IMG/VR virus record: IMGVR_UViG_2534682207_000010
Location: 12,441-76,440 of that record
Length of the DNA stretch: 64,000 bases
DNA from: a virus
Taxonomy: Duplodnaviria > Caudoviricetes
Direction: 5' to 3' (one strand)
The notes under the pieces are model-generated. The model did not search any database and had not been told where the DNA came from. It saw nothing but the letters and a program-made list of their open reading frames with translations. Below, in pieces: positions 1 to 64,000 of the stretch. The number at the start of each line of letters is the position of its first letter. Positions within the stretch are counted from its first letter, which is position 1. A program made the translations under genes and the position numbers.

Positions 1-3
1 TCA

Positions 4-876
4 ATGATAGAGGGATATCCGATTCCACCATTCTATTTTGCACGGAAAGATGATGGTAAGTATGACGCTTTAGATGGTCAGCAGAGGTCACTTTCTATTA
101 AGGGATATCTGGATGGAGAGTTTCCTTTATCAGATGATACTCCGCAAGTAATAGATGAAAATGGTTTTCCTGTGACTGTTTCAGGGTTGAAGTTTTCAGA
201 ACTTCCAGAGTGGGCGCAGGACAATATTAAGGATTATTCACTGACAATCTATTACTTTGAGGGCATTACTGAGGAAGAGATTGCAGAACTGTTCTTCCGT
301 ATTAATAACGGAAAGCCTCTTACCAGTGTAGAACTGACAAGAGTTAAAGCGAAAAGCATTCTGAAATTCCAGGAAATTGCCAAGCATGAAATGATTGCAG
401 GGGCAATTACTGAAGCAGGGAAGCGTCGCTACAATGACGAAAATGTTGCTATGCAAGCCTGGGCATTATGCTTTTCGGATTGCCGGGACTTCACGACAAA
501 AGGCTTTCGCCCTCTTATCGAATCAGCGGAGGTTACAGATGAGCAGGTACAGGAAATTGGACAGGCCCTTGATTATGTTAAGGAAGTCAGCGACCTTTTA
601 AATCCTGAAGAAAAGATAGATAAGCGTGTATTGAAGAAAATTAAGACTAGAAGCCATCTGGTGTCCTGTACATATGTTGCACTGAAAGCATTACGGGCTG
701 GAAAGTCGGTAGATGAACTGAAAGATATTCTGTATAAGTTCTTCGATTCCAGCCAAACCAGTGTGAGCGAGATTTACAACAAGTCTGTTGGGAGCGGTTC
801 TGCGAAGCCGGATAAGGTGCAGAGCAGAGTGCAGGTGCTTGATTCACTGATTGGAGGGAGATATGAAAATATATAA
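4..876 (+). CDS. DUF262 (GmrSD/ParB-like) domain protein, probably 5'-truncated by window edge
   Basis: P-IPP-Y...DALDGQQR motif typical of DUF262; frame is open to base 1. Confidence 0.75.
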   Translation: MIEGYPIPPFYFARKDDGKYDALDGQQRSLSIKGYLDGEFPLSDDTPQVIDENGFPVTVSGLKFSELPEWAQDNIKDYSLTIYYFEGITEEEIAELFFRINNGKPLTSVELTRVKAKSILKFQEIAKHEMIAGAITEAGKRRYNDENVAMQAWALCFSDCRDFTTKGFRPLIESAEVTDEQVQEIGQALDYVKEVSDLLNPEEKIDKRVLKKIKTRSHLVSCTYVALKALRAGKSVDELKDILYKFFDSSQTSVSEIYNKSVGSGSAKPDKVQSRVQVLDSLIGGRYENI

Positions 877-1165
877 ATTTCGATATCGTTCATGGTCTGT
901 ACAGTTTGAACGAACGGAGTATGAGGCAGAAGAAAAACCAAAATCTTATACCCTTTTAGGAGTATCGAACAGGCGTATATTAAAAAGAGAAATCGGTACA
1001 GTGACTGGATTTAACGATACTGTATATCTTTTGGAGGATGACAAAAAGAAAGCTGTTGAGCTTCTGATTGAGAAGCAAAGGGAACTCTTCAAAATGGAGA
1101 GTGACCGTCATTTGAAAGAGGTTTGCAGGATAGAAAACACTATAAAAACTTTGGAGGAATTATGA
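851..1165 (+). CDS. hypothetical phage protein
   Basis: ORF with GGAGGG RBS, overlaps both neighbours. Confidence 0.6.
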   Translation: MEGDMKIYKFRYRSWSVQFERTEYEAEEKPKSYTLLGVSNRRILKREIGTVTGFNDTVYLLEDDKKKAVELLIEKQRELFKMESDRHLKEVCRIENTIKTLEEL

Positions 1166-1731
1166 AGAAAGTCGCAAGAGTAATTGTTACATATAAATGC
1201 CCCAGGCATTGCGAAAACTGCTGTAATGAGCATATCGGGAATGTTCCGGAGGTTAAGTTTGAAGATTTGCTGAAATACGAGGAATTGGTAATCACCGGAG
1301 GAGAGCCGATGTTACTTGCGCCGAGAGTTTTGGAAATGATTCATCGCCTTCGGGCAAATGGATATGACGGAAAGATTTGGCTGTATACGTCATGCGTTAA
1401 AACCGCCAGATGGGCAGACATAGCCGTTTTAAAGGAAGTGGACGGAATAACCTACACCTTGCACCATAAACCCTCTAAAACGGATTTAATGGACGCAAGA
1501 AAGCTTAGCAAGTACATTCTGGATAATTTTGATAACAGAAAAAATAGGCGCTCTGACAGACTGTTGATTGACAGCCGCTGCTATACGAATGAGGTTCTGA
1601 CCATTATCGGACTTGATACGGAAGATTCCTTGGGACATTGGACAAGCGTAAAATCGCTGAAATGGAAAGATGGAGCGTGTCCGTTACCGGAGAGCGAGGA
1701 ATTGGTTTTCTATGATTTGGAAGAGGAGTAG
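1162..1731 (+). CDS. radical SAM protein
   Basis: CxxxCxxC (CPRHCENC) and TGGEP motifs; GGAGG RBS before ATG 1162. Confidence 0.8.
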   Translation: MKKVARVIVTYKCPRHCENCCNEHIGNVPEVKFEDLLKYEELVITGGEPMLLAPRVLEMIHRLRANGYDGKIWLYTSCVKTARWADIAVLKEVDGITYTLHHKPSKTDLMDARKLSKYILDNFDNRKNRRSDRLLIDSRCYTNEVLTIIGLDTEDSLGHWTSVKSLKWKDGACPLPESEELVFYDLEEE

Positions 1732-1754
1732 AAAGGCAAACAGGAGAAAAACGA

Positions 1755-1943
1755 ATGGACTTTTACAGATGCCCATATGTGGACGTGATACCATTCCGGA
1801 ATGGAAATGAATATGATGAGTGTTATCGGTGTGGAGCGACTGGAAAGACTTGTGATGCTTGTCAATGTAAACTAACGCCAGAGCAGGCAGAAAGTTTGTT
1901 TGCAGAAAAAGGAGCAGAGTATGGTAAAGAGTGTAGTCTATGA
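1755..1943 (+). CDS. small Cys-rich protein, paralogue of 11317-11481
   Basis: MDFYRCPYVDVIPFRNGNEYDE...CQCKLTPE closely matches the second copy. Confidence 0.7.
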   Translation: MDFYRCPYVDVIPFRNGNEYDECYRCGATGKTCDACQCKLTPEQAESLFAEKGAEYGKECSL

Positions 1944-2205
1944 AAAGGTTACATACAAACAGATTGATGATATGAAGCATGCCATTGGTTTTGATAATCG
2001 AAAGGTACGTGGAACAAAGCACCGGAGATATGAGCCATATCGAAACTATTTTGACGCAGGCCACAGAGGTTCAGAGGACTGGGAGCAGCTTGTTTCTATT
2101 GGGTTAGCAACAAAAAGTGGCGAGCATTGGTATCACGTTTCTGATGATGGGCGTTTGTTCTTAAAACGTGTAACTGGTGTGGAAATTCTGCTGGAAAGTG
2201 ATTAA
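1921..2205 (+). CDS. hypothetical phage protein
   Basis: GGAG RBS before ATG 1921; overlapping gene junction. Confidence 0.65.
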   Translation: MVKSVVYEKVTYKQIDDMKHAIGFDNRKVRGTKHRRYEPYRNYFDAGHRGSEDWEQLVSIGLATKSGEHWYHVSDDGRLFLKRVTGVEILLESD

Positions 2206-2302
2206 TACATGGGCGCAATCCCATTTAAAACTATGATGTGATTTTAATAGGCCTATTAAATAAATGTAACCCGTAAACATATTGCTTATGGAGGAAAATA
2301 TC

Positions 2303-2734
2303 ATGGAAAAAGTAAATCTGGAAGAATTGGTAGGAGGAGGCCTGCAGGAAGTATTTGCAAAAGCGATGGAGGAAGTTGTTGAGAATATGCAGAATCCCAA
2401 CACTCCATACAAAAACAAGCGTGAAATCGCAATCAAACTTAAATTTGAGCAGAATGAGGACAGGAATGACGCGGCGGTGGATATTTCCGTCACAACAAAG
2501 CTGGCTCCGGTAAAACCGATGGTCACAAGAATGGCAATTGGAAAAGATTTAAGAACCAGAGAAGTGTACGCACAGGAGTATGGAAATACCATGCGTGGAC
2601 AGATGGAATTTAAGCCAAGCGCCCAGAATCCGGCGGAACTTGTAGTGGATGGAAAAACTGTAGACCCGGAAACAGGAGAAATTAAAGAGTCTCTGGTAAA
2701 GGTTTTGGATATGAGAACAGCTAAACAGGCATAA
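2303..2734 (+). CDS. conserved phage protein (replication-terminator-like family)
   Basis: GGAGG RBS; family recognised from memory, paired with next gene as in Firmicutes phages. Confidence 0.6.
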   Translation: MEKVNLEELVGGGLQEVFAKAMEEVVENMQNPNTPYKNKREIAIKLKFEQNEDRNDAAVDISVTTKLAPVKPMVTRMAIGKDLRTREVYAQEYGNTMRGQMEFKPSAQNPAELVVDGKTVDPETGEIKESLVKVLDMRTAKQA

Positions 2735-2748
2735 GGAGGATATGAAAA

Positions 2749-3471
2749 ATGGATATGACAAGAGACGCTTTACAGTATGTTGTTGGTTTAAAAACCGCGG
2801 AAGTTCTGGATATCAATGGTGAAAAGTATGTCGATAAGGACGTACATAGAGTGGACAAGGAACTTCGTGCTTCTGCCATTCAGATGAATACTCTTACCAG
2901 CCTGGTAGATTATCTGAAAGCTAGTGTTGATTCTATGGCAGACAAAATGTTGGTTCAGGTGGTTTCTCCTACGAAAGTAAGAGTACTCTCGATGCTGGAT
3001 GCAGACCGGAAACGCGAGGAATTGGTGGATGTAGAGGCCATGATTCCGGATTTTGAGTATGGGCGCTACATGGGAAATGAGCGTTTCATCATAGCTCTGC
3101 AGTCGAAATTCATTAACAACGATGACCGCACTTTGCTACTTCAGTTCGCTGGGACTGTCAAGGATGAATCTATCGCCCAGTACGGAGATGATGGCGTGAC
3201 CCAGAAAGCTACCATTAAAACAGGAATTACAAGTGTAGGAGATGCCGTTGTGCCTAATCCGGTTAAATTACGGCCATTCCGTACATTCATTGAGGTAGAA
3301 CAACCGGAAAGTGCATTTGTATTCCGCATGAGACAGGCAGAAGAACATGGTGTTGAGTGTGCTATCTTTGAGGCCGATGGTGGTGCGTGGAAGAATGCGG
3401 CCATGAAGTCAATTAAAGAGTATTTGCAGTATGAATTGGCAGAGCTGCCGCAGTTCACCGTAATTTCCTAA
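2749..3471 (+). CDS. conserved phage protein (DUF2303-like)
   Basis: PNPVKLRPFRTFIEVEQPES...EADGGAWK signature; AGGAGG RBS. Confidence 0.65.
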   Translation: MDMTRDALQYVVGLKTAEVLDINGEKYVDKDVHRVDKELRASAIQMNTLTSLVDYLKASVDSMADKMLVQVVSPTKVRVLSMLDADRKREELVDVEAMIPDFEYGRYMGNERFIIALQSKFINNDDRTLLLQFAGTVKDESIAQYGDDGVTQKATIKTGITSVGDAVVPNPVKLRPFRTFIEVEQPESAFVFRMRQAEEHGVECAIFEADGGAWKNAAMKSIKEYLQYELAELPQFTVIS

Positions 3472-3523
3472 GTTTGATATTGCCGGCTGTCTTTCGGGGC
3501 AGCCGGAGAAAGAGAGACAAAAC

Positions 3524-3973
3524 ATGAACAGAGTCATTTTAATGGGTCGACTGACCAGAGACCCGGAAGTGAGATATTCCCAGGGAGAACGCTCCATGGC
3601 GATTGCCAGGTACACCCTTGCAGTGGACAGAAGGGGCCGCAGGAACCAGGACAGTTCCGCAGAGCAGCAGACAGCCGATTTTATCAACTGTGTTGCATTT
3701 GACCGCGCGGCCGAGTTTGCCGAGAAGTATTTCCGTCAGGGAATGCGGGTACTCGTGTCAGGCAGAATCCAGACAGGTAGCTATGTAAATAAAGAAGGTC
3801 AGAAAGTATACACCACCGAGGTCATTTTGGATGACCAGGAGTTTGCGGATAGTAAAGGAGCTTCCAGTGGTGGAAATCAGCCACAGGATAGACCTGCTTC
3901 AAACAGTCCGCTTGGAGATGGATTTATGAATATTCCAGATGGGGTAGAGGACGATGGTCTTCCCTTCAATTAA
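3524..3973 (+). CDS. ssb: single-stranded DNA-binding protein
   Basis: MNRVILMGRLTRDPEVRY N-terminus, OB fold, acidic DDGLPF tail. Confidence 0.97.
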   Translation: MNRVILMGRLTRDPEVRYSQGERSMAIARYTLAVDRRGRRNQDSSAEQQTADFINCVAFDRAAEFAEKYFRQGMRVLVSGRIQTGSYVNKEGQKVYTTEVILDDQEFADSKGASSGGNQPQDRPASNSPLGDGFMNIPDGVEDDGLPFN

Positions 3974-3986
3974 GGCGGTGGTATGA

Positions 3987-4604
3987 TTGAAAATCCTTAT
4001 TGATAAAGGGCAACAGGCCCACAAGCATGATTTAAAGCATGATTGTCTAAAAGCATTGGGAGCGGAATTACAGACTGTTCCGCTTCCGGTGGGAGATTAT
4101 GTTTTAGTAGACGACAGGGTTGCTGATGTTTTGAAACGGAAAGAAGCAAGAGGAATCCCGGTAAAGAAAATGGATTTATCCGGTAGCTACACTGTTTCGG
4201 TGGACACGAAGAGGGATATACAGGAAGCAATTGGGAATATTTGCGGTAAACAACATGAACGTTTTCGAGATGAATGCATTCTTGCCATGAATAATGGAAT
4301 AACTTTATATGTCCTTGTAGAGAACGAGGATGGCATTTCCTGCCTGTCTGACCTGTACGCATGGGAAAATCCACGCAGGAGAATGCAAAAGTGGACTACA
4401 ACACCTTCAGGAGAGCGTAGAAAGGTATTACTAAGCCCTAATGCAACAAAAGGAGAGACACTGGCGAAAGCTATAGAGACGATGGAACAAAAATACGGAG
4501 TGAAATTCCTTTTCTGCAAACCGGAAGAAGCTGGTGCAATGATATTGAAATTATTGGAGGTAGGTAATGGCAGAAAGACGTATGATGTCAAAAAAAATCA
4601 TTGA
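3987..4604 (+). CDS. ERCC4-domain nuclease (putative junction resolvase)
   Basis: LPVGDY...VDTKRDIQE...ERFRDEC pattern of phage ERCC4 proteins; TTG start. Confidence 0.7.
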   Translation: MKILIDKGQQAHKHDLKHDCLKALGAELQTVPLPVGDYVLVDDRVADVLKRKEARGIPVKKMDLSGSYTVSVDTKRDIQEAIGNICGKQHERFRDECILAMNNGITLYVLVENEDGISCLSDLYAWENPRRRMQKWTTTPSGERRKVLLSPNATKGETLAKAIETMEQKYGVKFLFCKPEEAGAMILKLLEVGNGRKTYDVKKNH

Positions 4605-5361
4605 TAGTGATGCATTTACCGAAATGCCATTATCATCACAAGCATTGTATTTTCACCTGTTGTTAAGAGCGGATGATGACGGATTCTTAAATAACGCTAA
4701 GAAGATAATGAGGGACGTTGGTGCAAACCAAAATGACTATGACATGTTACTTATGAAGCGCTTCCTCATCCAGTTTGAAGATGGAGTTTGCGTTATAAAG
4801 CATTGGAGGATACATAATTATATCCAAAAGGACCGATATAAGCCAACTTTATATACTGACGAGTTGTCGCTTTTGACTCAAAAAGAAAACGGTGCATACA
4901 GTTTGGTAACTGATTGCGAACAGTCTGGAAACAATTTGGATACAAAATGTATCCAGGCTGAATCCACAATGTCTACATTGGACGCGCAGGTTAGGTTAGA
5001 TAAGGATAGGATAGGTATAGGTAAAAATATTATAGTGTCTGACGACACTATATGTCGGACAGATGTCCAACGAGTAGTAGAAGCTTGGAATCAGATTGGA
5101 GTGAATCCTGTTAGTAGAATGACATCAACATCCACCAGGTACAAAATGATTTCTGCCAGAATAAAAGAGTATGGCATTGATGATGTTCTCAAAGCGATAC
5201 AAAAAATAAATGGCAGCACATTTTTGAAAGGTGGAGGCAACCGCGGTTGGATGATTGATTTTGAATGGTTTGCCAGACCCAACAATTTTCCTAAAGTGCT
5301 TGAAGGTCAATATGATGACAAGAATAAATCTGGGAGTTTGGAGGGATGGCTGAATGAGTAA
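4567..5361 (+). CDS. phage replisome organiser / replication initiator
   Basis: MAERRMMSKKIIDSDAFTEMPLSSQALYFHL...ADDDGF N-terminus; C-terminal IDFEWF..NNF.KVLEG.YD. Confidence 0.88.
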   Translation: MAERRMMSKKIIDSDAFTEMPLSSQALYFHLLLRADDDGFLNNAKKIMRDVGANQNDYDMLLMKRFLIQFEDGVCVIKHWRIHNYIQKDRYKPTLYTDELSLLTQKENGAYSLVTDCEQSGNNLDTKCIQAESTMSTLDAQVRLDKDRIGIGKNIIVSDDTICRTDVQRVVEAWNQIGVNPVSRMTSTSTRYKMISARIKEYGIDDVLKAIQKINGSTFLKGGGNRGWMIDFEWFARPNNFPKVLEGQYDDKNKSGSLEGWLNE

Positions 5362-5611
5362 GACAGACTTTGTGGATGTTATTTCATTTTTGCGTGGAGC
5401 TTATGCCAGAAATGATTTGCTGAAGGATGTAAACGAGGTTAATGTATGGTTCGAAGCACTGTGTGATTTAGAGTCCGAATGGATAAAGAAAGCAGCAGTC
5501 CAATGGGTTCAAGAAAGCAAATTTCCACCAGCAATTTCCGAGATTAGGGATTTGGCAAAGAAAATTGAACAACGTGCTTACGAGAATGGTGAGACCAAGA
5601 TATGGCAGTAG
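5354..5611 (+). CDS. helicase loader/inhibitor (G39P-like)
   Basis: Position after initiator; W...L.DL...KFPPAISEI pattern. Confidence 0.6.
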   Translation: MSKTDFVDVISFLRGAYARNDLLKDVNEVNVWFEALCDLESEWIKKAAVQWVQESKFPPAISEIRDLAKKIEQRAYENGETKIWQ

Positions 5612-7632
5612 GGAAAAAGATATTTGAACCAGATGAAATCCGAAAAACAATACAGGCCTTAAAAGACTCTGGGGAACTGTTTGAGGTAAGATGCCTTGAG
5701 TCAAATGGAAAAAGAGTTAGTAGCGGATATTTTCGTGACACAGAAATGATGCTGGAACAGCTAAGTAAATTGAGTACATCTGATAGTAACATATATATTA
5801 TGCTTAACAATATCAAACCAGAATGCTACTCCAGAGAGCAACGCGATAAATTTATTACAAATGCAAAAGTTCAAACCAGTGATAATGATATTTGCGGATA
5901 TGAATGGCTGTTTATTGATGTGGACCCGAAACGTCCTGCGGGAGTGTCAAGTACGGATGAACAGTTGAGACAAGCCAAGGGAGTGGGAAATAAGGTTTAC
6001 GCCTTTATGAAAAATCTTGGGTTTAATAATCCGATAACAGCCATGAGCGGAAATGGAATTCATCTATTGTACAAGATTAGGCTTCGGAACAGTGAGGAAA
6101 ATAAGACACTAATTAAAAATTGTCTTTTAGCGCTGGATATGCTTTTTTCGGATGAATTTGTCGATATTGATAAAACGAATTTTAATCCGGCACGAATTTG
6201 TAAGCTGTATGGAACCATGGCCCGCAAAGGAAGTAATACACCGGAGAACCCGCATCGAATGAGCCATTTGTTGTCAGAGGGAAGTAGGGAACCGACCGAC
6301 AGGGCATATCTGGAGAAACTGTCCGCTATGCTTCCGGTACCAGAGAAGCCACAGAAATACAATGGTTACAGCCCCAGAGAATTCGACTTGGAGGAATGGC
6401 TGATAAAATATGGATTGCGGTATCAAAAGACCAGTTATTCGGACGGAACCAAGTATATTTTGGAACAATGCCCGTTTGACAGCAACCACAAAGGAAAAGA
6501 CGCCTGTATTTTCCAGGCGCGGTCAGGGGCAATCGGATTTCATTGCTTTCACAATTCCTGCCAGGACAAGACCTGGAGGGATGTGAGAATGTTGTTTGAG
6601 CCAGATGCCTATGAGAAGTGTCAGCAGGATTATGAGCGGAGGATTTATTCCCGCCAGCCAGTACAGCAGGCAAAGGTTATACGGCCGATAGATGGAAAAC
6701 CAGTATTTTATACAGCTCAGGACGTTCTGAACCTGCCAGTACCAGAAGAAAGATTTATCAAAACCGGAATTGCAGATATAGACAAGAAACTGCGTGGAAT
6801 GAAAAAAGGTTACGTTTCCGTTATGTCTGGACTGCGGGCCGCCGGAAAGAGTTCTGTGATTTCTGAAATGGTTCTGGATGGTGTTGAGTCTGGAAATAAT
6901 ATCGGAGTTTTTTCCGGGGAACTGGCACCAAAGAACTTTATGCGTTGGATGAATTTACAGGCGGCTGGAAAGGGATACACAGAAACAACTCAGTTTGAAG
7001 GGTATTACAACGTACAACGGAAATACCAGGAGCAGATAGCACAATGGTTAGGAGAACACTTCTGGTTGTATAACAATGAATACGGATTTGACTTTCAGGC
7101 AGTAGTTGACCAGTTTAAGAGAAAAATCGAAAAAGATAAACTGGATATGCTGATTCTGGACAACCTAATGACCTTTGATATTTCCGGTATGTCAGAAAAC
7201 AAATTTGAGGCACAGACTAAGTTTATCCTTGCTTTACAGGGTGAGATAGCCAAGCCATACAATGTGCATATCATGTTTGTGGCACATCCGAGAAAAGCCA
7301 TGGGATTCCTCCGGTTGGATGATATTTCAGGAACAGCAGATTTGGGCAACGCTGTAGATAACGCTTTTATTGTTCACAGAGTAAATCAGGATTTTAAACG
7401 CCTTAGTAAACAGATGTTTGGATGGAAAGATGATAACCAGATTTACCAGGCTACAAACGTTATAGAGATTGCTAAAGACCGTGATGGCGGTGTGATGGAT
7501 TACTTTATCCCACTTTATTATGAGCCAGAAACCAAACGCCTGAAAAACTATTCTTCCGAAAACAAAATATACGGGTGGAATAAGACCGATAATGGCTTCA
7601 TTGCAGTACATGGGGAAATACCGTTTGATTAA
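5602..7632 (+). CDS. primase-helicase (primase-like N-terminus, SF4/DnaB-like ATPase C-terminus)
   Basis: FIDVDPKR and SGNGIH primase-like motifs, Cys/His Zn cluster, Walker A variant SGLRAAGKS, Walker B LILDNL, VAHPRK. Confidence 0.85.
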   Translation: MAVGKKIFEPDEIRKTIQALKDSGELFEVRCLESNGKRVSSGYFRDTEMMLEQLSKLSTSDSNIYIMLNNIKPECYSREQRDKFITNAKVQTSDNDICGYEWLFIDVDPKRPAGVSSTDEQLRQAKGVGNKVYAFMKNLGFNNPITAMSGNGIHLLYKIRLRNSEENKTLIKNCLLALDMLFSDEFVDIDKTNFNPARICKLYGTMARKGSNTPENPHRMSHLLSEGSREPTDRAYLEKLSAMLPVPEKPQKYNGYSPREFDLEEWLIKYGLRYQKTSYSDGTKYILEQCPFDSNHKGKDACIFQARSGAIGFHCFHNSCQDKTWRDVRMLFEPDAYEKCQQDYERRIYSRQPVQQAKVIRPIDGKPVFYTAQDVLNLPVPEERFIKTGIADIDKKLRGMKKGYVSVMSGLRAAGKSSVISEMVLDGVESGNNIGVFSGELAPKNFMRWMNLQAAGKGYTETTQFEGYYNVQRKYQEQIAQWLGEHFWLYNNEYGFDFQAVVDQFKRKIEKDKLDMLILDNLMTFDISGMSENKFEAQTKFILALQGEIAKPYNVHIMFVAHPRKAMGFLRLDDISGTADLGNAVDNAFIVHRVNQDFKRLSKQMFGWKDDNQIYQATNVIEIAKDRDGGVMDYFIPLYYEPETKRLKNYSSENKIYGWNKTDNGFIAVHGEIPFD

Positions 7633-7703
7633 ACACACATTTTGAAAAATATGAAAGGAGTCGACCTCCGGCCGGAGAAAAGCTATAGCGGGTCCTTTTG
7701 AAA

Positions 7704-9329
7704 ATGAGAGATTTGATTATTGACTGTTTCGCTGGTGGCGGAGGGGCAAGCGTAGGAATAGAGATGGCACTGGGGCGACCGGTTGATATTGCAATCAACC
7801 ATGACCCGCAGGCGATTCGGATGCACAAGGTTAATCACCCGGATACGCTGCATTTGTCAGAGGATATATTCAAGGTTGACCTGCAAAAGTATGTAAGAGG
7901 ACGGCATGTGGCGCTTATGTGGGCGAGTCCAGACTGCACCAGTCACAGCAAAGCGAAAGGAGGACAGCCAAGGAAAAAAGGACTGAGAATCCTACCGTGG
8001 GCGGTGTACAAGCACACCAAAGCAATTCTTCCAGATGTAATTATCATGGAGAATGTGGAGGAAATACAGCAATGGGGGCCGTTGGACAAGACAGGCCATC
8101 CGATACCAGAGCGAAAAGGAGAGGATTACAAAAAATTCATTACCGCGATGAAGTCTCTCGGATATGACTTTGACAGCCGAGAGTTGGTGGCGGCAGATTA
8201 TGGAGCACCTACTACGAGGAAGCGCTGGTATGCAATCTTCCGGCGAGACGGTAAGCCGATTATCTGGCCGGAGCCGACACATAGTAAGAAGGGCACAGAC
8301 GGATTGAAGAAGTGGGAGCCTATCTGGAAGTATTTGGACTTGTCGGATATGGGGAAATCTATTTTCAACAGAAAGAAGCCACTGGCGGAAAAGACCATGA
8401 ATCGGATTGCACGGGGAATGGAGAAGTTTGTGTTTAATTGCCCGGAACCATTTATTGTACAGGTTAATCATGGTGGAGACAATTTCCGTGGTCAGAATAT
8501 TCACGAGCCAATGCCAACGATTACAGGGAAACATGGATTTGGAGTGGTAACACCATATATCATGCAGATAGGGCAAACAGGATTTTGTGCCGATAGAAAC
8601 CGTAGCATGGAAGAACCCATGAGTACAGTAGTTACAAAGAATGAGCATTGCTTAATCAGTCCTATTCTTATCCAGTATCATTCCGAAACTACCAAGAGCG
8701 GAGTGAGAGGGCAATCACTGGTGGAGCCAATCCAGACAATAGATACAAGTAACCGTTACGGGCTGGTTATGGCATTCTTGACAAAGTTTTATAAGTCAGG
8801 TTCTGGACAGTCTCTGGCAGAGCCGATACATACGATTACCACCTCTCCGGGACACTTCGGACAGGTCAGTGTGCTGGCGATACCGAAAGAAGAACTGCTT
8901 TCCAACGTTGGGAACGAAGCAGACGAGATAATTCAGAAATGCACCTGGGTGTCGCAATTTATCATGGAGTATTACGGCTGTGGTATTGGTCAGAGCATAA
9001 ATGGCCCTCTTCACACGATTGTGACGAAAGATAGATTTGCGTTGGTTACAGTGCTGGGGAACGAATATGCCATCATGGATATCTTCCTGCGGATGTTAAA
9101 GCCAAAGGAGTTAATGCTGGGGCAGGGATTTCCTCCAGATTATATTCTTGACCGGGATATTGACCGGAAACCATATCCTATAAGCGAACAGGTTGCACGC
9201 ATCGGAAATAGTGTGGTGCCAATTATGGCACAGGTGCTGGTGCAGGCAAATTGTCCGTATCTCAAAGTGGGTGAGCGGATGCCAAATATGAGAATTGATG
9301 ATAGTGAAATACAGCTAAAGTTTGCATAA
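7704..9329 (+). CDS. DNA (cytosine-5) methyltransferase
   Basis: DCFAGGGGAS motif I, SPDC catalytic motif, ENV, RKR, IGNSV. Confidence 0.93.
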   Translation: MRDLIIDCFAGGGGASVGIEMALGRPVDIAINHDPQAIRMHKVNHPDTLHLSEDIFKVDLQKYVRGRHVALMWASPDCTSHSKAKGGQPRKKGLRILPWAVYKHTKAILPDVIIMENVEEIQQWGPLDKTGHPIPERKGEDYKKFITAMKSLGYDFDSRELVAADYGAPTTRKRWYAIFRRDGKPIIWPEPTHSKKGTDGLKKWEPIWKYLDLSDMGKSIFNRKKPLAEKTMNRIARGMEKFVFNCPEPFIVQVNHGGDNFRGQNIHEPMPTITGKHGFGVVTPYIMQIGQTGFCADRNRSMEEPMSTVVTKNEHCLISPILIQYHSETTKSGVRGQSLVEPIQTIDTSNRYGLVMAFLTKFYKSGSGQSLAEPIHTITTSPGHFGQVSVLAIPKEELLSNVGNEADEIIQKCTWVSQFIMEYYGCGIGQSINGPLHTIVTKDRFALVTVLGNEYAIMDIFLRMLKPKELMLGQGFPPDYILDRDIDRKPYPISEQVARIGNSVVPIMAQVLVQANCPYLKVGERMPNMRIDDSEIQLKFA

Positions 9330-9357
9330 CAAAATTAACATTTAGCGGAGGTAAGAG

Positions 9358-9540
9358 ATGTTTTTATTGGAGAGAAAAGAAAGCTATGCAATGCCAAATA
9401 TTTTAGGAAATTGCTCACAACCGGTATATACATATCGCTGGAAAGCGATAGCGAAAAGTGAGACAGAGCGGCCACTATTAGATATGATTAAGGATATGGA
9501 TGTTACAACGCACAGAATAGTATCTAATCAACCGGATTAA
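9358..9540 (+). CDS. hypothetical cassette gene
   Basis: GGAGGT RBS after motif 9331; stop codon inside motif 9533. Confidence 0.65.
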   Translation: MFLLERKESYAMPNILGNCSQPVYTYRWKAIAKSETERPLLDMIKDMDVTTHRIVSNQPD

Positions 9541-9555
9541 AATTTGGAGGATAGG

Positions 9556-10248
9556 ATGGATTTCGGATATTACAACATGGATTGTATGGACGGGATGGAG
9601 CAGTTTCCGGATAAGTATTTTGACCTTGCGATTGTTGATCCGCCCTACTTCTCTGGCCCAGAACGCAGGAGATATTACGGAAGGAAAGTAAGCCCCATAG
9701 GCGTGCAGCGTTTTTATGAGCCTTCAGAAAACTGGGATGTACCCGGAGATGAATATTTCACGGAATTGGAACGGGTATCTAAGCATCAGATCGTATGGGG
9801 CTGTAATTATTTTAACTGGCATTTTCTGCCTGGCAGAATCATATGGGACAAATGCAATGGGAAAAGTAGTTTCTCAGATTGCGAGATTGCCTCCTGCACT
9901 TTACATGATTCAGTGCGCTTGTTCCGGTATATGTGGAATGGAATGATGCAGGGGAAATCCATGGAAGAAGGATGGATACAGCAAGGCAATAAGAAACTCA
10001 ATGAGAAGCGGATCCACCCAACGCAGAAACCGATTAACCTCTACCGCTGGTTGATTCAGAAGTATGTACAGCCTGGGTGGAAGGTAATAGACACGCACGT
10101 AGGAAGTGCAAGCAGCCTGATAGCATTTGAGGAGGCCAAACTACCATATGTGGGATTTGAGATTGATCCTAATCGGTATAAGTTGTCGAAACAGAGGCTT
10201 GAAGTGCATAGGGCGCAGTTAGCGTTGCATTATTTTGGGATATATTAA
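9556..10248 (+). CDS. DNA N6-adenine/N4-cytosine methyltransferase (beta class)
   Basis: DPPY motif IV, HPTQKP, DTHVGSAS motif I variant, GFEID. Confidence 0.88.
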   Translation: MDFGYYNMDCMDGMEQFPDKYFDLAIVDPPYFSGPERRRYYGRKVSPIGVQRFYEPSENWDVPGDEYFTELERVSKHQIVWGCNYFNWHFLPGRIIWDKCNGKSSFSDCEIASCTLHDSVRLFRYMWNGMMQGKSMEEGWIQQGNKKLNEKRIHPTQKPINLYRWLIQKYVQPGWKVIDTHVGSASSLIAFEEAKLPYVGFEIDPNRYKLSKQRLEVHRAQLALHYFGIY

Positions 10249-10281
10249 CATTTTTCGGGAGAACTGAAGGAAGGAAAAGAT

Positions 10282-10566
10282 ATGAAGGTATCAAAAGAAA
10301 TAGCAGAAAAGGCTGCTGAATACGAAGCGTTAAAAGAAAAATCAGATAAACTGTTCGAAGAATTGCAAAAGTGGTTTTCGGAGAATGCGGATATGGATGA
10401 TTGCTATTTATATGGATTCGGGGTGGCACAGGAAGCAGACGGTGAGGAGCAGGAGGAAGGGGAATACTGTAACCAATACCAGCGCGGTGAAGATTCGTTC
10501 GATGGAACATATTATTGGGCGGTTGAGGATAGCACACAATATGTATGGGTTAATTATTCAATTTAA
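10282..10566 (+). CDS. acidic hypothetical cassette gene
   Basis: RBS after motif 10241; stop codon inside motif 10559. Confidence 0.7.
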   Translation: MKVSKEIAEKAAEYEALKEKSDKLFEELQKWFSENADMDDCYLYGFGVAQEADGEEQEEGEYCNQYQRGEDSFDGTYYWAVEDSTQYVWVNYSI

Positions 10567-10658
10567 GATTTGCTTAACATGAGCGTGTTTTACAGGTTTT
10601 ACATGTTTTTGTCAACTAAATTAAAATTTTCCGGGAGAACCGGAGGAAGGAGAACATT

Positions 10659-10928
10659 ATGAATGATTTAACGTTAGTGTTACCGATAGCCATTGGTGGG
10701 AGAATATGGGATATTGATTTTCCAGAGCGTCCCGCCCTAGTTATGGGGTATCGAATTGGAAGAATGATGGGAGAAGATGATGCGGATTACGAGGAAAGCT
10801 ATGAAGATGGAGAGTTATACATCCAATATACAATAGGGGGAGTAGAAGGTTCTTCGCCTGTGTCAAGTATAGGAGAATCCCTCTTTCTGACAAAGGATGA
10901 ATTGATACAGGCTGTTTCACAAAACTGA
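10659..10928 (+). CDS. hypothetical cassette gene
   Basis: RBS after motif 10617; ends QN-stop inside motif 10921. Confidence 0.7.
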   Translation: MNDLTLVLPIAIGGRIWDIDFPERPALVMGYRIGRMMGEDDADYEESYEDGELYIQYTIGGVEGSSPVSSIGESLFLTKDELIQAVSQN

Positions 10929-10961
10929 CATTTAACTCATTAAGAGAGAAAGAGAAACGAT

Positions 10962-11099
10962 ATGGAAGAATTAATTAAGGCGTTACAAAGATTTGACAGT
11001 TTGGAGACAGTTATTGCCGAATTAAAAGCTTATGATAGACAAGACGGCATCGAAGAATTAGTTGAATATCTTAACGATGAAGCTGATTACTTACGCTAA
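10962..11099 (+). CDS. 45-aa hypothetical cassette gene (MEELIKALQRFDS...)
   Basis: Hand translation; lies between motifs 10921 and 11106; purine-rich leader. Confidence 0.55.
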   Translation: MEELIKALQRFDSLETVIAELKAYDRQDGIEELVEYLNDEADYLR

Positions 11100-11140
11100 C
11101 GAATAGAAATTAACAATTTATACAAGAAAGGCAGTGCAGT

Positions 11141-11287
11141 ATGCGTGGTGATAAAAGCAGTGTATATATCCTTGAGGGTAAGGAACTGAATGCAGACGAA
11201 CTTATTATGGAATTAGCGGAGCGAGGAAAAATATTCTTAAATTTTGACAAGGATATATCAAAATTTGGCGTAGAGGTAACTCTTTAA
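11141..11287 (+). CDS. 48-aa hypothetical cassette gene (MRGDKSSVYILEG...)
   Basis: Hand translation; AAAGG RBS; stop codon overlaps motif 11286. Confidence 0.55.
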   Translation: MRGDKSSVYILEGKELNADELIMELAERGKIFLNFDKDISKFGVEVTL

Positions 11288-11316
11288 AATTAGCATTTTC
11301 AGGAAGAAGGTATCAG

Positions 11317-11481
11317 ATGGATTTTTATAACTGTCCTTATGTTGTAGTTATTCCGTTTCGCAATAGAAATGAGTATGATGAGGATTACAGATGTGAGGTA
11401 ACAGGGAAGTACTGTCAATGTTGCCAGTGTAAATTGACACCAGAAGAGTGTGAACAGTTGATTCAAAAACAGAAAAATTAA
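11317..11481 (+). CDS. 54-aa Cys-rich cassette gene, paralogue of 1755-1943
   Basis: MDFYNCPYVVVIPFRNRNEYDE...CQCKLTPE; stop codon inside motif 11474. Confidence 0.7.
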   Translation: MDFYNCPYVVVIPFRNRNEYDEDYRCEVTGKYCQCCQCKLTPEECEQLIQKQKN

Positions 11482-11504
11482 CATTTAAGGAAAGAAGGCG
11501 CGTT

Positions 11505-11789
11505 ATGAGATTAATTGATGCTGACGCTTTTAATAAGCAGGTGGCGGCTATGACGATAAAGGAAAATTACCCAGTAGAAAAAGCCAATGCAATGATGAAG
11601 TTGATTGATATGCAGCCAACGGCGTTAGATATGGCTGATATTCTGGCACAATTAGAAAAACGTATTAATACACAGTTACAAATTATTACTGGACTGAATG
11701 ACCCGGTGTATGAGTACGGTTTTACTAAAAGCTTGGAAGCATATCAACAATGCCGCTTGATTTTGGAGGACGCTATTCACGAAAACTGA
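11505..11789 (+). CDS. hypothetical phage protein (MRLIDAD family)
   Basis: Common phage N-terminus; ends EN-stop inside motif 11782. Confidence 0.75.
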   Translation: MRLIDADAFNKQVAAMTIKENYPVEKANAMMKLIDMQPTALDMADILAQLEKRINTQLQIITGLNDPVYEYGFTKSLEAYQQCRLILEDAIHEN

Positions 11790-11833
11790 CATTTTATGGA
11801 GGTGTAAGATGCTAACATTTAGGAGAAGAGAAG

Positions 11834-11986
11834 ATGAATCATAAAGTGGAAAATATTTCAAAGCTGATTGTAGGAGAAAGAAGTATAGAAACATCCGTGA
11901 GCAAAGTATCAAAAGAGACAGGTGCAGTGCTCACGGAGTTAGTAATGAAAAGCGATAAAGAAAAAATTACTTTTCAAGTACGGTAA
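11834..11986 (+). CDS. 50-aa hypothetical gene
   Basis: Hand translation; AGGAG RBS after motif 11808. Confidence 0.5.
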   Translation: MNHKVENISKLIVGERSIETSVSKVSKETGAVLTELVMKSDKEKITFQVR

Positions 11987-12209
11987 AGTTGCCGTTTCCG
12001 TCATCCTTTAGTTCACGGTTTGTTTTGATGATAATTTTATCAGCATATTCAATCATTTCAATAACAAACCCATTGGGATAAGTGGAACGGTGGTGAATAC
12101 AGTCGGCAGTATGCCGCAGAGTTTCCTGCTGAATCTCCGAAAAATTATTACAAAATCCTTTTGTATCAATATTATTTTTAGATCCAGCGGTAAATGTGTA
12201 TTCATACAT
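11967..12209 (-). CDS. hypothetical protein (80 aa)
   Basis: AAGGAGG RBS before ATG 12209 on minus strand. Confidence 0.6.
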   Translation of the reverse strand: MYEYTFTAGSKNNIDTKGFCNNFSEIQQETLRHTADCIHHRSTYPNGFVIEMIEYADKIIIKTNRELKDDGNGNFTVLEK

Positions 12210-12379
12210 ATAACCAGCCTCCTTTCTATATGTACTCAGCTCCGGGCAGGGAGCCTGTACCCAAAGTATAGGGGCAAAAACATTAAAAATCAATAAGGAG
12301 AAAACTGAAATAAGCCAAAAAGCGATAAGGTTAATCGCAAAAAACAGAACAAATAGAACAATGGAAGGAGCGTATACAT

Positions 12380-12565
12380 ATGAAGGTTGGAGAGTATTTG
12401 AAAGAGCAGCGGGAACAGCAGGGCTTGTCCAATGCAAAGCTGGCGAAAGCAGCTGGAGTGTCAAAGCGCTCCCTTATCTATTGGGAGCAGGGTAGGGATA
12501 TGAGCGTGGAGGTGGCCGATAAAGTACTTAAGGCCCTGGGCGCGACCTGTAAAATAGGTGCATGA
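12380..12565 (+). CDS. XRE-family helix-turn-helix regulator
   Basis: LKEQREQQGLSNAKLAKAAGVSKRSLIYWEQG HTH; GGAG RBS. Confidence 0.88.
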   Translation: MKVGEYLKEQREQQGLSNAKLAKAAGVSKRSLIYWEQGRDMSVEVADKVLKALGATCKIGA

Positions 12566-12599
12566 TTGTGCACCAAAACTGATATTTTGGAGGATGCGA

Positions 12600-12767
12600 A
12601 TGTATCAATATTATATATCGGCGGCAACCAATGTTGGTTATGTATCTTTTGTGTATAAACTTGATTTTAAGATGGATTCGGTAGAAAACATAAAAAAGGT
12701 ATATGATATGTTGGAAGAAAGCGGAATAACAAATCCGACTATATTGTTCTTTAATCAATTAAACTGA
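12600..12767 (+). CDS. hypothetical cassette gene
   Basis: GGAGG RBS after motif 12575; ends at motif 12767. Confidence 0.6.
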   Translation: MYQYYISAATNVGYVSFVYKLDFKMDSVENIKKVYDMLEESGITNPTILFFNQLN

Positions 12768-12791
12768 AAATTAATATTTGGAGGATGGAAC

Positions 12792-13034
12792 ATGATTGAA
12801 AGGAAAAGGGAAATCTCTATCGTAAAAGACCGTGAGTTTTTGTCAGCGGAAAATGACGCATACAATGCCCTCGTTGCTAAAGGGTATACTCCGCAAGGTG
12901 CCGATACGGGATTTAAGACAGTCTGCGTGATGCTGTTTGAGCATCCAGAATATGCAGAGAATCCAGCCAAACGAGGCAAATGTAAAGTATATCATTTTAA
13001 AAATTGGCAAGAAGCCTTAGCGCAACTAAACTGA
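12792..13034 (+). CDS. hypothetical cassette gene
   Basis: GGAGG RBS; stop codon inside motif 13027. Confidence 0.7.
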   Translation: MIERKREISIVKDREFLSAENDAYNALVAKGYTPQGADTGFKTVCVMLFEHPEYAENPAKRGKCKVYHFKNWQEALAQLN

Positions 13035-13055
13035 CATTTACAGGAGGAATAAGCC

Positions 13056-13409
13056 ATGGATAAAAAGACGATAGTATTTGATTTTGATGGAGTGATACAT
13101 AGTTACACAAGCGGGTGGCAGGGTATATCAGTTATACCAGACCCGGTTGTGCCAGAGATACAGGCAGCAATCAATTACTTACGCATGGAAGGGTACGAGG
13201 TAATTGTGGTATCTACCAGATGTGCAAGGCCAGAGGGTATGGGAGCGGTTAGGCGCTATTTGAGAGATAACCATATTGTGGTTGATGATGTAGTTGCACA
13301 CAAGCCGCCTGCAATCTGCTATATAGACGATAGAGCAATATGCTTTGACGGAGACGCATTAGGACTAATTGGGAAGATTAGGGCTTTTAAACCCTGGAAT
13401 CAAAATTAA
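13056..13409 (+). CDS. HAD-superfamily phosphatase-like protein
   Basis: DFDGVI motif I and YIDDRA; ends QN-stop inside motif 13402. Confidence 0.8.
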   Translation: MDKKTIVFDFDGVIHSYTSGWQGISVIPDPVVPEIQAAINYLRMEGYEVIVVSTRCARPEGMGAVRRYLRDNHIVVDDVVAHKPPAICYIDDRAICFDGDALGLIGKIRAFKPWNQN

Positions 13410-13439
13410 TATTTCCGAGAGAACCGGAGGAAGGAAAAG

Positions 13440-13673
13440 ATGAAAGTTGTCAAAAAGAAGATACTGCCTGAATACTTTCGGGTGGTGCGAGCAAGAAAGA
13501 AGAATTTTGAAATCCGGGTGGATGAAGATAATGTCCAGGTTGGAGATTTGCTTATTTTGGAAGAGTGGGATGGGTTTTATACGGGAAACAGTGTAAGGCG
13601 GCATGTTAAATATGTTTTGCGGGACGCCCCATCACTTGGTTTAAAGCCAGGGTATTGTATCATAAGTTGGTAA
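13440..13673 (+). CDS. DUF3850 / ASCH-like domain protein
   Basis: KILPEYF...KKNFEIR.D...QVGD.L.LEEW signature. Confidence 0.8.
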   Translation: MKVVKKKILPEYFRVVRARKKNFEIRVDEDNVQVGDLLILEEWDGFYTGNSVRRHVKYVLRDAPSLGLKPGYCIISW

Positions 13674-13710
13674 AGTTAAGATTTGGCCGCTGAGTGCCAG
13701 AAAGGAAGAT

Positions 13711-13980
13711 ATGATGAAATTAGTAGATACTGTAAACGGAATGAACAGTGCAGATTACAAAGAGAGATTTATTGCAGAGTATCAGCAGCTAGTTATCAGA
13801 TACAGAGGGCTGACAAGTATGCTCTATAAATGGGACAGGGGAATAGACCTTGGGTTTGTTCCTACTTGCCCTAGAAGCACATACAATATGCAGGTAAAAG
13901 CAATGACAGATTATATCGCGGTCCTTGAAGCCAGAGCAGTGATGGAAGGTATTGAACTGGATTTGAGTACTGTTCTTTGA
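13711..13980 (+). CDS. crAss001_48-related phage protein
   Basis: MNSADYKERFIAEYQQLVIRY...L..RAVMEGIEL pattern recalled from this family. Confidence 0.65.
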   Translation: MMKLVDTVNGMNSADYKERFIAEYQQLVIRYRGLTSMLYKWDRGIDLGFVPTCPRSTYNMQVKAMTDYIAVLEARAVMEGIELDLSTVL

Positions 13981-14051
13981 GACTAAGCTGATATCAGCAG
14001 TATTAACATTTGGAGGGATATTTGAATCCGCACTTGAGGGAGGAAAGGAAC

Positions 14052-14297
14052 ATGAAACCAGAAGAGGCTATTGATATTATTAAGCGTATGTACAAAGGAA
14101 CACCTACAACGGAACAGTATGAAGCCTTAGAAGCAGCGTATGAGGCACTGGGAAAGCAGATACCCAAAAAAACTCCTAGAATTTATGGGGCAATGGGTGA
14201 AAAATATGAATGTCCTGAATGTGGTAGCGGGTTGAGAGATACAGATTTGTTTACAGGGCATTGTAAATGGTGTGGTCAGGCAATTAAACAATATTAA
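14052..14297 (+). CDS. Zn-ribbon phage protein
   Basis: ALGKQIPKK...CPECG...CKWCGQA; stop codon inside motif 14290. Confidence 0.75.
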   Translation: MKPEEAIDIIKRMYKGTPTTEQYEALEAAYEALGKQIPKKTPRIYGAMGEKYECPECGSGLRDTDLFTGHCKWCGQAIKQY

Positions 14298-14315
14298 TAT
14301 TTTGCGGAGGTGTGT

Positions 14316-14468
14316 ATGGATAAAGATTTTTCAAAAGGGTTTATGTATGATGTTGCAGATTTGTTGGAATATTGTGCAGAAAATAATACAGATAATGTCG
14401 ATTTGATTTTTACGTTTGGGGATAAGGAACTGAATGTAAATGTCACATTTTCAATTAAACAAAACTGA
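14316..14468 (+). CDS. 50-aa hypothetical cassette gene
   Basis: Hand translation; GGAGGT RBS; ends QN-stop inside motif 14461. Confidence 0.65.
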   Translation: MDKDFSKGFMYDVADLLEYCAENNTDNVDLIFTFGDKELNVNVTFSIKQN

Positions 14469-14496
14469 TATTTGTGATACGAAGGGAGGTACCTGA

Positions 14497-14718
14497 TTGA
14501 GAAAGAAAGCAGACAGTAAGCAGGCTAAGGTCAGTCGTATCGACCGCAGCAAGGCGCTGGCCGCCCAGGCTGACGAGGCCATCAAGGAGCGCATCCGAAC
14601 GGCGCCGCCGTACATGTATACCAGCCTGTGCCCGGTTCCGGGATTGCGCCGGCTGCCGAAGGGAGTGATACGGTATTATGAGACAGTGTTACATAGACAA
14701 CGGGCGCCGCGGGTGTGA
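14497..14718 (+). CDS. basic hypothetical phage protein
   Basis: GGAGGT RBS, TTG start, first gene after the array. Confidence 0.55.
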   Translation: MRKKADSKQAKVSRIDRSKALAAQADEAIKERIRTAPPYMYTSLCPVPGLRRLPKGVIRYYETVLHRQRAPRV

Positions 14719-14785
14719 TGGCCAGCGGACCAATAAGGGCCGGATACGGTACGGGTGCTGGGCGTGCAAATAAAGGCGGTGGAAT

Positions 14786-15190
14786 ATGAGCGAAGAACAA
14801 CTTAAGAGGTACTGGCAGGCTTATACAGATGCATGGATGCTGATGAAAAACTGGAAAAAAGTCACGAAGGAGCATATAGAAGAAATGCTATCGAAGCATG
14901 ACATCGGAGTCATGAGACGGCTGTTTTGCCTAGCTGTTTGGCAAGAAATAAAGAGAGTCAAGGCAGGTGGTGAGCCATTATTGGAAAAGAATTACCATAG
15001 GGCATTTACATATACATGGAAACTGTTTAAGCAGTATAGTGAACCCAATGATTCTGATGAATACTGGGATAGTCTTATAGATGGAATAAAAGATTTGGGA
15101 AAGAAATTTGGAGAAAGTCAATTCATAAAAAATCTATTAATTCATGTTACTTTGGAAGAGATAGAACGTATTTATAGAGAAAAAATTTGA
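14786..15190 (+). CDS. hypothetical protein with internal duplication (AYTDAW..MK / AFTYTW..FK)
   Basis: ORF with two similar halves. Confidence 0.65.
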   Translation: MSEEQLKRYWQAYTDAWMLMKNWKKVTKEHIEEMLSKHDIGVMRRLFCLAVWQEIKRVKAGGEPLLEKNYHRAFTYTWKLFKQYSEPNDSDEYWDSLIDGIKDLGKKFGESQFIKNLLIHVTLEEIERIYREKI

Positions 15191-15242
15191 TACTGTAAGG
15201 ATGATAAAGTCACATAATTTGCCGAAGGAGTGAGGAGATATT

Positions 15243-15575
15243 ATGACACGAGCGGAAAGGCGACGCGTAGAACGAGAGAACAGAAAACAGCCTACATATA
15301 ATCTATCCAGAGACCAATTGCGGGAAATTAAACAAGAGGCTACCCATGACGCGGCAGAGACTGCTTTTCTCATGATGCTGGGCATTCCAGTATTGATGTT
15401 CAAGGACCATTTTGGTCAACTGATGCGTAGGGAAGTGGATGGAAAGAGTCGGGAACAGCGGTTCGTGGATTACTGCATCGAGTTTTATAGGCAGTTTGAT
15501 AAGGGGTTGTACACACTGGATGATATCCGTTCCGTGTTGAAAGATGAATGTGATATTGAGATTGAGATGAAATAA
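15243..15575 (+). CDS. hypothetical phage protein
   Basis: GGAG RBS; followed by a hairpin. Confidence 0.65.
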   Translation: MTRAERRRVERENRKQPTYNLSRDQLREIKQEATHDAAETAFLMMLGIPVLMFKDHFGQLMRREVDGKSREQRFVDYCIEFYRQFDKGLYTLDDIRSVLKDECDIEIEMK

Positions 15576-15594
15576 GCCGGGGGAGTACCCCGGC
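15576..15594 (+). terminator. GC-rich hairpin, probable terminator
   Basis: GCCGGGG-GAGTA-CCCCGGC directly after stop codon. Confidence 0.5.
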
Positions 15595-15732
15595 AATAAA
15601 AAACATCAAAAAAGAACATATGTACGAAAAAGAAGCCCCGTGTGCTTGGCGGCTGAAGGGCTTCTCCTCTTTGGATAGGATAATTATAACCTATCCTGTA
15701 CAAAATTACAAGGAAAGGATGGGTGGAAATAT

Positions 15733-16755
15733 ATGGCAGAACAGGTAAGTATGGATGATGTTGTCAGGCGTGTTATGGATAATATTGTAAATGTCATCGA
15801 AGAACAGGAACGACTTAATCAAGTAAAACAGATACTCAACATGTGTTTATCGAAATTTCAGTTTTTTACAGAAGAAACAGCGTTGTCTAATGAAATAGAT
15901 AGGTCAGTGGAATACCTTAATGCCTATTTGCTCCAGATGAAGCTGGACGGATGTACAGATGGTAGTATTAACAATTATAAATGTAATCTAAAAAATATGA
16001 TGACATATATAAATAAAAATGTAACGGAGATTACATACCAGGATTTAAAGGGGTACCTTGCATATGGGAAACTTGTGCGCAAATGGAAAGATAGAACTTA
16101 TAATAGTAAACTTATATCGATACGTAGTTTCTTCTCCTTTTTGTACACAGAAGATTTATTGCCAGAAAATCCCGCAAAAAAATTGAAGGAAACGAAAGTG
16201 GAATACAAGATAGGGGCAACGTTGCAGCCTGAACAACGTGAAATGGTTAGATGTGCCTGCGAAAATGAATTTGAACTTGCGTTATGTGATATGCTGTATG
16301 TTACGGGAGTTCGTGTGTCAGAATTATGTGGTATGGATATTTCCGATGTAGATTTTCAGCGAAAAACGGCAATAGTTTATGGTAAAGGAAGAAAAGAGCG
16401 TCAAGTATATCTTAATGGACAGGTTGCTCTTCATTTATGGAGGTATCTGGACGGTAGAAATGATGATAATCCAGCTTTATTTGTGTCTCCCAATAGGCCA
16501 AAGAGCCGCATTTCTGGTCAGACAGTTCGTAATATTTTACAGTGTATAAAGGCAAGAGATGCAGAATTGGAAGGTGTGAAAGTTACTCCCCATGTGTTCC
16601 GGCGTACTGTTGGAACAGATATGATTAACAAAGGTGCTCCAGCTGAAATTGTAAAGGAAGCACTTGGACATGTTAAGATTGATACAACATTAAAATGCTA
16701 TGCAGCAATCAGCAGAGAGACAGTACAACAGGCACATGCAAGATTTGTTGGATAA
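15733..16755 (+). CDS. tyrosine recombinase (XerC/D-like, SAM-like N-domain)
   Basis: Catalytic residues intact: TGVRVSEL (R), GKGRKER (K), TPHVFRR (HxxR), LGH, TTLKCYA (Y). Confidence 0.93.
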   Translation: MAEQVSMDDVVRRVMDNIVNVIEEQERLNQVKQILNMCLSKFQFFTEETALSNEIDRSVEYLNAYLLQMKLDGCTDGSINNYKCNLKNMMTYINKNVTEITYQDLKGYLAYGKLVRKWKDRTYNSKLISIRSFFSFLYTEDLLPENPAKKLKETKVEYKIGATLQPEQREMVRCACENEFELALCDMLYVTGVRVSELCGMDISDVDFQRKTAIVYGKGRKERQVYLNGQVALHLWRYLDGRNDDNPALFVSPNRPKSRISGQTVRNILQCIKARDAELEGVKVTPHVFRRTVGTDMINKGAPAEIVKEALGHVKIDTTLKCYAAISRETVQQAHARFVG

Positions 16756-16981
16756 AGTAAATCCTGGAAATAAGGTAACACTTTTTGATACCCCCCTAGG
16801 TTAAGAATTTTGCAGAAAAAAGACGGAAATGTTTTTTGAGAAATTTTTGAATTTTGGTATTTTTTTTTAATAGGAAAAGTTGATTTTGAATTTGTGTCGA
16901 ATTTCTTTCGGATTTTGCATAAAACTTTTAGATACACTGTCTCGTTGGTGCTTTGCGATGCCGATTAGGGTAGTAGTGCTA

Positions 16982-18373
16982 GTACAACTCGATTTAAATA
17001 AGCTTACAATTTAAGCATTGGTAGTAATCTGATTTCTTGGCTTACGTGTCCGTGCTTTGGGCGCACGTTTCCCTTGGTTTTCAGGACTTGCTGCTTTCGC
17101 ATTTACAACTTCATAGACGATTGTGCCCACATCCTCTTCCGAAAGATCAATCGTGTCCAAGCGGTATTTCCATTTGTAGGGGACGGGAACCTCATTGATT
17201 TCTTCAAAGTATTTCAAAATCCGTTCCTTTAGTTCCTCTTTCGAGCCTACACGAATCCCGGACAACATCTGGCGGGTCATTTTGCTGAAAAAGCCTTCCA
17301 CCATATTCAGCCAGGAGCCATGTGTGGGTGTGAACACAAATTCAAACCTTCCAGGAACTGTATTCAGATATTCCTGTGTCTCCCTGGATGTATGGGCGGA
17401 GTGGTTATCCAGTATAAGCCGTATTTTGTCCCCTTTTGGGTATTTCTCATCCAATATTTTAAGGAATGTTACAAAATCGCTGCTTTTATGAGTATTGCTT
17501 ACCAGTGGGATAGCTTCCCCGGTCAACAGGTCAATCGCTGCCAATAGGGAGAGCGTCCCCAGACGTTTATACTCATAATCACGCTGTACGGTGGACATTT
17601 TTTCCGTACTGGCAACCGGGGGCCTGTCCCCGGTTGTGGTGGCAATCGCTTGGATCCCGGGCTTTTCATCATAGGATAATGTATGTACCGGCTCTTCATC
17701 ACCGGCAAACGGAATCAAACTTCCATTTTCATCAAAGCGGAGTTCAACCTGTTTGTAAATGACCAGCACATCATGCATCTTCTTTTCAAAGTCAGGATCC
17801 CGTTTTTCACAATAATAGGTGACCTTATGGGGATTAAGCATTGCTTTCCTAAGTATCTTCCGGATAGAAAACTCAGATGCTGTCGCCATACGGGGATATC
17901 CTTCCTGTTCAGCAACGGAATTGATGTAGCGGGTAAGGCTCAATGGATACCATAACTCTGCCGGGAGGCCGAATGCGGAAGGCTTTTGGCAGGCAATATT
18001 GATTACCCATGCCTTTGCATCATCGGTAATTTCAATCCTGCGGCCACGGCCTTTACTGTCTTCCATGGCAGCTTTCACGCCTGATTCCATATATTTTTTC
18101 AGGCAGAGCTTTACCGTCGGTCTCGAAATATCGAGTTTGTCAGCAATGGCTTCATCTGCCATGCCATCTGATTTTAATAAGAGGATTTTGGCTCTCCTGT
18201 GGACTCTGGCTTCAACAGTCCCCTTCTGTAGAATGGACTTTAAATATGACTTATCATCATTGGAAAGAAAAATAGGCGTAGCACTCTTTGGCATCATTTT
18301 ACCTCCTGAAATGGTCTATAAGTATTATACCATTTCAGGATAATAATGTAAACTTATTAAAATCGAGTTATAC
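16982..18373 (-). mobile_element. IS630-family insertion sequence
   Basis: Imperfect ~26-bp terminal inverted repeats (GTACAACTCGATTTAAATAAGCTTACA vs GTATAACTCGATTTTAATAAGTTTACA); TA duplication in CTAG context at 16980-81 and 18374-75. Confidence 0.92.
17011..18297 (-). CDS. IS630-family DDE transposase
   Basis: N-terminal HTH, YDEKPGIQA, DYEYKRLGT, LILDNHSAH, FTPTHGSWLNMVEGFF. Confidence 0.95.
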   Translation of the reverse strand: MMPKSATPIFLSNDDKSYLKSILQKGTVEARVHRRAKILLLKSDGMADEAIADKLDISRPTVKLCLKKYMESGVKAAMEDSKGRGRRIEITDDAKAWVINIACQKPSAFGLPAELWYPLSLTRYINSVAEQEGYPRMATASEFSIRKILRKAMLNPHKVTYYCEKRDPDFEKKMHDVLVIYKQVELRFDENGSLIPFAGDEEPVHTLSYDEKPGIQAIATTTGDRPPVASTEKMSTVQRDYEYKRLGTLSLLAAIDLLTGEAIPLVSNTHKSSDFVTFLKILDEKYPKGDKIRLILDNHSAHTSRETQEYLNTVPGRFEFVFTPTHGSWLNMVEGFFSKMTRQMLSGIRVGSKEELKERILKYFEEINEVPVPYKWKYRLDTIDLSEEDVGTIVYEVVNAKAASPENQGKRAPKARTRKPRNQITTNA

Positions 18374-18863
18374 TAGCTAGGCAGTATACAAAATATCCAG
18401 TATAAGTGCATGATATCACAAGCGCGGATAATGTGCAAGCCTGTAATATTGTTTTGACGCATCACAAGCGCTGTTGTTGGATTTTACAGGCGTTACCCTT
18501 GCAATGTGCGATAAACGCATAAAAACGGATATACGGATAAAATATCATGTTGTCAATTCGCAAATTCCCGCACCGGTTGCCGGGCGGGAACTGGGAACTA
18601 ATGCGGTGGACTGCGTACACTTCTGTTCATGGGCCTCCCCTTCTCTCGTTTTGATTTTTTTTGCACATAGGAAATACGCCGCCCGTCTGCGTCCCGCAGC
18701 TTGTAGAGTGGTGTATTGCCTGTATGCTGGATGCTATCGCGCAACCGTTAAGCGCCGGATGACGTCACCGGGGCGGGGCGCGTCCGCGGCGTTACTGCTT
18801 CGCCTTACTTTCTGTTTTCCTCCGCTCTGCGACTTTCCCCGGGGTTGCGACCGGATACCCGCA

Positions 18864-19025
18864 TTAGAGGGGCGGCAGTGCCGCCCCTCTGTTGTATAAT
18901 TTGATTTCCTGCTCGTTGGCCGATTCGGTGTGTCCGTCCGGATATTCCCGGATTATTTTTCCGCCGCATTCCGTTACCCAGTAAATCAAGTTCCCATTTT
19001 CATCTGCCAGATACATGCTTTTCAT
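18864..19025 (-). CDS. 53-aa hypothetical protein
   Basis: GGAGAAAGGA RBS; perfect hairpin AGAGGGGCGGCAGTGCCGCCCCTCT at its 3' end. Confidence 0.55.
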   Translation of the reverse strand: MKSMYLADENGNLIYWVTECGGKIIREYPDGHTESANEQEIKLYNRGAALPPL

Positions 19026-19071
19026 GTTGTTCCTTTCTCCCGGCTCTGACCCTGCCGGGCTGGTGGTGCGG

Positions 19072-19443
19072 TTAAACAGTTGCGATAACAACGGCATCCT
19101 CTATGATGATTTCGCCCTCGTCATTACCATAGGTAACACGGTCTCCGCCGATGATAACAATATCTCCATAGTATACTTTGGATGCGTTAATGGCTTTTTC
19201 CAGCTTTGACTTGATTTCCTCTGAGTCATCCCATCCGGAGTGTATCCTGGTGTTGTATGCGCACGTGCCAGGGAGTTCTTGCGGCTCTTCCGTCTCGTAT
19301 GTGGAGCAGTCGAACTCATAATTCCAGTCGTAAGAGTTGCGGCAGTAATCGCCAACGTTGTAATGTTCATCATCTGCCAAATGTCTTATGCCTATATATT
19401 CGGCTCCGCTGGCCTCAATTAAATCAATGATGTTTTTGGTCAT
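19072..19443 (-). CDS. acidic hypothetical protein
   Basis: AGGAG RBS before ATG 19443; divergent promoter upstream. Confidence 0.7.
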   Translation of the reverse strand: MTKNIIDLIEASGAEYIGIRHLADDEHYNVGDYCRNSYDWNYEFDCSTYETEEPQELPGTCAYNTRIHSGWDDSEEIKSKLEKAINASKVYYGDIVIIGGDRVTYGNDEGEIIIEDAVVIATV

Positions 19444-19495
19444 GGCTTTTATCTCCTTTTTGTTTGGTGTGTTGTTGTTTGCTATGCTTATACTA

Positions 19496-19897
19496 TAACG
19501 CACATATAAAAAAGTCGCAATACCGGAATAACCAACGAAATAACGCACATATATAGGCGAAAAAATTGTGTAAATTGTATAACGCACATATTCATTGACA
19601 TTAAAACGCACATAGGATATAATAATGTAAAGCACATATATATTAAGGACGGTGTAAGACGTGGAAAATAAGGAATTAAAGACGACCGAAGCGCAGAGAA
19701 AAGCGATAAGGGAATATGAAAAGAGGAATTATAGATTAAATATAGTTTTCCCGGCAGGGACCAAAGAACGCATTGAGGGACTAGGGTTAAATAAAACGCC
19801 ATCCGCCTTTATCCGTGATACAATCTTGACAAAATTGGACGAATTGGAAAAAATATTAAAATAACGCACATATAATATTGACAACATAACGCACATA
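19496..19897. promoter_or_regulatory. seven TAACGCACATA operator-like repeats overlapping two consensus sigma-A promoters
   Basis: Repeats at 19496, 19541, 19580, 19604, 19628, 19862, 19887; TTGACA(19595)-17-TATAAT(19618) and TTGACA(19878)-17-TATACT(19901). Confidence 0.85.
19661..19864 (+). CDS. small DNA-binding protein (ribbon-helix-helix/Arc-like)
   Basis: AQRKAIREYEKRNYRLNIVFPAGTKERI pattern; GTG start; flanked by operator repeats. Confidence 0.65.
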   Translation: MENKELKTTEAQRKAIREYEKRNYRLNIVFPAGTKERIEGLGLNKTPSAFIRDTILTKLDELEKILK

Positions 19898-19956
19898 CGA
19901 TATACTTGGAGTATCAACAAAGAGGATATCAGGGAGTCATATAGGAGGTAAGTAAA

Positions 19957-20313
19957 ATGGATAAAAATAATGAACTTCGCAAAGCGGCATTGGAAATTAT
20001 TGAGGGGCGTCGGAATGTGACCGAGGCCGAACTGTTAGATAGCGATTGTCGGTACACTACCGTTTTGGTTGATGGCGTAAGTTATAAAATTTATATGGTT
20101 GGCACTGATGAGTGTTTTGATATGGACGAGTTTTATCAATACGGCATCACAGATAACAATCGTCTGCTAAAATTTTATTTTGACTTGCCAGATGACGATG
20201 ATTTTGACGGAGATTTGAGCAATGTGGATTATTCCCAGGCATACCGTGTTGTAGATGTCACTGGGGAATGGGATTATACTGATTTAGGCGTTTTTTTGGA
20301 CGCGCTTAAATAG
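19957..20313 (+). CDS. acidic hypothetical protein
   Basis: GGAGGT RBS; own consensus promoter. Confidence 0.7.
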   Translation: MDKNNELRKAALEIIEGRRNVTEAELLDSDCRYTTVLVDGVSYKIYMVGTDECFDMDEFYQYGITDNNRLLKFYFDLPDDDDFDGDLSNVDYSQAYRVVDVTGEWDYTDLGVFLDALK

Positions 20314-20460
20314 GCTATTGACAGATATTATAAAATCTGCTAGAGTATAACCAATTGATAATTATATATAGCGTGTATGTGTGCTAGTGTCTCGGATGCC
20401 TTGACCACACATGCAGACCGCCGGCCAGTAGATGCGCGGCGAAGTATAACCAGTCCACGG

Positions 20461-20515
20461 GGCCTTGACGTTATAGACGGATGTAGCAGTCTGTCTAAGC
20501 GTCAGGGCCTTTTTT
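20461..20515 (+). terminator. long hairpin with T-tract
   Basis: GGCCTTGACG...CGTCAGGGCC followed by TTTTTT. Confidence 0.7.
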
Positions 20516-20677
20516 ATTTACCTTAACCAGGCAGAGAGGGGCCGCGATGCTCCAATGGGTCTGCCTTATAGTTAATACAAATACAGTGTAGCGGGATAGA
20601 TATATATTATATACATATTCTCATGTGGATAGATAAGGATATTGGGTTACATAGCCCCAGAGAGGAGATGTACAGTT

Positions 20678-21316
20678 ATGTCAGATATTAATATTAACAT
20701 GGTCAAAATAACAGATAGGGACGGTAATACCATAGATGTCTATGCAAATGATATATCTATGTATCTCCAAGATTACATCGACAATAGAGACATAAAGGAT
20801 ATGCGTAAGGAGCCGCAGAGCCGGTGGAATGCCGCTCTTATATATATTAATAAACAGTTGTTTGCTGTTAATCGTGACAGGTTATATACAGATACAAGGT
20901 TAAATAATGCCTATAATCTGGATTTAATAGACTGTATATGTGATATATATATAACTCTATGTTATGAGTATGACAAAGAGATATCTATAAGTGGGTTTAG
21001 TAAATTGACTGGTATAGATACAGATACGGTTAACAGTTGGGGCAGGGAGGAGACGAGAGTAGGTTCAAAAGGTTCCGTTATATACAAAAAATTGAACATG
21101 GAAAACGAAGAAAGTCTGTCAAACATGCTCATTGGCGGAAAGAGAAATCCGGTCGGAATATTGGGGGCATTAAACAGGCGGCATGGTTGGAATATGGGAC
21201 AGCCAAGAGGGACGGACGGAAACAAAACGGGTATATCGTATAGCCGTGAGGAAATAGCGGCTAGGGCCAAGGCAACAGAATCCTTACCTGGAAGCGTGGA
21301 GGATTTGCCGGATTAG
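20678..21316 (+). CDS. putative terminase small subunit
   Basis: GKRNPVGILGALNRRHGWN C-terminal motif resembles clostridial phage TerS; followed by G-tract non-coding region. Confidence 0.55.
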   Translation: MSDININMVKITDRDGNTIDVYANDISMYLQDYIDNRDIKDMRKEPQSRWNAALIYINKQLFAVNRDRLYTDTRLNNAYNLDLIDCICDIYITLCYEYDKEISISGFSKLTGIDTDTVNSWGREETRVGSKGSVIYKKLNMENEESLSNMLIGGKRNPVGILGALNRRHGWNMGQPRGTDGNKTGISYSREEIAARAKATESLPGSVEDLPD

Positions 21317-21688
21317 ACCACTATATTATCAGACAATTCAGTATGTCTGCTACACAATAGGCACAATTGATAGTACGTTGGTTATTGTGCATAAGATTAT
21401 CAACAGATTTTGTGTAGATTTCAACCATAACTATTCGTGAAATTGATATTTAGCGAATAGTTGAAACGAATACAAGTGATGATGGCCTTTGAAAAAGCAA
21501 TATGCATAGTTTTTGAACTGGAATTTGTGCAGTATTTCAGCCAATCAACCGTCATATGCAGATGGTGCGGGAGGGGGGGGGGGGTCTGTAGGAAGTCGCT
21601 GGCGGCGCCAGTTAGTCCCTTCAATTCCGAAAAAAATAAAAAGGCTTTCTTGAAAGGACAGCGCCATGAGGATATTCAATAAAAAGAT

Positions 21689-22105
21689 TTGTTTGCGAAT
21701 CGAAAGAGATTTACATTTCTGATTTCGGTAGCAGACTTTTCTTCACAAGAATGTTATGAGATATATTTCCAGTTTTCGTTAACAGACCCATGGTGGCTTC
21801 CAAAGTATGAACCGGAATTTGGAAAAAGTAAAATCCCATTGTATGGCTGGTTGTTTTTCTACTTCGGGCGTAGAAGCATTGGTGTTCTGTTTCCGTCTGG
21901 AAATGGGAGCGAACCGATAGCAAAGAAACCAATTTATGATAATAACGGTTGTCTTTGGAGACTTTATACGTTTCCTGATGCTGAAATGGCAAAGGATTTC
22001 AGAGACATATCCAAAAAGTACAGGGGAACCGTTTCGGTAAAATGCGAAGATGGAAATTATACAGTCGTGTATATCATCAGGAGAAAACGGATTTTGGGTT
22101 TTTAA
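21689..22105 (+). CDS. hypothetical protein
   Basis: ORF only; start codon uncertain. Confidence 0.45.
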   Translation: MFANRKRFTFLISVADFSSQECYEIYFQFSLTDPWWLPKYEPEFGKSKIPLYGWLFFYFGRRSIGVLFPSGNGSEPIAKKPIYDNNGCLWRLYTFPDAEMAKDFRDISKKYRGTVSVKCEDGNYTVVYIIRRKRILGF

Positions 22106-22131
22106 TTTATCAAGTAGAAAAGGAGCGCTAT

Positions 22132-22494
22132 ATGAGCGAGAAGAGTAAATACACAATCTATGCCGTTGATTTCGACGGAACCTTGTGCGAAAGCGTATAC
22201 CCTGGAATCGGCGCACCGAATCTGGCACTTATTGAGCATTTGAAAAAGCGCCGTAGGCAGGGCAATAAAATCATTCTCTGGACTTGCCGTGAAGGAGAGC
22301 GGCTTCTAGTGGCGGTTGACTGGTGTAGGGAACATGGACTGGCATTCGATGCGGTAAACGAGAATCTACCAGAGATGATTGAGTGGCACGGAAATGACTG
22401 CCGGAAGATTTTTGCAGATGTGTATATTGATGACAAGACGGTTAATAAAACGAAATATCATGTGCCATATAGGGAGGAAAAATATCATGATTGA
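22132..22494 (+). CDS. HAD-superfamily phosphatase-like protein
   Basis: AVDFDGTL, ILWTCREG, RKIFADVYIDDK. Confidence 0.82.
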   Translation: MSEKSKYTIYAVDFDGTLCESVYPGIGAPNLALIEHLKKRRRQGNKIILWTCREGERLLVAVDWCREHGLAFDAVNENLPEMIEWHGNDCRKIFADVYIDDKTVNKTKYHVPYREEKYHD

Positions 22495-22753
22495 AGTTGG
22501 AAAAGAAGTTACTTGGACAAGCCAGGCCCAGGGCAGCGACAAGGAAAAAACGGGAAAGGTCATAGCAATTATACCGGCGAAAATATATGCAGATTTGTTT
22601 CTTCCCCGCGATGTAAAGCCGAGCCATGTCAAGTATGACAGCCACATTAGCATTTATGAGCGTGTTCTGGTTGCAGTTCCGGCTGGAAAGAGCGGGCAGA
22701 TTACCCATTATTACTGTCCGAGAAAATCTGTTCTGGAAGCGCAGGGAAATTGA
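22487..22753 (+). CDS. hypothetical phage protein
   Basis: GGAGG RBS before ATG 22487. Confidence 0.65.
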   Translation: MIEVGKEVTWTSQAQGSDKEKTGKVIAIIPAKIYADLFLPRDVKPSHVKYDSHISIYERVLVAVPAGKSGQITHYYCPRKSVLEAQGN

Positions 22754-22808
22754 CCATTTTCGTGGCATCGCGAAATTGATATATCGAAGTTTAAAGGAGG
22801 TCCATAGA

Positions 22809-22940
22809 ATGTGCGGAAAATGTGAATTTTGCCGAAGAGTAGACGGCGAGTGGAGATGCGATAACGATGAGAGCGAGAACTACGGCATGGAAGTTGAATA
22901 TGACTATGACTGCGTGGATTTCATGGAAAGGGACGAGTAG
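22809..22940 (+). CDS. small Cys-rich protein
   Basis: AGGAGGT RBS; CGKCEFC...C...C. Confidence 0.55.
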   Translation: MCGKCEFCRRVDGEWRCDNDESENYGMEVEYDYDCVDFMERDE

Positions 22941-22942
22941 GC

Positions 22943-23794
22943 ATGGATAAAACAAAAATTGACTGGTGTGACAGTACATGGAATCCGGTTACTGGCTGCC
23001 TGCATGGGTGTGAATATTGCTATGCAAGAAGTATTGCCTACCGCTTTTCTGGACATGGAGAGGATTGGTCAGATGAAGATATTCACATTTTGGACAAGAA
23101 GATTTATGGAGTGGAAGCGGAAAGGTCAGAGCCGTATCCATATGGGTTTGAACCGACATTTCATAGATACCGTCTTGACGAATACCAAAACAAGAAAGGC
23201 AGGAACATTTTTGTATGTTCCATGGCTGACCTGTTTGGGGACTGGGTGCCAAATTCATGGATTGGGGATGTATTCGAAGCTTGCAGGAAAGCTCCACAGC
23301 ACAATTATTTGTTTCTTACAAAGAATCCAAAACGATATAGGCAGATAATAACTGATAACTATAGAAACGGAAGAGAAGTCAAGATGAATAATTTCTGGTT
23401 TGGAACTACCATTACGAATACCTATGATATTGCTTATAACGGCAATGAATTGAGTGTAGATATTGAGGAATTATCAGGCTTGATTGAAAAATTCAATACG
23501 TTTATTAGCTTAGAACCATTGCTTGGAAGTCTTCCAACTATCGCAATAAATTGGTTGATGGAGTTTGATTGGATAATTGTGGGTGCTGAGACCGGCAGAA
23601 GAAAAGGCAAGGTTATACCTGAAAGAAGATGGATTCAGAGTATTGTAGAACAATGCAAAATGACAGGTACTCCGTTATTTATGAAATCCAGTTTGGCAGA
23701 TGTATGGGGAGAACCGTTGATACAGGAGTTACCCGAAGGGTTGAGGAAAGGTAGGTTACATTGTGAGCATAAAAGAATTTGCACATCAGCTTAA
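22943..23794 (+). CDS. DUF5131 (phage Gp37/Gp68, radical-SAM-like) protein
   Basis: TKIDWCDSTWNPVTGCLHGCEYCYA, FVCSMADLF, LTKNP, SLEPLL, WIIVGAETG. Confidence 0.9.
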   Translation: MDKTKIDWCDSTWNPVTGCLHGCEYCYARSIAYRFSGHGEDWSDEDIHILDKKIYGVEAERSEPYPYGFEPTFHRYRLDEYQNKKGRNIFVCSMADLFGDWVPNSWIGDVFEACRKAPQHNYLFLTKNPKRYRQIITDNYRNGREVKMNNFWFGTTITNTYDIAYNGNELSVDIEELSGLIEKFNTFISLEPLLGSLPTIAINWLMEFDWIIVGAETGRRKGKVIPERRWIQSIVEQCKMTGTPLFMKSSLADVWGEPLIQELPEGLRKGRLHCEHKRICTSA

Positions 23795-24167
23795 TGGCAA
23801 GGAATATGGATATCCGATGTTTACTGAAAAAGAAATTCAGACCGCCAAAGATAACGGCTGGGTCATCGTCACCGGAGCTTCCGACGACTTGATGGAGTTT
23901 GAGGGAGCATTACGGGACGAGGGCGGCTGTTTCGATGGTGGACAGGTCTGGTTCTCGAAAGAGAGCGTTTATAACGGCGAGGACGATAAGGAAGATTTTC
24001 CAAATTGTATTGAAGCGTTATGGTGCGATAAGGCGTCCAAGGATGAGGACGGAAATGTTATCCCATGGACGTACAAGACTGACATTCCACATGAGACATT
24101 CATGGTGTATGAGGATGGAGAACCGTATTGCTGTGGGATTGTGTTTTCCGTAAACGACTTGCAGTAG
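23763..24167 (+). CDS. conserved hypothetical phage protein
   Basis: GASDDLMEFEGA...WTYKTDIPHETF pattern. Confidence 0.7.
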   Translation: MSIKEFAHQLNGKEYGYPMFTEKEIQTAKDNGWVIVTGASDDLMEFEGALRDEGGCFDGGQVWFSKESVYNGEDDKEDFPNCIEALWCDKASKDEDGNVIPWTYKTDIPHETFMVYEDGEPYCCGIVFSVNDLQ

Positions 24168-24180
24168 GAGGAAATAGCGT

Positions 24181-24426
24181 ATGTCTACAGTTAAGATGCC
24201 ATTTTTTACAATACCGATAGTTATCAAAATTCTCCGAAATGAGCTTTTGAAACAGGGAGATTTGTACGATGGTTTTGTGGCGAGTATTTTCAGCGTTTTA
24301 AAACCAAAGGAGCATTATATTGGAGATGGTGAATCCGAAATTCACGCTGAATATGGGGCGAAGCATTTAGCGGAAGAAATCTTGAACCAAATTATCGGAA
24401 TGGAGGATGGTGATGGAAGTAATTAA
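24181..24426 (+). CDS. hypothetical protein
   Basis: AGGAGG RBS. Confidence 0.6.
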   Translation: MSTVKMPFFTIPIVIKILRNELLKQGDLYDGFVASIFSVLKPKEHYIGDGESEIHAEYGAKHLAEEILNQIIGMEDGDGSN

Positions 24427-24578
24427 GTCTATTGTAACCTGTGGAGATATTATTATGGCGGCAATTACCGGATGGTTCCTTTGGAAAAATGTTCGGGATG
24501 TTGCTTCTGTGATTGGATTTTCACTGATGTTGTTTCTTTTTCTGGCAAGTGCCGGATTGATTTTGTGGAGGTGACATC

Positions 24579-24815
24579 ATGAAAATTCTTGTAACTTGGC
24601 TTCATAAAGATAATAGGTGCCGCAGTTGGACAAATGCTGATGTGTCTGAACATTCTGTTATGGCTCTTGTTGCTTTTAAAGAGAGTGTTAGTAGGATTTC
24701 TAAAGAACAAAATATATCGTTTGAAGAAGCGTGGAATAAACTGTTCGATTCAATTAGAAAGGCTGATAAAAATGTATGTATGCGTAACAGAGGAACAGAA
24801 AAAAGTCATCAATGA
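24579..24815 (+). CDS. hypothetical protein
   Basis: GGAGGT RBS. Confidence 0.55.
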   Translation: MKILVTWLHKDNRCRSWTNADVSEHSVMALVAFKESVSRISKEQNISFEEAWNKLFDSIRKADKNVCMRNRGTEKSHQ

Positions 24816-25059
24816 AACTGGGAATATGATGGTTATAGAGTTTAAGCGGATTTTAAACAAAATCAAATTAGCATTTGAAGGATTGTTGGAGACAGTGAGG
24901 AATTGTGTCGGATGTTTGGATAAATTCCAGGAGAATTTCTGGAAGCTTCAGGCGAAAGAGAAGTATACCATAGTTCATAGACTGAACAGGTGCGGATTTG
25001 ATGAAAAAGAAATCAATCTGATGGTTTTCGGAGCATATCACTGTCGGAATAATTGTTGA
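24772..25059 (+). CDS. hypothetical protein
   Basis: AAAGG RBS; overlaps upstream gene. Confidence 0.55.
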   Translation: MYVCVTEEQKKVINETGNMMVIEFKRILNKIKLAFEGLLETVRNCVGCLDKFQENFWKLQAKEKYTIVHRLNRCGFDEKEINLMVFGAYHCRNNC

Positions 25060-25086
25060 GTGTTAAAAAACGGGAGGCAAATCAAA

Positions 25087-25629
25087 ATGAAAAACTGGAA
25101 AACAGCTGCCATTGTGGCAGTGGGAATTGTTTTTATTGTGGTAGCGTGCGTATTTGGCGTACAGGGCAGCAGAAATAAGGCAATCGGATTGGAGGAATCC
25201 ATTGAAACCTCCATGTCTGACATTAAGGTGCAAGAGAAGCGTCGAATTGACTTGCTTCCGAACCTTGTAGACACGATTAAGCAGTATGACAAGCACGAGG
25301 CGGAAACACTACAGGAGATTGTGGACGGCAGAGGAAGCACCGGGGATATCGAGAATGTGACTACTGCAATCACAGCGGTAGCAGAAGCCTATCCTGAGCT
25401 GAAAAGCAATGAGAACTACAAACAGCTCATGACAGAGCTTGCTACCACGGAAAACATGATTGCCCAGTATCGTGAGAGCTATAACAAGCAGGTAGGTACA
25501 TATAACCGGTATGTAAAAGGATTTCCGGCCAGATTGTTCTTATCATGGATGGGTTATGAAATATTAGATTATCAGAGGTTGGATTATCAGGCCCCGGCAG
25601 ATGCGCCGACAAATTTATTCGGTGAGTGA
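25087..25629 (+). CDS. lemA: LemA family protein
   Basis: N-terminal TM helix, KRRIDLLPNLVDTIKQY, AVAEAYPELKSNENY. Confidence 0.9.
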   Translation: MKNWKTAAIVAVGIVFIVVACVFGVQGSRNKAIGLEESIETSMSDIKVQEKRRIDLLPNLVDTIKQYDKHEAETLQEIVDGRGSTGDIENVTTAITAVAEAYPELKSNENYKQLMTELATTENMIAQYRESYNKQVGTYNRYVKGFPARLFLSWMGYEILDYQRLDYQAPADAPTNLFGE

Positions 25630-26378
25630 TTATGAAAAAGTCGTGGTGGATTGGAAAATATGAAGTGACAATACGTGAGTTGCTGGCGAGCATTACCATT
25701 ATTGCGGTAATGATGATTTTAGGATTCGTGTTTGCCGGGAAAATAGAAGAACACCAGATGGACAAAAATGCAGAGTATTATAAGTCGGCAAAGATAACCG
25801 AGACAGAGATGTTTCGGTATGGCATGGATACCAGCATTGGAAATGCGCTTGTGTATGGGGATTTAGAGGCGGTTGATACCGTCACTTTCCCGGAAATCGG
25901 CGGAGAATACCTGTACGTAAAAAAGGTTGAGGAGCATTACAATATGCACACACGAACGGTTACATATACGGGCTCAAACGGTAAGACACAAACACGAACC
26001 GAGACATACTGGGAATGGGATTATGCCGGTAGCGAGGAAGTTCATAGCCATAAAATTAGATTTTGCGGTATTGAGATGGATTATCCCAAAGTGGCTATGC
26101 CCGGAACGGATTACATAGACACGATAAATGAATCTGGATTTGTGAGATTCAAATATTATGGATGTAATCCGAAATATACTGGCACAGTCTATACTGATTT
26201 GCGAGACGGAGCCATGAAAGATGATTCACCGTTTTACGTTGGACAGGACATAGAATCAACGGTAGAGTATTTGACTTCTGGCTTTCCGATAGTGCTGTTT
26301 TGGATAATTTGGATTATATTGACTGGTGGTGCAGTGGTTGGGTTTATCTGTCTCGACAATAAATGGTTGGAGGATTGA
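25626..26378 (+). CDS. membrane protein (N- and C-terminal TM helices)
   Basis: Two hydrophobic segments; translationally coupled to lemA. Confidence 0.7.
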   Translation: MIMKKSWWIGKYEVTIRELLASITIIAVMMILGFVFAGKIEEHQMDKNAEYYKSAKITETEMFRYGMDTSIGNALVYGDLEAVDTVTFPEIGGEYLYVKKVEEHYNMHTRTVTYTGSNGKTQTRTETYWEWDYAGSEEVHSHKIRFCGIEMDYPKVAMPGTDYIDTINESGFVRFKYYGCNPKYTGTVYTDLRDGAMKDDSPFYVGQDIESTVEYLTSGFPIVLFWIIWIILTGGAVVGFICLDNKWLED

Positions 26379-26706
26379 ATGATTTTCACTTACTTTGGGA
26401 TTATCCTGTTCCTTACATGGGAGTGGGTTCAATTCATATCAAAAAGACCTGCAAAGCAGGCAATACGACCGAATCAAGCCGGTAGGCACGGGATTCCTTA
26501 CCCTTGTGAGCGGTCGAGGCATCCAGAGTAGATATTGCCCATGGTGCAACTAGATAATACGGATAATAATGTGGAATCCCAAGAAACATTATCTGGTGCA
26601 TCGGGGCCAAAAGCAGTGTAGTCATGCGGTAAACTGCTGAAAAATCCGCAAAAATGCCCAAACCCAATCTAAAATACGAATCTGGTATAGTTACTGGATT
26701 CGTTAA

Positions 26707-26787
26707 GCCAAGTATCCTAACGGTGGGAAGCGGTTTTGAAAACCGTAGGCTATAAAAGGCTAAAAGGTTCGACTCCTTCACTTGGCG
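26707..26787 (+). tRNA. tRNA-Ser(TGA), atypical or degenerate
   Basis: GCCAAGT/ACTTGGC acceptor, GCGGT-TTTGAAA-ACCGT anticodon arm, long variable arm, GGTTCGACTCC; irregular position 8 and D-arm. Confidence 0.6.
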
Positions 26788-27099
26788 CTCCGCATTATGC
26801 TGGAAGTGCGGAATCTTTGACATTTAGAATCTCCCCCTCATAGCTGTTTGCTGTTAAGGCAGAGCGAATCTGCCGTGAGGGTTTCTGCGAATAGTCCTGA
26901 CGACGAAAGGCTTAACAGATAACCGGTCAATTTCTGGGTAGCTGATGGAGGCTCATCACTTCTGGTTCGATTTGGAACGTTTGAACCATGCAGCACAAAT
27001 ATTGGCTATTCCCTGTTTGGAGTAGTTGGTATATAGTTGGTAGATGTGTCACCTGTACGGGAGTTCCATGAATGCGCTTTTGCGCGCAGAGTAAACTGT

Positions 27100-27650
27100 T
27101 CAAATCCTGCATGTCCTTGCAGACATAAGATGGGCGGCAGCCGGATAAGCCATATAAACCGACCTTGGCAAGCAGGAGCTAACTGCTGCAGGAGAGGTAG
27201 ACAGGCTCTCCACTGCCTATCTCCAAATGGAGAAAAGGTTCCTGGAATCGTGACAGCGGTTCTTGTAAAAACCTTGCTAAGATTTTCCCTAAAATACTTG
27301 TGGCAATTTTGTATGTGAACCGATAAGGCAAGGGGAAAAGCCTGCGGGTGAGAAGAAATTGTCCGTCCAGTTTTGCGAGGTAGCTGGACAAGAGTGGAAG
27401 AGGTCTGAAAGAGCGGAGTGGTGTTGTTACTCTGCGGAGGCAAGCGAAAGCGACAATAAGGAAGCAGACCATAAGAGGGTGAGCTGTGTGGGACTATTCC
27501 CTCTTGACACCGGGAAAGACTGGATATTCGCGAATATTTAAGTTGGCGGTGAAATGCTTGAAACCGTCCTGGCCTTGTATGCACCATGAGAAGACGCGGA
27601 GCCGCCGCATACACGCGAAAAGTTGGGAGTAAGGGCGAGATTTAATCTTT
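27100..27650 (+). ncRNA. candidate large structured RNA (ROOL/GOLLD-like context); boundaries and strand approximate
   Basis: No credible ORF; many nested stems and GNRA-type loops; directly upstream of tRNA cluster. Confidence 0.45.
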
Positions 27651-27728
27651 ATCTGGAATCCAGAGAAAACTCCATAGTGCAAACGCATGGCACGATAAAA
27701 ATGTTGCTAACGGGCGCAGGCCCGTTGA

Positions 27729-27799
27729 TGGGATTTAGCTGAGAGGTATAGCAATAGGCTGTTAACCTATGGACATCGGTTCGAATCCGATAATCCCAG
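27729..27799 (+). tRNA. tRNA-Asn(GTT)
   Basis: TGGGATT/AATCCCA acceptor; ATAGG-CTGTTAA-CCTAT; GGTTCGAATCC. Confidence 0.92.
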
Positions 27800-27803
27800 T
27801 TCA

Positions 27804-27885
27804 GGATGAGTAGCCTAGCGGCGAGGGCAGCAGACTGTAAATCTGTGACAAGGAAACATCGTTGGTTCGAGTCCAACCTCATCCA
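27804..27885 (+). tRNA. tRNA-Tyr(GTA)
   Basis: GGATGAG/CTCATCC acceptor; GCAGA-CTGTAAA-TCTGT; long variable arm. Confidence 0.93.
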
Positions 27886-27903
27886 TTCGTATGACCGTGC
27901 TTA

Positions 27904-27977
27904 GGACGCTTAGCAAAGTGGTTAATGCATCCGGCTCATAACCGGAAGATTCCTGGGTTCGATGCCCAGAGCGACCA
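27904..27977 (+). tRNA. tRNA with CAT anticodon (Met or Ile2)
   Basis: TCCGG-CTCATAA-CCGGA; GGGTTCGATGCCC; one acceptor-stem mismatch. Confidence 0.85.
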
Positions 27978-28016
27978 TTGTAGTAAAAGTTAATTAATCA
28001 TAAAGGTGTGTGAAAT

Positions 28017-28316
28017 ATGAGATTTATTAGAGAAACCAACCATTCTTCTGCAATTATTTGTGGAAAACTTTATAGAACAAATAATGCGGAAGTAATTGGT
28101 GAACAAAATGGTAGAAAATATTTTATGACTCTTAGAAGAAACTTCTTTTCGGCAAAATGTGGATTTGAAGATTATCAAGATGCATATGGAGATGCTCACA
28201 TAATTGCAATTTACTCTGATATTAGAATGGAATCAGTAGAAAAAGCAAAAGAGATTCTTGGATTTACTGATGTTAAACGATATTGTGAAGTTTTTGGACA
28301 AGTAGAAGAAGCATAG
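28017..28316 (+). CDS. hypothetical protein inserted in tRNA cluster
   Basis: AT-rich ORF with AAGGTG RBS between tRNA-CAT and tRNA-Gln. Confidence 0.6.
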   Translation: MRFIRETNHSSAIICGKLYRTNNAEVIGEQNGRKYFMTLRRNFFSAKCGFEDYQDAYGDAHIIAIYSDIRMESVEKAKEILGFTDVKRYCEVFGQVEEA

Positions 28317-28321
28317 ATTTA

Positions 28322-28393
28322 TGGGCTATCGCCAAGCGGTAAGGCACAGGACTTTGACTTCTGTACTCGTTGGTTCGAATCCAACTAGCCAAA
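28322..28393 (+). tRNA. tRNA-Gln(TTG)
   Basis: TGGGCTATCGCCAAGCGGTAAGGC 5' end; CAGGA-CTTTGAC-TTCTG; GGTTCGAATCC. Confidence 0.9.
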
Positions 28394-28493
28394 CTAGGCA
28401 AGGATAGTGATTGCAACACGAAAGCGGTAAGCCTTAACCGTTTCCTTGCCTAAATCCAAATTGGGGCAATTACTTGAAAGGTAGGTAATAAAA

Positions 28494-29411
28494 ATGACAG
28501 CAAGAAGTTTATTTATAAATAAAGATAGAATGCTCAACATTCGCCAAGAATTGGCTATGTTAGTTGGGCTTAATGAAGCCATTGTTCTCAACCAGATTGA
28601 ATACTGGTTGGAGTTTAATGAGCGGAGCGGAAAGAATTTTATTGATGGAAGATACTGGACATTTAATACATATGAGGATTGGCAAAGAGATAATTTTCCT
28701 TTTTGGTTGATTCCAACAATTAAACGGATTTTTGCAAAATTAGAAAAGGACGGATATGTAATTTCCGCAAATCATAATACATATTCGTTTGATAAGACAA
28801 AATGGTATTCGATAGATTATAAAAAACTTGAGGAATCTATGATGAACAATCGAACGTATCAAAATGATACGACGGACGTATCATTTTGCGACATTCGAGC
28901 AAATCAAGATGAACCAACCAATACCAGAGAGTACTATACAGAGAATACATCAAAGAGTACACTAAATTCTTTTTCTAAAGAAAAAGGAGGAGCGAATACT
29001 CCGACCGATAGAATCGGTGCGAAGGACGATGTGTTCCATAATGATGGAAAAGACGTAAAAGGCGAAGTGCTTACAAGAACAATCAGGTTGTGTCGAGATA
29101 AATTATTTTACGATGATGATAGTGTAGTAGAGAACATAATAAATACCATCAGTTATTATTTTGACAAATATCACGAGCATACAGGAGGATTTCACCCAAG
29201 AATGTCAGACCAAACGCTGATTAAGGTTATCGAAAAGCTTGTTGAAGGAAGTAAAGATTTCGAGGACCTAATTTCGTTTGATAATGGGTATTATTCTTTG
29301 ATTGATAAGCATTTTACTGTAAACTATGGAAAAAATATAGATTGGCATTTACCACATTTTGCAACGGAGGGAATAATACAAAGGCTTGCTTACAAGTCAG
29401 ATTATTATTGA
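28494..29411 (+). CDS. second replication-initiator-like winged-helix protein
   Basis: GLNEAIVLNQIEYW...GRYWTFNTYEDW...LEKDG...DKTKWYSIDY signature. Confidence 0.75.
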   Translation: MTARSLFINKDRMLNIRQELAMLVGLNEAIVLNQIEYWLEFNERSGKNFIDGRYWTFNTYEDWQRDNFPFWLIPTIKRIFAKLEKDGYVISANHNTYSFDKTKWYSIDYKKLEESMMNNRTYQNDTTDVSFCDIRANQDEPTNTREYYTENTSKSTLNSFSKEKGGANTPTDRIGAKDDVFHNDGKDVKGEVLTRTIRLCRDKLFYDDDSVVENIINTISYYFDKYHEHTGGFHPRMSDQTLIKVIEKLVEGSKDFEDLISFDNGYYSLIDKHFTVNYGKNIDWHLPHFATEGIIQRLAYKSDYY

Positions 29412-29423
29412 AAATAAAGCACG

Positions 29424-32400
29424 ATGAACAGAGAGCAACAGCGCCAGAAGATTCAGAAATTCGTTAAGTCAGCTAAAGGTAAGCGGATGTATGGGAGAAT
29501 AGAAGAGCAGACTGGAAAGAAGCTGTCCAGAGTGGAGAAAGAGCTGATAGCTATTGATTGTCTGGATTGTATAGAACTGAATACTGGTAAATTGGACGAA
29601 TTGAGGAAATTGGGAGAAGCATATGGAGAATCGTTGTGAAAAGTGTGAGTTTCTTGATATTGATTATGAGTGGGACGATGAAGCAAATGATGAAGTCAAC
29701 ATATACCAGTGCCAGAAAGAAAATGAAGTAGGACTGCAAGTACACGGCATTGGCTGTCCATATTTCAAAGAATTTATAGCACCTGAATACATAGAAAAAG
29801 ATACAGAATGCGATAAATGTGATATTTTACCGATGTGTATTGCAAATGGAAATTGCGTAGAAGTTACAACGTCAATGGATTCCAGAAGTCATTACATTCT
29901 CGGATTCTGTGCAATATGTGATAAGTAAGGATTGGAGGACATTTGTATGCAGGTCACAAAACACGCCAAAGAGCGATTGAAAGAGCGTTGCGGTCTGAAT
30001 GATAAATCTTCGGAGCGGATGGCAAAAATTGCATATGAGAAAGGTCTTCGTCATGGTGATTTGACCGGCAATCTGAAAAAGTGGGTGGACAAGCAGTATT
30101 TCTATAATCGTAGAGCGAACCAGATTCGGCTTTGCGGGGATAAGGCGTACATATTCCATAACCAGAACTTAATTACTGTGATTCAGATACCGCATAACCT
30201 TGTCAAAGAGGTTGTGCGGATTAGTAAGAAGGGGAATGAAATTTGATTATAGCAAGAGTGGTTGATTTTATAAAGTCATGGCTGTATTATCCTGAAATGA
30301 AACGGTATTTAAGAGAAAAATGTAATGTCTGTTATCAAAAAAGCAGAGTTAAGTACGCATGGTGGCATTGCCATGCGGGTAAGTTGAAGAATCGGAGGTA
30401 GTTCTATGTTTGATATGAAAAAGCCAGGAGTAAGGGAATGGATGAACGTACAATAAACATTCTTCAGGACATTAACGAAAATAACCAAAAAGAGGAATCC
30501 TGCAGCCGACATGGATTTGAACGTAAGAAAATCAATGGCCTGCCGAAGTATCGTTGTAAGAACTGTGGTTGTGTGGAAGACGTTGCTTTCGTGAAAGGGT
30601 ATATGAGAGGATTAGAGCATGTGAAAATCAATTATCAGAAAGAAATCTTAAATGCGACACCAAGTCCGAGGGAGGCTTGAAATGGAAATAAAGAAAATTA
30701 TAGCTGATAAGCGTCCAATGTTCTGCTGTGAGTGTCCATTAAATGTTTCGACCATTAGAACCCTAAAGAAAGGCCAGTGTGGTAAGCAAGAAATTTTTAG
30801 AAATCACAGCGGATGGGACGTTGGGGTAAAAGTGCCGGACGAACGGTGTTTGATTGAAATGGAGGTATAGCATGGCAAGAGTAATATCAAAAACAGATGA
30901 TGGAAGTTTTAGTGTTGATGTTCCGATTAGACTTATTGGTTCAGAATATTACATTGAGAAATATGCTTATGAAGAGGCAATAAATAAGGCATTGGATGAA
31001 ATAGAAAAGTATAAAAAGGCTTTTGAAGATTTGAAACAGGAGAGAGTCAAGCTAATTTCTGACATGCAGGCATATATTGACTGCCTGAAAGCCGAATTAG
31101 TGGAAGTACAGTGCCACTCTGATAAATTGAAGCAGGAACTGAAAATGAAAGATGGCACAAAGATGTTTGATACTCTTATGGAAAATTCTTCTGGAGAGGC
31201 AAGGGAACTTCTTTCTCGGCATTTGTATGAAAATCTGTGCTGTGTTGAGTTGAATCGAGCAAAGGGACTGATTCTTCCGTCAGAGCCTATTGATGTAGCT
31301 TCTATGCTTATCAAGGCTACGGTAACAGTTAAAATAAATCCAATTCAAAAGGTGTTGGCTCAAAACATTCCAGATGAATATGAGACAGAGAAATATTCTA
31401 AAAGCGATTTGCGGCAGATTGCGGAGCATTTGCTGGCGTACTGCAAAAATGTAGAGAACGAGGATTGATTGAGCGGAGGTATAGAGATGATGAGCATGGA
31501 AGATATTGATTGGTTGAATCGGTGCAAGCAAGACCCTGGGAAATATCGAATTGATGTTGACAATGACTGCATATTTGTAACGGATTTGCAAGCAGATGAT
31601 TGTGTACATACATTTTCAAGCTATGGATATGAGTTCGTGCAGGAATTGTTGTGCTTTTTCGGTTATAACGCAGAGTTTGTGTAGGTGGATATAATGGAAA
31701 CATATCAAGCAATTTATAAGTGTCGGTTGTGCGGAGAAGAACGAACCGACTATTTTTCACCAGAAGTTTGCCAGTTAATAAGGAGGATGGCGTGAAAGTA
31801 ATTATATGCGGCAATGGGAAACAATTTGTTTTGCCGAAGGATATTCAGGAAGTGCAGTTTGATTCAGAATCGTTGGATGAAGAAACACAAAGGATGATTG
31901 ATGATTTGCGTTCTTCGGTAGAATTGAAGGCTTCTTTTGATATGCCAGTTCCTCCAGGCGAATTATTTTTTGTTTGGAGCGGCTTATGCACATGGGAGCA
32001 ACTTCAGAAAAACAACTGGCGAAAACTTCACGGTTTGATAATGAGGAGGCGAAAAGGTGTATCCAGTAGAATTTCCAGAACAAAATGGCGTATTTGTAGC
32101 AGAGGGATGTGAGGATTTGCCCGCTTGCAATCAGTACAACGAGCAGTTCATGACAGACGAAGTTATTTCCTTGTGGCAGTTTTCTGATGATGACTTGGTG
32201 GCAATTTTGAAACAGTTGAAAGCAGGAATACGGCCAGCGATTCATTTATCTGTGATTGGCGGTCAACCTCCGGTAAGTATGTGGGTAAGGAAGAATGAAG
32301 ATTGATGATGGAGTGATAAAAAGGATTGAGCAGGCTTTTGGATTCCAGTTGTATGACTGGCAGAAAGATTACCTGTTGGGGAAAACAAGGTATAGAGCTG

Positions 32401-33820
32401 GCGGTAGATGCAACGGAAACACATTCGCATACTGTGTGAAATTGCTCTTGTCTGACGGAGAGCCAATTCAGAGACGTTATTTGTCGATATACCGTGATGA
32501 AGAGCATGGAAACGGATATCCAAGATGTTTTGCCGGATATGCGTTGGAAATCAATGATATACTGATGGCAGCAGGGTTTGAAACGAGGTTAGAGAAATGA
32601 AACGAAGATTTAATAAAGGGGATATTGTTCTTTGCACAAAGTTTTCTATCGAACAGAATATGATAATTGATGAAAGCGGAATCAAAGTTGTACCATGTGT
32701 TAATGATACGTGGTTTAACAGAAAGGCTTATGTCAGTAAAGTCTATAAGGAATACATGGAGCAAACGCTTGGTGGAACATATGAGGAAAAAGACGAATAT
32801 GAGATAACATTCCTTGATGATGGAAATACGTTGGCGTGGGTAAGTGGGAACGACTTAACACTCATGATGAGAAACGATTGTGCTCATATTCTAAGTTTGC
32901 TGGGAGGATGGAATAAATGCTTTTAAGACCAGAAATGGAATATGATACTCCTATGAAATACTGTACAATAAAAATTGATGAAAACTTATATCCATCTGTA
33001 ATGCAGGAGCACAGGTTGATTTCAGAAGGATTCGATGTAAACATGAAAATAGTTACAAATTGTAGAATCATTCGAAAATATGTTTTTGAGAAGCCAATTG
33101 CCGTATTCAAACCAGAACTTTTTAAAGTTGAATGTGACGATGGACATTGTAGCATATGTTACATGGCGGATAATAGGCTATCAATAATTGAAATTGAAGG
33201 GACTGAGATGGATTTTTCAAAAGCAATGAATCCGCCAGAAGATGGATTTGACGGGCAAGCAGATATAAAAGACGGATGGATTATCTGTCCTTATTGTCAG
33301 AAAAAACAGTTTAAAGTAAATTCTGATACGCGGATAGAGAAAATGCCATATAAGTGCAAAAACAGTAGATGTCGGAAGGAGATAATTGTAAATGTGGAGT
33401 AAGATAAAGCATTACATGAAGTGGAATTTTATGACAGGCCATATTAGTATTGGGAATCTTACAGTATATGGGAGAAATGCCATGCATTGGGGAGTACAAC
33501 TACATACTAAAAAATACGGGTATATTTGTTTTAGGTTGCCTTTTCTATGTGATGGACATTGGTGGCCGCTGTATTTCTATTGTAGTCCCAATGCAACACC
33601 TTGGGCGGCAACATTTATGATTGGGAAGAAACATGACTACGATGATTGGGCAAAATCAAGAGTTCGTAGACTTTGCTTAGGGCATAATTTTGATGTTCAT
33701 GGTTGGAATAAAGAATATGAATGCGAAAATTATGATATTCTTCGTGGCATAAACAGGAGCCTTGCAACGAGATGTTGGTATTATCAAAAATGGCAGAAAG
33801 AACATCCCGAACAGGATTAA
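29424..33820 (+). other. run of 13 small co-oriented hypothetical genes (29424-29639, 29623-29928, 29947-30246, 30438-30680, 30682-30870, 30872-31468, 31487-31684, 31792-32112, 32057-32305, 32295-32600, 32597-32926, 32917-33402, 33392-33820)
   Basis: RBS-bearing, often overlapping ORFs; several Cys-rich; no family recognised confidently. Confidence 0.65.
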
Positions 33821-33901
33821 GTGAAAAATTATGTCGATTTAAACCAGTGCCTAGTGAGCCTTCGACCTTTGCGAAATAAACAGAGGAAGGAGGCTTTTCT
33901 T

Positions 33902-36661
33902 ATGAATTTCCAGGAACACCGGGAATTAATCAAAAAATTAAAGCGGCAGATTACAGAGCCGCCATCTTTGGACATTTTGCAACTTCTTCTGTCCGAACTT
34001 CAATATACGATGCAGGATAACCCGGATTTGGGTGCAGATGAACGAAAATATGTGTTTTCTTACTCTGGGTTTATCAAACGATGGTCGTTACAGCGACTAC
34101 AGCAGACGCTTGACCCTCAATGGGACAAGTTATACTGGGATACGATGCTATTTGAAGCCAGAAACCGTGTGGTGGACAGCTACTTGATTTATCTGGAGAA
34201 GAATCGTGACCCAGAAGATAAGTTTTATGAGCCACGCCGCAAGCAATTCTTGAAAATGGGTTTCACGCAAGCGTTACAGGATTTGATAGATGATGAAATA
34301 GATATTTTGAGCATATCTACCGTACCTGGGAGCGGTAAAGAGCAACCTTTGTATAGTAAAGTCCTTACGCCTAATGGATTTATTCAAATGGGAGAAGTGA
34401 CTGTTGGTACAGTTGTCCTTACTCCGTGTGGAGATACTGCACGGGTTACAGGAGTCTTTCCACAAGGCATAAAAGATGTGTATAGAGTATATTTCAACGA
34501 TGGAACACATGCTGATTGTGGTCTGGAGCATTTATGGAAAGTCCAGAACAGAAATGATAGGAGAACTGGAAAAGAGCGAGTTATTCCTTTAAAAGATATT
34601 CTTAACTCTGTCAGAATCGGTACAGATAGTAGAAAAAATTACTCCATCAACTATGTTGAAAAGCTAAACTTTGAATTATGCCAAAAAGACATTGACCCGT
34701 ATGTATTGGGAGTGTTGCTTGGAGATGGGGCATTAGAAAAAGGAGCAAGAATTACTAATGCAGAAACAGATATTATCGAAAAGGTAAGTTCCAGGTTGAA
34801 ATCAGGTGAAAGATTATCCTGTCAGAGTACCAAAGGTGTTGATTACGGTATCGTAAATACACATAGAGTTACAGATGAAAAAGGTCATTTGGTAAAAAGC
34901 AATACTGTAGCAGCGTTGGAGAATTATGGACTTTTGGGAAAGAAAAGTATTGAAAAATTTATTCCAGAAGAATACATGAAAGGGTCTTTTGAAGAACGGA
35001 TAGAGCTTTTAAGAGGAATTTTAGATGCGGATGGATATGTAGCAAGTGGATATATCGAATATAGCACATCATCAAAACAACTGGGTGAAGATGTCGTATC
35101 TTTAGTACGTTCTCTTGGAGGGTATGCAACGGTTAGGAAAAAATGCCCTAGCTATACATACAATGGAGAAAAGAAATATGGCAAATATTCATATCGGATT
35201 GTAATCCAATTTCCGAAAGATATTGTGCCGGTATCTTCTGAGAAACACTTGAAAAAGTTGCATGTTAAAAGAAAAAATCTAAAGAAATACATTGAGAAAA
35301 TTGAATATATCGGGAAATTTCCGTGCCAGTGTATAATGATTGACCACAAAGACCACCTGTATATTACAGATGATTATATTGTCACACATAATACCACGCT
35401 CGGAGAAATGTTTATTTCTGGGTTCATGGGATGGTTCCCGGATTTGTGTAACCTGTTTTCATCCCACAGTGGTCATGTTACCCGGATGGTTTATCAGGTT
35501 GTTTGCAATATCATTGGAATTGGTTTGAAGCCTGGACAGATACCGGAATACACATGGAGAGAAATATTTCCAGATGTTGAGGTAGAAAGCAACAATGCAA
35601 ACGAACAGGAAATCAATCTTGGAAAGTTTAAGCCATTTAAGACACTGACCTGCAGAGCGTTGGGAGCTTCACAGACTGGTGTTACCCGATGTGAAGGTAT
35701 TCTGTATTGTGATGATTTGTGCTCCGGTATCGAAATGGCTCTTTCCAAAATTCGTCTGGATAAGCTTTGGACAATGTATAGTACCGACTTAAAAACCCGT
35801 AAAAAGAAGGGGAAGAGAGGTAGAAAATGTAAAGAACTTCACATTGCTACCAGATGGTCTGTATGGGATGTAATTGGGCGTATAAAAACTATCTATCAAA
35901 GTAATAAGCGCTGCCGTTTCATTTCAGTGCCGGATATTGACCCGGCAACAGGGGAAAGCAATTTTGATTATGATTATGGCGTTGGATTCGATGTGGAGTA
36001 TTTTGAAGATATCGAAAAGTCGCTGGATGATATTACATATAAGTGTTTATACAAGAATGAACCCGTAGAACGCGAGGGAATCCTTTATAATCCAGATATG
36101 CTGCGGCGATATTATGGAGAGCTGCCGCCAAAAGAGCCAGATGCTATATGGGCGTTCTGCGATACAAAAGATACGGGAACGGACTATAACTGTCTAGGGG
36201 TGTTTTATCAGTATGGAGAAGATTATTATCTTCATGATGTGGTATTCCAGAGTATTGACCCGTACCTATTGGATGATTTGAATGCGGACTGTCTGGTGCG
36301 GAATGATGTGCAAATCGCGGTATTTGAGAGCAACAAAGAGGGTAGCAGAACCGGCGATAAGGTTCAGGAAAAAGTAAAAGAAAAGGGCGGACGAACCAGC
36401 ATTGAAAAGAGATTCACAACCACCAATAAGGAAACAAAGATTATTGTCAATAGTCCGTGGGTAATTCAGCATGTGCTATTTAAGCACCCGGATTGCTATG
36501 AGGTTAAGTCTGATTATGGACAATTCATGTCATGGCTTTGTGCGTATAGCCAGTTGGCAAAGAATCCGCACGATGACGCACCCGATATGGTAGCCATGTT
36601 AGCTGTTTACAGAAGCGGCGGAGGTGTAGCTTCAGCAAAGCCTATGTCACGACCATTCTGA
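33902..36661 (+). CDS. terL: terminase large subunit with intein
   Basis: Walker A PGSGK|TT split by intein; YCDDL Walker B; HIATRW; C-terminal CDTKDTGTDY...HDDAPD nuclease. Confidence 0.93.
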   Translation: MNFQEHRELIKKLKRQITEPPSLDILQLLLSELQYTMQDNPDLGADERKYVFSYSGFIKRWSLQRLQQTLDPQWDKLYWDTMLFEARNRVVDSYLIYLEKNRDPEDKFYEPRRKQFLKMGFTQALQDLIDDEIDILSISTVPGSGKEQPLYSKVLTPNGFIQMGEVTVGTVVLTPCGDTARVTGVFPQGIKDVYRVYFNDGTHADCGLEHLWKVQNRNDRRTGKERVIPLKDILNSVRIGTDSRKNYSINYVEKLNFELCQKDIDPYVLGVLLGDGALEKGARITNAETDIIEKVSSRLKSGERLSCQSTKGVDYGIVNTHRVTDEKGHLVKSNTVAALENYGLLGKKSIEKFIPEEYMKGSFEERIELLRGILDADGYVASGYIEYSTSSKQLGEDVVSLVRSLGGYATVRKKCPSYTYNGEKKYGKYSYRIVIQFPKDIVPVSSEKHLKKLHVKRKNLKKYIEKIEYIGKFPCQCIMIDHKDHLYITDDYIVTHNTTLGEMFISGFMGWFPDLCNLFSSHSGHVTRMVYQVVCNIIGIGLKPGQIPEYTWREIFPDVEVESNNANEQEINLGKFKPFKTLTCRALGASQTGVTRCEGILYCDDLCSGIEMALSKIRLDKLWTMYSTDLKTRKKKGKRGRKCKELHIATRWSVWDVIGRIKTIYQSNKRCRFISVPDIDPATGESNFDYDYGVGFDVEYFEDIEKSLDDITYKCLYKNEPVEREGILYNPDMLRRYYGELPPKEPDAIWAFCDTKDTGTDYNCLGVFYQYGEDYYLHDVVFQSIDPYLLDDLNADCLVRNDVQIAVFESNKEGSRTGDKVQEKVKEKGGRTSIEKRFTTTNKETKIIVNSPWVIQHVLFKHPDCYEVKSDYGQFMSWLCAYSQLAKNPHDDAPDMVAMLAVYRSGGGVASAKPMSRPF
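34340..35392 (+). mobile_element. 351-aa intein with LAGLIDADG homing endonuclease (class 3 signature)
   Basis: Starts EQPLYSKVLTP, ends IVTHN then +1 Thr; LGVLLGDG and LRGILDADG; EHLW, CQC, THN. Confidence 0.9.
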
Positions 36662-36680
36662 ATTAAGGAGGACAAGAATC

Positions 36681-37136
36681 ATGCAAGCTTTGACAAGAGA
36701 GTATCTGGCAACTTATGTGTACCTGGAATCTGAAATCAAAAGAATTCGGGGCAGAATAAAATATTATGAAAATCATCCGGTTCAGCAACAGTATGGCATC
36801 GTAAAAGGCTCTATGAAGCAGTTTCCATTTACTGAATGTCATTTTGTGGTTTCTGGTCCAACTATAAAGTCGAACTTAGAACGGGAAAAAATGGTACGCC
36901 AGTTGATTATCGACCTCAAAGGTAATGAACAACTTTTTGAAGATATGAAATTAGATATTGAGACTTTTTTGGAAACACTACCTGCTGAGGATATTGAAAT
37001 TAAGCATATTTTAGGATTAAAGTATGTAGAACGCAAATCCGATGGAGAAATAGCGAAGAAATTGAATTATAGCAGGAGGACCATAGGACTTAAGATTGAT
37101 AAGTTTCTGAATGCGATTCAAAAAGAAAAGAAGTAG
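36681..37136 (+). CDS. late transcription activator (RinA/ArpU-like, sigma region 4 type HTH)
   Basis: C-terminal LKYVERKSDGEIAKKLNYSRRTI HTH; upstream of portal. Confidence 0.7.
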   Translation: MQALTREYLATYVYLESEIKRIRGRIKYYENHPVQQQYGIVKGSMKQFPFTECHFVVSGPTIKSNLEREKMVRQLIIDLKGNEQLFEDMKLDIETFLETLPAEDIEIKHILGLKYVERKSDGEIAKKLNYSRRTIGLKIDKFLNAIQKEKK

Positions 37137-37585
37137 CAATTTAACAGGTAAAACGAATACCAGTGATTTTAACAATTTGAAAAATTCAATTGTCATGGTC
37201 AATGTCACTGGATTTGCAATTGGTATTGACGGTAATAATGTTATAATCCAGTGGTTGACCGGAGTAAATAGAGAATTTGGCTATGCACTTAATATTAGCA
37301 CCACGGATGGTACAATGCAGTTCTTCTATCGTGAGAATGGTGCGTGGAAACCATCCTGGACCAAATAATCATTTTATCCATATTACGGAATCTGTTCCAG
37401 TTTTTCTGTCTCTGGATGCATATGTTATTCCATCGTTAGAGAATGTAAGTAAACGTGACCATTCTTCGTTAAAAATAAATTCCAGTGTTATCCCTTGGAG
37501 GTTTTCGTTTACAAAGATTATCATTTTCTGACAACGGGTGAACGTAAATGACCCAGTACCTAATTTACTAACTAAATTGCTACTT
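37131..37585. other. remote pair of silent tail-fibre C-terminal cassettes between inverted AAGTAGCAATTTA sites
   Basis: Sites 37131-37143 (+) and 37573-37585 (-); start-less frames 37132-37368 (+, 78 aa SSNLTGK...WKPSWTK) and 37584-37369 (-, 71 aa SSNLVSK...SVIWIK) meet stop-to-stop. Confidence 0.88.
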
Positions 37586-37590
37586 TATTC

Positions 37591-37633
37591 ATCTTTGCCA
37601 CAAATGCCACTTAGGATATGGTAAAATGGTATT
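37591..37633 (+). promoter_or_regulatory. putative late promoter, copy 1
   Basis: TTTGCCACAAATGCCAC direct repeat plus TG-TAAAAT; 39/43 identical to 57670-57712. Confidence 0.65.
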
Positions 37634-37772
37634 AGTAAAAAGTATGCGAGACATCCAAATTAAATTAAGGATGTTTGATATAACTATTAATATTGAAATA
37701 AATGCAAGCCGTTGAAGGATATAGAAAATCCTCCAACGGCCTTACTTTTTTGACAGAAGAGGGTAAAAGCTG

Positions 37773-39221
37773 ATGAACAGTAATAGCTTTATTGATTTAT
37801 GCCATGGACATTTTGGTAGAAAAATTGCATATACGAATGTCGATAGAATTACCAAAGAAAATGTTGTTGGTGTCGTTGGTAAGGCTATTTCAGTTCTGAA
37901 TTACAATCGACCGGCGATACGATATCTTTACGATTACTATAAGGGTGACCAGCCGATTCATTACCGTGAAAAGAAAGTGCGGCCTGACATCAATAACAAG
38001 ACTTGTGAGAATCACGCTCTTGAAATTGTCCGCTTTAGCACCAGTCAGACATATGGGGAGCCGATACAGTATGTCAGCCGAAAAACAGATAAAAAAATCA
38101 ATGATGCCGTGGATAAACTAAATGATTACATGAAGGACGCTCATCGGCAGGCCAGAGATATCAAGCTTGGAAATTTTCAGAGTGCCGTTGGAACTGCCTA
38201 CAAGGTAACGCTTAAAGGAAAGTCAACAGATATTGTTCCGTTCCGAATCCATATTCCGAATCCGCTGAATACGATTGTTGTGTATTCGGCCAAAGATGAT
38301 TCAGATATACTTTCCATTCAGGTATTGAAGGATGAAAAAGACGAACAGTATTATCAGTGCTATTCGGATGATTTATATTTCATCATCAAGGGCGGTAGAG
38401 TAATTGATTCTGGAATAAATGGTCTTGGCGGTATTCCGATTGTGGAGTATCCGAATAATCCGGACAGGCTCTCCGACATTGAAATTGTGATTACGCTTCT
38501 CGACCAGATTAACAAAATGCAGTCTGATAGGATGAATGGCATTGAGCAGTTTATTCAGGCATTTATGCTTTTTAAGAACTGTGAGATTGATGAGAAGAAG
38601 TTTTTACAGATGTGTGACCTTGGTGCTGTGGAGGTTAAAGATTCCGGTCAGGGAATGCAATCAGATGTAAAACTCATGACTGCTGAATTAAATCAGGAAC
38701 AGACACAGGTAGCCAAGGATGATGTGTACCGACAAGTACTTGTCGTTGAGGGTATGCCAGACCGACAGCAGAATACCGGCGGAGATACCGGACAGGCGGT
38801 TTACCTGCGGAATGGTTGGGATTTTGCGGAACAGCGGGCAAAACTGGATGAACCATTTACCATTGAGGCAGAGAAAAAACATGCCAGAATTGTTTTGAAT
38901 ATCATTAAGCAAACAACAAATGATGTTCCTCTGACAGTAAGAGACTTCGATGTGAAGATTACTCGAAATTCTACTGATAATATGCTGGTTAAGGCACAGG
39001 CGCTGGATTATTTACTGAAAAATAAGATTCATCCGCTGATTGCAATTACTGTATGCGGGCTGTTTGGTGACCCGGAAAAGGTTTGGACGCAGAGTAAGCC
39101 GTACATGGATACCATTTTCAAGACGCAGGAGCAACTTGATATTGAAGCTGAAAAAGAACGCACATTGGAACTTTTGAAAACAAAGCAAACTAAAACAGTT
39201 AAAACAGGAAGAGCCGAGTAG
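37773..39221 (+). CDS. portal protein (SPP1 gp6-like)
   Basis: LYDYYKGDQ, GEPIQY, IPIVEYPNN...SDIE, size 482 aa. Confidence 0.92.
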   Translation: MNSNSFIDLCHGHFGRKIAYTNVDRITKENVVGVVGKAISVLNYNRPAIRYLYDYYKGDQPIHYREKKVRPDINNKTCENHALEIVRFSTSQTYGEPIQYVSRKTDKKINDAVDKLNDYMKDAHRQARDIKLGNFQSAVGTAYKVTLKGKSTDIVPFRIHIPNPLNTIVVYSAKDDSDILSIQVLKDEKDEQYYQCYSDDLYFIIKGGRVIDSGINGLGGIPIVEYPNNPDRLSDIEIVITLLDQINKMQSDRMNGIEQFIQAFMLFKNCEIDEKKFLQMCDLGAVEVKDSGQGMQSDVKLMTAELNQEQTQVAKDDVYRQVLVVEGMPDRQQNTGGDTGQAVYLRNGWDFAEQRAKLDEPFTIEAEKKHARIVLNIIKQTTNDVPLTVRDFDVKITRNSTDNMLVKAQALDYLLKNKIHPLIAITVCGLFGDPEKVWTQSKPYMDTIFKTQEQLDIEAEKERTLELLKTKQTKTVKTGRAE

Positions 39222-39322
39222 GCTTTTCTTTTTTTATATCAAAATGGAGCCATCCGATAAATGGCAAAATCCAGCAGGAGCGACCTGCGTTATCAAAAGC
39301 GTGGATTAGAAAGGGGAATAAC

Positions 39323-39934
39323 ATGACAAGAGAACAGGCAAAGAAGAATCTGGTTGCGCTTGGCGTCGAGGAGCCTACTGATGAGCAGGTAACCAATTAC
39401 CTGAATCAGCACAATGGCGAAGTAAAGAAATATCAGGAAGACGCTGAAAAATGGAAAAAAGAAGCTGAAAAGGCGGAGGAGCTGCAAAGCAAACTTGATG
39501 GTCTTGAGCAGCAGAACCTTACCGAATTGGAAAAGGAGAAGAAAGCCAGAGAGGCAGCGGAAAAGAGAACGGCAGATTTACAGAAGCAGCTTACAACTTC
39601 TGCAGTCGAAGCGATTTTCGCAAAAGCAAACCTTTCCGGCGAGGAGTTTTCCGGGATGATTGGCGCATTATCCGGGCTTGATTTGGAGGCGGCAAAGACC
39701 AGCGCAGAATCTTTTGTCAATGGAATCTCCAAACGCGACGAAGCGAACAAGACCCAGTGGCAGAAAGAAACTTTTGACAAAACTCCGAATCCGGGGACCG
39801 GAGGCAAATCCGACCCGGCTGGAGGTGGAGAAGAAAAGAGTGCTGCCGCTGAATATGCGAAACAGTATTCGCAGGAACATAACCCACAGCCGACGGTAGG
39901 CAATCCGGTTTTGGCTGCCACAACAACATTTTAA
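39323..39934 (+). CDS. capsid scaffolding protein
   Basis: MTREQAKK N-terminus, coiled coil, position before capsid genes. Confidence 0.8.
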   Translation: MTREQAKKNLVALGVEEPTDEQVTNYLNQHNGEVKKYQEDAEKWKKEAEKAEELQSKLDGLEQQNLTELEKEKKAREAAEKRTADLQKQLTTSAVEAIFAKANLSGEEFSGMIGALSGLDLEAAKTSAESFVNGISKRDEANKTQWQKETFDKTPNPGTGGKSDPAGGGEEKSAAAEYAKQYSQEHNPQPTVGNPVLAATTTF

Positions 39935-39946
39935 GGAGGATATGAC

Positions 39947-40291
39947 ATGGCTTACATGAAAGTAGAGCAGGGATATAGCCTGCCAAATTTTTTGGAATCT
40001 GCCGTTGGCCTGGTTCAGAAAACCGAGATGGTTACCCAGGAGATGGCAACTACAGTTGACAACAAGAAGCTTATTTATGCTGGAACGGCATTCCCGTCTA
40101 ATGATTCCAAGGCAACTGGTATTGTATTTGAAACTGTTGATATGACTGACGATACAAATCGTCCAGCCAGCGTTATTAAAGCTGGAAGAATCTACGGAAA
40201 TAGATTAAAGACGCCGTTATCCAGCGAAGCCAAGACAGCTTTGGAGAAAAAAGGATTTGTAATTCTTGATGCTCCAGAATGTGAATTTTAA
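39947..40291 (+). CDS. head decoration / capsid-associated protein
   Basis: Position and size; AGTAFPSND..A.GIV pattern. Confidence 0.65.
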   Translation: MAYMKVEQGYSLPNFLESAVGLVQKTEMVTQEMATTVDNKKLIYAGTAFPSNDSKATGIVFETVDMTDDTNRPASVIKAGRIYGNRLKTPLSSEAKTALEKKGFVILDAPECEF

Positions 40292-40305
40292 TTGGAGGTG
40301 TAAAG

Positions 40306-41628
40306 ATGCCATTTAATGTATTGGATACAATTAATGTTACAGAGAGATTAAATTTTTCTCAGAACTTCGCCGTTGCAAGGCCAACCGTTCTGGATACCAT
40401 TTTCCCTGACGTGAAGACACAGCACTTCAAGGCTGAGTATTACCGGCTGATGCAGGGACAGAATTTGCCAACTCCTGCATTTGTGCATGCTCTGGATTCC
40501 GAGGCGCACATCGGTACCAGGCCGACTTTCGAGAAAGTTCTGACTGAGAAACTGTTTATCAAGGAGAAAATCAATCAGTCCGAGCAGTTGCAGATGTACA
40601 TCAACAATGGTGTACCAGATGATGATGGTCTGGTGAACTGGGTGTTTGACGATATGGGCAGATTGTCCGAGAGCGTTGTTACCCGTACCAAGATTGCCAA
40701 AGGTCAGGCAATGAGCCGTGGTGTAATGAAAATCAAGGAAAATAATCTGGATATGTTGATTGATTTTGGTGTACCTGCGGCTCATAAAATCACTTTTGGT
40801 GATTGGTCTAACCCAGAATATGATATCTTTGGCGATATCATGAAAGCAGTTAAAATGCTGAAAGATGAGGGGAAAATTCCGTCCAGAATGCTGACCTCTG
40901 ACACCCAGATTCAGCGAATGAGAAAAAATAAGGGCATCCAGTCCGCAATCTACGGAAACATCAATGCTGGAAGACTGGTTACCATGAATGAACTTCGGTC
41001 TATCATCATGGAGGAGTTCGGCCTTCAAATTGCTACCTGTGATGAAAGATATGCCTACATCAAGGCTGATGGTTCCAGAGTGAATGGTCGCTACTTCGAT
41101 GAGGACAAGGTTACCTTCTATACGGCGGATGTATCTGGTAGGGCCGGTACTGGTTTGTGGGGACCGACTCCGGAGGAGGCTGAGTATGCTGCATTCCAGG
41201 AAGCATTGCAGAAAATGTTTGTAACCGTGACCATGTGGGCGACCGAAGACCCTGTTGCAAAATGGACGAAAGCTTCTGGTATGTTTATCCCGGTCCTTCC
41301 GGACGTATATGGTATGGTAATCGCTACGGTTACTACTGCTGAGAACACTCTTGGCACTCTGACTGTGGAATCATCCGCCGGTTCTGCAAGCGGAGCAACG
41401 AAACTGACTGTTTCCCCGGCAAAGGCAAGCGGAAATTCATATAAGTATAAAATAGGTGATTCCGAAACCGCTGTTGTTTTCGGTCAGAATGTCCAGACCT
41501 GGACTGCATGGGATGGCTCTGCTGACATTACAGCGCAGACTGGAAAGACCATTACCGTAGTTGAGTGCGATTCAGCATACAAGGCTCTGAAAGCCGGTAG
41601 CGCAACGGTGACCGCAAAGGCAGGTTGA
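40306..41628 (+). CDS. major capsid protein (lambda E-like) with C-terminal Ig-like extension
   Basis: Position; LDTIFPDVKT, C-terminal Thr/Ser/Ala-rich beta domain. Confidence 0.85.
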   Translation: MPFNVLDTINVTERLNFSQNFAVARPTVLDTIFPDVKTQHFKAEYYRLMQGQNLPTPAFVHALDSEAHIGTRPTFEKVLTEKLFIKEKINQSEQLQMYINNGVPDDDGLVNWVFDDMGRLSESVVTRTKIAKGQAMSRGVMKIKENNLDMLIDFGVPAAHKITFGDWSNPEYDIFGDIMKAVKMLKDEGKIPSRMLTSDTQIQRMRKNKGIQSAIYGNINAGRLVTMNELRSIIMEEFGLQIATCDERYAYIKADGSRVNGRYFDEDKVTFYTADVSGRAGTGLWGPTPEEAEYAAFQEALQKMFVTVTMWATEDPVAKWTKASGMFIPVLPDVYGMVIATVTTAENTLGTLTVESSAGSASGATKLTVSPAKASGNSYKYKIGDSETAVVFGQNVQTWTAWDGSADITAQTGKTITVVECDSAYKALKAGSATVTAKAG

Positions 41629-41644
41629 TTGTGAGGTGAAATGA

Positions 41645-41965
41645 GTGGAAGCGGAGATTCTGGATGATGTAATTACATATCTTGGTGACGAGGTGGCCGA
41701 AAAAGATGTGTCGGTTCTGTCCATCTTAATCCAGAGAGCAATCCGAAAAGTATGTGCGAAACGGTATCCGTTTGGATACACGGACACGGAGAAAGAGACA
41801 GCGGTTGAGCGGTATCGTGATACGATATTTGCCGCCGCTGTTTACTATTGGGCGAAACAAGGGGCTGATGGTGAAAGTTCTCACAGCGAGAATGGAATCA
41901 GCCGAGCATATGAGAAAGAAGACGATATCTATTTTGATGTTGTCCCGATGGCAAAAATTTTCTGA
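41645..41965 (+). CDS. head-tail connector (SPP1 gp15-like)
   Basis: GADGESSHSENGISRAY motif. Confidence 0.85.
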   Translation: MEAEILDDVITYLGDEVAEKDVSVLSILIQRAIRKVCAKRYPFGYTDTEKETAVERYRDTIFAAAVYYWAKQGADGESSHSENGISRAYEKEDDIYFDVVPMAKIF

Positions 41966-42107
41966 ACCGTATGTAATTCCAAAAGTTGACTCTCCTTTTA
42001 AAAGACGGTGCGTGTCTGGCCGATACCTTCCCGGCCGGGCGCAGGGTGTGTGCTGTGAATGGTGGTGGGCAAGCGCACTTTTTTTTGTGGAGGTAGTGGA
42101 GGTAACG

Positions 42108-42722
42108 ATGAAGATATTTTTCGATACAGAGTTTACAGGATTACATAAAGACACAACGCTGATAAGTCTTGGTTGCGTGGCAGAGGACGGTAAGACATTT
42201 TATGCTGAGTTCACTGATTACGATGGAACTCAATGCAATAACTGGATTCGAGAAAATGTTATCCAGCATTTGATTGTTTCAAAAGACGGAATTGACAGGT
42301 GGGTGCATTATGCTTCTGAACAGTTAAAGTCCACAGAAGCGTGTGTCAGAACGAACGGATATTGCACGATTATGAGAGGAAATAGGGATTTGATTGCTGT
42401 TGAGTTAAGAGATTGGCTCAAGCAATTCGATTCTGTCCAGTTCATTTCTGACGTTTGCCATTATGATTTTGTCCTTCTGATTGACCTTTTCGGCACAGCG
42501 TTTGACCTGCCGGAGAACGTGTCGGCCAGTTGTCATGACATTAATCAGGATATTTCCCGGCATTATAGTATTTCTGAAAGAGAAGCCTTTGACAAGTCCA
42601 GAGAGGAAATTGTTGCGGAGTTGTGTTCTGGTGAGATTTCAGGCGTTAAGCACAATGCGCTGTATGACGCAAGAGTGATTAAAGCGATTTATGAGGAAAT
42701 TTGTGGAGGTAAAGAAGAATGA
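42108..42722 (+). CDS. DEDD 3'-5' exonuclease-like protein
   Basis: KIFFDTEFTG...LISLG, YDFVLL, KHNALYDA. Confidence 0.85.
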   Translation: MKIFFDTEFTGLHKDTTLISLGCVAEDGKTFYAEFTDYDGTQCNNWIRENVIQHLIVSKDGIDRWVHYASEQLKSTEACVRTNGYCTIMRGNRDLIAVELRDWLKQFDSVQFISDVCHYDFVLLIDLFGTAFDLPENVSASCHDINQDISRHYSISEREAFDKSREEIVAELCSGEISGVKHNALYDARVIKAIYEEICGGKEE

Positions 42723-43204
42723 TTTTTAAAGAAGCTTATGAGGCTCTGAAACAGGGCACAGATATAAAAAGACCATCATGGAAAGGTTTCTGGCGTAAAG
42801 AGAATGGCACGATTGTCATGTATTGCAAAGATGGTTCAAAGGTTCCATTCATGGAAACAGAATGTATCTTTGTTGATATCGACCACATGATGGCCGATGA
42901 TTGGGAAATTGTTGACGGGGATTCCATTACGGGACTTGACGTGTCCACTTTTACATTCGGCGAGGCAATATCTCGTATGAAGAGAGGAGAGCGTGTTGCC
43001 CGTAAGGGCTGGAATGGAAAAAATCAGTACATTCAGCTGGCAACTAATATCAGCTATATTGACGCAGAGGGAAACGCTGTGAATGTGGAGCATGAAGCAA
43101 TCGGAAATAAAGCCATTGCCTTTGTCGGAACGTCTGGAGTGCAGATGGGATGGCTTGCTTCACAGGCTGATATGCTGGCAGAGGACTGGAGGGTAGCGGA
43201 ATGA
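42719..43204 (+). CDS. DUF2829 (Tad2-like) protein, two-domain
   Basis: F.EA...LK.G...R..W twice; GWLASQADMLAEDW. Confidence 0.85.
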   Translation: MIFKEAYEALKQGTDIKRPSWKGFWRKENGTIVMYCKDGSKVPFMETECIFVDIDHMMADDWEIVDGDSITGLDVSTFTFGEAISRMKRGERVARKGWNGKNQYIQLATNISYIDAEGNAVNVEHEAIGNKAIAFVGTSGVQMGWLASQADMLAEDWRVAE

Positions 43205-43533
43205 ATTTTGGACAGGCATTTGAACAGGTAAAACAGGGTAAGGGCATGAGGCTGCCACAGTGGAAAGAGGATGTGGTTATCCGCTGTGCGTTTCCTCCGG
43301 ATATGAAGGATACTAGAGCGGGAATCGCCCATGCCATTTGTACGGATGTGTGTTTAGCACTTAATAAGGAATTAACAGAGGCGCAGGAAAGCACGATTCG
43401 CGCGGCGGTAAGAAATCGAATTGGCGAGCAAATGACAGCCCCATATCTTTATGTGGAGAGCCGCTTCGGGCGTGTGCCGTGGAAAGAGACCATGATTGAA
43501 CTGTTTTCCGAGGACTGGGAAGTGGTTGAGTAA
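43201..43533 (+). CDS. DUF2829 (Tad2-like) protein
   Basis: MNFGQAFEQVKQGKGMRLPQW...PWKETMIELFSEDWEVV. Confidence 0.75.
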   Translation: MNFGQAFEQVKQGKGMRLPQWKEDVVIRCAFPPDMKDTRAGIAHAICTDVCLALNKELTEAQESTIRAAVRNRIGEQMTAPYLYVESRFGRVPWKETMIELFSEDWEVVE

Positions 43534-43548
43534 TAAGGCGGTAGTGCT

Positions 43549-43986
43549 ATGAGAGGACTGAAACGCAATAAGCAAAAGATGTGGTATCAGCTCTATTCAG
43601 AACACATTCCGGTCTATGAGACAGACCTTGATGGTAACATCATCTATGACCCCGTGACCGGAGAACCACTTATAACGGGAGATTTTACCGTTGGATATGC
43701 TGACCCTGTGGAGTTTCGGGCGAATGTATCAGCCGCCAGAGGAGAAGCGAATACAGACCCATTCGGCGTTGATTTGGCGTATGACAAAACTGTTGCCACC
43801 TGTGACATGAATTTACCGATTGATGAATTGTCGGTGTTATTCGTGGATAAGAAGCCGGAATTTGGTGCAGATAGGAAGTTGACCAATAAGCCGGATTATA
43901 AGGTAGTCAAGGTCGCAAAGAGCCTTAATTCGGTGTTGTATGCGATTCGGAAAGTGACGGAGGGAAAGCAAAATGATTCGGCATGA
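43549..43986 (+). CDS. head closure / head-tail adaptor
   Basis: MRGLKRNKQKMWY...F.ANVSAARGEA...FG family; position. Confidence 0.7.
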   Translation: MRGLKRNKQKMWYQLYSEHIPVYETDLDGNIIYDPVTGEPLITGDFTVGYADPVEFRANVSAARGEANTDPFGVDLAYDKTVATCDMNLPIDELSVLFVDKKPEFGADRKLTNKPDYKVVKVAKSLNSVLYAIRKVTEGKQNDSA

Positions 43987-44242
43987 AACATATAGCTTTG
44001 ACCAGTGCAAAGTAACATTTAATAAGGATATTTATTCAGCCATTCTGGAACGAAGAGAAGGAAAAGAAGAACAATATCCAACAGTTCTACTGGATTATCG
44101 ACCGATAGGAGAAGACAGAGTTGATTTACGAACGATTCCTTGTATTTTGGAATTTAAGAATGAGAAAGCCATTGACGATTTGATTCGCGTTCTCAAGCAT
44201 CTGAAAGAAAGCTGGAAAGAGGCAGGGGAGACAAATGGCTAA
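43973..44242 (+). CDS. hypothetical protein
   Basis: Coupled ORF within neck genes. Confidence 0.6.
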   Translation: MIRHETYSFDQCKVTFNKDIYSAILERREGKEEQYPTVLLDYRPIGEDRVDLRTIPCILEFKNEKAIDDLIRVLKHLKESWKEAGETNG

Positions 44243-44765
44243 GAGAGTAATCCGAGGCGAACTATCCTCAAAAGGAATCCGGAGCATTATTGACCAGCTT
44301 CAGGACTACAAACAGGACTTGCACCGTAAGGTTGAATTGCTGTGTCAAAGACTGACAGAAGCCGGATTAACCGTGGCACAAGAGAAAGTTGGAGAGTCGC
44401 CGCTTGGTAAGACAATTTCCCTGCGGATTGATATGGAGCCGTCAAAGGCAGGAAGTAAGGCTATGCTGATTGCTTCTGGCCAGACGAAATCAAATGATTA
44501 TGGAACGGTTTCTACTTTACTTTTGGTTGAGTTTGGCGCGGGCGTATTCTACAATCCATCAGACAATCCGAAAGCTGGGGAAATGGGGTATGGAATCGGT
44601 ACTTTCCCCGGACAGATTCATGCCTTTGAAGATGGATGGTATTACTGGGGCGAAGATGAGAAGTGGCATTACACTCATGGCACAAAAGCCACAATGCCTA
44701 TGTATAACGCTTCGGTGGCTATCCGGGAGCAGGTAGTGGCGATTGCAAAGGAGGTGTTCGGATAA
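44235..44765 (+). CDS. tail completion / neck protein (HK97 gp10-like)
   Basis: LLVEFGAG...HGTKATMPMY pattern. Confidence 0.7.
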   Translation: MAKRVIRGELSSKGIRSIIDQLQDYKQDLHRKVELLCQRLTEAGLTVAQEKVGESPLGKTISLRIDMEPSKAGSKAMLIASGQTKSNDYGTVSTLLLVEFGAGVFYNPSDNPKAGEMGYGIGTFPGQIHAFEDGWYYWGEDEKWHYTHGTKATMPMYNASVAIREQVVAIAKEVFG

Positions 44766-45148
44766 TGCTTGACATTTCCTCACTGGTCTATTCCAGACTG
44801 ATAAACAACGAGCAGATGAAGAAATATCTGAAAGGTAGCGGTACAACTAAGAATGACACTCCATCGGCATTTCCGTATTTGTACATGAAAACATTGGGGG
44901 AGCCAACAACCAGTTCTTCCTTACAGAATAAGCAATGCGCCATACAAGCTGCTTTTGAGATTACTATTTATGATTCTACTTCAAGTACCAAAGCGAAGCA
45001 GCTAATCTTTCTGGCGGCTGACCTTATGCAGAAGATGGGATTTACAATGAATTACGGTCCGACTGAGATTGACCGTGCAAGTACAACAGAAGCATATCGC
45101 TGGATTGCAAGGTTTAAAAGAACCTATTGCGAGGGCGATTTGATATAG
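44765..45148 (+). CDS. tail terminator protein
   Basis: FPYLY...AAFEITIY pattern; position before tail tube. Confidence 0.7.
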   Translation: MLDISSLVYSRLINNEQMKKYLKGSGTTKNDTPSAFPYLYMKTLGEPTTSSSLQNKQCAIQAAFEITIYDSTSSTKAKQLIFLAADLMQKMGFTMNYGPTEIDRASTTEAYRWIARFKRTYCEGDLI

Positions 45149-45225
45149 CAACTACATAACCTTTGAGCCATGCAGGAAACTGTGTGGTTCTTTTTTTATT
45201 CCAAATTTTAAGGAGGATATGAACC

Positions 45226-45723
45226 ATGGGTAAAAATTTTATAGACCTTTCTACGGCAGGCATCCAGGTTGGATATGGGATTGAAGGGACGGCAGGCCAA
45301 AAACCATCAAAGTTTACCGACCTGCCAAACCCAAAGGCAATACCTGATTTCAATCCGGAAACAGCGACTTACGATGTTACGTCTCTGAACGACACAGTTT
45401 GGAAGCGTTACATTGATGGACTGAAAGACCCAGGTGGAGCGATTGCGATTACGTTCGGAATGTCTGATGGATTCCGAGAGATGTGGAAAGGTATTTGTAC
45501 CGAATACGAAAGTGCAAAAACATCTGGGAAACGCATGTGGATGGAATTTTTCCACCCTGGATTGACTGAGGCATTTTTCTTTACCTGTACTCCATCAAGT
45601 CTAGGATGGTCCGCAACTGATGTGGATAGTGCTTGGGACACCACGGTATCGGTAACACCAACTGGGGAAATTGGGTGGGCAGAGCCAATTAAGCCTACAC
45701 CAAAGGAACAGATTGGGGAATAA
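45226..45723 (+). CDS. major tail tube protein
   Basis: IPDFNPETATYDVTSL...YIDGLKDPGG. Confidence 0.85.
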   Translation: MGKNFIDLSTAGIQVGYGIEGTAGQKPSKFTDLPNPKAIPDFNPETATYDVTSLNDTVWKRYIDGLKDPGGAIAITFGMSDGFREMWKGICTEYESAKTSGKRMWMEFFHPGLTEAFFFTCTPSSLGWSATDVDSAWDTTVSVTPTGEIGWAEPIKPTPKEQIGE

Positions 45724-45740
45724 AGAAAACTGGGAGGTAA

Positions 45741-46271
45741 ATGAACATGAGAATTTTGACGATTGGCGGCAAGGAATATCAAATTGAATTTTCCTTTGAT
45801 GCGGCAGAGTATAAGGCTTGTGTGGACAAAGTTTTTAAAGTGGTTTCTGGCGGCTACATTATGAAGCGTGGAATCACTGAAAAAGATGGAAAGGCTGAAA
45901 TAGCAGAGGCGCTGACGGATAGCACAGCAGACATGTTTTCTGATATAGCGTCTTTATCAATTACATGCCTGTATGCAGGCCTTCTGGAAAATAATCCAGT
46001 TGAGGATGAAAAAGCCGCGAGACAGCTACTTAAACAGTTTGTAAAGGAAAATCCAGACGATGGCCGTGCATCTTATTTCGGAATGTATGAATTCTTGAAG
46101 GAATGCATGGAGGAAGATGGTTTTTTCAAATTGACCGGACTGGACAGGTATCTGAAGGACATGTCCGAATCAATGGCGAAGGCAATAAAGGAAGCAGAAA
46201 AGGAGACAGAACGGTCCACATTGCCGAAGGTTCCGACAGACCCAAAGAGGAAGTCAACTTCCACAAAATAA
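45741..46271 (+). CDS. tail assembly chaperone
   Basis: Position between tube and tape measure; slippery heptamer CCCAAAG at 46241-46247. Confidence 0.78.
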   Translation: MNMRILTIGGKEYQIEFSFDAAEYKACVDKVFKVVSGGYIMKRGITEKDGKAEIAEALTDSTADMFSDIASLSITCLYAGLLENNPVEDEKAARQLLKQFVKENPDDGRASYFGMYEFLKECMEEDGFFKLTGLDRYLKDMSESMAKAIKEAEKETERSTLPKVPTDPKRKSTSTK

Positions 46272-46630
46272 TTTGGGAGCATTATCTTCCGCTTGCGCTA
46301 AAAATAGGTGTCCCTTATGAATTGTTCTGGCACCTCAATCCAACAAAACTGATTCCGTTTATTAAAGCATATGGACAGAAACAGCAAGAGCGAAGTGATG
46401 AAATGTGGATGATGGGTCAGTTTGTTATGGCGGCATTAGATGCAACTGTATGTAACATGATGCCTTTCGTTAAACGCAAAGGAAAAGGAAAATACCCTGA
46501 AAAGCCATATCGGGTAATTCCTATGACGGAAGAAGAAAGGCGGCAGGAAGAAGATAAAGAATTGCAAAAATTCCTTGGTTTTGCGGATTCGTTTGAGAAA
46601 GATGTGAAAAAGAAAAATGAGGGCATGTAG
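46241..46630 (+). CDS. -1 frameshift extension of tail assembly chaperone (G-T type)
   Basis: -1 frame stays open to 46630 with FWHLNPTKL pattern. Confidence 0.65.
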   Translation, partial: PKEEVNFHKIIWEHYLPLALKIGVPYELFWHLNPTKLIPFIKAYGQKQQERSDEMWMMGQFVMAALDATVCNMMPFVKRKGKGKYPEKPYRVIPMTEEERRQEEDKELQKFLGFADSFEKDVKKKNEGM

Positions 46631-46742
46631 GTGTTACAGCCTATTTGCCTATTTTAACAACATAGTTTCCATAAATCAATAGGGCGAGTGACTAAAGCAG
46701 TTACCCGCCTTTTTTTATATGCAGAAAAGGTAGGTGAATATC

Positions 46743-49700
46743 ATGTCAGATGTAATTGATGATTTAAAAGTCCAAATAGACGCTAGTACGCAGAGCGCAG
46801 ATGCGAAATTGGATAAGTTCATTGCAAAGATGATGAAACTCCAGTCCACAATTACTGGTCTGGAAATGTCCAATGTAAGTAATATTGCTTCCGGAATTAA
46901 TCAGATATCGGCGTCCATTCAGAATTTTAATAACAGAACAAAGACGGCAGATTTTAGTAGAGTTGCTACTGGAATGAATAAACTGGCAACAGTAGATGCC
47001 CAGGGAGTTGCAGCGACAGCTCAGGCCATGTCCACATTTGCAGCTAATATGATGGGGCTTAATGATGTTCATGTGGATTCTGATGGGATTTCTAACATAG
47101 CCAATGCCATATCCAAACTAGGGCGGGCAACAGTGACAGAGGCGACGCAGAATTTGGAGTTTCTGAAAACCAGTATGAAAGATTTTATTACTGGAATGAA
47201 TGGTGCCGGAAGTTTAACTTTTGATGCGAATGGACTAGTATCGCTGGTAAATAGCGTGAGCCGACTTGGAAGCACAAATGCTACGCAGTCGGTCAAGAAT
47301 CTTCCGCAGATTTCCACAGCCTTAAGGGGATTCATTACGAGTATGAATACTGTTGGAAGTGTCGCGTTCGATTTTGCTGGGCTTAATAATCTTGTGAGCA
47401 ATATTACCAGATTAGGTGGTGCAAAAGCAACACAGGCCGCAACAAATCTGAAACCGATAAAGGACCAGATATTGAGATTCGTGAGTGGTTTGAATGGGAT
47501 AGGTTCACTTAGCTTTGATACAACCAGTCTGGCTAATCTTGTTTCTTCCATTACTAAACTGGGAGGCAAGGCGGCCACAACGGCGATTCCTAATATTCAG
47601 GCACTTGGTACGGCATTGACCCAATTAATGGCAACATTATCCCATGCACCAGCTGTAAGCCAAAATCTTATACAAATGACAACAGCTCTGGCTAACCTGG
47701 CCGGAAATGGTTCAAGGGTTAGCAGTGCATCGACGGCGATGTACCGAGGATTAAACTTATATTCCAGTAGCGCAAGTAGAGCGACCAAAGCTACAAAAGG
47801 TTTAGTTTCCCAAATTGGTATGTTCTATGCCAAGTGTTTCTTGCTGATTCGTGGAGCCAAAGCATTGTGGAAGGCCACAGAATCATCCATGGATTATATT
47901 GAGACATTGAATTATTTTGACGCTGCATGGGGGCAGGTCGCTGGGAATGCGGCAGGAGAGTGGAAGAAAGCTGGTTATGAGTCTGCTGAAGCTTATGCTA
48001 AATCTTTCAGTGAGAGAGCAAAAGCATTGACAGGTAAAATGACAGGATTTCAACCAGATGCATATGGGAATCTAATAGCAACTGGAATGCCCAGTCTTGG
48101 ATTGGACCCAGAAAAGCTTATGAATTATCAAGCTACTTTTGGTCAAATGGCATCCTCTATGGGTGTTGCTTCTGAAACTGCTTTGAAGTTATCCAATGCC
48201 CTTACTATGATTGGAGCGGATTTAGCTTCCGTAAAGAATCTTAAGTTTGAGGATGTATGGCAGGATATGGCATCTGGCATGGTCGGTATGAGCCGAACAT
48301 TGGATAAGTACGGTGTCAATATTCGTAATGTGAATCTGCAAGAGAAATTATATGAGTTAGGTATAGATGCTAAAATTGCAAAACTGGGACAGCAGGACAA
48401 GGCACTTTTACGGACTATTATTTTACTCCAATCTACTAAATATGCGTGGGGTGATATGGCTGATACGATAGGACAGCCAGCAAACCAGTTACGCCTGTTA
48501 CAGGCTAATTTTGCAAATTTGGCACGAACAATAGGTAACTTGCTTCTGCCTATAGTATCAAAAGTCCTTCCATACATAAACGCGCTGGTAATCGCCATAC
48601 AAAGGCTATTTTCTTGGATAGGCGGTTTGTTGGGAATAAAGATAGGTGGTTTTAGTTCTTCGGTTGGTTCTGCGGCTACGGATTTTGGGGATATGGAAGA
48701 TGCTGCTGACGGTATTGCAGATAGTACCGGTGATGCTGCAAAGAACACAAAGAAGATGGCAGACAACCTCCAGGAATTCGATACATTGAATGTTATTAAT
48801 TCGCAAAAAGATTCCGGTAGCGGTGGAAGTGGTTCTGGCGGAGGTGCTGGTGGCCTGTTGGATGATGCTTTCAATGATGCGTTTGCTGAATATCAGCTGG
48901 CATGGGATAAGGCATTTGCGAACATGGAGAACTCAGCCCAAGAATTAGCTGATAAAATCACGAGGGCATTTCAACGTATTTGGGAGGCCGCAGAACCAAC
49001 CAGGGAATCTTTAAAGAGACTTTGGAATGAAGGGCTTGCTCGTTTGGGAGATTTTACATGGACTGCTTTGAAAGATTTTTGGAGTGAATTTTTGGTTCCT
49101 GTAGGAAAATGGACGCTTGGAACCGGACTGCCTATGCTCGTTGACAATATAAATGCTTTTTTGATGAAGATTGATTTTCCGGCGATTAATGATGCTCTGC
49201 GGAACTTCTGGCAGGCCCTCACTCCTTTCGCAACAAAAGTGGGGGAAGGTCTTATTGAGTTTTTTGGAGATTTACTGTCTATAGGTGCAGACTTTATTAA
49301 CTTTACTGTCCCTAATGGTATAAACAGAGTAGCGGAGGCTCTAAGAAAGATTTCGCCAGATACAGCTGAAAAGATTGGATATGCTCTTGGCGTAGTTGCA
49401 ACCGGGATTATGGGATTTAAGACTATAGATGTTGCGGTTAAGGGTGTAAAAAATATCTATAGTCCATTGCAAAAACTTTTTAAGTTAGTAGGCCCCATGA
49501 AGTATGTTGCAATTGCAGGTGGGATTGCTGGGCTTGTCTTTGCACTAGATAAGTTCGGCGTGATTGATGTGAATTGGTCTGTTTTAGCTACAGGATTTAA
49601 AAATTTGGCATCAGCGCTTGGAAAGTTTGTTTCTGGTATTGGGCAGGGACTCATTAATTTCATTAAAGGGATTACCCCGATTGTATCTCCGACGCTCGAA

Positions 49701-52187
49701 TCTTTGATTAATGGAACTGGAAAGGCCTTTGAATTCATGGCCAAGGTATTAAATGCGATACCTGAATCCATGCTTTCGGGATTAACAACAGCATTTTTAA
49801 GCTTTTTCGCCGCCTTTAAAACTTATGAAATGGTGGTAAAGGCTGGTGGATTAATAACAGCGTTTGCGAATAACATTAAATTCTTTGGTAGTTTACTTCC
49901 TGGCATCGTTAACTCTGGCCCAATATTGCAAAATTTGGCATCTGCGCTGGGACCATCTGCGTTAGGTGGTATTGCGTTTACCGTAATAGCTGGAGGATTA
50001 TTGCTGATTGCACAGCACATTATGAAAGTTACTGATGCATCTGCAAAAAGTTCAGCAATAGGCCAATTTTCACAGGCTCTTAGTGATTTGAATGATGAAG
50101 TATCACAAAAAACAAACCAAATTAACACAAGCTTGGATAATACAAGAAATGCTGTTGAAACCGCTGGTGTGGCAGAAGCACAGGTAGCAAGGGATTTGGC
50201 GAAAGAGTATAATGAGCTGTCCGATAAAGCCTCTTTAAGTGCAGGCGAGAAAGAACGGTTAAAGCAGGTATCAGACGACCTTGTGGATATTATTCCTAAT
50301 TTAAGTAAATATATTGATGATGAAACAGGGTATTTAGATATTCAGAAAGAGTCATTGGATGCAGTAATACAAGGATATGAAAGCCTCGCACAAAAGCAGG
50401 CCGCACAAGAATACCTTGTTGAAGCATACAAAAATCAGTACGAAGCACAAAACAATGTCAACAAAGCTATTGACGAGTATAATAAGGCATTTGATAATTA
50501 CTTAAAACAGGCAGGGATTGCTCCCCAGGTTATTAAGCAGATTGCTGATGGACAGTTAGATATAAATCAGGCGTATGTAGATTTTCAGAATAGTCCTAAT
50601 GCTTTTGCAGAGAAATATGGGGTACAGGATGTTGCTACGCTAAAAAAGGCTCTTGAGGGATTAAGAAAGGAAACAGAGGAATATAATATAAATCTGAAAA
50701 ATGCTAAAGACACACAAGAGAAAGCGGAGTATCAATTAGATTCCATGAAAAGTACCATTGATGAATGTACTCAAAAGGAAAAAGAAGCTATAGAAACAGA
50801 AAAGGCAGGCATATTGGCATCTAACGAATATAAACAATCCTTACGTGACTTGAATACGGAATTTTGCAATTTGGATTTAAATCTATCGGAAGATTTCATG
50901 CAAAATTTAGCTTTGGATAAGAACTTTGACATTACTCCAATTCAAGAATTTTTTAAATCTTTGGCGGAGGGTGTACAAGCATCTGGAAGTGAAGTGCAAA
51001 GTGCTTTTGAGAGTTTAGGATTATCATTGCCCAAAGAATTAGCAAATGCCATTGCTAAAATGGAACCGGAAGCCCAAACGGAAGTTACAAAGATGCTTAT
51101 GCAAATCAAAAGTGGTGCTGAAGTCCAGACACCGGAAATAAAATCATTGTTTGAGAAAATTGGTTATGATTTACCAGATGCAATAGTGAAGAACTTTTCA
51201 GAAAAAGAACCCACGGTGCAGAATTCAACAATAGATTTGCTTGCCGGAATACAAAATGGGCACAGTTTGACCGAAGGACATTTAATTGAATTATTCGCTG
51301 GGTTGGGAGTGAAAGTTCCAGAAGCTTTAATAGAACAGTTGGGTGATTCAAAAACAAGTGCCGAAGTACAGGCTAAGGCAGTTGAGTTATTGGCACAAAT
51401 TTCATCAGCAGAAGAATCAGAGCGTCCTGGACTTATTGAAAAACTTAAGACGCTTGGAATTGATGGGGCTGATAGTCTGGCTGAAGGAATAAAAAGTGGT
51501 CAAAGTACAGTAGAGACTGAAACTAAAAATCTTGCTGGTGTAGCTAAAACCACCATGAATAATGAGTTTAATCCAAATGATAAAGGAGTTGGTTCTCTTT
51601 ATGATGCTGGAGCCAATGCAAGTAAGGGATTCTGGCAGGGAATGAAGGACTGGTGGGATGATTCGTGGCTTGGAAGAAAGGTTGATGAATTAAAGGAAAC
51701 TGTAACTGGAAAGAGGGGATTGGATGAACATAGCCCTTCCAAAATTATGGGACAGTATGGTGCATTTGCCGGTATTGGATTTAATAATGAGTTTAGTGCT
51801 GAAATGGACAAAACCGTGCCTATGATAGAACATTGGATAGATTCTATGAAATCCACGTTAAGCGGGTATCATATAGCCTTTCCTGGTTCTAATTTTACTT
51901 ACACATTAGGTAATGATTTATTGAATCAATATGCTATGGCACCAAAGGTATCCTTGCCAAGCTTTAACACTGGTTCTATCAACATGGATTACACAGCAGA
52001 ATTGACAGCAAGCTTAAAAGACTCTAATGCGGAATTGCTTTATGAATTGAAGCGAAATAATGATTTGCTTGAACAGCTTGTAGAAAAACCTGTAATTGAC
52101 GAAAATGGAATCTATAATGCTACACGCAGAGGCGTATCGAGACATTTTGCGCAAACCGGAAAGACAGGATTTAAAGGTATAGACTGA
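46743..52187 (+). CDS. tape measure protein
   Basis: About 1814 aa, repetitive Ala/Gly-rich helices, DEHSPSK motif near C-terminus. Confidence 0.92.
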   Translation: MSDVIDDLKVQIDASTQSADAKLDKFIAKMMKLQSTITGLEMSNVSNIASGINQISASIQNFNNRTKTADFSRVATGMNKLATVDAQGVAATAQAMSTFAANMMGLNDVHVDSDGISNIANAISKLGRATVTEATQNLEFLKTSMKDFITGMNGAGSLTFDANGLVSLVNSVSRLGSTNATQSVKNLPQISTALRGFITSMNTVGSVAFDFAGLNNLVSNITRLGGAKATQAATNLKPIKDQILRFVSGLNGIGSLSFDTTSLANLVSSITKLGGKAATTAIPNIQALGTALTQLMATLSHAPAVSQNLIQMTTALANLAGNGSRVSSASTAMYRGLNLYSSSASRATKATKGLVSQIGMFYAKCFLLIRGAKALWKATESSMDYIETLNYFDAAWGQVAGNAAGEWKKAGYESAEAYAKSFSERAKALTGKMTGFQPDAYGNLIATGMPSLGLDPEKLMNYQATFGQMASSMGVASETALKLSNALTMIGADLASVKNLKFEDVWQDMASGMVGMSRTLDKYGVNIRNVNLQEKLYELGIDAKIAKLGQQDKALLRTIILLQSTKYAWGDMADTIGQPANQLRLLQANFANLARTIGNLLLPIVSKVLPYINALVIAIQRLFSWIGGLLGIKIGGFSSSVGSAATDFGDMEDAADGIADSTGDAAKNTKKMADNLQEFDTLNVINSQKDSGSGGSGSGGGAGGLLDDAFNDAFAEYQLAWDKAFANMENSAQELADKITRAFQRIWEAAEPTRESLKRLWNEGLARLGDFTWTALKDFWSEFLVPVGKWTLGTGLPMLVDNINAFLMKIDFPAINDALRNFWQALTPFATKVGEGLIEFFGDLLSIGADFINFTVPNGINRVAEALRKISPDTAEKIGYALGVVATGIMGFKTIDVAVKGVKNIYSPLQKLFKLVGPMKYVAIAGGIAGLVFALDKFGVIDVNWSVLATGFKNLASALGKFVSGIGQGLINFIKGITPIVSPTLESLINGTGKAFEFMAKVLNAIPESMLSGLTTAFLSFFAAFKTYEMVVKAGGLITAFANNIKFFGSLLPGIVNSGPILQNLASALGPSALGGIAFTVIAGGLLLIAQHIMKVTDASAKSSAIGQFSQALSDLNDEVSQKTNQINTSLDNTRNAVETAGVAEAQVARDLAKEYNELSDKASLSAGEKERLKQVSDDLVDIIPNLSKYIDDETGYLDIQKESLDAVIQGYESLAQKQAAQEYLVEAYKNQYEAQNNVNKAIDEYNKAFDNYLKQAGIAPQVIKQIADGQLDINQAYVDFQNSPNAFAEKYGVQDVATLKKALEGLRKETEEYNINLKNAKDTQEKAEYQLDSMKSTIDECTQKEKEAIETEKAGILASNEYKQSLRDLNTEFCNLDLNLSEDFMQNLALDKNFDITPIQEFFKSLAEGVQASGSEVQSAFESLGLSLPKELANAIAKMEPEAQTEVTKMLMQIKSGAEVQTPEIKSLFEKIGYDLPDAIVKNFSEKEPTVQNSTIDLLAGIQNGHSLTEGHLIELFAGLGVKVPEALIEQLGDSKTSAEVQAKAVELLAQISSAEESERPGLIEKLKTLGIDGADSLAEGIKSGQSTVETETKNLAGVAKTTMNNEFNPNDKGVGSLYDAGANASKGFWQGMKDWWDDSWLGRKVDELKETVTGKRGLDEHSPSKIMGQYGAFAGIGFNNEFSAEMDKTVPMIEHWIDSMKSTLSGYHIAFPGSNFTYTLGNDLLNQYAMAPKVSLPSFNTGSINMDYTAELTASLKDSNAELLYELKRNNDLLEQLVEKPVIDENGIYNATRRGVSRHFAQTGKTGFKGID

Positions 52188-52193
52188 TACGTG

Positions 52194-52222
52194 TTGAAAA
52201 TCCCCTTTCTGCATGGTATAAT
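52194..52222 (+). promoter_or_regulatory. sigma-A type promoter of inserted island
   Basis: TTGAAA-17bp-TATAAT 30 nt before ATG 52252. Confidence 0.7.
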
Positions 52223-52251
52223 TTGAGTATCATAACAGGGAGGGGTTAAGC

Positions 52252-52821
52252 ATGAAAAAGGGAATAACATTCGCATTTATTGTAGCTATGACATTAATAA
52301 TGAATATGCCTGCCTATGCAGGAGAATGGAAACAAGATTCAAGTGGTTGGTGGTATCAGAATGATGATGGAAGTTACCCTTCTAACCAGTGGAAGGAGAT
52401 TGAAGGAAAGCAGTATTATTTTGACCAATCAGGTTACAAACTTGTGAATGCTATCACGCCAGACGGAAGATTGGTTGATGGAAACGGAGTACTGATAGTC
52501 TATAATAATGGTTCTTACCAATCCATTTTGGATTACTATACCGTAAAAATCAAGGCAGCGACACCTGGCTTGATAGCTGAATATAAAACAGAAGCGGAAA
52601 ATAATACAAACGGATTGATGGGATTGGCAGAAATATCCAACAATAAAGTATTAGCATTGGCTGAAATATCCAATGAGGGTGTTAGAGAGATGGCAGATTT
52701 ACTATTTAGAGTAGGTTCTGGAAAATATAGTGAATATGAAGAGTGGGCCGGAAAACTATATGATGTTTATTCTGATGAAGCCGATAAAATATATGACGTG
52801 TACATGAACTCTGCTTTATAG
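52252..52821 (+). CDS. secreted protein with cell-wall-binding repeats
   Basis: Signal peptide ending AYA; WKQDSSGWWYQ...KQYYFDQSGY repeats. Confidence 0.8.
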   Translation: MKKGITFAFIVAMTLIMNMPAYAGEWKQDSSGWWYQNDDGSYPSNQWKEIEGKQYYFDQSGYKLVNAITPDGRLVDGNGVLIVYNNGSYQSILDYYTVKIKAATPGLIAEYKTEAENNTNGLMGLAEISNNKVLALAEISNEGVREMADLLFRVGSGKYSEYEEWAGKLYDVYSDEADKIYDVYMNSAL

Positions 52822-52871
52822 TCAGAATTCCGTGTCTGTGTAATGTATCTTTATTATACTAGGAGAATAAA

Positions 52872-53519
52872 ATGGCCCTTATAAAATGCCCAGAATGTGG
52901 GAAAGATGTATCTGAAAGGGCATCTTGCTGTCCAAATTGCGGATATCCGATTAACGAATTAAGTAAAAATGATAATCTTGAGCCATTAGTTGGGATATCA
53001 ATCGAGGATTCCAACGTTCTTTACTATAATTCAAAAAATTTAGAGATAGAACAATACGGCAAACAGCTTGTTAAAGATGGTCTTTCTTCTTTTCTTGTGA
53101 CTGATGTTATAAAAGATACAAGTCCAGCTCTTTTAATTGGACATAACAAATTAACAAAAACAATAATTGCAAAGATAACTGCTCAAAATGAAAGTCAATT
53201 AAGGCAATTTAAACAGTGTTATGATGTTTGCAAACAGACAGTAATAACTTCACAATCGCCTTCTAAAGTAATTGACAAGAAACAAAAATGTTGTCCTCAA
53301 TGTAAAGGTACTAATTTGCAATATTTGGGAAATGAAAATATGGGAAGTAGAGAAGCAAAAACAAAAATTACAACGGGTTTAAACCTCAATCCACTAAAAC
53401 CGTTTACCTTATTCAACCATAAAGAGAAAATAGTAAAAAAAGAAAAACCAGGTATAGATTTTGATAGATGGCGTTGTCAGGATTGTGGAAAAGTATTTAC
53501 GACTATTAAACAACAATAA
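52872..53519 (+). CDS. zinc-ribbon domain protein
   Basis: MALIKCPECGKDVSERASCCPNCG plus C-terminal CPQC/CQDC. Confidence 0.8.
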   Translation: MALIKCPECGKDVSERASCCPNCGYPINELSKNDNLEPLVGISIEDSNVLYYNSKNLEIEQYGKQLVKDGLSSFLVTDVIKDTSPALLIGHNKLTKTIIAKITAQNESQLRQFKQCYDVCKQTVITSQSPSKVIDKKQKCCPQCKGTNLQYLGNENMGSREAKTKITTGLNLNPLKPFTLFNHKEKIVKKEKPGIDFDRWRCQDCGKVFTTIKQQ

Positions 53520-53664
53520 ATAGCAAGTCGATGAAACGCAGTAAAATCAGCTCAAGCGGAATAAGGAAAAACACGCCGGGAAAATTATTGCAAGTCGCGA
53601 GCTTTTGTGATAATATATATAATTATCTCTAAAATTAATCGTTGAAGAAAGGAGCTGCCTAACC

Positions 53665-56600
53665 ATGAGCGAAGAATTGATACAACGAGATTTAGTGGCG
53701 GCTCCCGACCATATAGGACCATGGGACTATTACAACATAGGCGCAACTACATTAAAAGCCCTTAAAGCAGCTAAGATTATCCCCAAGAAAGATTATGCGG
53801 AATTTGAAACAAAGAAACCTGACGCGCTTATTGTTAAAAAGCCTGTTATTGTTGCGGCTATTGAGTATAAGCAACCAAGCGAATTAAAGACAAAGAAGCA
53901 AATTACGGATGCCATACAGCAGGAAATAGGTACGGCACAGGCGCTTAATGCCAAGGTATATATAGTTACAGACGGGAAAAAGACCTTTTGGATTAACCCA
54001 CTTACTGGGAATCCTATTTTGGCCGATAGCGGAGAGCCAGTCACAACGAAATTCAATCAAAATTCCGATGAATGCGTTAAACTGATAAGTAAAATACTGT
54101 CGTCCATTAGCAAAGACAACGACACTTTACTTGTGTCGTCGATAGTTGACCCGTTGCCTTTGGCGCAGCAGGTATGGCAAGATTTGTGGGCTGTTTCGGG
54201 CGCAACTCCCGAAAACTGCCTATATACTTTTGTAGAAGTCTTTATTTTCAAATACCTTAGTGATTTAGGCGTATTACCGGTTATGTACTCATTCAACAAC
54301 TTGCTTACGCAGTACGGAAATAACAGCGACAACGAAGTGCTGGAATTTTATGCAAAGTCTGTGCGCCCTAAAATAAAGGAATTATTTCCCGGAAACCCAA
54401 AAGATAAGACTACAATTATTAACGGTACCATATTTGTATCCAAGGACGATAAGGCCGTTGACGGGTATGCCGTAGTATTCAAGAAGATATTGGAGCGCTT
54501 TGAGAAGTTTGGAACCCTTGAAAACATTGATTATGACTTCAAAAGCAAACTATTTGAAACTTTTCTTAAGGAATCAATAAGCAAGAAGAATTGGGGACAG
54601 TTTTTCACCCCCTTAAAAGTTGTACGATCAATCGTTAGTATGGCGGATATTCGACCCGGTATGAGTATATGTGACCCCGCTTGCGGCGTTGGCAAATTTC
54701 TGCTGGAACCGATACTTCACGACTTGAGCCGTTATTACAAAATTGAGGACGGTAGACTAAAACCGCAGATTACCCTTTCGGGCTTTGATAAAGGTTTTGA
54801 CAAGGACGAGCAAAAAACGATTATTCTTGCTAAGGCTAATATGCTTATTTATCTGTCTGCGCTTATCCGTGAAAATCCGAGCCTGACTGTTGATTTCGCT
54901 AATTTATTTAACGATACCTTTTTGCTACAAACCAACTCTATTTTGGGAACGCTTGCCCATCCGATAGAAAATGCATACGACCTTATTTTGACGAACCCAC
55001 CGTATGTCATGAATGGAAGTAGCAACCTGAAAGATGAAATTGCAAAACAGGACGAACTAAAGCGTTATTTCTCCATAAGTGCCATGGGAATTGAGGGCTT
55101 GTTTATGGAGTGGATTGTTCGTGCCATAAAACCTGGCGGAAAGGCCTTTGTCGTTGTCCCAGATGGCATAATGAACCGTAGCAATGACAGGCGTTTGCGC
55201 GACTTCATTCTTGAAGAATGTGACATTGATGCAGTTATTTCATTGCCGATAAACACTTTCTTTACCACGAACAAAAAGACCTACATTCTTGCCGTGACAA
55301 AGAAAGTCCCCGTAATGCGCGACGGCATAGAGGTAAAAGACCGGCAAACAAGCCGTGTATTCACTTACCTATGCTCTGAAATAGGCGAAACTCGCGATGT
55401 TTACCGCTTTGACTTGGAACAAAACGATCTTGCAGAAGCCGCAGGACTGTACAATATGTTCAAGGGTTCAAGGGATTATTTCAAGACCAACGATAAGCGT
55501 TGTAAAGTTGTGGATATTGATGCATTCTATACAGGGGCGCATTGGTCTGTTGAACGTTGGTGGACGCACGAAGAACGCATAGAATTAGGCATTGAGGAAG
55601 AAGCCGAAAGTGTGACCCCGGAAGAAATGGGGGCGCTTTTGGGAGATTTAGCGAATACACTACTTGAATACCAAGATATGTTTATCTTAGGTGGTCAAAA
55701 AAAAAAGAGTGAACTAACCCACAAAACTGTTAAGCTAACAGACGATAGCTTATTTTCGCTTATTTCGGGCGGCATAGGGAAAAATCGGACTCAATTACAG
55801 GCTATTGACACGCATAGTAAATCAGATATACCTGTTTATACTGCCGCACAAAAGCCCGTAGCATATATTTCACCACTTAAGGGGAAAATACCAATAGAAG
55901 CAAGCGAAGAAAACCCCTTGCTTTCATTTGCAACTAATGGAGATGGTTCCGCCGGCAGAAATTTTGTAGTGCATACAGTCCCGTTTTATTTGAATGTCGA
56001 TAGAATAGTTATCGCGTTGAAAGACAATCAACTAATTCTGCCATACCTTTACGCGCAGATTTCTGACATAAAGAAAAAATACGGATTTAACCATAGTTTC
56101 AAGGCAAACCGACATAATCTTGAAAATGTAACGCTTTCAATCCCTGTTACGGAAAGCGGCGATTATGACATTGAAGCGCAAAAAGATATTGCGACACAAT
56201 TTGAACTCGTCGGACAACTAAAAGATGAAATCAGAAAGCAACGGGAGCATATCCGCTCTGTTAGTGTTGAAGTCGATTTGAGCGGCTATTCAATGGTGTA
56301 TAAGCCTATTACAGATTTGTTTACAGTTGAACGTGGGAGTGGTAGATACACAAAGGCCTATACGCAAAAGCATTTAGGCAAATATCCTTTGTACTCGGGC
56401 AATACGTTTGGGGAATTTGCATTCATTGACAGTTACGACTATGACACACCCTGTTTGACGTGGGCAATAGACGGTTTAGCCGGATATATGATGGTACATA
56501 AAACCCCGTTTTCAGCGACCAACCACAGGGGAATTTTATTGCCAAAAACAGCGGATATAGACATTGACTATATCAAATTTGCGCTTCAACCCCTTTTAAG

Positions 56601-56826
56601 GGAAGCAAAAAAAGGGCGCATCGGAGATAATGGTGAAAACGAATATACTTCTTTGCCGCCGTTTATGCTTAAGGAAGTCGAAGTTGGTATTCCTGTTGAT
56701 GAAACAGGGAAAATTAGCATAGAATTACAACGTGAAATCGCGTCGTCTTACCTTGCCATTGAGCAATATAGACATGAGGTGTTAGGCAAGCTGGACGCAC
56801 TTCTAAATCAAAGTATTGAGTATTAA
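53665..56826 (+). CDS. fused restriction-modification enzyme (nuclease + N6-adenine MTase + two specificity domains; type IIG/I-like)
   Basis: KPDALIV...IEYK PD-(D/E)xK, GQFFTP, CDPACGVGKF, NPPY, two HsdS-like TRD repeats. Confidence 0.88.
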   Translation: MSEELIQRDLVAAPDHIGPWDYYNIGATTLKALKAAKIIPKKDYAEFETKKPDALIVKKPVIVAAIEYKQPSELKTKKQITDAIQQEIGTAQALNAKVYIVTDGKKTFWINPLTGNPILADSGEPVTTKFNQNSDECVKLISKILSSISKDNDTLLVSSIVDPLPLAQQVWQDLWAVSGATPENCLYTFVEVFIFKYLSDLGVLPVMYSFNNLLTQYGNNSDNEVLEFYAKSVRPKIKELFPGNPKDKTTIINGTIFVSKDDKAVDGYAVVFKKILERFEKFGTLENIDYDFKSKLFETFLKESISKKNWGQFFTPLKVVRSIVSMADIRPGMSICDPACGVGKFLLEPILHDLSRYYKIEDGRLKPQITLSGFDKGFDKDEQKTIILAKANMLIYLSALIRENPSLTVDFANLFNDTFLLQTNSILGTLAHPIENAYDLILTNPPYVMNGSSNLKDEIAKQDELKRYFSISAMGIEGLFMEWIVRAIKPGGKAFVVVPDGIMNRSNDRRLRDFILEECDIDAVISLPINTFFTTNKKTYILAVTKKVPVMRDGIEVKDRQTSRVFTYLCSEIGETRDVYRFDLEQNDLAEAAGLYNMFKGSRDYFKTNDKRCKVVDIDAFYTGAHWSVERWWTHEERIELGIEEEAESVTPEEMGALLGDLANTLLEYQDMFILGGQKKKSELTHKTVKLTDDSLFSLISGGIGKNRTQLQAIDTHSKSDIPVYTAAQKPVAYISPLKGKIPIEASEENPLLSFATNGDGSAGRNFVVHTVPFYLNVDRIVIALKDNQLILPYLYAQISDIKKKYGFNHSFKANRHNLENVTLSIPVTESGDYDIEAQKDIATQFELVGQLKDEIRKQREHIRSVSVEVDLSGYSMVYKPITDLFTVERGSGRYTKAYTQKHLGKYPLYSGNTFGEFAFIDSYDYDTPCLTWAIDGLAGYMMVHKTPFSATNHRGILLPKTADIDIDYIKFALQPLLREAKKGRIGDNGENEYTSLPPFMLKEVEVGIPVDETGKISIELQREIASSYLAIEQYRHEVLGKLDALLNQSIEY

Positions 56827-56898
56827 ATCAATATGACGTTGTATTTTGAAGAGGTTGCGAAGAAAGTAAAATAACTTTGAAATGAAAGTTAATATGCA

Positions 56899-56941
56899 AA
56901 AAAGTACCCACTCTGTTTATAATAGGGCGGGTACTTTTTTA
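56899..56941 (+). terminator. intrinsic terminator after RM gene
   Basis: AAAAAGTACCC...GGGTACTTTTTT. Confidence 0.7.
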
Positions 56942-56961
56942 ATCAAAAAGAGGGTTTAATT

Positions 56962-57554
56962 CCCCGCAGCTTGCTGCGTAACAAACTTTTTCAAGACATG
57001 GAGGAAGTGATATACTAGAGGAAAAAGGAAAGGAGAAATTGTGCGATGAGTGAAACAATACGCAAGTCACACAATGTATCAGTATTTATGTATCATTTCG
57101 TATGTCCAGCAAAATATAGAAGAGTAGTAATAGATGAAGATGTAGATAGGGTAATCAAAGAAACGTGTGAGGGAATTCAGGAAAGGTATGAAATAAGATT
57201 TTTGGAAGTAGGTACAGATAAAGACCATGTACATTTTCTTATCCAGTCAGTGCCTACATATAGTCCAAAAAAAATCATCCAAATAGTGAAGAGCATCATA
57301 GCCCGGGAGGTGTTCGCGAAATGTCCACAAGTGAAGAAAAAATTGTGGGGAGGAGAATTCTGGACAGATGGCTATTACGTAGCAACGGTGAGTGAACATG
57401 GGAATGAGCAAATCATAAGTAGATATGTGAAAGAACAGGGACAGGAAAAAAATTGTAAAACAATCTATAAAAACGTAGAGAAAACAAAGCAGTATAGCAT
57501 ATGGGATTATATGTAGAGGTTGCAACCTTCGATACCCCGCAGCTTGCTGCGGGG
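56962..57554 (+). mobile_element. IS200/IS605-family element (IS200 type); outer ends approximate
   Basis: Subterminal hairpins CCCCGCAGCTTGCTGCG at 56962 and CCCCGCAGCTTGCTGCGGGG at 57535 flank tnpA. Confidence 0.85.
57046..57516 (+). CDS. tnpA: IS200 Y1 HUH transposase
   Basis: YHFVCPAKYRR, DHVHFLI (HUH), FWTDGYYVATV. Confidence 0.95.
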   Translation: MSETIRKSHNVSVFMYHFVCPAKYRRVVIDEDVDRVIKETCEGIQERYEIRFLEVGTDKDHVHFLIQSVPTYSPKKIIQIVKSIIAREVFAKCPQVKKKLWGGEFWTDGYYVATVSEHGNEQIISRYVKEQGQEKNCKTIYKNVEKTKQYSIWDYM

Positions 57555-57593
57555 TAGTTCATTAAGGTAAGATAAATTGCGCCAATTGATTAA

Positions 57594-57665
57594 AGTAGCA
57601 ATATGCGTGATTACGCCGATGCTTGTTTCCGTTACTTAAGATATACAGGACTAATTTCTACATTA
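57594..57665 (+). pseudogene. possible short fragment of an AlwI-family restriction endonuclease gene
   Basis: Translates SSNMRDYADACFRYLRYTGLIS, a motif recalled from AlwI-family enzymes; unverified. Confidence 0.3.
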
Positions 57666-57669
57666 TTTT

Positions 57670-57712
57670 ATCTTTGCCACAAATGCCACCCTGGATATGT
57701 TAAAATGGTATT
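57670..57712 (+). promoter_or_regulatory. putative late promoter, copy 2
   Basis: 39/43 identical to 37591-37633; sits before distal tail genes, after the island. Confidence 0.65.
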
Positions 57713-57828
57713 GTTTAGAAGAATGTCATATTAAATAAGTTTCATAAGTTTAAAAGTGATAAAATCTATAGTGATAGAAATATGATAACACCTGGGTAAT
57801 CCTGGGTGTTTTTGTTTGCTAAGAGGGG

Positions 57829-58233
57829 ATGATTATGGCTTTTGAAGGATGGCTGTTAAAAATAAATGGAAAGACGTTCCCCACCAGACTTATTGCGGCT
57901 GAATCCCTAAAAATCACTCCAGACCAGATAATGGATTTAGACCCATATCGAGATGCGGATGGAGTATTGCATCGGACTGCGCTTCCACACACGGCTACCT
58001 CAATCGAATTCACAACAACTGCCTTGTATTTGAAAGATGCGGAAATACTTAATTCCTTCTTATCGCATGACAACAGGGTGAAATGTCAAGTTGAATATTG
58101 GAATCCTAATACGTCCTCGTATGCTTCGGGGGCGTTTTATATTGCTGATGTGCCATACGAATTTTATATGGTTGATGAAGAGAAAAATGAGATTTTGTAC
58201 AAGCCAATTAAGGTAACATTTACAGAATATTAG
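57829..58233 (+). CDS. distal tail protein (Dit-like)
   Basis: Position; D.DPYRDADG.LHR pattern. Confidence 0.72.
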   Translation: MIMAFEGWLLKINGKTFPTRLIAAESLKITPDQIMDLDPYRDADGVLHRTALPHTATSIEFTTTALYLKDAEILNSFLSHDNRVKCQVEYWNPNTSSYASGAFYIADVPYEFYMVDEEKNEILYKPIKVTFTEY

Positions 58234-58246
58234 GTGGTGATAATAG

Positions 58247-60307
58247 ATGCTGGATATTCCGGAGAGCATAAAGAGTTTATTTAAGTCTGACAATACAACA
58301 AATGATACACGGAGACATTTGAAATTGTATTTCTACAACAAAGATGTTCCCCTGTCTCCTTCTGGCGAGTTGCTTCCGATAGACCAAGAGCCGTGTTATG
58401 TGATAGACAATAAGCAGGTGCTTACCGAAGCATTGACAATCACTGAGAGCCTATGTGAAAGCGATGATTTGAAATTTGGAGAGTGTAATGCGGCGCAGTT
58501 TGAAATCACTGTGGCAGATGTATTGATTGACCTTTCCGGAAAAGAATTTATCTTCACCATTGAAGTTGGTGGATACGAAATGGCCATGGGGATTTATCGG
58601 GTAGAAAGTTTTGTGAGGTTGGAATCTGACCGCAGAAAAAAGAAAATCACCGCTTACAATCGAATGAGAAGATTTCAAACGGACGTTACTGCCTGGTATC
58701 AGGGCCTGAATTTCCCAATGACGCTGAAATCTCTCCGGGATTCATTGTGCGGTCATATCGGAATAGAGCAGGTTGACACGTCGCTCCCACTTGATAATAT
58801 GCTGATTTCAAAGACAATCAAGCCAGAGCAATTGAGCGGATTAAAAGTGTTGCAGGCCATTTGCGAAATTAATGGATGCTTCGGGCAGATAGATAAGACT
58901 GGGCGAGTGAAATATGTTTCGCTAGAAAATGCAAGTCTGTTTCCTTCCGAAGATTTATTTCCTGACGATAATTTATTCCCCTCCCAGATGTCACAAGGGG
59001 AGACACTATCTTTTTATAAACAGTCAGAAACCAGTTATGAAGATTATACAGTGAGGCCAATTGATAAAGTCCAAATACGTCAGGAAGAGGGCGATATTGG
59101 CGGTTGGTCACATGAGGAAGGTACAAATTGCTATGTGGTTCAAGGAAATTTTCTGGCATATGGAAAATCAAGCGAAGAATTAGATAGAATTGCGGATGTT
59201 ATCTATGACCAGATAAGTGGACGGTTGTACAGGCCGTGCAAAATAGTGAGCCCGGCGCTTCCTTGGGTTGAGGTGGGAGATGGTATTATCTGTTATACAA
59301 CAGATGATGTAATTGAAACCTATTGCCTAAAGCGGACGTTAAAGGGCATCCAGGGGATGATGGATACCTATGAGGCTCGCGGAAGCCTTGAGTTGAAAGA
59401 GAATACAGGCATACGTTCTGAGATTGTCCAGCTAGAGGGAAAAGCAGCTGTAATTAAAAAATCAGTCGAGGAAGTGTCTGTCAAAGTAACGGATTTAAAA
59501 GAATATGCTGAAGCTCAATTTAAAGTAACATCCAATGAAATTGCTGCTGAGGTTAAGCGAGCGCAGGAAGCTGAAACCTCTTTGTCGGTAAAAGCAAATG
59601 AAATAGCTCTGCGCGTTAGCGAGAAGGTTTCCAGGGGTGAAGTTACAAGTGAGCTGAATTCAGAATTAAAAATAACAGGCAATAAGATAGAATTGACCAC
59701 AGGGAATTTTGTCATTACTGCAAAAAATTTTACGGTTGATGAAAATGGTGATTCTGTTTTTTCGGGAAATATTAGCGGTGCCTCTTTTATTGGCGGCAAC
59801 ATCAATATTGGTAACGGGAAATTTAAGGTTAATTCATCTGGCATTGTTGAAGCCTCAGACGCTGTAATAAGAGCCGCGGCATTTAACTCAACAGGAATCA
59901 TTTATGCTGAGAAAGGGATTGAGTGCAATGGAGAAATAGAGGCTGGCACGGGGTCGTTTGGCGGTGTTAATGCGCGAGGGATATATTGTACTGGTACGGT
60001 GTATGGTAAGGATTGGCAGTATATTTCAGACGGAAGATGCAAGGAGAATATTCAAAAAATAAGCCCAGAGGAATGTTATGAAATAGTTTCCAGATTGCAA
60101 CCTGTAGCTTATAAGCTGATAGACTGTGATATACATGGCGTAGGATTTATAGCACAGGATGTCAAAACAGTATTGCGTGAATTAAATCTGGATTATGCAT
60201 TGGTTGGATACTACGAGAAAGAGGATATATATACGTTGCCATATGGAAACTATATAGCAATTCTCGCGGGAGCAATTCAGTATATAAATTTGAGGAAGGA
60301 TGAATAG
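58247..60307 (+). CDS. baseplate hub / tail spike with C-terminal peptidase S74 chaperone
   Basis: FGECNAAQF N-terminus; SDGRCKENI...LQPVAY...GFIAQDV. Confidence 0.85.
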   Translation: MLDIPESIKSLFKSDNTTNDTRRHLKLYFYNKDVPLSPSGELLPIDQEPCYVIDNKQVLTEALTITESLCESDDLKFGECNAAQFEITVADVLIDLSGKEFIFTIEVGGYEMAMGIYRVESFVRLESDRRKKKITAYNRMRRFQTDVTAWYQGLNFPMTLKSLRDSLCGHIGIEQVDTSLPLDNMLISKTIKPEQLSGLKVLQAICEINGCFGQIDKTGRVKYVSLENASLFPSEDLFPDDNLFPSQMSQGETLSFYKQSETSYEDYTVRPIDKVQIRQEEGDIGGWSHEEGTNCYVVQGNFLAYGKSSEELDRIADVIYDQISGRLYRPCKIVSPALPWVEVGDGIICYTTDDVIETYCLKRTLKGIQGMMDTYEARGSLELKENTGIRSEIVQLEGKAAVIKKSVEEVSVKVTDLKEYAEAQFKVTSNEIAAEVKRAQEAETSLSVKANEIALRVSEKVSRGEVTSELNSELKITGNKIELTTGNFVITAKNFTVDENGDSVFSGNISGASFIGGNINIGNGKFKVNSSGIVEASDAVIRAAAFNSTGIIYAEKGIECNGEIEAGTGSFGGVNARGIYCTGTVYGKDWQYISDGRCKENIQKISPEECYEIVSRLQPVAYKLIDCDIHGVGFIAQDVKTVLRELNLDYALVGYYEKEDIYTLPYGNYIAILAGAIQYINLRKDE

Positions 60308-60309
60308 AC

Positions 60310-60498
60310 ATGGAAAAACGAGACGAACTGATAGTGTACCGTAAAAGAGACATAGATAAAGTTGTTGGATTTATTGATAGCCTTGAATGCAAGGGAATTG
60401 CGGCGGCCCGGAAACTAGCACTGATTGCCAGCATCTTGGAAGCCGGAAAACCATTAAAGGAATATATTGAAGAAGAAAAGAAAGAGGGAGATGTGTAA
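60310..60498 (+). CDS. small tail-region protein
   Basis: Coupled ORF. Confidence 0.6.
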   Translation: MEKRDELIVYRKRDIDKVVGFIDSLECKGIAAARKLALIASILEAGKPLKEYIEEEKKEGDV

Positions 60499-61280
60499 TG
60501 GCATATAAACCGTTTTACCAGATAACGGATTGGCAGAACCTTCCAATTCAGAAAACGCCAATAAACAGGACAAACCTTCTCCATGTAGAAAACGGAATCA
60601 AGGAAGCCGATAACCGGATTATCCACCTTGATACTGAAAAACTAGAAAAATCGGAAGCAAATCTGATGGTTAAATCCGTTGTGGTTGATGCGGAAACTGG
60701 TGTGATTACGGTTACTCTGCTAAACGGTACGGTATATACATACGATTTGGACATTGAGCGTGTAGTTGTGAATTTTGACATAACGGATGACAATATCCTA
60801 ATCCTCACCTTGGCTGACGGGACTAAGAAACGGGTAGATTTGACAAGGTTTGTGTATAGCTTTTCAAATACAGCAACAATCACGATGAAGATGGTAAACA
60901 GGAAAGTTACTGCTGAAATCGTTGATGGTTCCGTTACCATGGCGAAGCTGGATGCATCTATCCAAAGTACGTTTTTGCAATATCTTTTGGATGCTGAGTC
61001 GGCTAGAGACCTTGCCTTGCAGTACCAGAAAAATGCAAAGCGATATGCTATCGGTGATGCTGAATTTGATGGAAGTGAGACAGATAATGCAGAATATTAC
61101 TGTGACCAATCTAAAAAATATTCCGAAATCGCACAAGAAGTTGCCGCAATCACTTATCCAAATGTATACGTGGATATTGGGAATGGACATTTGTTAGCTA
61201 TTGGTGGAAATAATTTTTATCTGTCATTAGATTCATCGGGGCATCTTATTTCTCAAATTGGAAGCGGGGAGACAGTATGA
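60498..61280 (+). CDS. tail/baseplate protein
   Basis: TPINRTNL..VENGI; DNAEYYC..SK pattern. Confidence 0.7.
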   Translation: MAYKPFYQITDWQNLPIQKTPINRTNLLHVENGIKEADNRIIHLDTEKLEKSEANLMVKSVVVDAETGVITVTLLNGTVYTYDLDIERVVVNFDITDDNILILTLADGTKKRVDLTRFVYSFSNTATITMKMVNRKVTAEIVDGSVTMAKLDASIQSTFLQYLLDAESARDLALQYQKNAKRYAIGDAEFDGSETDNAEYYCDQSKKYSEIAQEVAAITYPNVYVDIGNGHLLAIGGNNFYLSLDSSGHLISQIGSGETV

Positions 61281-61350
61281 TTGTAAAGATTGGTAAGGAT
61301 AGGACGGTTATCTGGGATGCAGAAACATTTGATTAGTGAGGTGACGTAAT

Positions 61351-62178
61351 ATGGCAGATTTAGGAAAAATAGCAGTGACAGATGGTGGGGATTATTCCGC
61401 CAGTACAACATATGAAAAATTGACCTTTGTACATTATCAGGGTGATACGTACATGACGCTAAAAACAGTGAAGGGTGTTACGCCTACAGATGATGGCGTG
61501 AACTACAAATTATTCTGCAAAAGCGCAGAGCTGGCAACAGCTTCTAAGGCCGGTATTGTCATGCCAGACGGCACAACAACTACCGTTAACAGCAGTGGAA
61601 AGATGAGTGCAAAACAGGCTACCCAATCTACCCCTGGCATTGTAAAAGGAAGTAACAGTATTAAGGTGGGAAGTGATGGCGCGATTGATGTCAATACGAC
61701 ATTCACTCAGGCTGCTAATTTGGCGAATATTATCACTGGAGAAGCAATTGCAACCATTTTAGGCAAGGTGTCTAAAGCTATCGCCACGACAATGAATTTG
61801 AATCAGAACGCATTATTGGAAAGTATGCTTACCAGCATTGATGTAAACGATTCTAGCAAGATTCCGACTGCGGCGTATATTCATACACTGGTTGAGCGGA
61901 TTGGAATGGGAACACAGTTGACCGCCGGAGCTAATTTGACGGAAGCGGCAAATAATTTAAGTAGCAATTTAGCAGCGGCCAACGCAAAGGTGACTTTAAA
62001 CGGCGTCAAGAACATTAATGGGTTTACAGCCGTATATTCCGACCGGACCGACCGGGCATTCCAGTTACAATATGATTCTGGCGAGATTGCATCAATCGCA
62101 TTTAACAACACCGGTATCTGGTATGATTTTTATGACGGTCAAAACTGGAAACAGGTTTGGAAGTTTTATAAGCCGTAA
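61351..62178 (+). CDS. tail fibre / receptor-binding protein with switchable C-terminus
   Basis: ATASKAGIV/ATQSTPGIVK fibre repeats; crossover site at 61959-61971 encodes SSNL, then a 72-aa variable tip. Confidence 0.82.
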   Translation: MADLGKIAVTDGGDYSASTTYEKLTFVHYQGDTYMTLKTVKGVTPTDDGVNYKLFCKSAELATASKAGIVMPDGTTTTVNSSGKMSAKQATQSTPGIVKGSNSIKVGSDGAIDVNTTFTQAANLANIITGEAIATILGKVSKAIATTMNLNQNALLESMLTSIDVNDSSKIPTAAYIHTLVERIGMGTQLTAGANLTEAANNLSSNLAAANAKVTLNGVKNINGFTAVYSDRTDRAFQLQYDSGEIASIAFNNTGIWYDFYDGQNWKQVWKFYKP

Positions 62179-62479
62179 TCATTTTGTGCTGAAGGCATGT
62201 AGGTTCGTAAGGATTGGAACTTGATTGTTATAACCAATAAATCGTACGGTATCACCTTTACGCACAGAAAACCATATAGGCATTGACGAATTGACTGTGA
62301 CATCATTATTGACCCAAAAAATATTTATCCCATTTATAAGTACATTACAACCCTGAGCTGAACTGTTAAAACCAATGGAACCACAAACTATACAATCATC
62401 TGTAGCTGTCCAACTGGTACCGTTAGCAAACCCATCTTTAATTTTTTTGCGGGTATCTATGTATGGTAAATTGCTACTT
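62179..62479 (-). other. silent alternative tail-fibre C-terminus (99 aa) behind inverted AAGTAGCAATTTA site
   Basis: Site 62467-62479 (-); frame SSNLPYIDTR...WFSVRKGDTVRF...AFSTK-stop abuts the fibre stop at 62178/62179; no start codon at the site. Confidence 0.88.
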
Positions 62480-62566
62480 TAAATATTTTAAAATCGAAAT
62501 TATTACTTAATTTATGGACCTTTTTCGGGTCTTATTTTTATGCAGAGAAAGGAGAAAAAATACATT

Positions 62567-63022
62567 ATGAACAACTATGAAAAGGCTAAATTAGCCAATG
62601 GAAGTATCTACGAGATTGTCCCAGGAGGTCTCCGGGAAAACACGGATAGAAGTAAACTGACGATTATTGCTCTCCTGGGAGACAAAACATTGTCGGCGGT
62701 GGATAGTGAAACTGAGGTGGCAGAAAACATTGCGACTGTCACCATCCTTGATGCTTCTGGAGAAGAGATGGACATCAAGAAGGGATATAAGTACCAGACC
62801 GGATGCAAAAAACAGAAGAATTACGTGGTTGGAAGAGAGGTGGTTGATAAAGGTGACCTTGATGAAAATGCTGTTGCCGAATATAAAGATGTGACCGCTA
62901 CTGTGGTGATTATTGAGTTGGCAACAGGAGATGTCCGGGCGGAATTGGATGAAGCCAAGGCGCAGATTTCTGAATTAAACGCAACTGTTGACGCATTATT
63001 AGTGACAAATCTGGAGGAATAA
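62567..63022 (+). CDS. hypothetical protein, C-terminal coiled coil
   Basis: AAGGAG RBS. Confidence 0.65.
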   Translation: MNNYEKAKLANGSIYEIVPGGLRENTDRSKLTIIALLGDKTLSAVDSETEVAENIATVTILDASGEEMDIKKGYKYQTGCKKQKNYVVGREVVDKGDLDENAVAEYKDVTATVVIIELATGDVRAELDEAKAQISELNATVDALLVTNLEE

Positions 63023-63025
63023 AAG

Positions 63026-63151
63026 ATGTTTGAAAGATTAAAAAGATTGTATGTTTCCGGGAAACTGACGGCAGTTGGATTGGCAAATGCCGTTATTAAA
63101 GGTTGGATTACAGAAACGCAGAAGCAGGAGATTCTTTCCGAAAAACAGTGA
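63026..63151 (+). CDS. XkdX-like small protein
   Basis: MFERLKRLY..GKLT...AVIKGWITE.Q..EI (hand translation, 41 aa). Confidence 0.7.
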   Translation: MFERLKRLYVSGKLTAVGLANAVIKGWITETQKQEILSEKQ

Positions 63152-63223
63152 TGTCAGGCAGTTTCGTTGCTGGTGGTTTGGAAAGAAAAAGCTACCCTAT
63201 AAATTATTTTAAGAGGATAAGAG

Positions 63224-63529
63224 ATGGAGCTATTTGAATACGTTAAAAATTCATGGCCGGGATGGGTGTGTAGCGCATTTGTCCCGGTCATAGCATATCT
63301 GTATAGCCAAGTTATGGCCAGCAGGAATGGAGTACGCGCTTTGCTCCGGGCAGAAATCATCAGAGTATATAATAAGTATCATGATGATTTACATTATTGC
63401 CCGATATACGTAAAACAGTCTATTGAGGATGTGTATAAGCAGTACCACGCCCTTCATGGTAATGGGGTTGGAACAAAATTATATGAAGAAATAATGGCTC
63501 TTCCAACAGAGCCGGAAGGAGAGGAATAA
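63224..63529 (+). CDS. lysis-region membrane protein (holin-associated)
   Basis: N-terminal TM; ALLRAEI...Y.ALHGNG..TKLYEEIMALP family. Confidence 0.65.
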   Translation: MELFEYVKNSWPGWVCSAFVPVIAYLYSQVMASRNGVRALLRAEIIRVYNKYHDDLHYCPIYVKQSIEDVYKQYHALHGNGVGTKLYEEIMALPTEPEGEE

Positions 63530-63532
63530 GGC

Positions 63533-63712
63533 ATGAAAGAAAAGATTGCAAAACTGATTGATGTTAAATCCATTATGACGTTAGCTTTGACAGGTGGATT
63601 CATCGGCCTTACTTGCGCCGGTGAGATTACCGGGGAGCAATTTTTGACTATTTTTACGATGATTGTAGGGTTTTACTTTGGTACACAGTCAGAAAAAAGT
63701 AAACAGAAATAG
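63533..63712 (+). CDS. putative holin (59 aa, two TM helices)
   Basis: Hand translation MKEKIAKLIDVKSIMTL...IVGFYFGTQ. Confidence 0.65.
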   Translation: MKEKIAKLIDVKSIMTLALTGGFIGLTCAGEITGEQFLTIFTMIVGFYFGTQSEKSKQK

Positions 63713-63796
63713 AAGGGGGTGGTCCGCTATCTCCCGGCCGCCAGGGTAATGGCGGTTTAACTTATCAACCCAAAAAAGGAAAGAGAGGTACATATT

Positions 63797-64000
63797 ATGG
63801 CAGAATCAACAGGAAAAAATGCAGCGCATATTCCGGGAAATGGAGGATACCTGGCAGAGGGACCGGACCTTCAGGAAAAACAGCCCACCCCATACCTGTA
63901 TGATGCACCAACAGACACGCCGCATCCAGGTAAGCACCAGAGCGGTGTAGGCGGCCCAAGTGACCGTAACAATAATGGCATAGACGACGAAAAGGAGTAG
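63797..64000 (+). CDS. hypothetical protein
   Basis: GAGGT RBS; ends at window edge. Confidence 0.55.
   Translation: MAESTGKNAAHIPGNGGYLAEGPDLQEKQPTPYLYDAPTDTPHPGKHQSGVGGPSDRNNNGIDDEKE

Follow-up and report, generated by a model that had tools for sequence, protein, structure and literature searches.

Short direct repeats behave like minimal gene-cassette shuffling sites in the accessory region of Enterocloster-type phages

The accessory region of this Enterocloster-type (Lachnospiraceae) gut prophage is an array of small units separated by a 13-bp site that behaves like a minimal gene-cassette shuffling site. Comparisons with related arrays showed that the sites are true crossover points, at which units are gained, lost, duplicated, reordered and moved between unrelated phages. 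The preferred explanation, with a probability of about 0.6, is a minimal direct-repeat recombination site between units of a ribosome binding site (RBS) plus a gene, which would be used by an Xer-like enzyme.

Within the window (the whole stretch of 64,000 nt), the region 9300-14500 has 17 exact copies of YTRANATTT on the plus strand and none on the minus strand; 1000 dinucleotide shuffles gave a mean of 1.16 and a maximum of 9. The 19 same-strand copies of an earlier note, which are real, also include two variants: 11106-11119, whose spacer has 7 bases, and 11286-11298, with spacer TTAGCA. A twentieth site at 7630-7642, with a different spacer, puts a C5-methylase among the cassettes and moves the left end of the array, formerly given as 9331-14473. 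The full 13-mer AAAAYTRAYATTT is matched exactly at only 8 sites. The consensus of the proposed recombination site is WAAA-[Y T R R N R]-TTT, a 6-bp spacer between arms of 3-5 bp, with roughly 16 bits as a column sum that is partly imposed by the search pattern. Such arms are very short for a tyrosine recombinase, which counts against the main explanation. Outside positions -4 to +8 only the RBS is conserved, mostly 10-25 bases downstream, and an Rfam search of the array gave no match. All array sites are in direct orientation on the transcribed strand. Beyond the array, the 9-mer is dispersed over both strands of the 76-kb record without clusters; the earlier note had seen no copies at gene junctions elsewhere in the window.

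At exactly 10 sites, the number noted before, the upstream gene stops in frame at the TAA/TGA of the core (plus-strand cores at 9537, 10245, 10563, 10925, 11478, 11786, 13031, 13406, 14294 and 14465). The proteins end in PD, IY, SI, QN, KN, EN, LN, QN, QY and QN; the proposed endings QN, EN, LN or KN apply to several, and others end in PD, IY, SI or QY. At 9 of the 19 sites the motif is present though the gene has its own stop. A limitation of the core to stop codons was not supported (TGG in 12/208, about 17 expected), and the non-stop spacers TCGAAA, TCGTTA and CACACA are in use. The spacer has 6 bp in 182/188 junctions. Junctions with one- and two-base indels or new spacers include TTAAC-TTT, TTAAACATTT and TTAACAATTT.

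All array features are given for the plus strand. The entry site (7630-7642) covers the primase-helicase stop and has the spacer CACACA of another class. It is a breakpoint in L459, L460, L469, L471 and L473, with constant spacer bases 1-3, variable bases 4-5 and differing right-hand neighbours. The C5 DNA methylase unit (7643-9330, gene 7698-9329, PF00145) is missing from L002 and stands behind another unit in L029. Site 9331-9343 (TTAACA), a breakpoint in L012, L084, L430, L441 and L462, precedes an unknown 60-aa gene (9358-9540; its unit 9330-9534 recurs in L085 with 99% and in L471 with 95% identity), which takes its stop from site 9533-9545 (TTAAAA). The N6/N4 DNA methylase gene (9559-10248, PF01555) ends in site 10241-10253 (TTAACA); its unit occurs in L348, L349, L459 and L465 and is duplicated in L448, and a motif match inside the gene near 9816 is never a breakpoint. 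A recurrent hairpin leader follows, then an unknown 94-aa gene (10282-10566), identical as a protein in an unrelated D5-primase phage (L441), and its stop-giving site 10559-10571 (TTAAGA). The next unit (10572-10620, 58 bp) is gene-less and promoter-like, with a sigma70-like match at 10598-10627, and moves alone in L012, L347, L454, L465, L470, L472 and L477. Site 10617-10629 (TTAAAA) and a hairpin leader precede an 89-aa gene (10659-10928) that ends in site 10921-10933 (CTGACA); the unrelated phages L450-L457 carry this unit (10619-10933) with 100% identity. A 45-aa gene (10962-11099; unit in L002, L430, L459, L460 and L465) is followed by breakpoint site 11106-11119, where the spacer TTAACAA has one extra base and relatives have 6-base spacers.

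Site 11286-11298 is a breakpoint in L465 and in the cultured phage CB473P3, which carries the unit of the following 54-aa Cys-rich gene (11317-11481) at 89% between sites. The stop-giving site 11474-11486 (TTAACA) is another breakpoint: L444 and L448 are 99.7-99.98% identical as far as 11486 and different beyond. A 94-aa gene (11505-11789; unit in L353 and L465) stops in site 11782-11794 (CTGACA). The weak site 11808-11820 (CTAACA) matches the motif and was never a breakpoint in comparisons with relatives. The multi-gene unit 11821-12574 has a 50-aa gene, a reverse-strand gene and an HTH gene (12380-12565), and its right part occurs in L338. Site 12575-12587 (CTGATA) opens a unit (12576-12773) found at 99.5% in L465, and site 12767-12779 (TTAATA) is a breakpoint in L430 and L459-L467. 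An 80-aa gene (12792-13034) ends in site 13027-13039 (CTGACA). The HAD-like gene (13056-13409) forms the most mobile unit: across 16 arrays it has 12 different neighbours upstream and 10 downstream, and its protein is identical in phages whose replication genes are unrelated. Its stop-giving site 13402-13414 (TTAATA) and a hairpin leader are followed by a gene with a DUF3850/ASCH domain match (13440-13673), site 13672-13684 (TTAAGA) and a gene of the Sequestin family (13711-13980; PF21825, E 6e-17), an anti-Thoeris sponge family (10.1101/2025.07.12.664507), whose unit occurs at 93% in the cultured phage PMBT24. After site 13999-14011 (TTAACA), a Zn-ribbon-like gene (14052-14297, weak match) ends in site 14290-14302 (TTAATA); its unit (14002-14296) is found at 99% at the array front of L002. 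The last cargo gene encodes 50 aa (14316-14468; unit in L029, L226 and L464). Behind the terminal site 14461-14473 (CTGATA), the conserved backbone restarts with a 73-aa gene, and most close relatives have a left breakpoint at 14459-14462. The cargo was thus confirmed to include N6/N4 methylase, HAD-like, DUF3850/ASCH, PF21825, weak Zn-ribbon and HTH genes, and the earlier description of single genes needs correction for the gene-less unit.

The comparison with relatives covered 74 arrays and 286 unit families, 258 of them with a gene. Units have a median of 277 bp and mostly consist of one RBS and one gene. Breakpoints fell on array sites in 99 of 108 cases. As the earlier note had proposed, the sites mark the ends of mobile units that mostly hold a single gene, and the core is where units are gained, lost or reordered. 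A second comparison placed 48/72 breakpoints on sites (10% expected), and a motif-blind test found a site in both sequences at 159/260 breakpoints, with a chance level of 13% per sequence. The array is one of same-orientation single-gene cassettes that are rearranged at the sites. Copies of the units, 94-100% identical and scrambled in order, were found in unrelated Enterocloster-type phages; L465 shares at least nine window units out of order. Unit pairs occurred in both orders in 45 cases versus 206 in the same order. Some of the rearrangements (L444, L448) are explained by two phage genomes exchanging blocks, and a minority of crossovers is located in the shared RBS leader (L448, L432). One array is unchanged across several lysogens, and activity in lysogeny is therefore low. 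An assembly artefact was rejected: 13 bp is less than assembler word sizes, and the same junctions are present in cultured phages and an NCBI genome assembly.

The crossover was located more closely by the inheritance of single bases. Identity of the left arm is 0.93 with the upstream unit versus 0.26 with the downstream unit; for the right flank it is 0.07 versus 0.91. Spacer bases 1-3 reach 0.87 (upstream) and 0.92 (downstream), and bases 4-5 reach 0.44 and 0.46. The comparison showed that the sequence left of the spacer is inherited with the upstream gene and the sequence on its right with the downstream gene, which places the crossover inside the 6-bp spacer. Bases 1-3 matched between joined partners in 129/153 cases versus 106 in within-locus shuffles (0/4000 reached this) and, as a weaker signal, in 61/79 versus 56.7 (p 0.03) in a stricter unit-level set; the junction pairs in these counts are not independent events. 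Partner matching was not significant in within-locus shuffles at bases 4-5 (p 0.24) and the left arm (p 0.94). Matching is not absolute, since units of other spacer classes are joined at the CAC entry site. Spacer base 5 differs in about one third of same-neighbour junctions (identity 0.68, n=34). A generally hypermutable base was dismissed, as position 5 is 97% conserved in ordinary matched contexts. The base-inheritance pattern points to a tyrosine recombinase that senses homology on one side only, as is likewise used by integrons. One-sided homology is documented for the Xer-exploiting phage VGJ (PMC5357621).

The sole tyrosine recombinase of the record (15733-16755, plus strand; hereafter 15733) is XerA/XerD-like with intact catalytic residues. 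Best PDB matches are XerA and XerD, with IntI4 only at E 3.5e-8; the XerS profile gave 76 bits (cut-off 267). The record has four sites WAART-AGCA-ATTTA: 37130-37143 in a silent store and 61958-61971 inside a tail-fibre-like gene (61351-62178), both on the plus strand, and 37573-37586 and 62467-62480, inverted on the minus strand. Their arms are those of the array sites; their spacer class TAGCAA is nearly absent from arrays. G006, G007 and G008 encode 87-90% identical enzymes with 3-5 such sites each, next to the four of the present record (G000); in G006 the recombinase is accompanied by four array sites under a relaxed site definition. The pairing of an armless tyrosine recombinase with short sites that are identical, inverted and placed in a receptor-binding gene resembles the Rin shufflon of Bifidobacterium prophages (PMC6109161), which has an armless XerD-like recombinase and short sites. 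15733 is most likely the tail-fibre shufflon invertase. Rin acts on identical inverted sites to flip fibre tips, whereas the sites of the array are direct and degenerate and its units are whole accessory genes. Between the array, with its fixed entry (7630) and terminal (14461) sites, and 15733 are three backbone genes; many unrelated arrays are followed by an Xer-like gene at a distance of 0.03-3 kb. Against 15733 as the dedicated array recombinase, as proposed earlier, stand its clearer role at the four shufflon sites and the arrays in phages without any tyrosine recombinase. It is a candidate array enzyme, not a proven one. No PF00589 match was present in the complete or near-complete array phages G024 (100%), G004 (86%) and G002 (84%). 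With arrays in phages lacking a tyrosine recombinase, the enzyme must often act in trans, and such arrays are compatible with mobilisation by host Xer recombinases.

In the proposed mechanism, an armless Xer-like tyrosine recombinase would cut at the spacer edges. Homology would be required only beside the first cut, replication or repair would resolve the remainder, and almost any site could pair with any other. Crossover between two co-resident phage genomes would give a block swap, whereas excision or reinsertion within one genome would move a single unit. The likeliest enzyme would be the phage shufflon invertase family including 15733, acting at a low rate in cis or trans; the second choice would be an Xer-like enzyme of the host. 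Because the crossover is between stop codon and RBS, the products are whole, translatable genes under backbone early transcription.

Other processes may place breakpoints between genes. A stop-plus-RBS linker may spread by RecT/Sak annealing, with only between-gene crossovers surviving selection. This is unlikely, although it needs no dedicated enzyme and fits array phages without PF00589. G000 and G002 encode RecT, many unrelated genes have a longer hairpin-RBS leader in front of them that hosts a minority of crossovers, and same-order pairs are commoner than pairs in both orders. However, crossovers focus on a 6-bp zone rather than the whole linker, matching is confined to three bases with none in the A-rich arm and bases 4-5, G024, G004 and G026 have no RecT match, and the motif persists beside genes with their own stop and also flanks the gene-less unit. 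It is improbable that the dyad is a break hot spot, cleaved with a short stagger by a nuclease or type II topoisomerase of host or phage, with imprecise rejoining of ends between sites. The indels and new spacers, the variation of base 5 and the short arms would suit such a loose enzyme, but a symmetric cutter is not expected to produce a strict single orientation and left-sided matching, the 6-bp spacer is kept in 182/188 junctions, and no candidate enzyme was found.

A protein-binding or RNA-processing signal at gene starts, with breakpoints tracking surviving gene-boundary swaps, is still less probable. It would account for the strand, the RBS distance, the hairpin leaders and the promoter-like unit. 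A one-gene signal is not expected to split between neighbours, gene boundaries beyond the array lack the motif, and Rfam gave no match. A true integron with IntI and attC cassettes is very improbable, despite the single orientation, the promoterless single genes and the core stop codon. The IntI profile TIGR02249 matched 15733 partially (residues 78-239) with 64 bits against a cut-off of 265, and XerA/XerD are the nearest structures. In 100-nt windows over the 19 sites, attC-like folding was no better than in shuffles (z > -1.5 at 18/19); the one exception is a leader hairpin, and hairpins occur at few sites only. Membership of the array among integrons was thus not supported, in the absence of an IntI-type integrase and an attC fold.

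The array nevertheless resembles integron arrays, including phage CALINs (PMC9892861), in its direct, mostly promoterless single-gene units, frequent stop codons in the site and shuffling; one-sided homology is probably common to both. It differs by the 13-bp site, the absence of an attC hairpin, of IntI and of an identified attI/Pc, and by many arrays without a dedicated enzyme alongside. The pdif sites and dif modules of Acinetobacter plasmids (PMC6449649) share a 6-bp centre and move genes without an own enzyme. Yet dif sites have 28 bp with 11-bp XerC and XerD arms (PMC5357621); no such site was found at the array sites, which have 3-5 bp arms, are all direct and are carried by phages. XerS/difSL and XerH/difH have similar AAA...TTT-type inner arm ends around the centre, but there each chromosome has a single 31-bp site whose long arms are conserved (PMC5357621). 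PeSL cassettes of T4-type phages (PMC2839356) also are repeats in hyperplastic regions where genes are inserted, deleted or replaced, and mini-circles would be an expected by-product. PeSLs are long promoter plus stem-loop elements; the present repeats are 13-bp dyads with crossover in the 6-bp spacer, without a sigma70 promoter and terminator stem-loop per repeat; promoter matches were at chance level (31 versus 26 expected).

The site was not described in any paper found by a literature search that left most subscription papers outside, in line with the earlier view that it could be undescribed; a Clostridium clostridioforme prophage paper (PMC11318856) mentions neither motif nor cassette. 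Tentatively, temperate and virulent Bacillota phages may share an AAA-N6-TTT cassette currency via an Xer-like recombinase, probably the tail-fibre-flipping enzyme, with spacer classes separating the jobs. If true, recombinase action analogous to that of integrons would drive phage mosaicism and the flow of counter-defence genes, in a system different from integrons, dif modules and PeSLs.

How phages exchange single genes so precisely has long been asked, and the usual answer is illegitimate recombination followed by selection. Here, hundreds of junctions place the crossover in a 6-bp zone of a defined site, and there is a candidate enzyme. Because Enterocloster bolteae and its phages PMBT24 and CB473P3 are available as cultured host-phage pairs, the mechanism is open to direct testing, and a recombinase with such a short, tolerant site is of interest as a tool. 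Cargo across arrays includes DNA methylases, Lar, Sequestin and Acb2/Tad1 sponges, and the roughly 290 unit families, mostly unknown, are a list of candidate counter-defence genes.

The region from 9300 to 14500 contains 17 copies of YTRANATTT on the plus strand, against a mean of 1.16 in shuffled sequences, and none on the minus strand. The earlier note's observation of same-strand junction motifs holds: the 17 exact copies and two variants make 19 sites, and at 10 of these the core provides an in-frame stop codon. An additional site with the spacer CACACA (7630-7642) overlaps the helicase stop; breaks occur there too, next to many different units on its right. The array thus extends over 7630-14473, with the C5 methylase inside it. 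The general form of the site is WAAA, a 6-bp spacer (YTRRNR) and TTT, with a ribosome binding site (RBS) next. Around the site, no conservation beyond these elements was found.

The sites are crossover points. In relatives with flanks of 96-99% identity, the genes inside the same borders are almost wholly different. When a first set of relatives was aligned with the window, 48 of the 72 ends lay on sites (10% expected); the off-site ends were mostly in-gene matches of low identity. A second, closer set placed 99 of 108 ends on sites. A motif-blind all-against-all test found a site in both sequences at 159 of 260 ends, compared with a chance level of 13% per sequence. Breakpoints were seen at 18 of the 19 window sites.

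The segments between neighbouring sites, here called units, are highly mobile. Across 74 distinct arrays, 504 units fell into 286 families (median 277 bp; a gene in 258). Upstream of the HAD unit, 12 different neighbours were seen, and a protein identical to its product is present in phages with unrelated replication modules. Unit order is shuffled, with 45 pairs seen in both orders; in one related locus, L465, at least nine units of the window are present in scrambled order. Inheritance in blocks also occurs: 206 unit pairs were seen in one order, and the relatives L444 and L448 agree with the window up to 11486 and switch thereafter. The L448 array carries a 230-aa methylase unit twice (268-960 and 3684-4376). 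Several lysogens carry the same array unchanged, and GCA_000371505.1 is one lysogen with this array; units therefore probably turn over during lytic growth or co-infection. Related arrays contain Acb2/Tad1 sponge and Lar restriction-alleviation genes (L433:6374-6739, L477:8607-8972, L438:8224-8403), and PAPS-reductase-like and several methylase units recur in them. An IS110-family transposase (L456:4797-6008) lies amid small genes upstream of a shared 89-aa unit.

At least seven other arrays share, at 93-96% identity, a gene-less 58-bp unit (10572-10620) that moves like a cassette. The site supplies the -10 box of a promoter-like match read forward in this unit, and TTGACA is present there in reverse. 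At 10254-10281, 10630-10658 and 13415-13439, a recurrent leader combines an RBS with a hairpin (CCGG-GAGAA-CCGG). Many unrelated genes are preceded by it, in 23 contexts, and it may both have a regulatory role and act as another zone of crossover.

The exchange point was resolved in a set of validated junctions, 445 in number. Sequence as far as -1 tracks the upstream unit, and from +9 onwards it tracks the downstream one. Spacer bases 1-3 (classes TTA, CTG and TCG) fit both partners (per-unit agreement 0.87 and 0.92), so partners must match there; bases 4-5 fit neither well (0.44 and 0.46). Bases 1-3 matched in 129 of 153 cases, against 106 in within-locus shuffles. The effect was absent for bases 4-5 and the left arm in these shuffles, and with a smaller set chosen more strictly p was 0.03 for bases 1-3. 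Because junctions are non-independent events and the search pattern itself fixes part of the consensus, the evidence for partner matching is good without being final. A few junctions have indels of 1-2 bases. One imprecise junction lies at L465:150-335, where the end of the C5 methylase meets window position 11118 some 20 bases before the site is reached. Integron integrases use one-sided homology with a single strand exchange. Homology on only one side of the 6-bp overlap and one strand exchange are likewise described for the Xer-exploiting phage VGJ (PMC5357621). A need for homology on one side only, as the array spacer suggests, is how tyrosine recombinases behave when they make one strand exchange.

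The integron analogy of the earlier note stands for behaviour, which is that of a cassette array, and falls for membership. The array failed the membership tests for integrons, dif modules and PeSL. A literature search found no published description of this AAA-N6-TTT junction array. It is filed as a form of junction-bounded gene-cassette exchange, itself a known kind; the reading of it as a separate system driven by a recombinase is tentative, somewhat short of even. A pattern ascribed to Bacillus cereus-group prophages, used as query, retrieved 18 contigs of 31-38% G+C (L478-L495). Most of these phage contigs have 2-9 oriented AAA-N5A-TTT sites ahead of RBSs, in several spacer classes, and one of their spacers, TCGTTA, is shared with the present array.

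The record is a 76.4-kb provirus. The ORF map and family searches revealed a serine integrase at its left end and a primase-helicase (5602-7632) upstream of the array; family search also detected RecT. Three small genes of the backbone separate the array from a tyrosine recombinase (15733-16755), after which come the late genes. Array units also occur in the cultured Enterocloster bolteae phages PMBT24, CB473P3 and CB457P1, and the named sources of recombinase relatives are Lacrimispora and Enterocloster; the host is therefore very likely a member of the Lachnospiraceae. A DDE_3 (IS630-type) transposase behind the recombinase (17011-18297) is present in some relatives and missing from others. 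Further features are four tRNA genes (27729-28393), a 946-aa late gene with LAGLIDADG/Hom_end domains (33821-36661), probably a terminase with an intein, and inserted genes behind a tape-measure-sized gene (52252-57516), among them one ORF of 1053 aa and another of 156 aa that resembles an IS200 transposase.

One candidate enzyme for the array is the recombinase at 15733, the sole tyrosine recombinase in the record. The protein is armless and XerA/XerD-like with intact catalytic residues, and is not IntI. Its predicted job is at a shufflon. Four identical WAART-AGCA-ATTTA sites form two inverted pairs 25 kb apart (37130-37586 and 61958-62480), one site being inside a fibre-like gene; judged by sequence, they are evidently a Rin-like split tail-fibre shufflon (PMC6109161). 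The same sites accompany close relatives of the enzyme, and among relatives the number of site copies reaches nine (genome G019).

Action of a tyrosine recombinase on the array has a probability of about 0.6. Xer-like genes with 26-35% identity are located close behind many other arrays. Against this reading, no PF00589 match was found in the phage genomes G024 (100% complete, 7 sites), G004 and G002, and many arrays lead directly into terminase genes; G024, a complete array phage, has three tandem serine recombinase genes (G024:C1:39354-43090). For phages to exchange units, two genomes must share a cell; an enzyme acting in trans, from the host or a co-resident prophage, would therefore suffice. 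The probability given to a tyrosine recombinase is divided between the phage invertase family, the likelier source at somewhat below even odds overall, and a host enzyme, about half as likely. At the arm positions, the array consensus prefers the bases found in the shufflon sites, and its spacer class differs from theirs. Separate spacer classes would let one enzyme serve both array and shufflon without cross-reaction.

Follow-up and report, generated by a model that had tools for sequence, protein, structure and literature searches.

Stored tail-fibre tips between two classes of putative recombination site: a probable system of dispersed cassette exchange in a prophage of the Enterocloster clostridioformis group

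Movement of tail-fibre tips between unrelated phages was noted long ago, in most cases with no defined mechanism. We analyse a window of 64,000 nucleotides from a prophage of the Enterocloster clostridioformis group of gut bacteria, in which two alternative tips lie at the fibre gene and two more lie beside the portal gene, raising the question of how tips stored so far from the fibre could come to be expressed. A previous sequence-only reading of this DNA proposed that the two slots bracket the head-tail operon, and that the remote tips are reached either by inverting the portal-to-fibre segment of about 24.4 kb, to give a four-state switch of host range, or by intermolecular exchange. We find that the locus is a tip-switching system on the tail fibre and that remote tips do get used; the best explanation overall, in which we have good confidence, is a dispersed two-site cassette-exchange system that includes silent reservoirs of tips. 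Literature searches turned up no account of this site family or of slots dispersed in this way.

Anatomy of the sites, tips and slots

The 13-bp site S1 has exactly four perfect matches in the window (Table 1), and a tolerance of two mismatches yields eight matches against 2.9 expected, a number reached in none of 100 shuffles. Every S1 opens the residues S-S-N-L into an open frame (78, 71, 72 and 99 residues for tips A, B, C and D, respectively), and the tips of each slot meet at abutting stop codons (37368/37369 for A/B, 62178/62179 for C/D). Of the four, tip C alone is joined to the 275-aa fibre gene. The stop codon of the activator (TAG, 37134-36) falls within S1a; this arrangement of sites, tips and stops is as the sequence-only reading described it. 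Base 3 of S1 follows the flank and base 13 follows the tip, and in one genome (L071) base 8 varies in concert at both sites. The crossover is bounded to site bases 4-12, and the spacer length of 6 bp is deduced from arm symmetry and co-variation.

Absent from that earlier description are the decayed slot 2, in front of P2, and a second conserved site, S2, which sits at both stop junctions and has AAA/TTT arms, as in the 13-bp site, but a different 6-bp spacer. The S2 motif occurs in 43 of 54 tip-pair junctions, compared with 4.8 expected by simulation (maximum 11 in 2000), and in 21 of the 24 junctions whose stops lie at least seven bases apart (2.3 expected); a recognisable S2 is absent from about eight of the 54 pairs. 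Where tips are shared, homology stops at the S2 spacer and partner switches break there, with TAA/TGA polarity preserved across them. The sole same-polarity pair is without S2 and is the commonest pair. Among the assemblies compared, a 232-bp deletion of tip A is in register between S1 and S2. The conserved arms span only 3-5 bp, which is short for a tyrosine recombinase.

Table 1. Features of the tip system and its surroundings, in window coordinates
Feature	Position	Strand	Remarks
Tyrosine recombinase, 340 aa	15733..16755	+	SAM-like N-domain; catalytic R/K/H/R/H/Y intact
Activator / transcriptional regulator gene	36681..37136	+	Stop codon in left half of S1a
Site S1a, left end of storage slot 1	37131..37143	+	Arms AAG/TTT, spacer TAGCAA
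Stored tip A, 78 aa	37132..37368	+	Without own start in relatives' fusions
Site S2 of slot 1	37363..37374	+	Arms AAA/TTT, spacer TAATCA; overlaps both stop codons
Stored tip B, 71 aa	37369..37584	-	Open frame from S1b
Site S1b, right end of storage slot 1	37573..37585	-	Perfect 13-bp match
Promoter-like element P1, before portal	37586..37646	+	Putative function
Portal to tape-measure block	37773..52187	+	Not seen inverted among relatives
Decayed storage slot 2	57593..57663	.	Degenerate S1 at 57593-605 (+) and 57651-63 (-); full tip pairs in relatives
Promoter-like element P2, paralogue of P1	57664..57725	+	Before DUF6711 / tail / fibre module
Fibre constant N-terminal part, ~203 aa (putative tail fibre / receptor-binding protein)	61351..61958	+	
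Site S1c, expression site within fibre gene	61959..61971	+	Perfect 13-bp match
Expressed tip C, 72 aa	61960..62178	+	Fused to fibre
Site S2 of expression slot	62173..62184	+	Spacer TAATCA; left arm degenerate, CCG
Stored tip D, 99 aa	62179..62478	-	Open frame from S1d
Site S1d, right end of expression slot	62467..62479	-	Followed by terminator-like hairpin 62516-32 and lysis-side genes

Each prophage has two to four separate slots, spaced 4-25 kb apart, and at least nine prophages from two clades possess remote ones. Since storage slots occupy varied intergenic positions in relatives, the bracketing of the head-tail operon is not a constant feature of the system. In some relatives slots are missing or replaced by defence genes, and in the window a core of about 45 bp in the decayed slot 2 matches the interior of a type II endonuclease gene. 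Promoter consensus scans of the window performed no better than on shuffles.

Tip movement among relatives and assemblies

An assembly artefact is ruled out by an independent contig (ERZ28578740 scaffold_489) that matches the window with 99.98% identity at each of the two loci; the evidence on states comes from consensus assemblies, which mask minority states. The expressed pair and the remote A/B pair were each found in both orientations across many independent samples, the remote pair carrying 100% identical tips in either orientation, so that inversion between opposite sites, which had been predicted for the fibre locus, is visible in sequence data. Use of remote tips is also evident. In one relative (L266) the whole A/B pair occupies the fibre locus (98.9% identity along 457 bp that terminate at the S1 sites) and C/D lies in slot 2, with the operon forward and the lysis flank in place at the fibre locus. 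Two others (L263 and L264) carry B and C at the fibre and D and C at slot 2, and the 99.5% identity of the two C copies indicates that a copy of this tip was gained. Tip A is fused to the window's fibre in P0242, as well as to about nine clusters of N-termini, tip B is 98.5% identical at the nucleotide level to the fibre-fused tip of L064, and tip D is found in relatives' storage slot 2 (96.9%).

The earlier reading had pointed to relatives as the place to look both for fibres fused to the 37-kb cassettes and for a reversed portal-fibre block. Fusions of the former kind are present for A (P0242, L266) and B (L064); the reversed block was not found. At 14 of the 15 distinct places compared, corresponding to 44 of 45 contigs with the activator, the next gene is a forward-oriented portal; the remaining one has an IS inserted. 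Tail genes are forward in every remote-tip fusion whose genomic context was fetched. No assembly or long relative examined contains an inverted head-tail block, and flank-pattern scans of viral contigs for inverted junctions returned known records only. In G013, the fibre-pair-P1-portal junction connects a tail of G002 type (99.93%) with a portal nearer to that of the window (98.4% vs 95.6%), on a single contig that may be a chimeric assembly.

Tips belong to an open pool that comprises 17 or more families. For most families the unrelated phages G024 and G025 share tips at 94-100% identity (80% for D), three whole pairs included. Tips are under purifying selection, with dN/dS of 0.11-0.18 in five families and 0.53 in A. 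One member of the pool is an H-type lectin; for the window's four tips, Pfam and PHROG scans were empty save one weak hit, no known receptor-binding family was matched, and an Atlas search returned unnamed clusters for tip D and none for tip B. Single-sequence folding was poor (pLDDT 38), and an eight-sequence model of tip B gave a beta-rich fold (pLDDT ~70-85) with no fold match above background, the weak top match being a cyanophage tail fibre (E 0.02). A tip swap may change host range.

Proposed mechanism, candidate enzyme and competing explanations

We propose that each tip behaves as a start-less module whose 5' end carries S1, translated as S-N-L, and whose stop codon is overlapped by S2. 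Two such modules are placed tail to tail around one common S2 and between inverted S1 sites. A single crossover between the S1 sites of a slot would invert the pair, and both resulting states are seen in assemblies. Two crossovers would move DNA between slots or phage genomes with gene order unchanged, S1 plus S1 transferring a whole pair and S1 plus S2 one tip; the end products are observed, and the route is our reconstruction. The flanking of every tip by two unlike recombination sites is the apparent reason why tips can be swapped with the genome order left normal. The most likely intermediate would be a cointegrate, formed by replicating copies or by phages resident in the same cell, although the same products would arise if tips were excised and then re-integrated, or through a double inversion that is only transient. 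Slots distant from the fibre gene would serve as silent reservoirs. The enzyme is predicted to be a tyrosine recombinase requiring matched 6-bp spacers. On the sequence comparisons, double-crossover cassette exchange is favoured over a stable operon flip as the source of remote tips. The fuller claim is that Lachnospiraceae phages perform a natural recombinase-mediated cassette exchange: mobile tips, flanked by two sites whose arms agree and whose spacers differ, would be moved singly or in pairs by a distant phage tyrosine recombinase, from slot to slot and also among unrelated phages that share a cell, over within-population timescales. We give this claim even odds; exchange may be slow.

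The competing view that one stable inversion of the 24-kb portal-to-fibre block expresses A and B draws on a site geometry that allows both S1b x S1c and S1a x S1d inversions, on the promoter-like elements within the block, and on the fact that two inversions in succession would also swap pairs. We consider it very improbable: an inverted block is lacking from every long relative and from 44 of the 45 contigs with the activator, the A- and B-fusions fetched all have forward tail genes, the flip would presumably sever the lysis-side genes from both promoter-like elements, and it leaves unexplained both the duplicated tips and the sharing of tips with unrelated phages. Of the two earlier routes to the remote tips, intermolecular exchange fits the data and stable inversion is unsupported, as is a four-state switch when the pool holds so many families. 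It is also rather unlikely that only the local pair is a regulated switch, with remote pairs docked at chance S1-like sequences, tips moved by rare microhomology or RecT-type events, and S2 a compact two-way stop signal. Such an account would suit the slots lost or taken over by defence genes in relatives, the decay of slot 2 in the window, the putative RecT-like protein of the prophage and the duplicated tips, which are consistent with non-reciprocal copying. However, breakpoints are in register at S1 and S2 rather than scattered, S2 is kept where neither stop requires it, polarity is maintained through partner switches, the silent remote pair is itself found inverted, and remote slots are recurrent in both clades.

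As to the enzyme acting at a distance, the prophage's own tyrosine recombinase is the most likely candidate, a preference we hold by a modest degree. It is the only PF00589 match in the 76-kb record, and distances of 20 kb to slot 1 and 45 kb to the fibre separate it from the cassettes, so that no tyrosine invertase flanks them. At eight other phage loci, shufflons with the same site have an adjacent tyrosine recombinase that groups with the window's enzyme in one broad clade of modest support (SH-aLRT 88) and at only 30-35% identity; most site-bearing long records encode a member of this clade, and closer homologues of the window's enzyme lie mid-genome, not beside cassettes. Relatives of the Lacrimispora group have the same S1 and a recombinase only 26-28% identical to that of the window, and a complete 41-kb provirus with a tip pair has an integrase-like tyrosine recombinase only. 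A serine invertase was rejected, the sole PF00239 match being a 455-aa integrase-type gene at the record start, and no small serine invertase adjoins the invertible segment. An invertase past the record's truncated right end is unlikely, since close relatives have no such gene call beyond the lysin. A tenable but less probable alternative, which bears on the enzyme step only, is that a co-resident G024/G025-type invertase or host XerC/D acts on the sites and the 340-aa gene has another job. G024 and G025 combine the shared tip pool with an adjacent recombinase, mid-genome recombinases of site-bearing phages diverge greatly around a constant S1, one complete provirus lacks a candidate, and a 6-bp spacer is also Xer geometry. 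Against an external source stand the finding of remote and expressed pairs in both orientations in so many independent samples, the prevalence of the same broad recombinase clade, the few perfect S1 matches in five host genomes (mostly within known prophage intervals) and a host dif search at background level.

Significance and relation to known systems

With breakpoints, both site classes, a candidate enzyme and the culturable E. clostridioformis group in hand, tip exchange becomes a question for a plasmid assay. Tips placed between two different sites would allow unrelated phages to trade host-recognition parts, gene callers miss start-less stored tips, and the host range of a gut phage is not readable from its expressed fibre gene alone. 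A compact, natural and mutually exclusive pair of recombination sites may also serve as a tool for DNA exchange. In engineered cassette exchange with heterospecific lox or FRT sites, the same arms enclose different spacers and a double crossover swaps the cassette. The scheme proposed for the window likewise has a cassette between two same-arm, different-spacer sites, although the lox/FRT systems are engineered; no natural phage fibre case of heterospecific-site exchange was found in the literature, with few subscription journals covered. The S1 arms appear unlike those of dif.

Among natural systems, Gin of Mu, Cin of P1 and Min of p15B also switch fibre C-termini by site-specific inversion (PMC6109161). 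These systems differ in their adjacent serine invertases, longer sites and one local invertible region. Closer is the Rin shufflon, known from prophages of Bifidobacterium (Mavrich et al. 2018, PMC6109161) and from clade 1 prophages of Eggerthella lenta (PMC8778435), which shares with the present system a constant receptor-binding N-terminus followed by alternative start-less C-termini (70-120 aa in Rin) behind a short asymmetric in-frame site, a predicted tyrosine recombinase and H-type lectin tips. Rin occupies one compact locus next to its invertase and has a single site class (rix, 11 bp or 8 bp long and different in sequence), whereas the system described here has separate, widely spaced slots, a second spacer class, no adjacent recombinase, and tips that move between slots and unrelated phages. 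Acinetobacter pdif modules, proposed to move singly or in pairs via a cointegrate and resolution at a second site pair, similarly lie between inversely oriented 6-bp-spacer sites, of which identical spacers recombine, and obey an alternation rule (PMC13141974), comparable to the S1-tip-S2-tip-S1 layout with its inverted outer sites and conserved polarity. They differ in using host XerC/XerD boxes, in carrying whole genes between plasmids and in being described only in Acinetobacter, unlike the in-frame protein domains, phage setting and two fixed spacer classes seen here. By this comparison, the dispersed slots and second site class would be what is new relative to Rin-type shufflons, and the operation of the system appears to resemble that of pdif modules.

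Cassette sites and tip pairs in the provirus

The tip pairs described here may, at about even chances in our estimate, belong to a natural two-site cassette-exchange system through which unrelated gut phages trade fibre tips. The window spans bases 12441-76440 of a provirus record of 76 kb, whose end lies 1.5 kb past the fibre locus, and a motif search of the window recovered, exact and in place, all four 13-bp sites (S1) of the sequence-only reading; matches with up to two mismatches number eight in the window, exceeding all 100 of 100 shuffles. As that reading described, each exact site opens an S-S-N-L frame into a different domain (tips A, B, C and D, of 78, 71, 72 and 99 codons), and the domains form tail-to-tail pairs with abutting stop codons, C being fused to the constant part of the putative fibre protein. 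The activator stop codon does lie inside the first S1 site, and the gene outlives swaps, the left part of S1 with this stop remaining in place. One independent metagenome contig, 99.98% identical at both loci, rules out an assembly artefact; the arrangement of sites and tips is real. Enterocloster clostridioformis is the named source of fibre homologues at 93-96%, and Lacrimispora, Hungatella and Clostridium sp. genomes hold more distant relatives.

Features of the window and of related contigs (L handles)
Feature	Coordinates	Observation
40-bp elements (repeat family D1)	10242-10281, 10618-10657, 13402-13441	before ribosome-binding sites, middle region; possibly promoters or operators
Tyrosine recombinase	15733-16755	sole one in the record; catalytic residues intact
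946-aa gene before activator (terminase position)	33821-36661	LAGLIDADG/intein-like insert, absent or elsewhere in relatives
Slot 1, tips A/B	37131-37585	S1 at 37131 (+) and 37573-37585 (-)
Promoter-like element P1	37586-37646	before portal
Variable defence island	52252-56826	between tape measure gene and P2; restriction-modification fusion containing methyltransferase, 1053 aa
IS200/IS605-type transposase gene	57046-57516	has hairpin ends; lies immediately before slot 2; elsewhere in relatives too (L014)
Slot 2 (third slot)	57593-57663	decayed in the window
Match to interior of type II endonuclease gene of relative L005	57597-57660	64 bp, 84%, E 2e-13; each end falls at a degenerate S1 site; may be foreign DNA taken up via exchange at pseudo-sites
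Promoter-like element P2	57664-57725	before DUF6711-to-fibre module
DUF6711-to-fibre module	57829-62178	after tape measure region; own copy of promoter-like element
Expression slot, tips C/D	61959-62479	S1 at 61959 (+) and 62467-62479 (-)
IS256-family transposase	L261:2951-4495	within storage slot 1; a tip truncated by insertion
Variant 5' site	L009:8612	spacer variant containing G (L009/L010)
Variant 5' site	L027:5461	quite different repeat (L027 and L075)

The defence island has a matching region in L004, L005 and L011, and relatives carry other R-M or Lamassu-like genes there; in several of them island and fixed flank meet at the TAGC portion of S1, a hint that defence cargo may use the same site. 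In the Lacrimispora-group phages (L017, L020-L026, L067-L077) the DUF6711-to-fibre module directly follows the activator, and module order may have changed through these sites.

Slots, gene order and the tip pool

Related contigs show slots that are active and lie scattered over the genome. Among relatives both orientations of the expressed pair are seen (L055 versus L004, L008 and L062; L057 versus L060), and both are also seen for the silent A/B pair, whose tips are 100% identical to those of the window (A first in L242, L244 and L256; B first in L243, L246 and L260). In close relatives the slot after the activator holds other tip pairs, and a third slot stands before the promoter-like element's second copy. 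In distant relatives the number of slots ranges from two to four, and they lie behind the activator, ahead of portal, behind the tape measure gene or in the middle region. Since slot positions vary in this way, the bracketing of the head-tail operon by cassettes is one arrangement among several.

The sequence-only reading had the remote tips brought to the fibre by flipping the 24-kb portal-to-fibre segment or by intermolecular exchange. Tips A and B do reach it: L064 carries a fibre fused to tip B (98.5% nucleotide identity; four contigs), and in P0242 tip A, 100% identical as protein, joins the same constant region (95%). On the contig of P0242, L266, the entire A/B pair lies between fibre and lysis-side flank, 98.9% identical over 457 bp and bounded by the sites, while slot 2 is occupied by C/D; L263/L264 carry B+C at the fibre and D+C in slot 2, with C copies 99.5% identical to each other. 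Against the flip itself, activator leads forward into portal in 14 of 15 distinct places (45 contigs), the remaining place containing an IS, and no inverted head-tail block occurs among long relatives; consensus assemblies such as all of these leave minority states invisible. The remote tips thus appear to arrive without an operon flip, and the sequence-only reading is right in part. In a single contig, G013, the fibre is followed by a tip pair, P1 and portal. As far as the site this contig matches record G002 at 99.93%, but its portal part is nearer to the window (98.4%) than to G002 (95.6%). A crossover of two molecules at sites in direct orientation would fit such a join, as would a circle derived from a mosaic genome.

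No fewer than 17 tip families are found in the close clade. The fibre of records G024 and G025 is a different one, and of the tail regions fetched for them only the tips match the window. Tips are shared with the close clade at 94-100% for most families, three whole pairs among them; for D and for a second copy of B the figure is 80-83%. The N-termini joined to tip A at the same motif fall into about nine clusters. Diverged tip copies are under purifying selection (dN/dS 0.11-0.18; tip A 0.53). One tip of the pool is an H-type lectin; family and fold searches gave no family match and no clear fold match for tips A-D, so that their putative receptor binding is argued from gene position and analogy.

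A second site and the limits of the crossover

At the stop-stop junction lies a second site, S2, with arms AAA/TTT around the spacer TAATCA in the Enterocloster group and the palindrome TGATCA in the Lacrimispora group; S1 has identical arms around TAGCAA. At up to one mismatch S2 is found in 43 of 54 distinct pairs, related pairs not being fully independent, compared with 4.8 on average, and never more than 11, across 2000 simulations from real gene ends; where the stops are at least seven bases apart it occurs in 21 of 24 pairs, against 2.3 expected after gap shuffling. In partner-switched tips homology runs from S1 to the S2 spacer and then stops, B having three partners of opposite polarity, C three, and two other families three each. 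Among same-polarity pairs only one is frequent; it has lost S2 and turns up in the same form each time, which is what one would expect of a pair that cannot be separated any more. In L245 a 232-bp deletion has removed tip A and left S1 and S2 joined precisely in register, a single case that four bases of microhomology could also have caused.

Base 3 of S1 goes with the flank and base 13 with the tip, which places the crossover within bases 4-12; together with a change at base 8 shared by both sites of L071, these bounds lead us to infer an exchanged spacer of 6 bp. The spacer variants of L009/L010, L027 and L075 suggest further specificity classes, and L156 and L092 represent a lineage with adjacent recombinase in which another palindrome, of 8 bp, occupies the pair junction and may be a further class of S2.

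The end products in assemblies show that both slots invert locally, that pairs and single tips pass from slot to slot and from phage to phage while gene order is maintained, and that the breakpoints lie at S1 and S2. Two crossovers by a tyrosine recombinase demanding equal spacers would account for this, S1 with S1 transferring a pair and S1 with S2 one tip. Because tip copies are gained, not merely swapped, the main intermediate would be a cointegrate formed by sister copies or by phages resident in one cell, and tip exchange would alter host range.

Candidate recombinase and known systems

We lean slightly towards the window's own tyrosine recombinase as the acting enzyme. At eight other phage loci, arrays with the same S1 have a tyrosine recombinase next to or within them, 30-34% identical to the window's. 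In a tree these enzymes, the window's and mid-genome recombinases of other site-bearing phages form one broad clade, apart from integrases and the Xer-like proteins of hosts; support is modest (SH-aLRT 88). Against this choice, the closer homologues of the window's enzyme are encoded mid-genome in many phages and not beside cassettes; the distant, Lacrimispora-group relatives use a recombinase only 26-28% identical to it, and one complete provirus with a tip pair has an integrase-like gene only. The single serine recombinase gene of the record is of integrase type.

No paper on this site family was found in literature mostly outside subscription journals. The Rin shufflon of Bifidobacterium (PMC6109161) and Eggerthella lenta prophages (PMC8778435) works alike, but its defining features include an adjacent invertase and a single locus with one site class; the window has neither, and we do not file it as a Rin member. 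Closest in logic are the pdif modules of Acinetobacter, single modules proposed to move via cointegrate formation and resolution at equal-spacer sites (PMC13141974); Xer boxes are a pdif feature, and the likeness drawn here is one of module logic.
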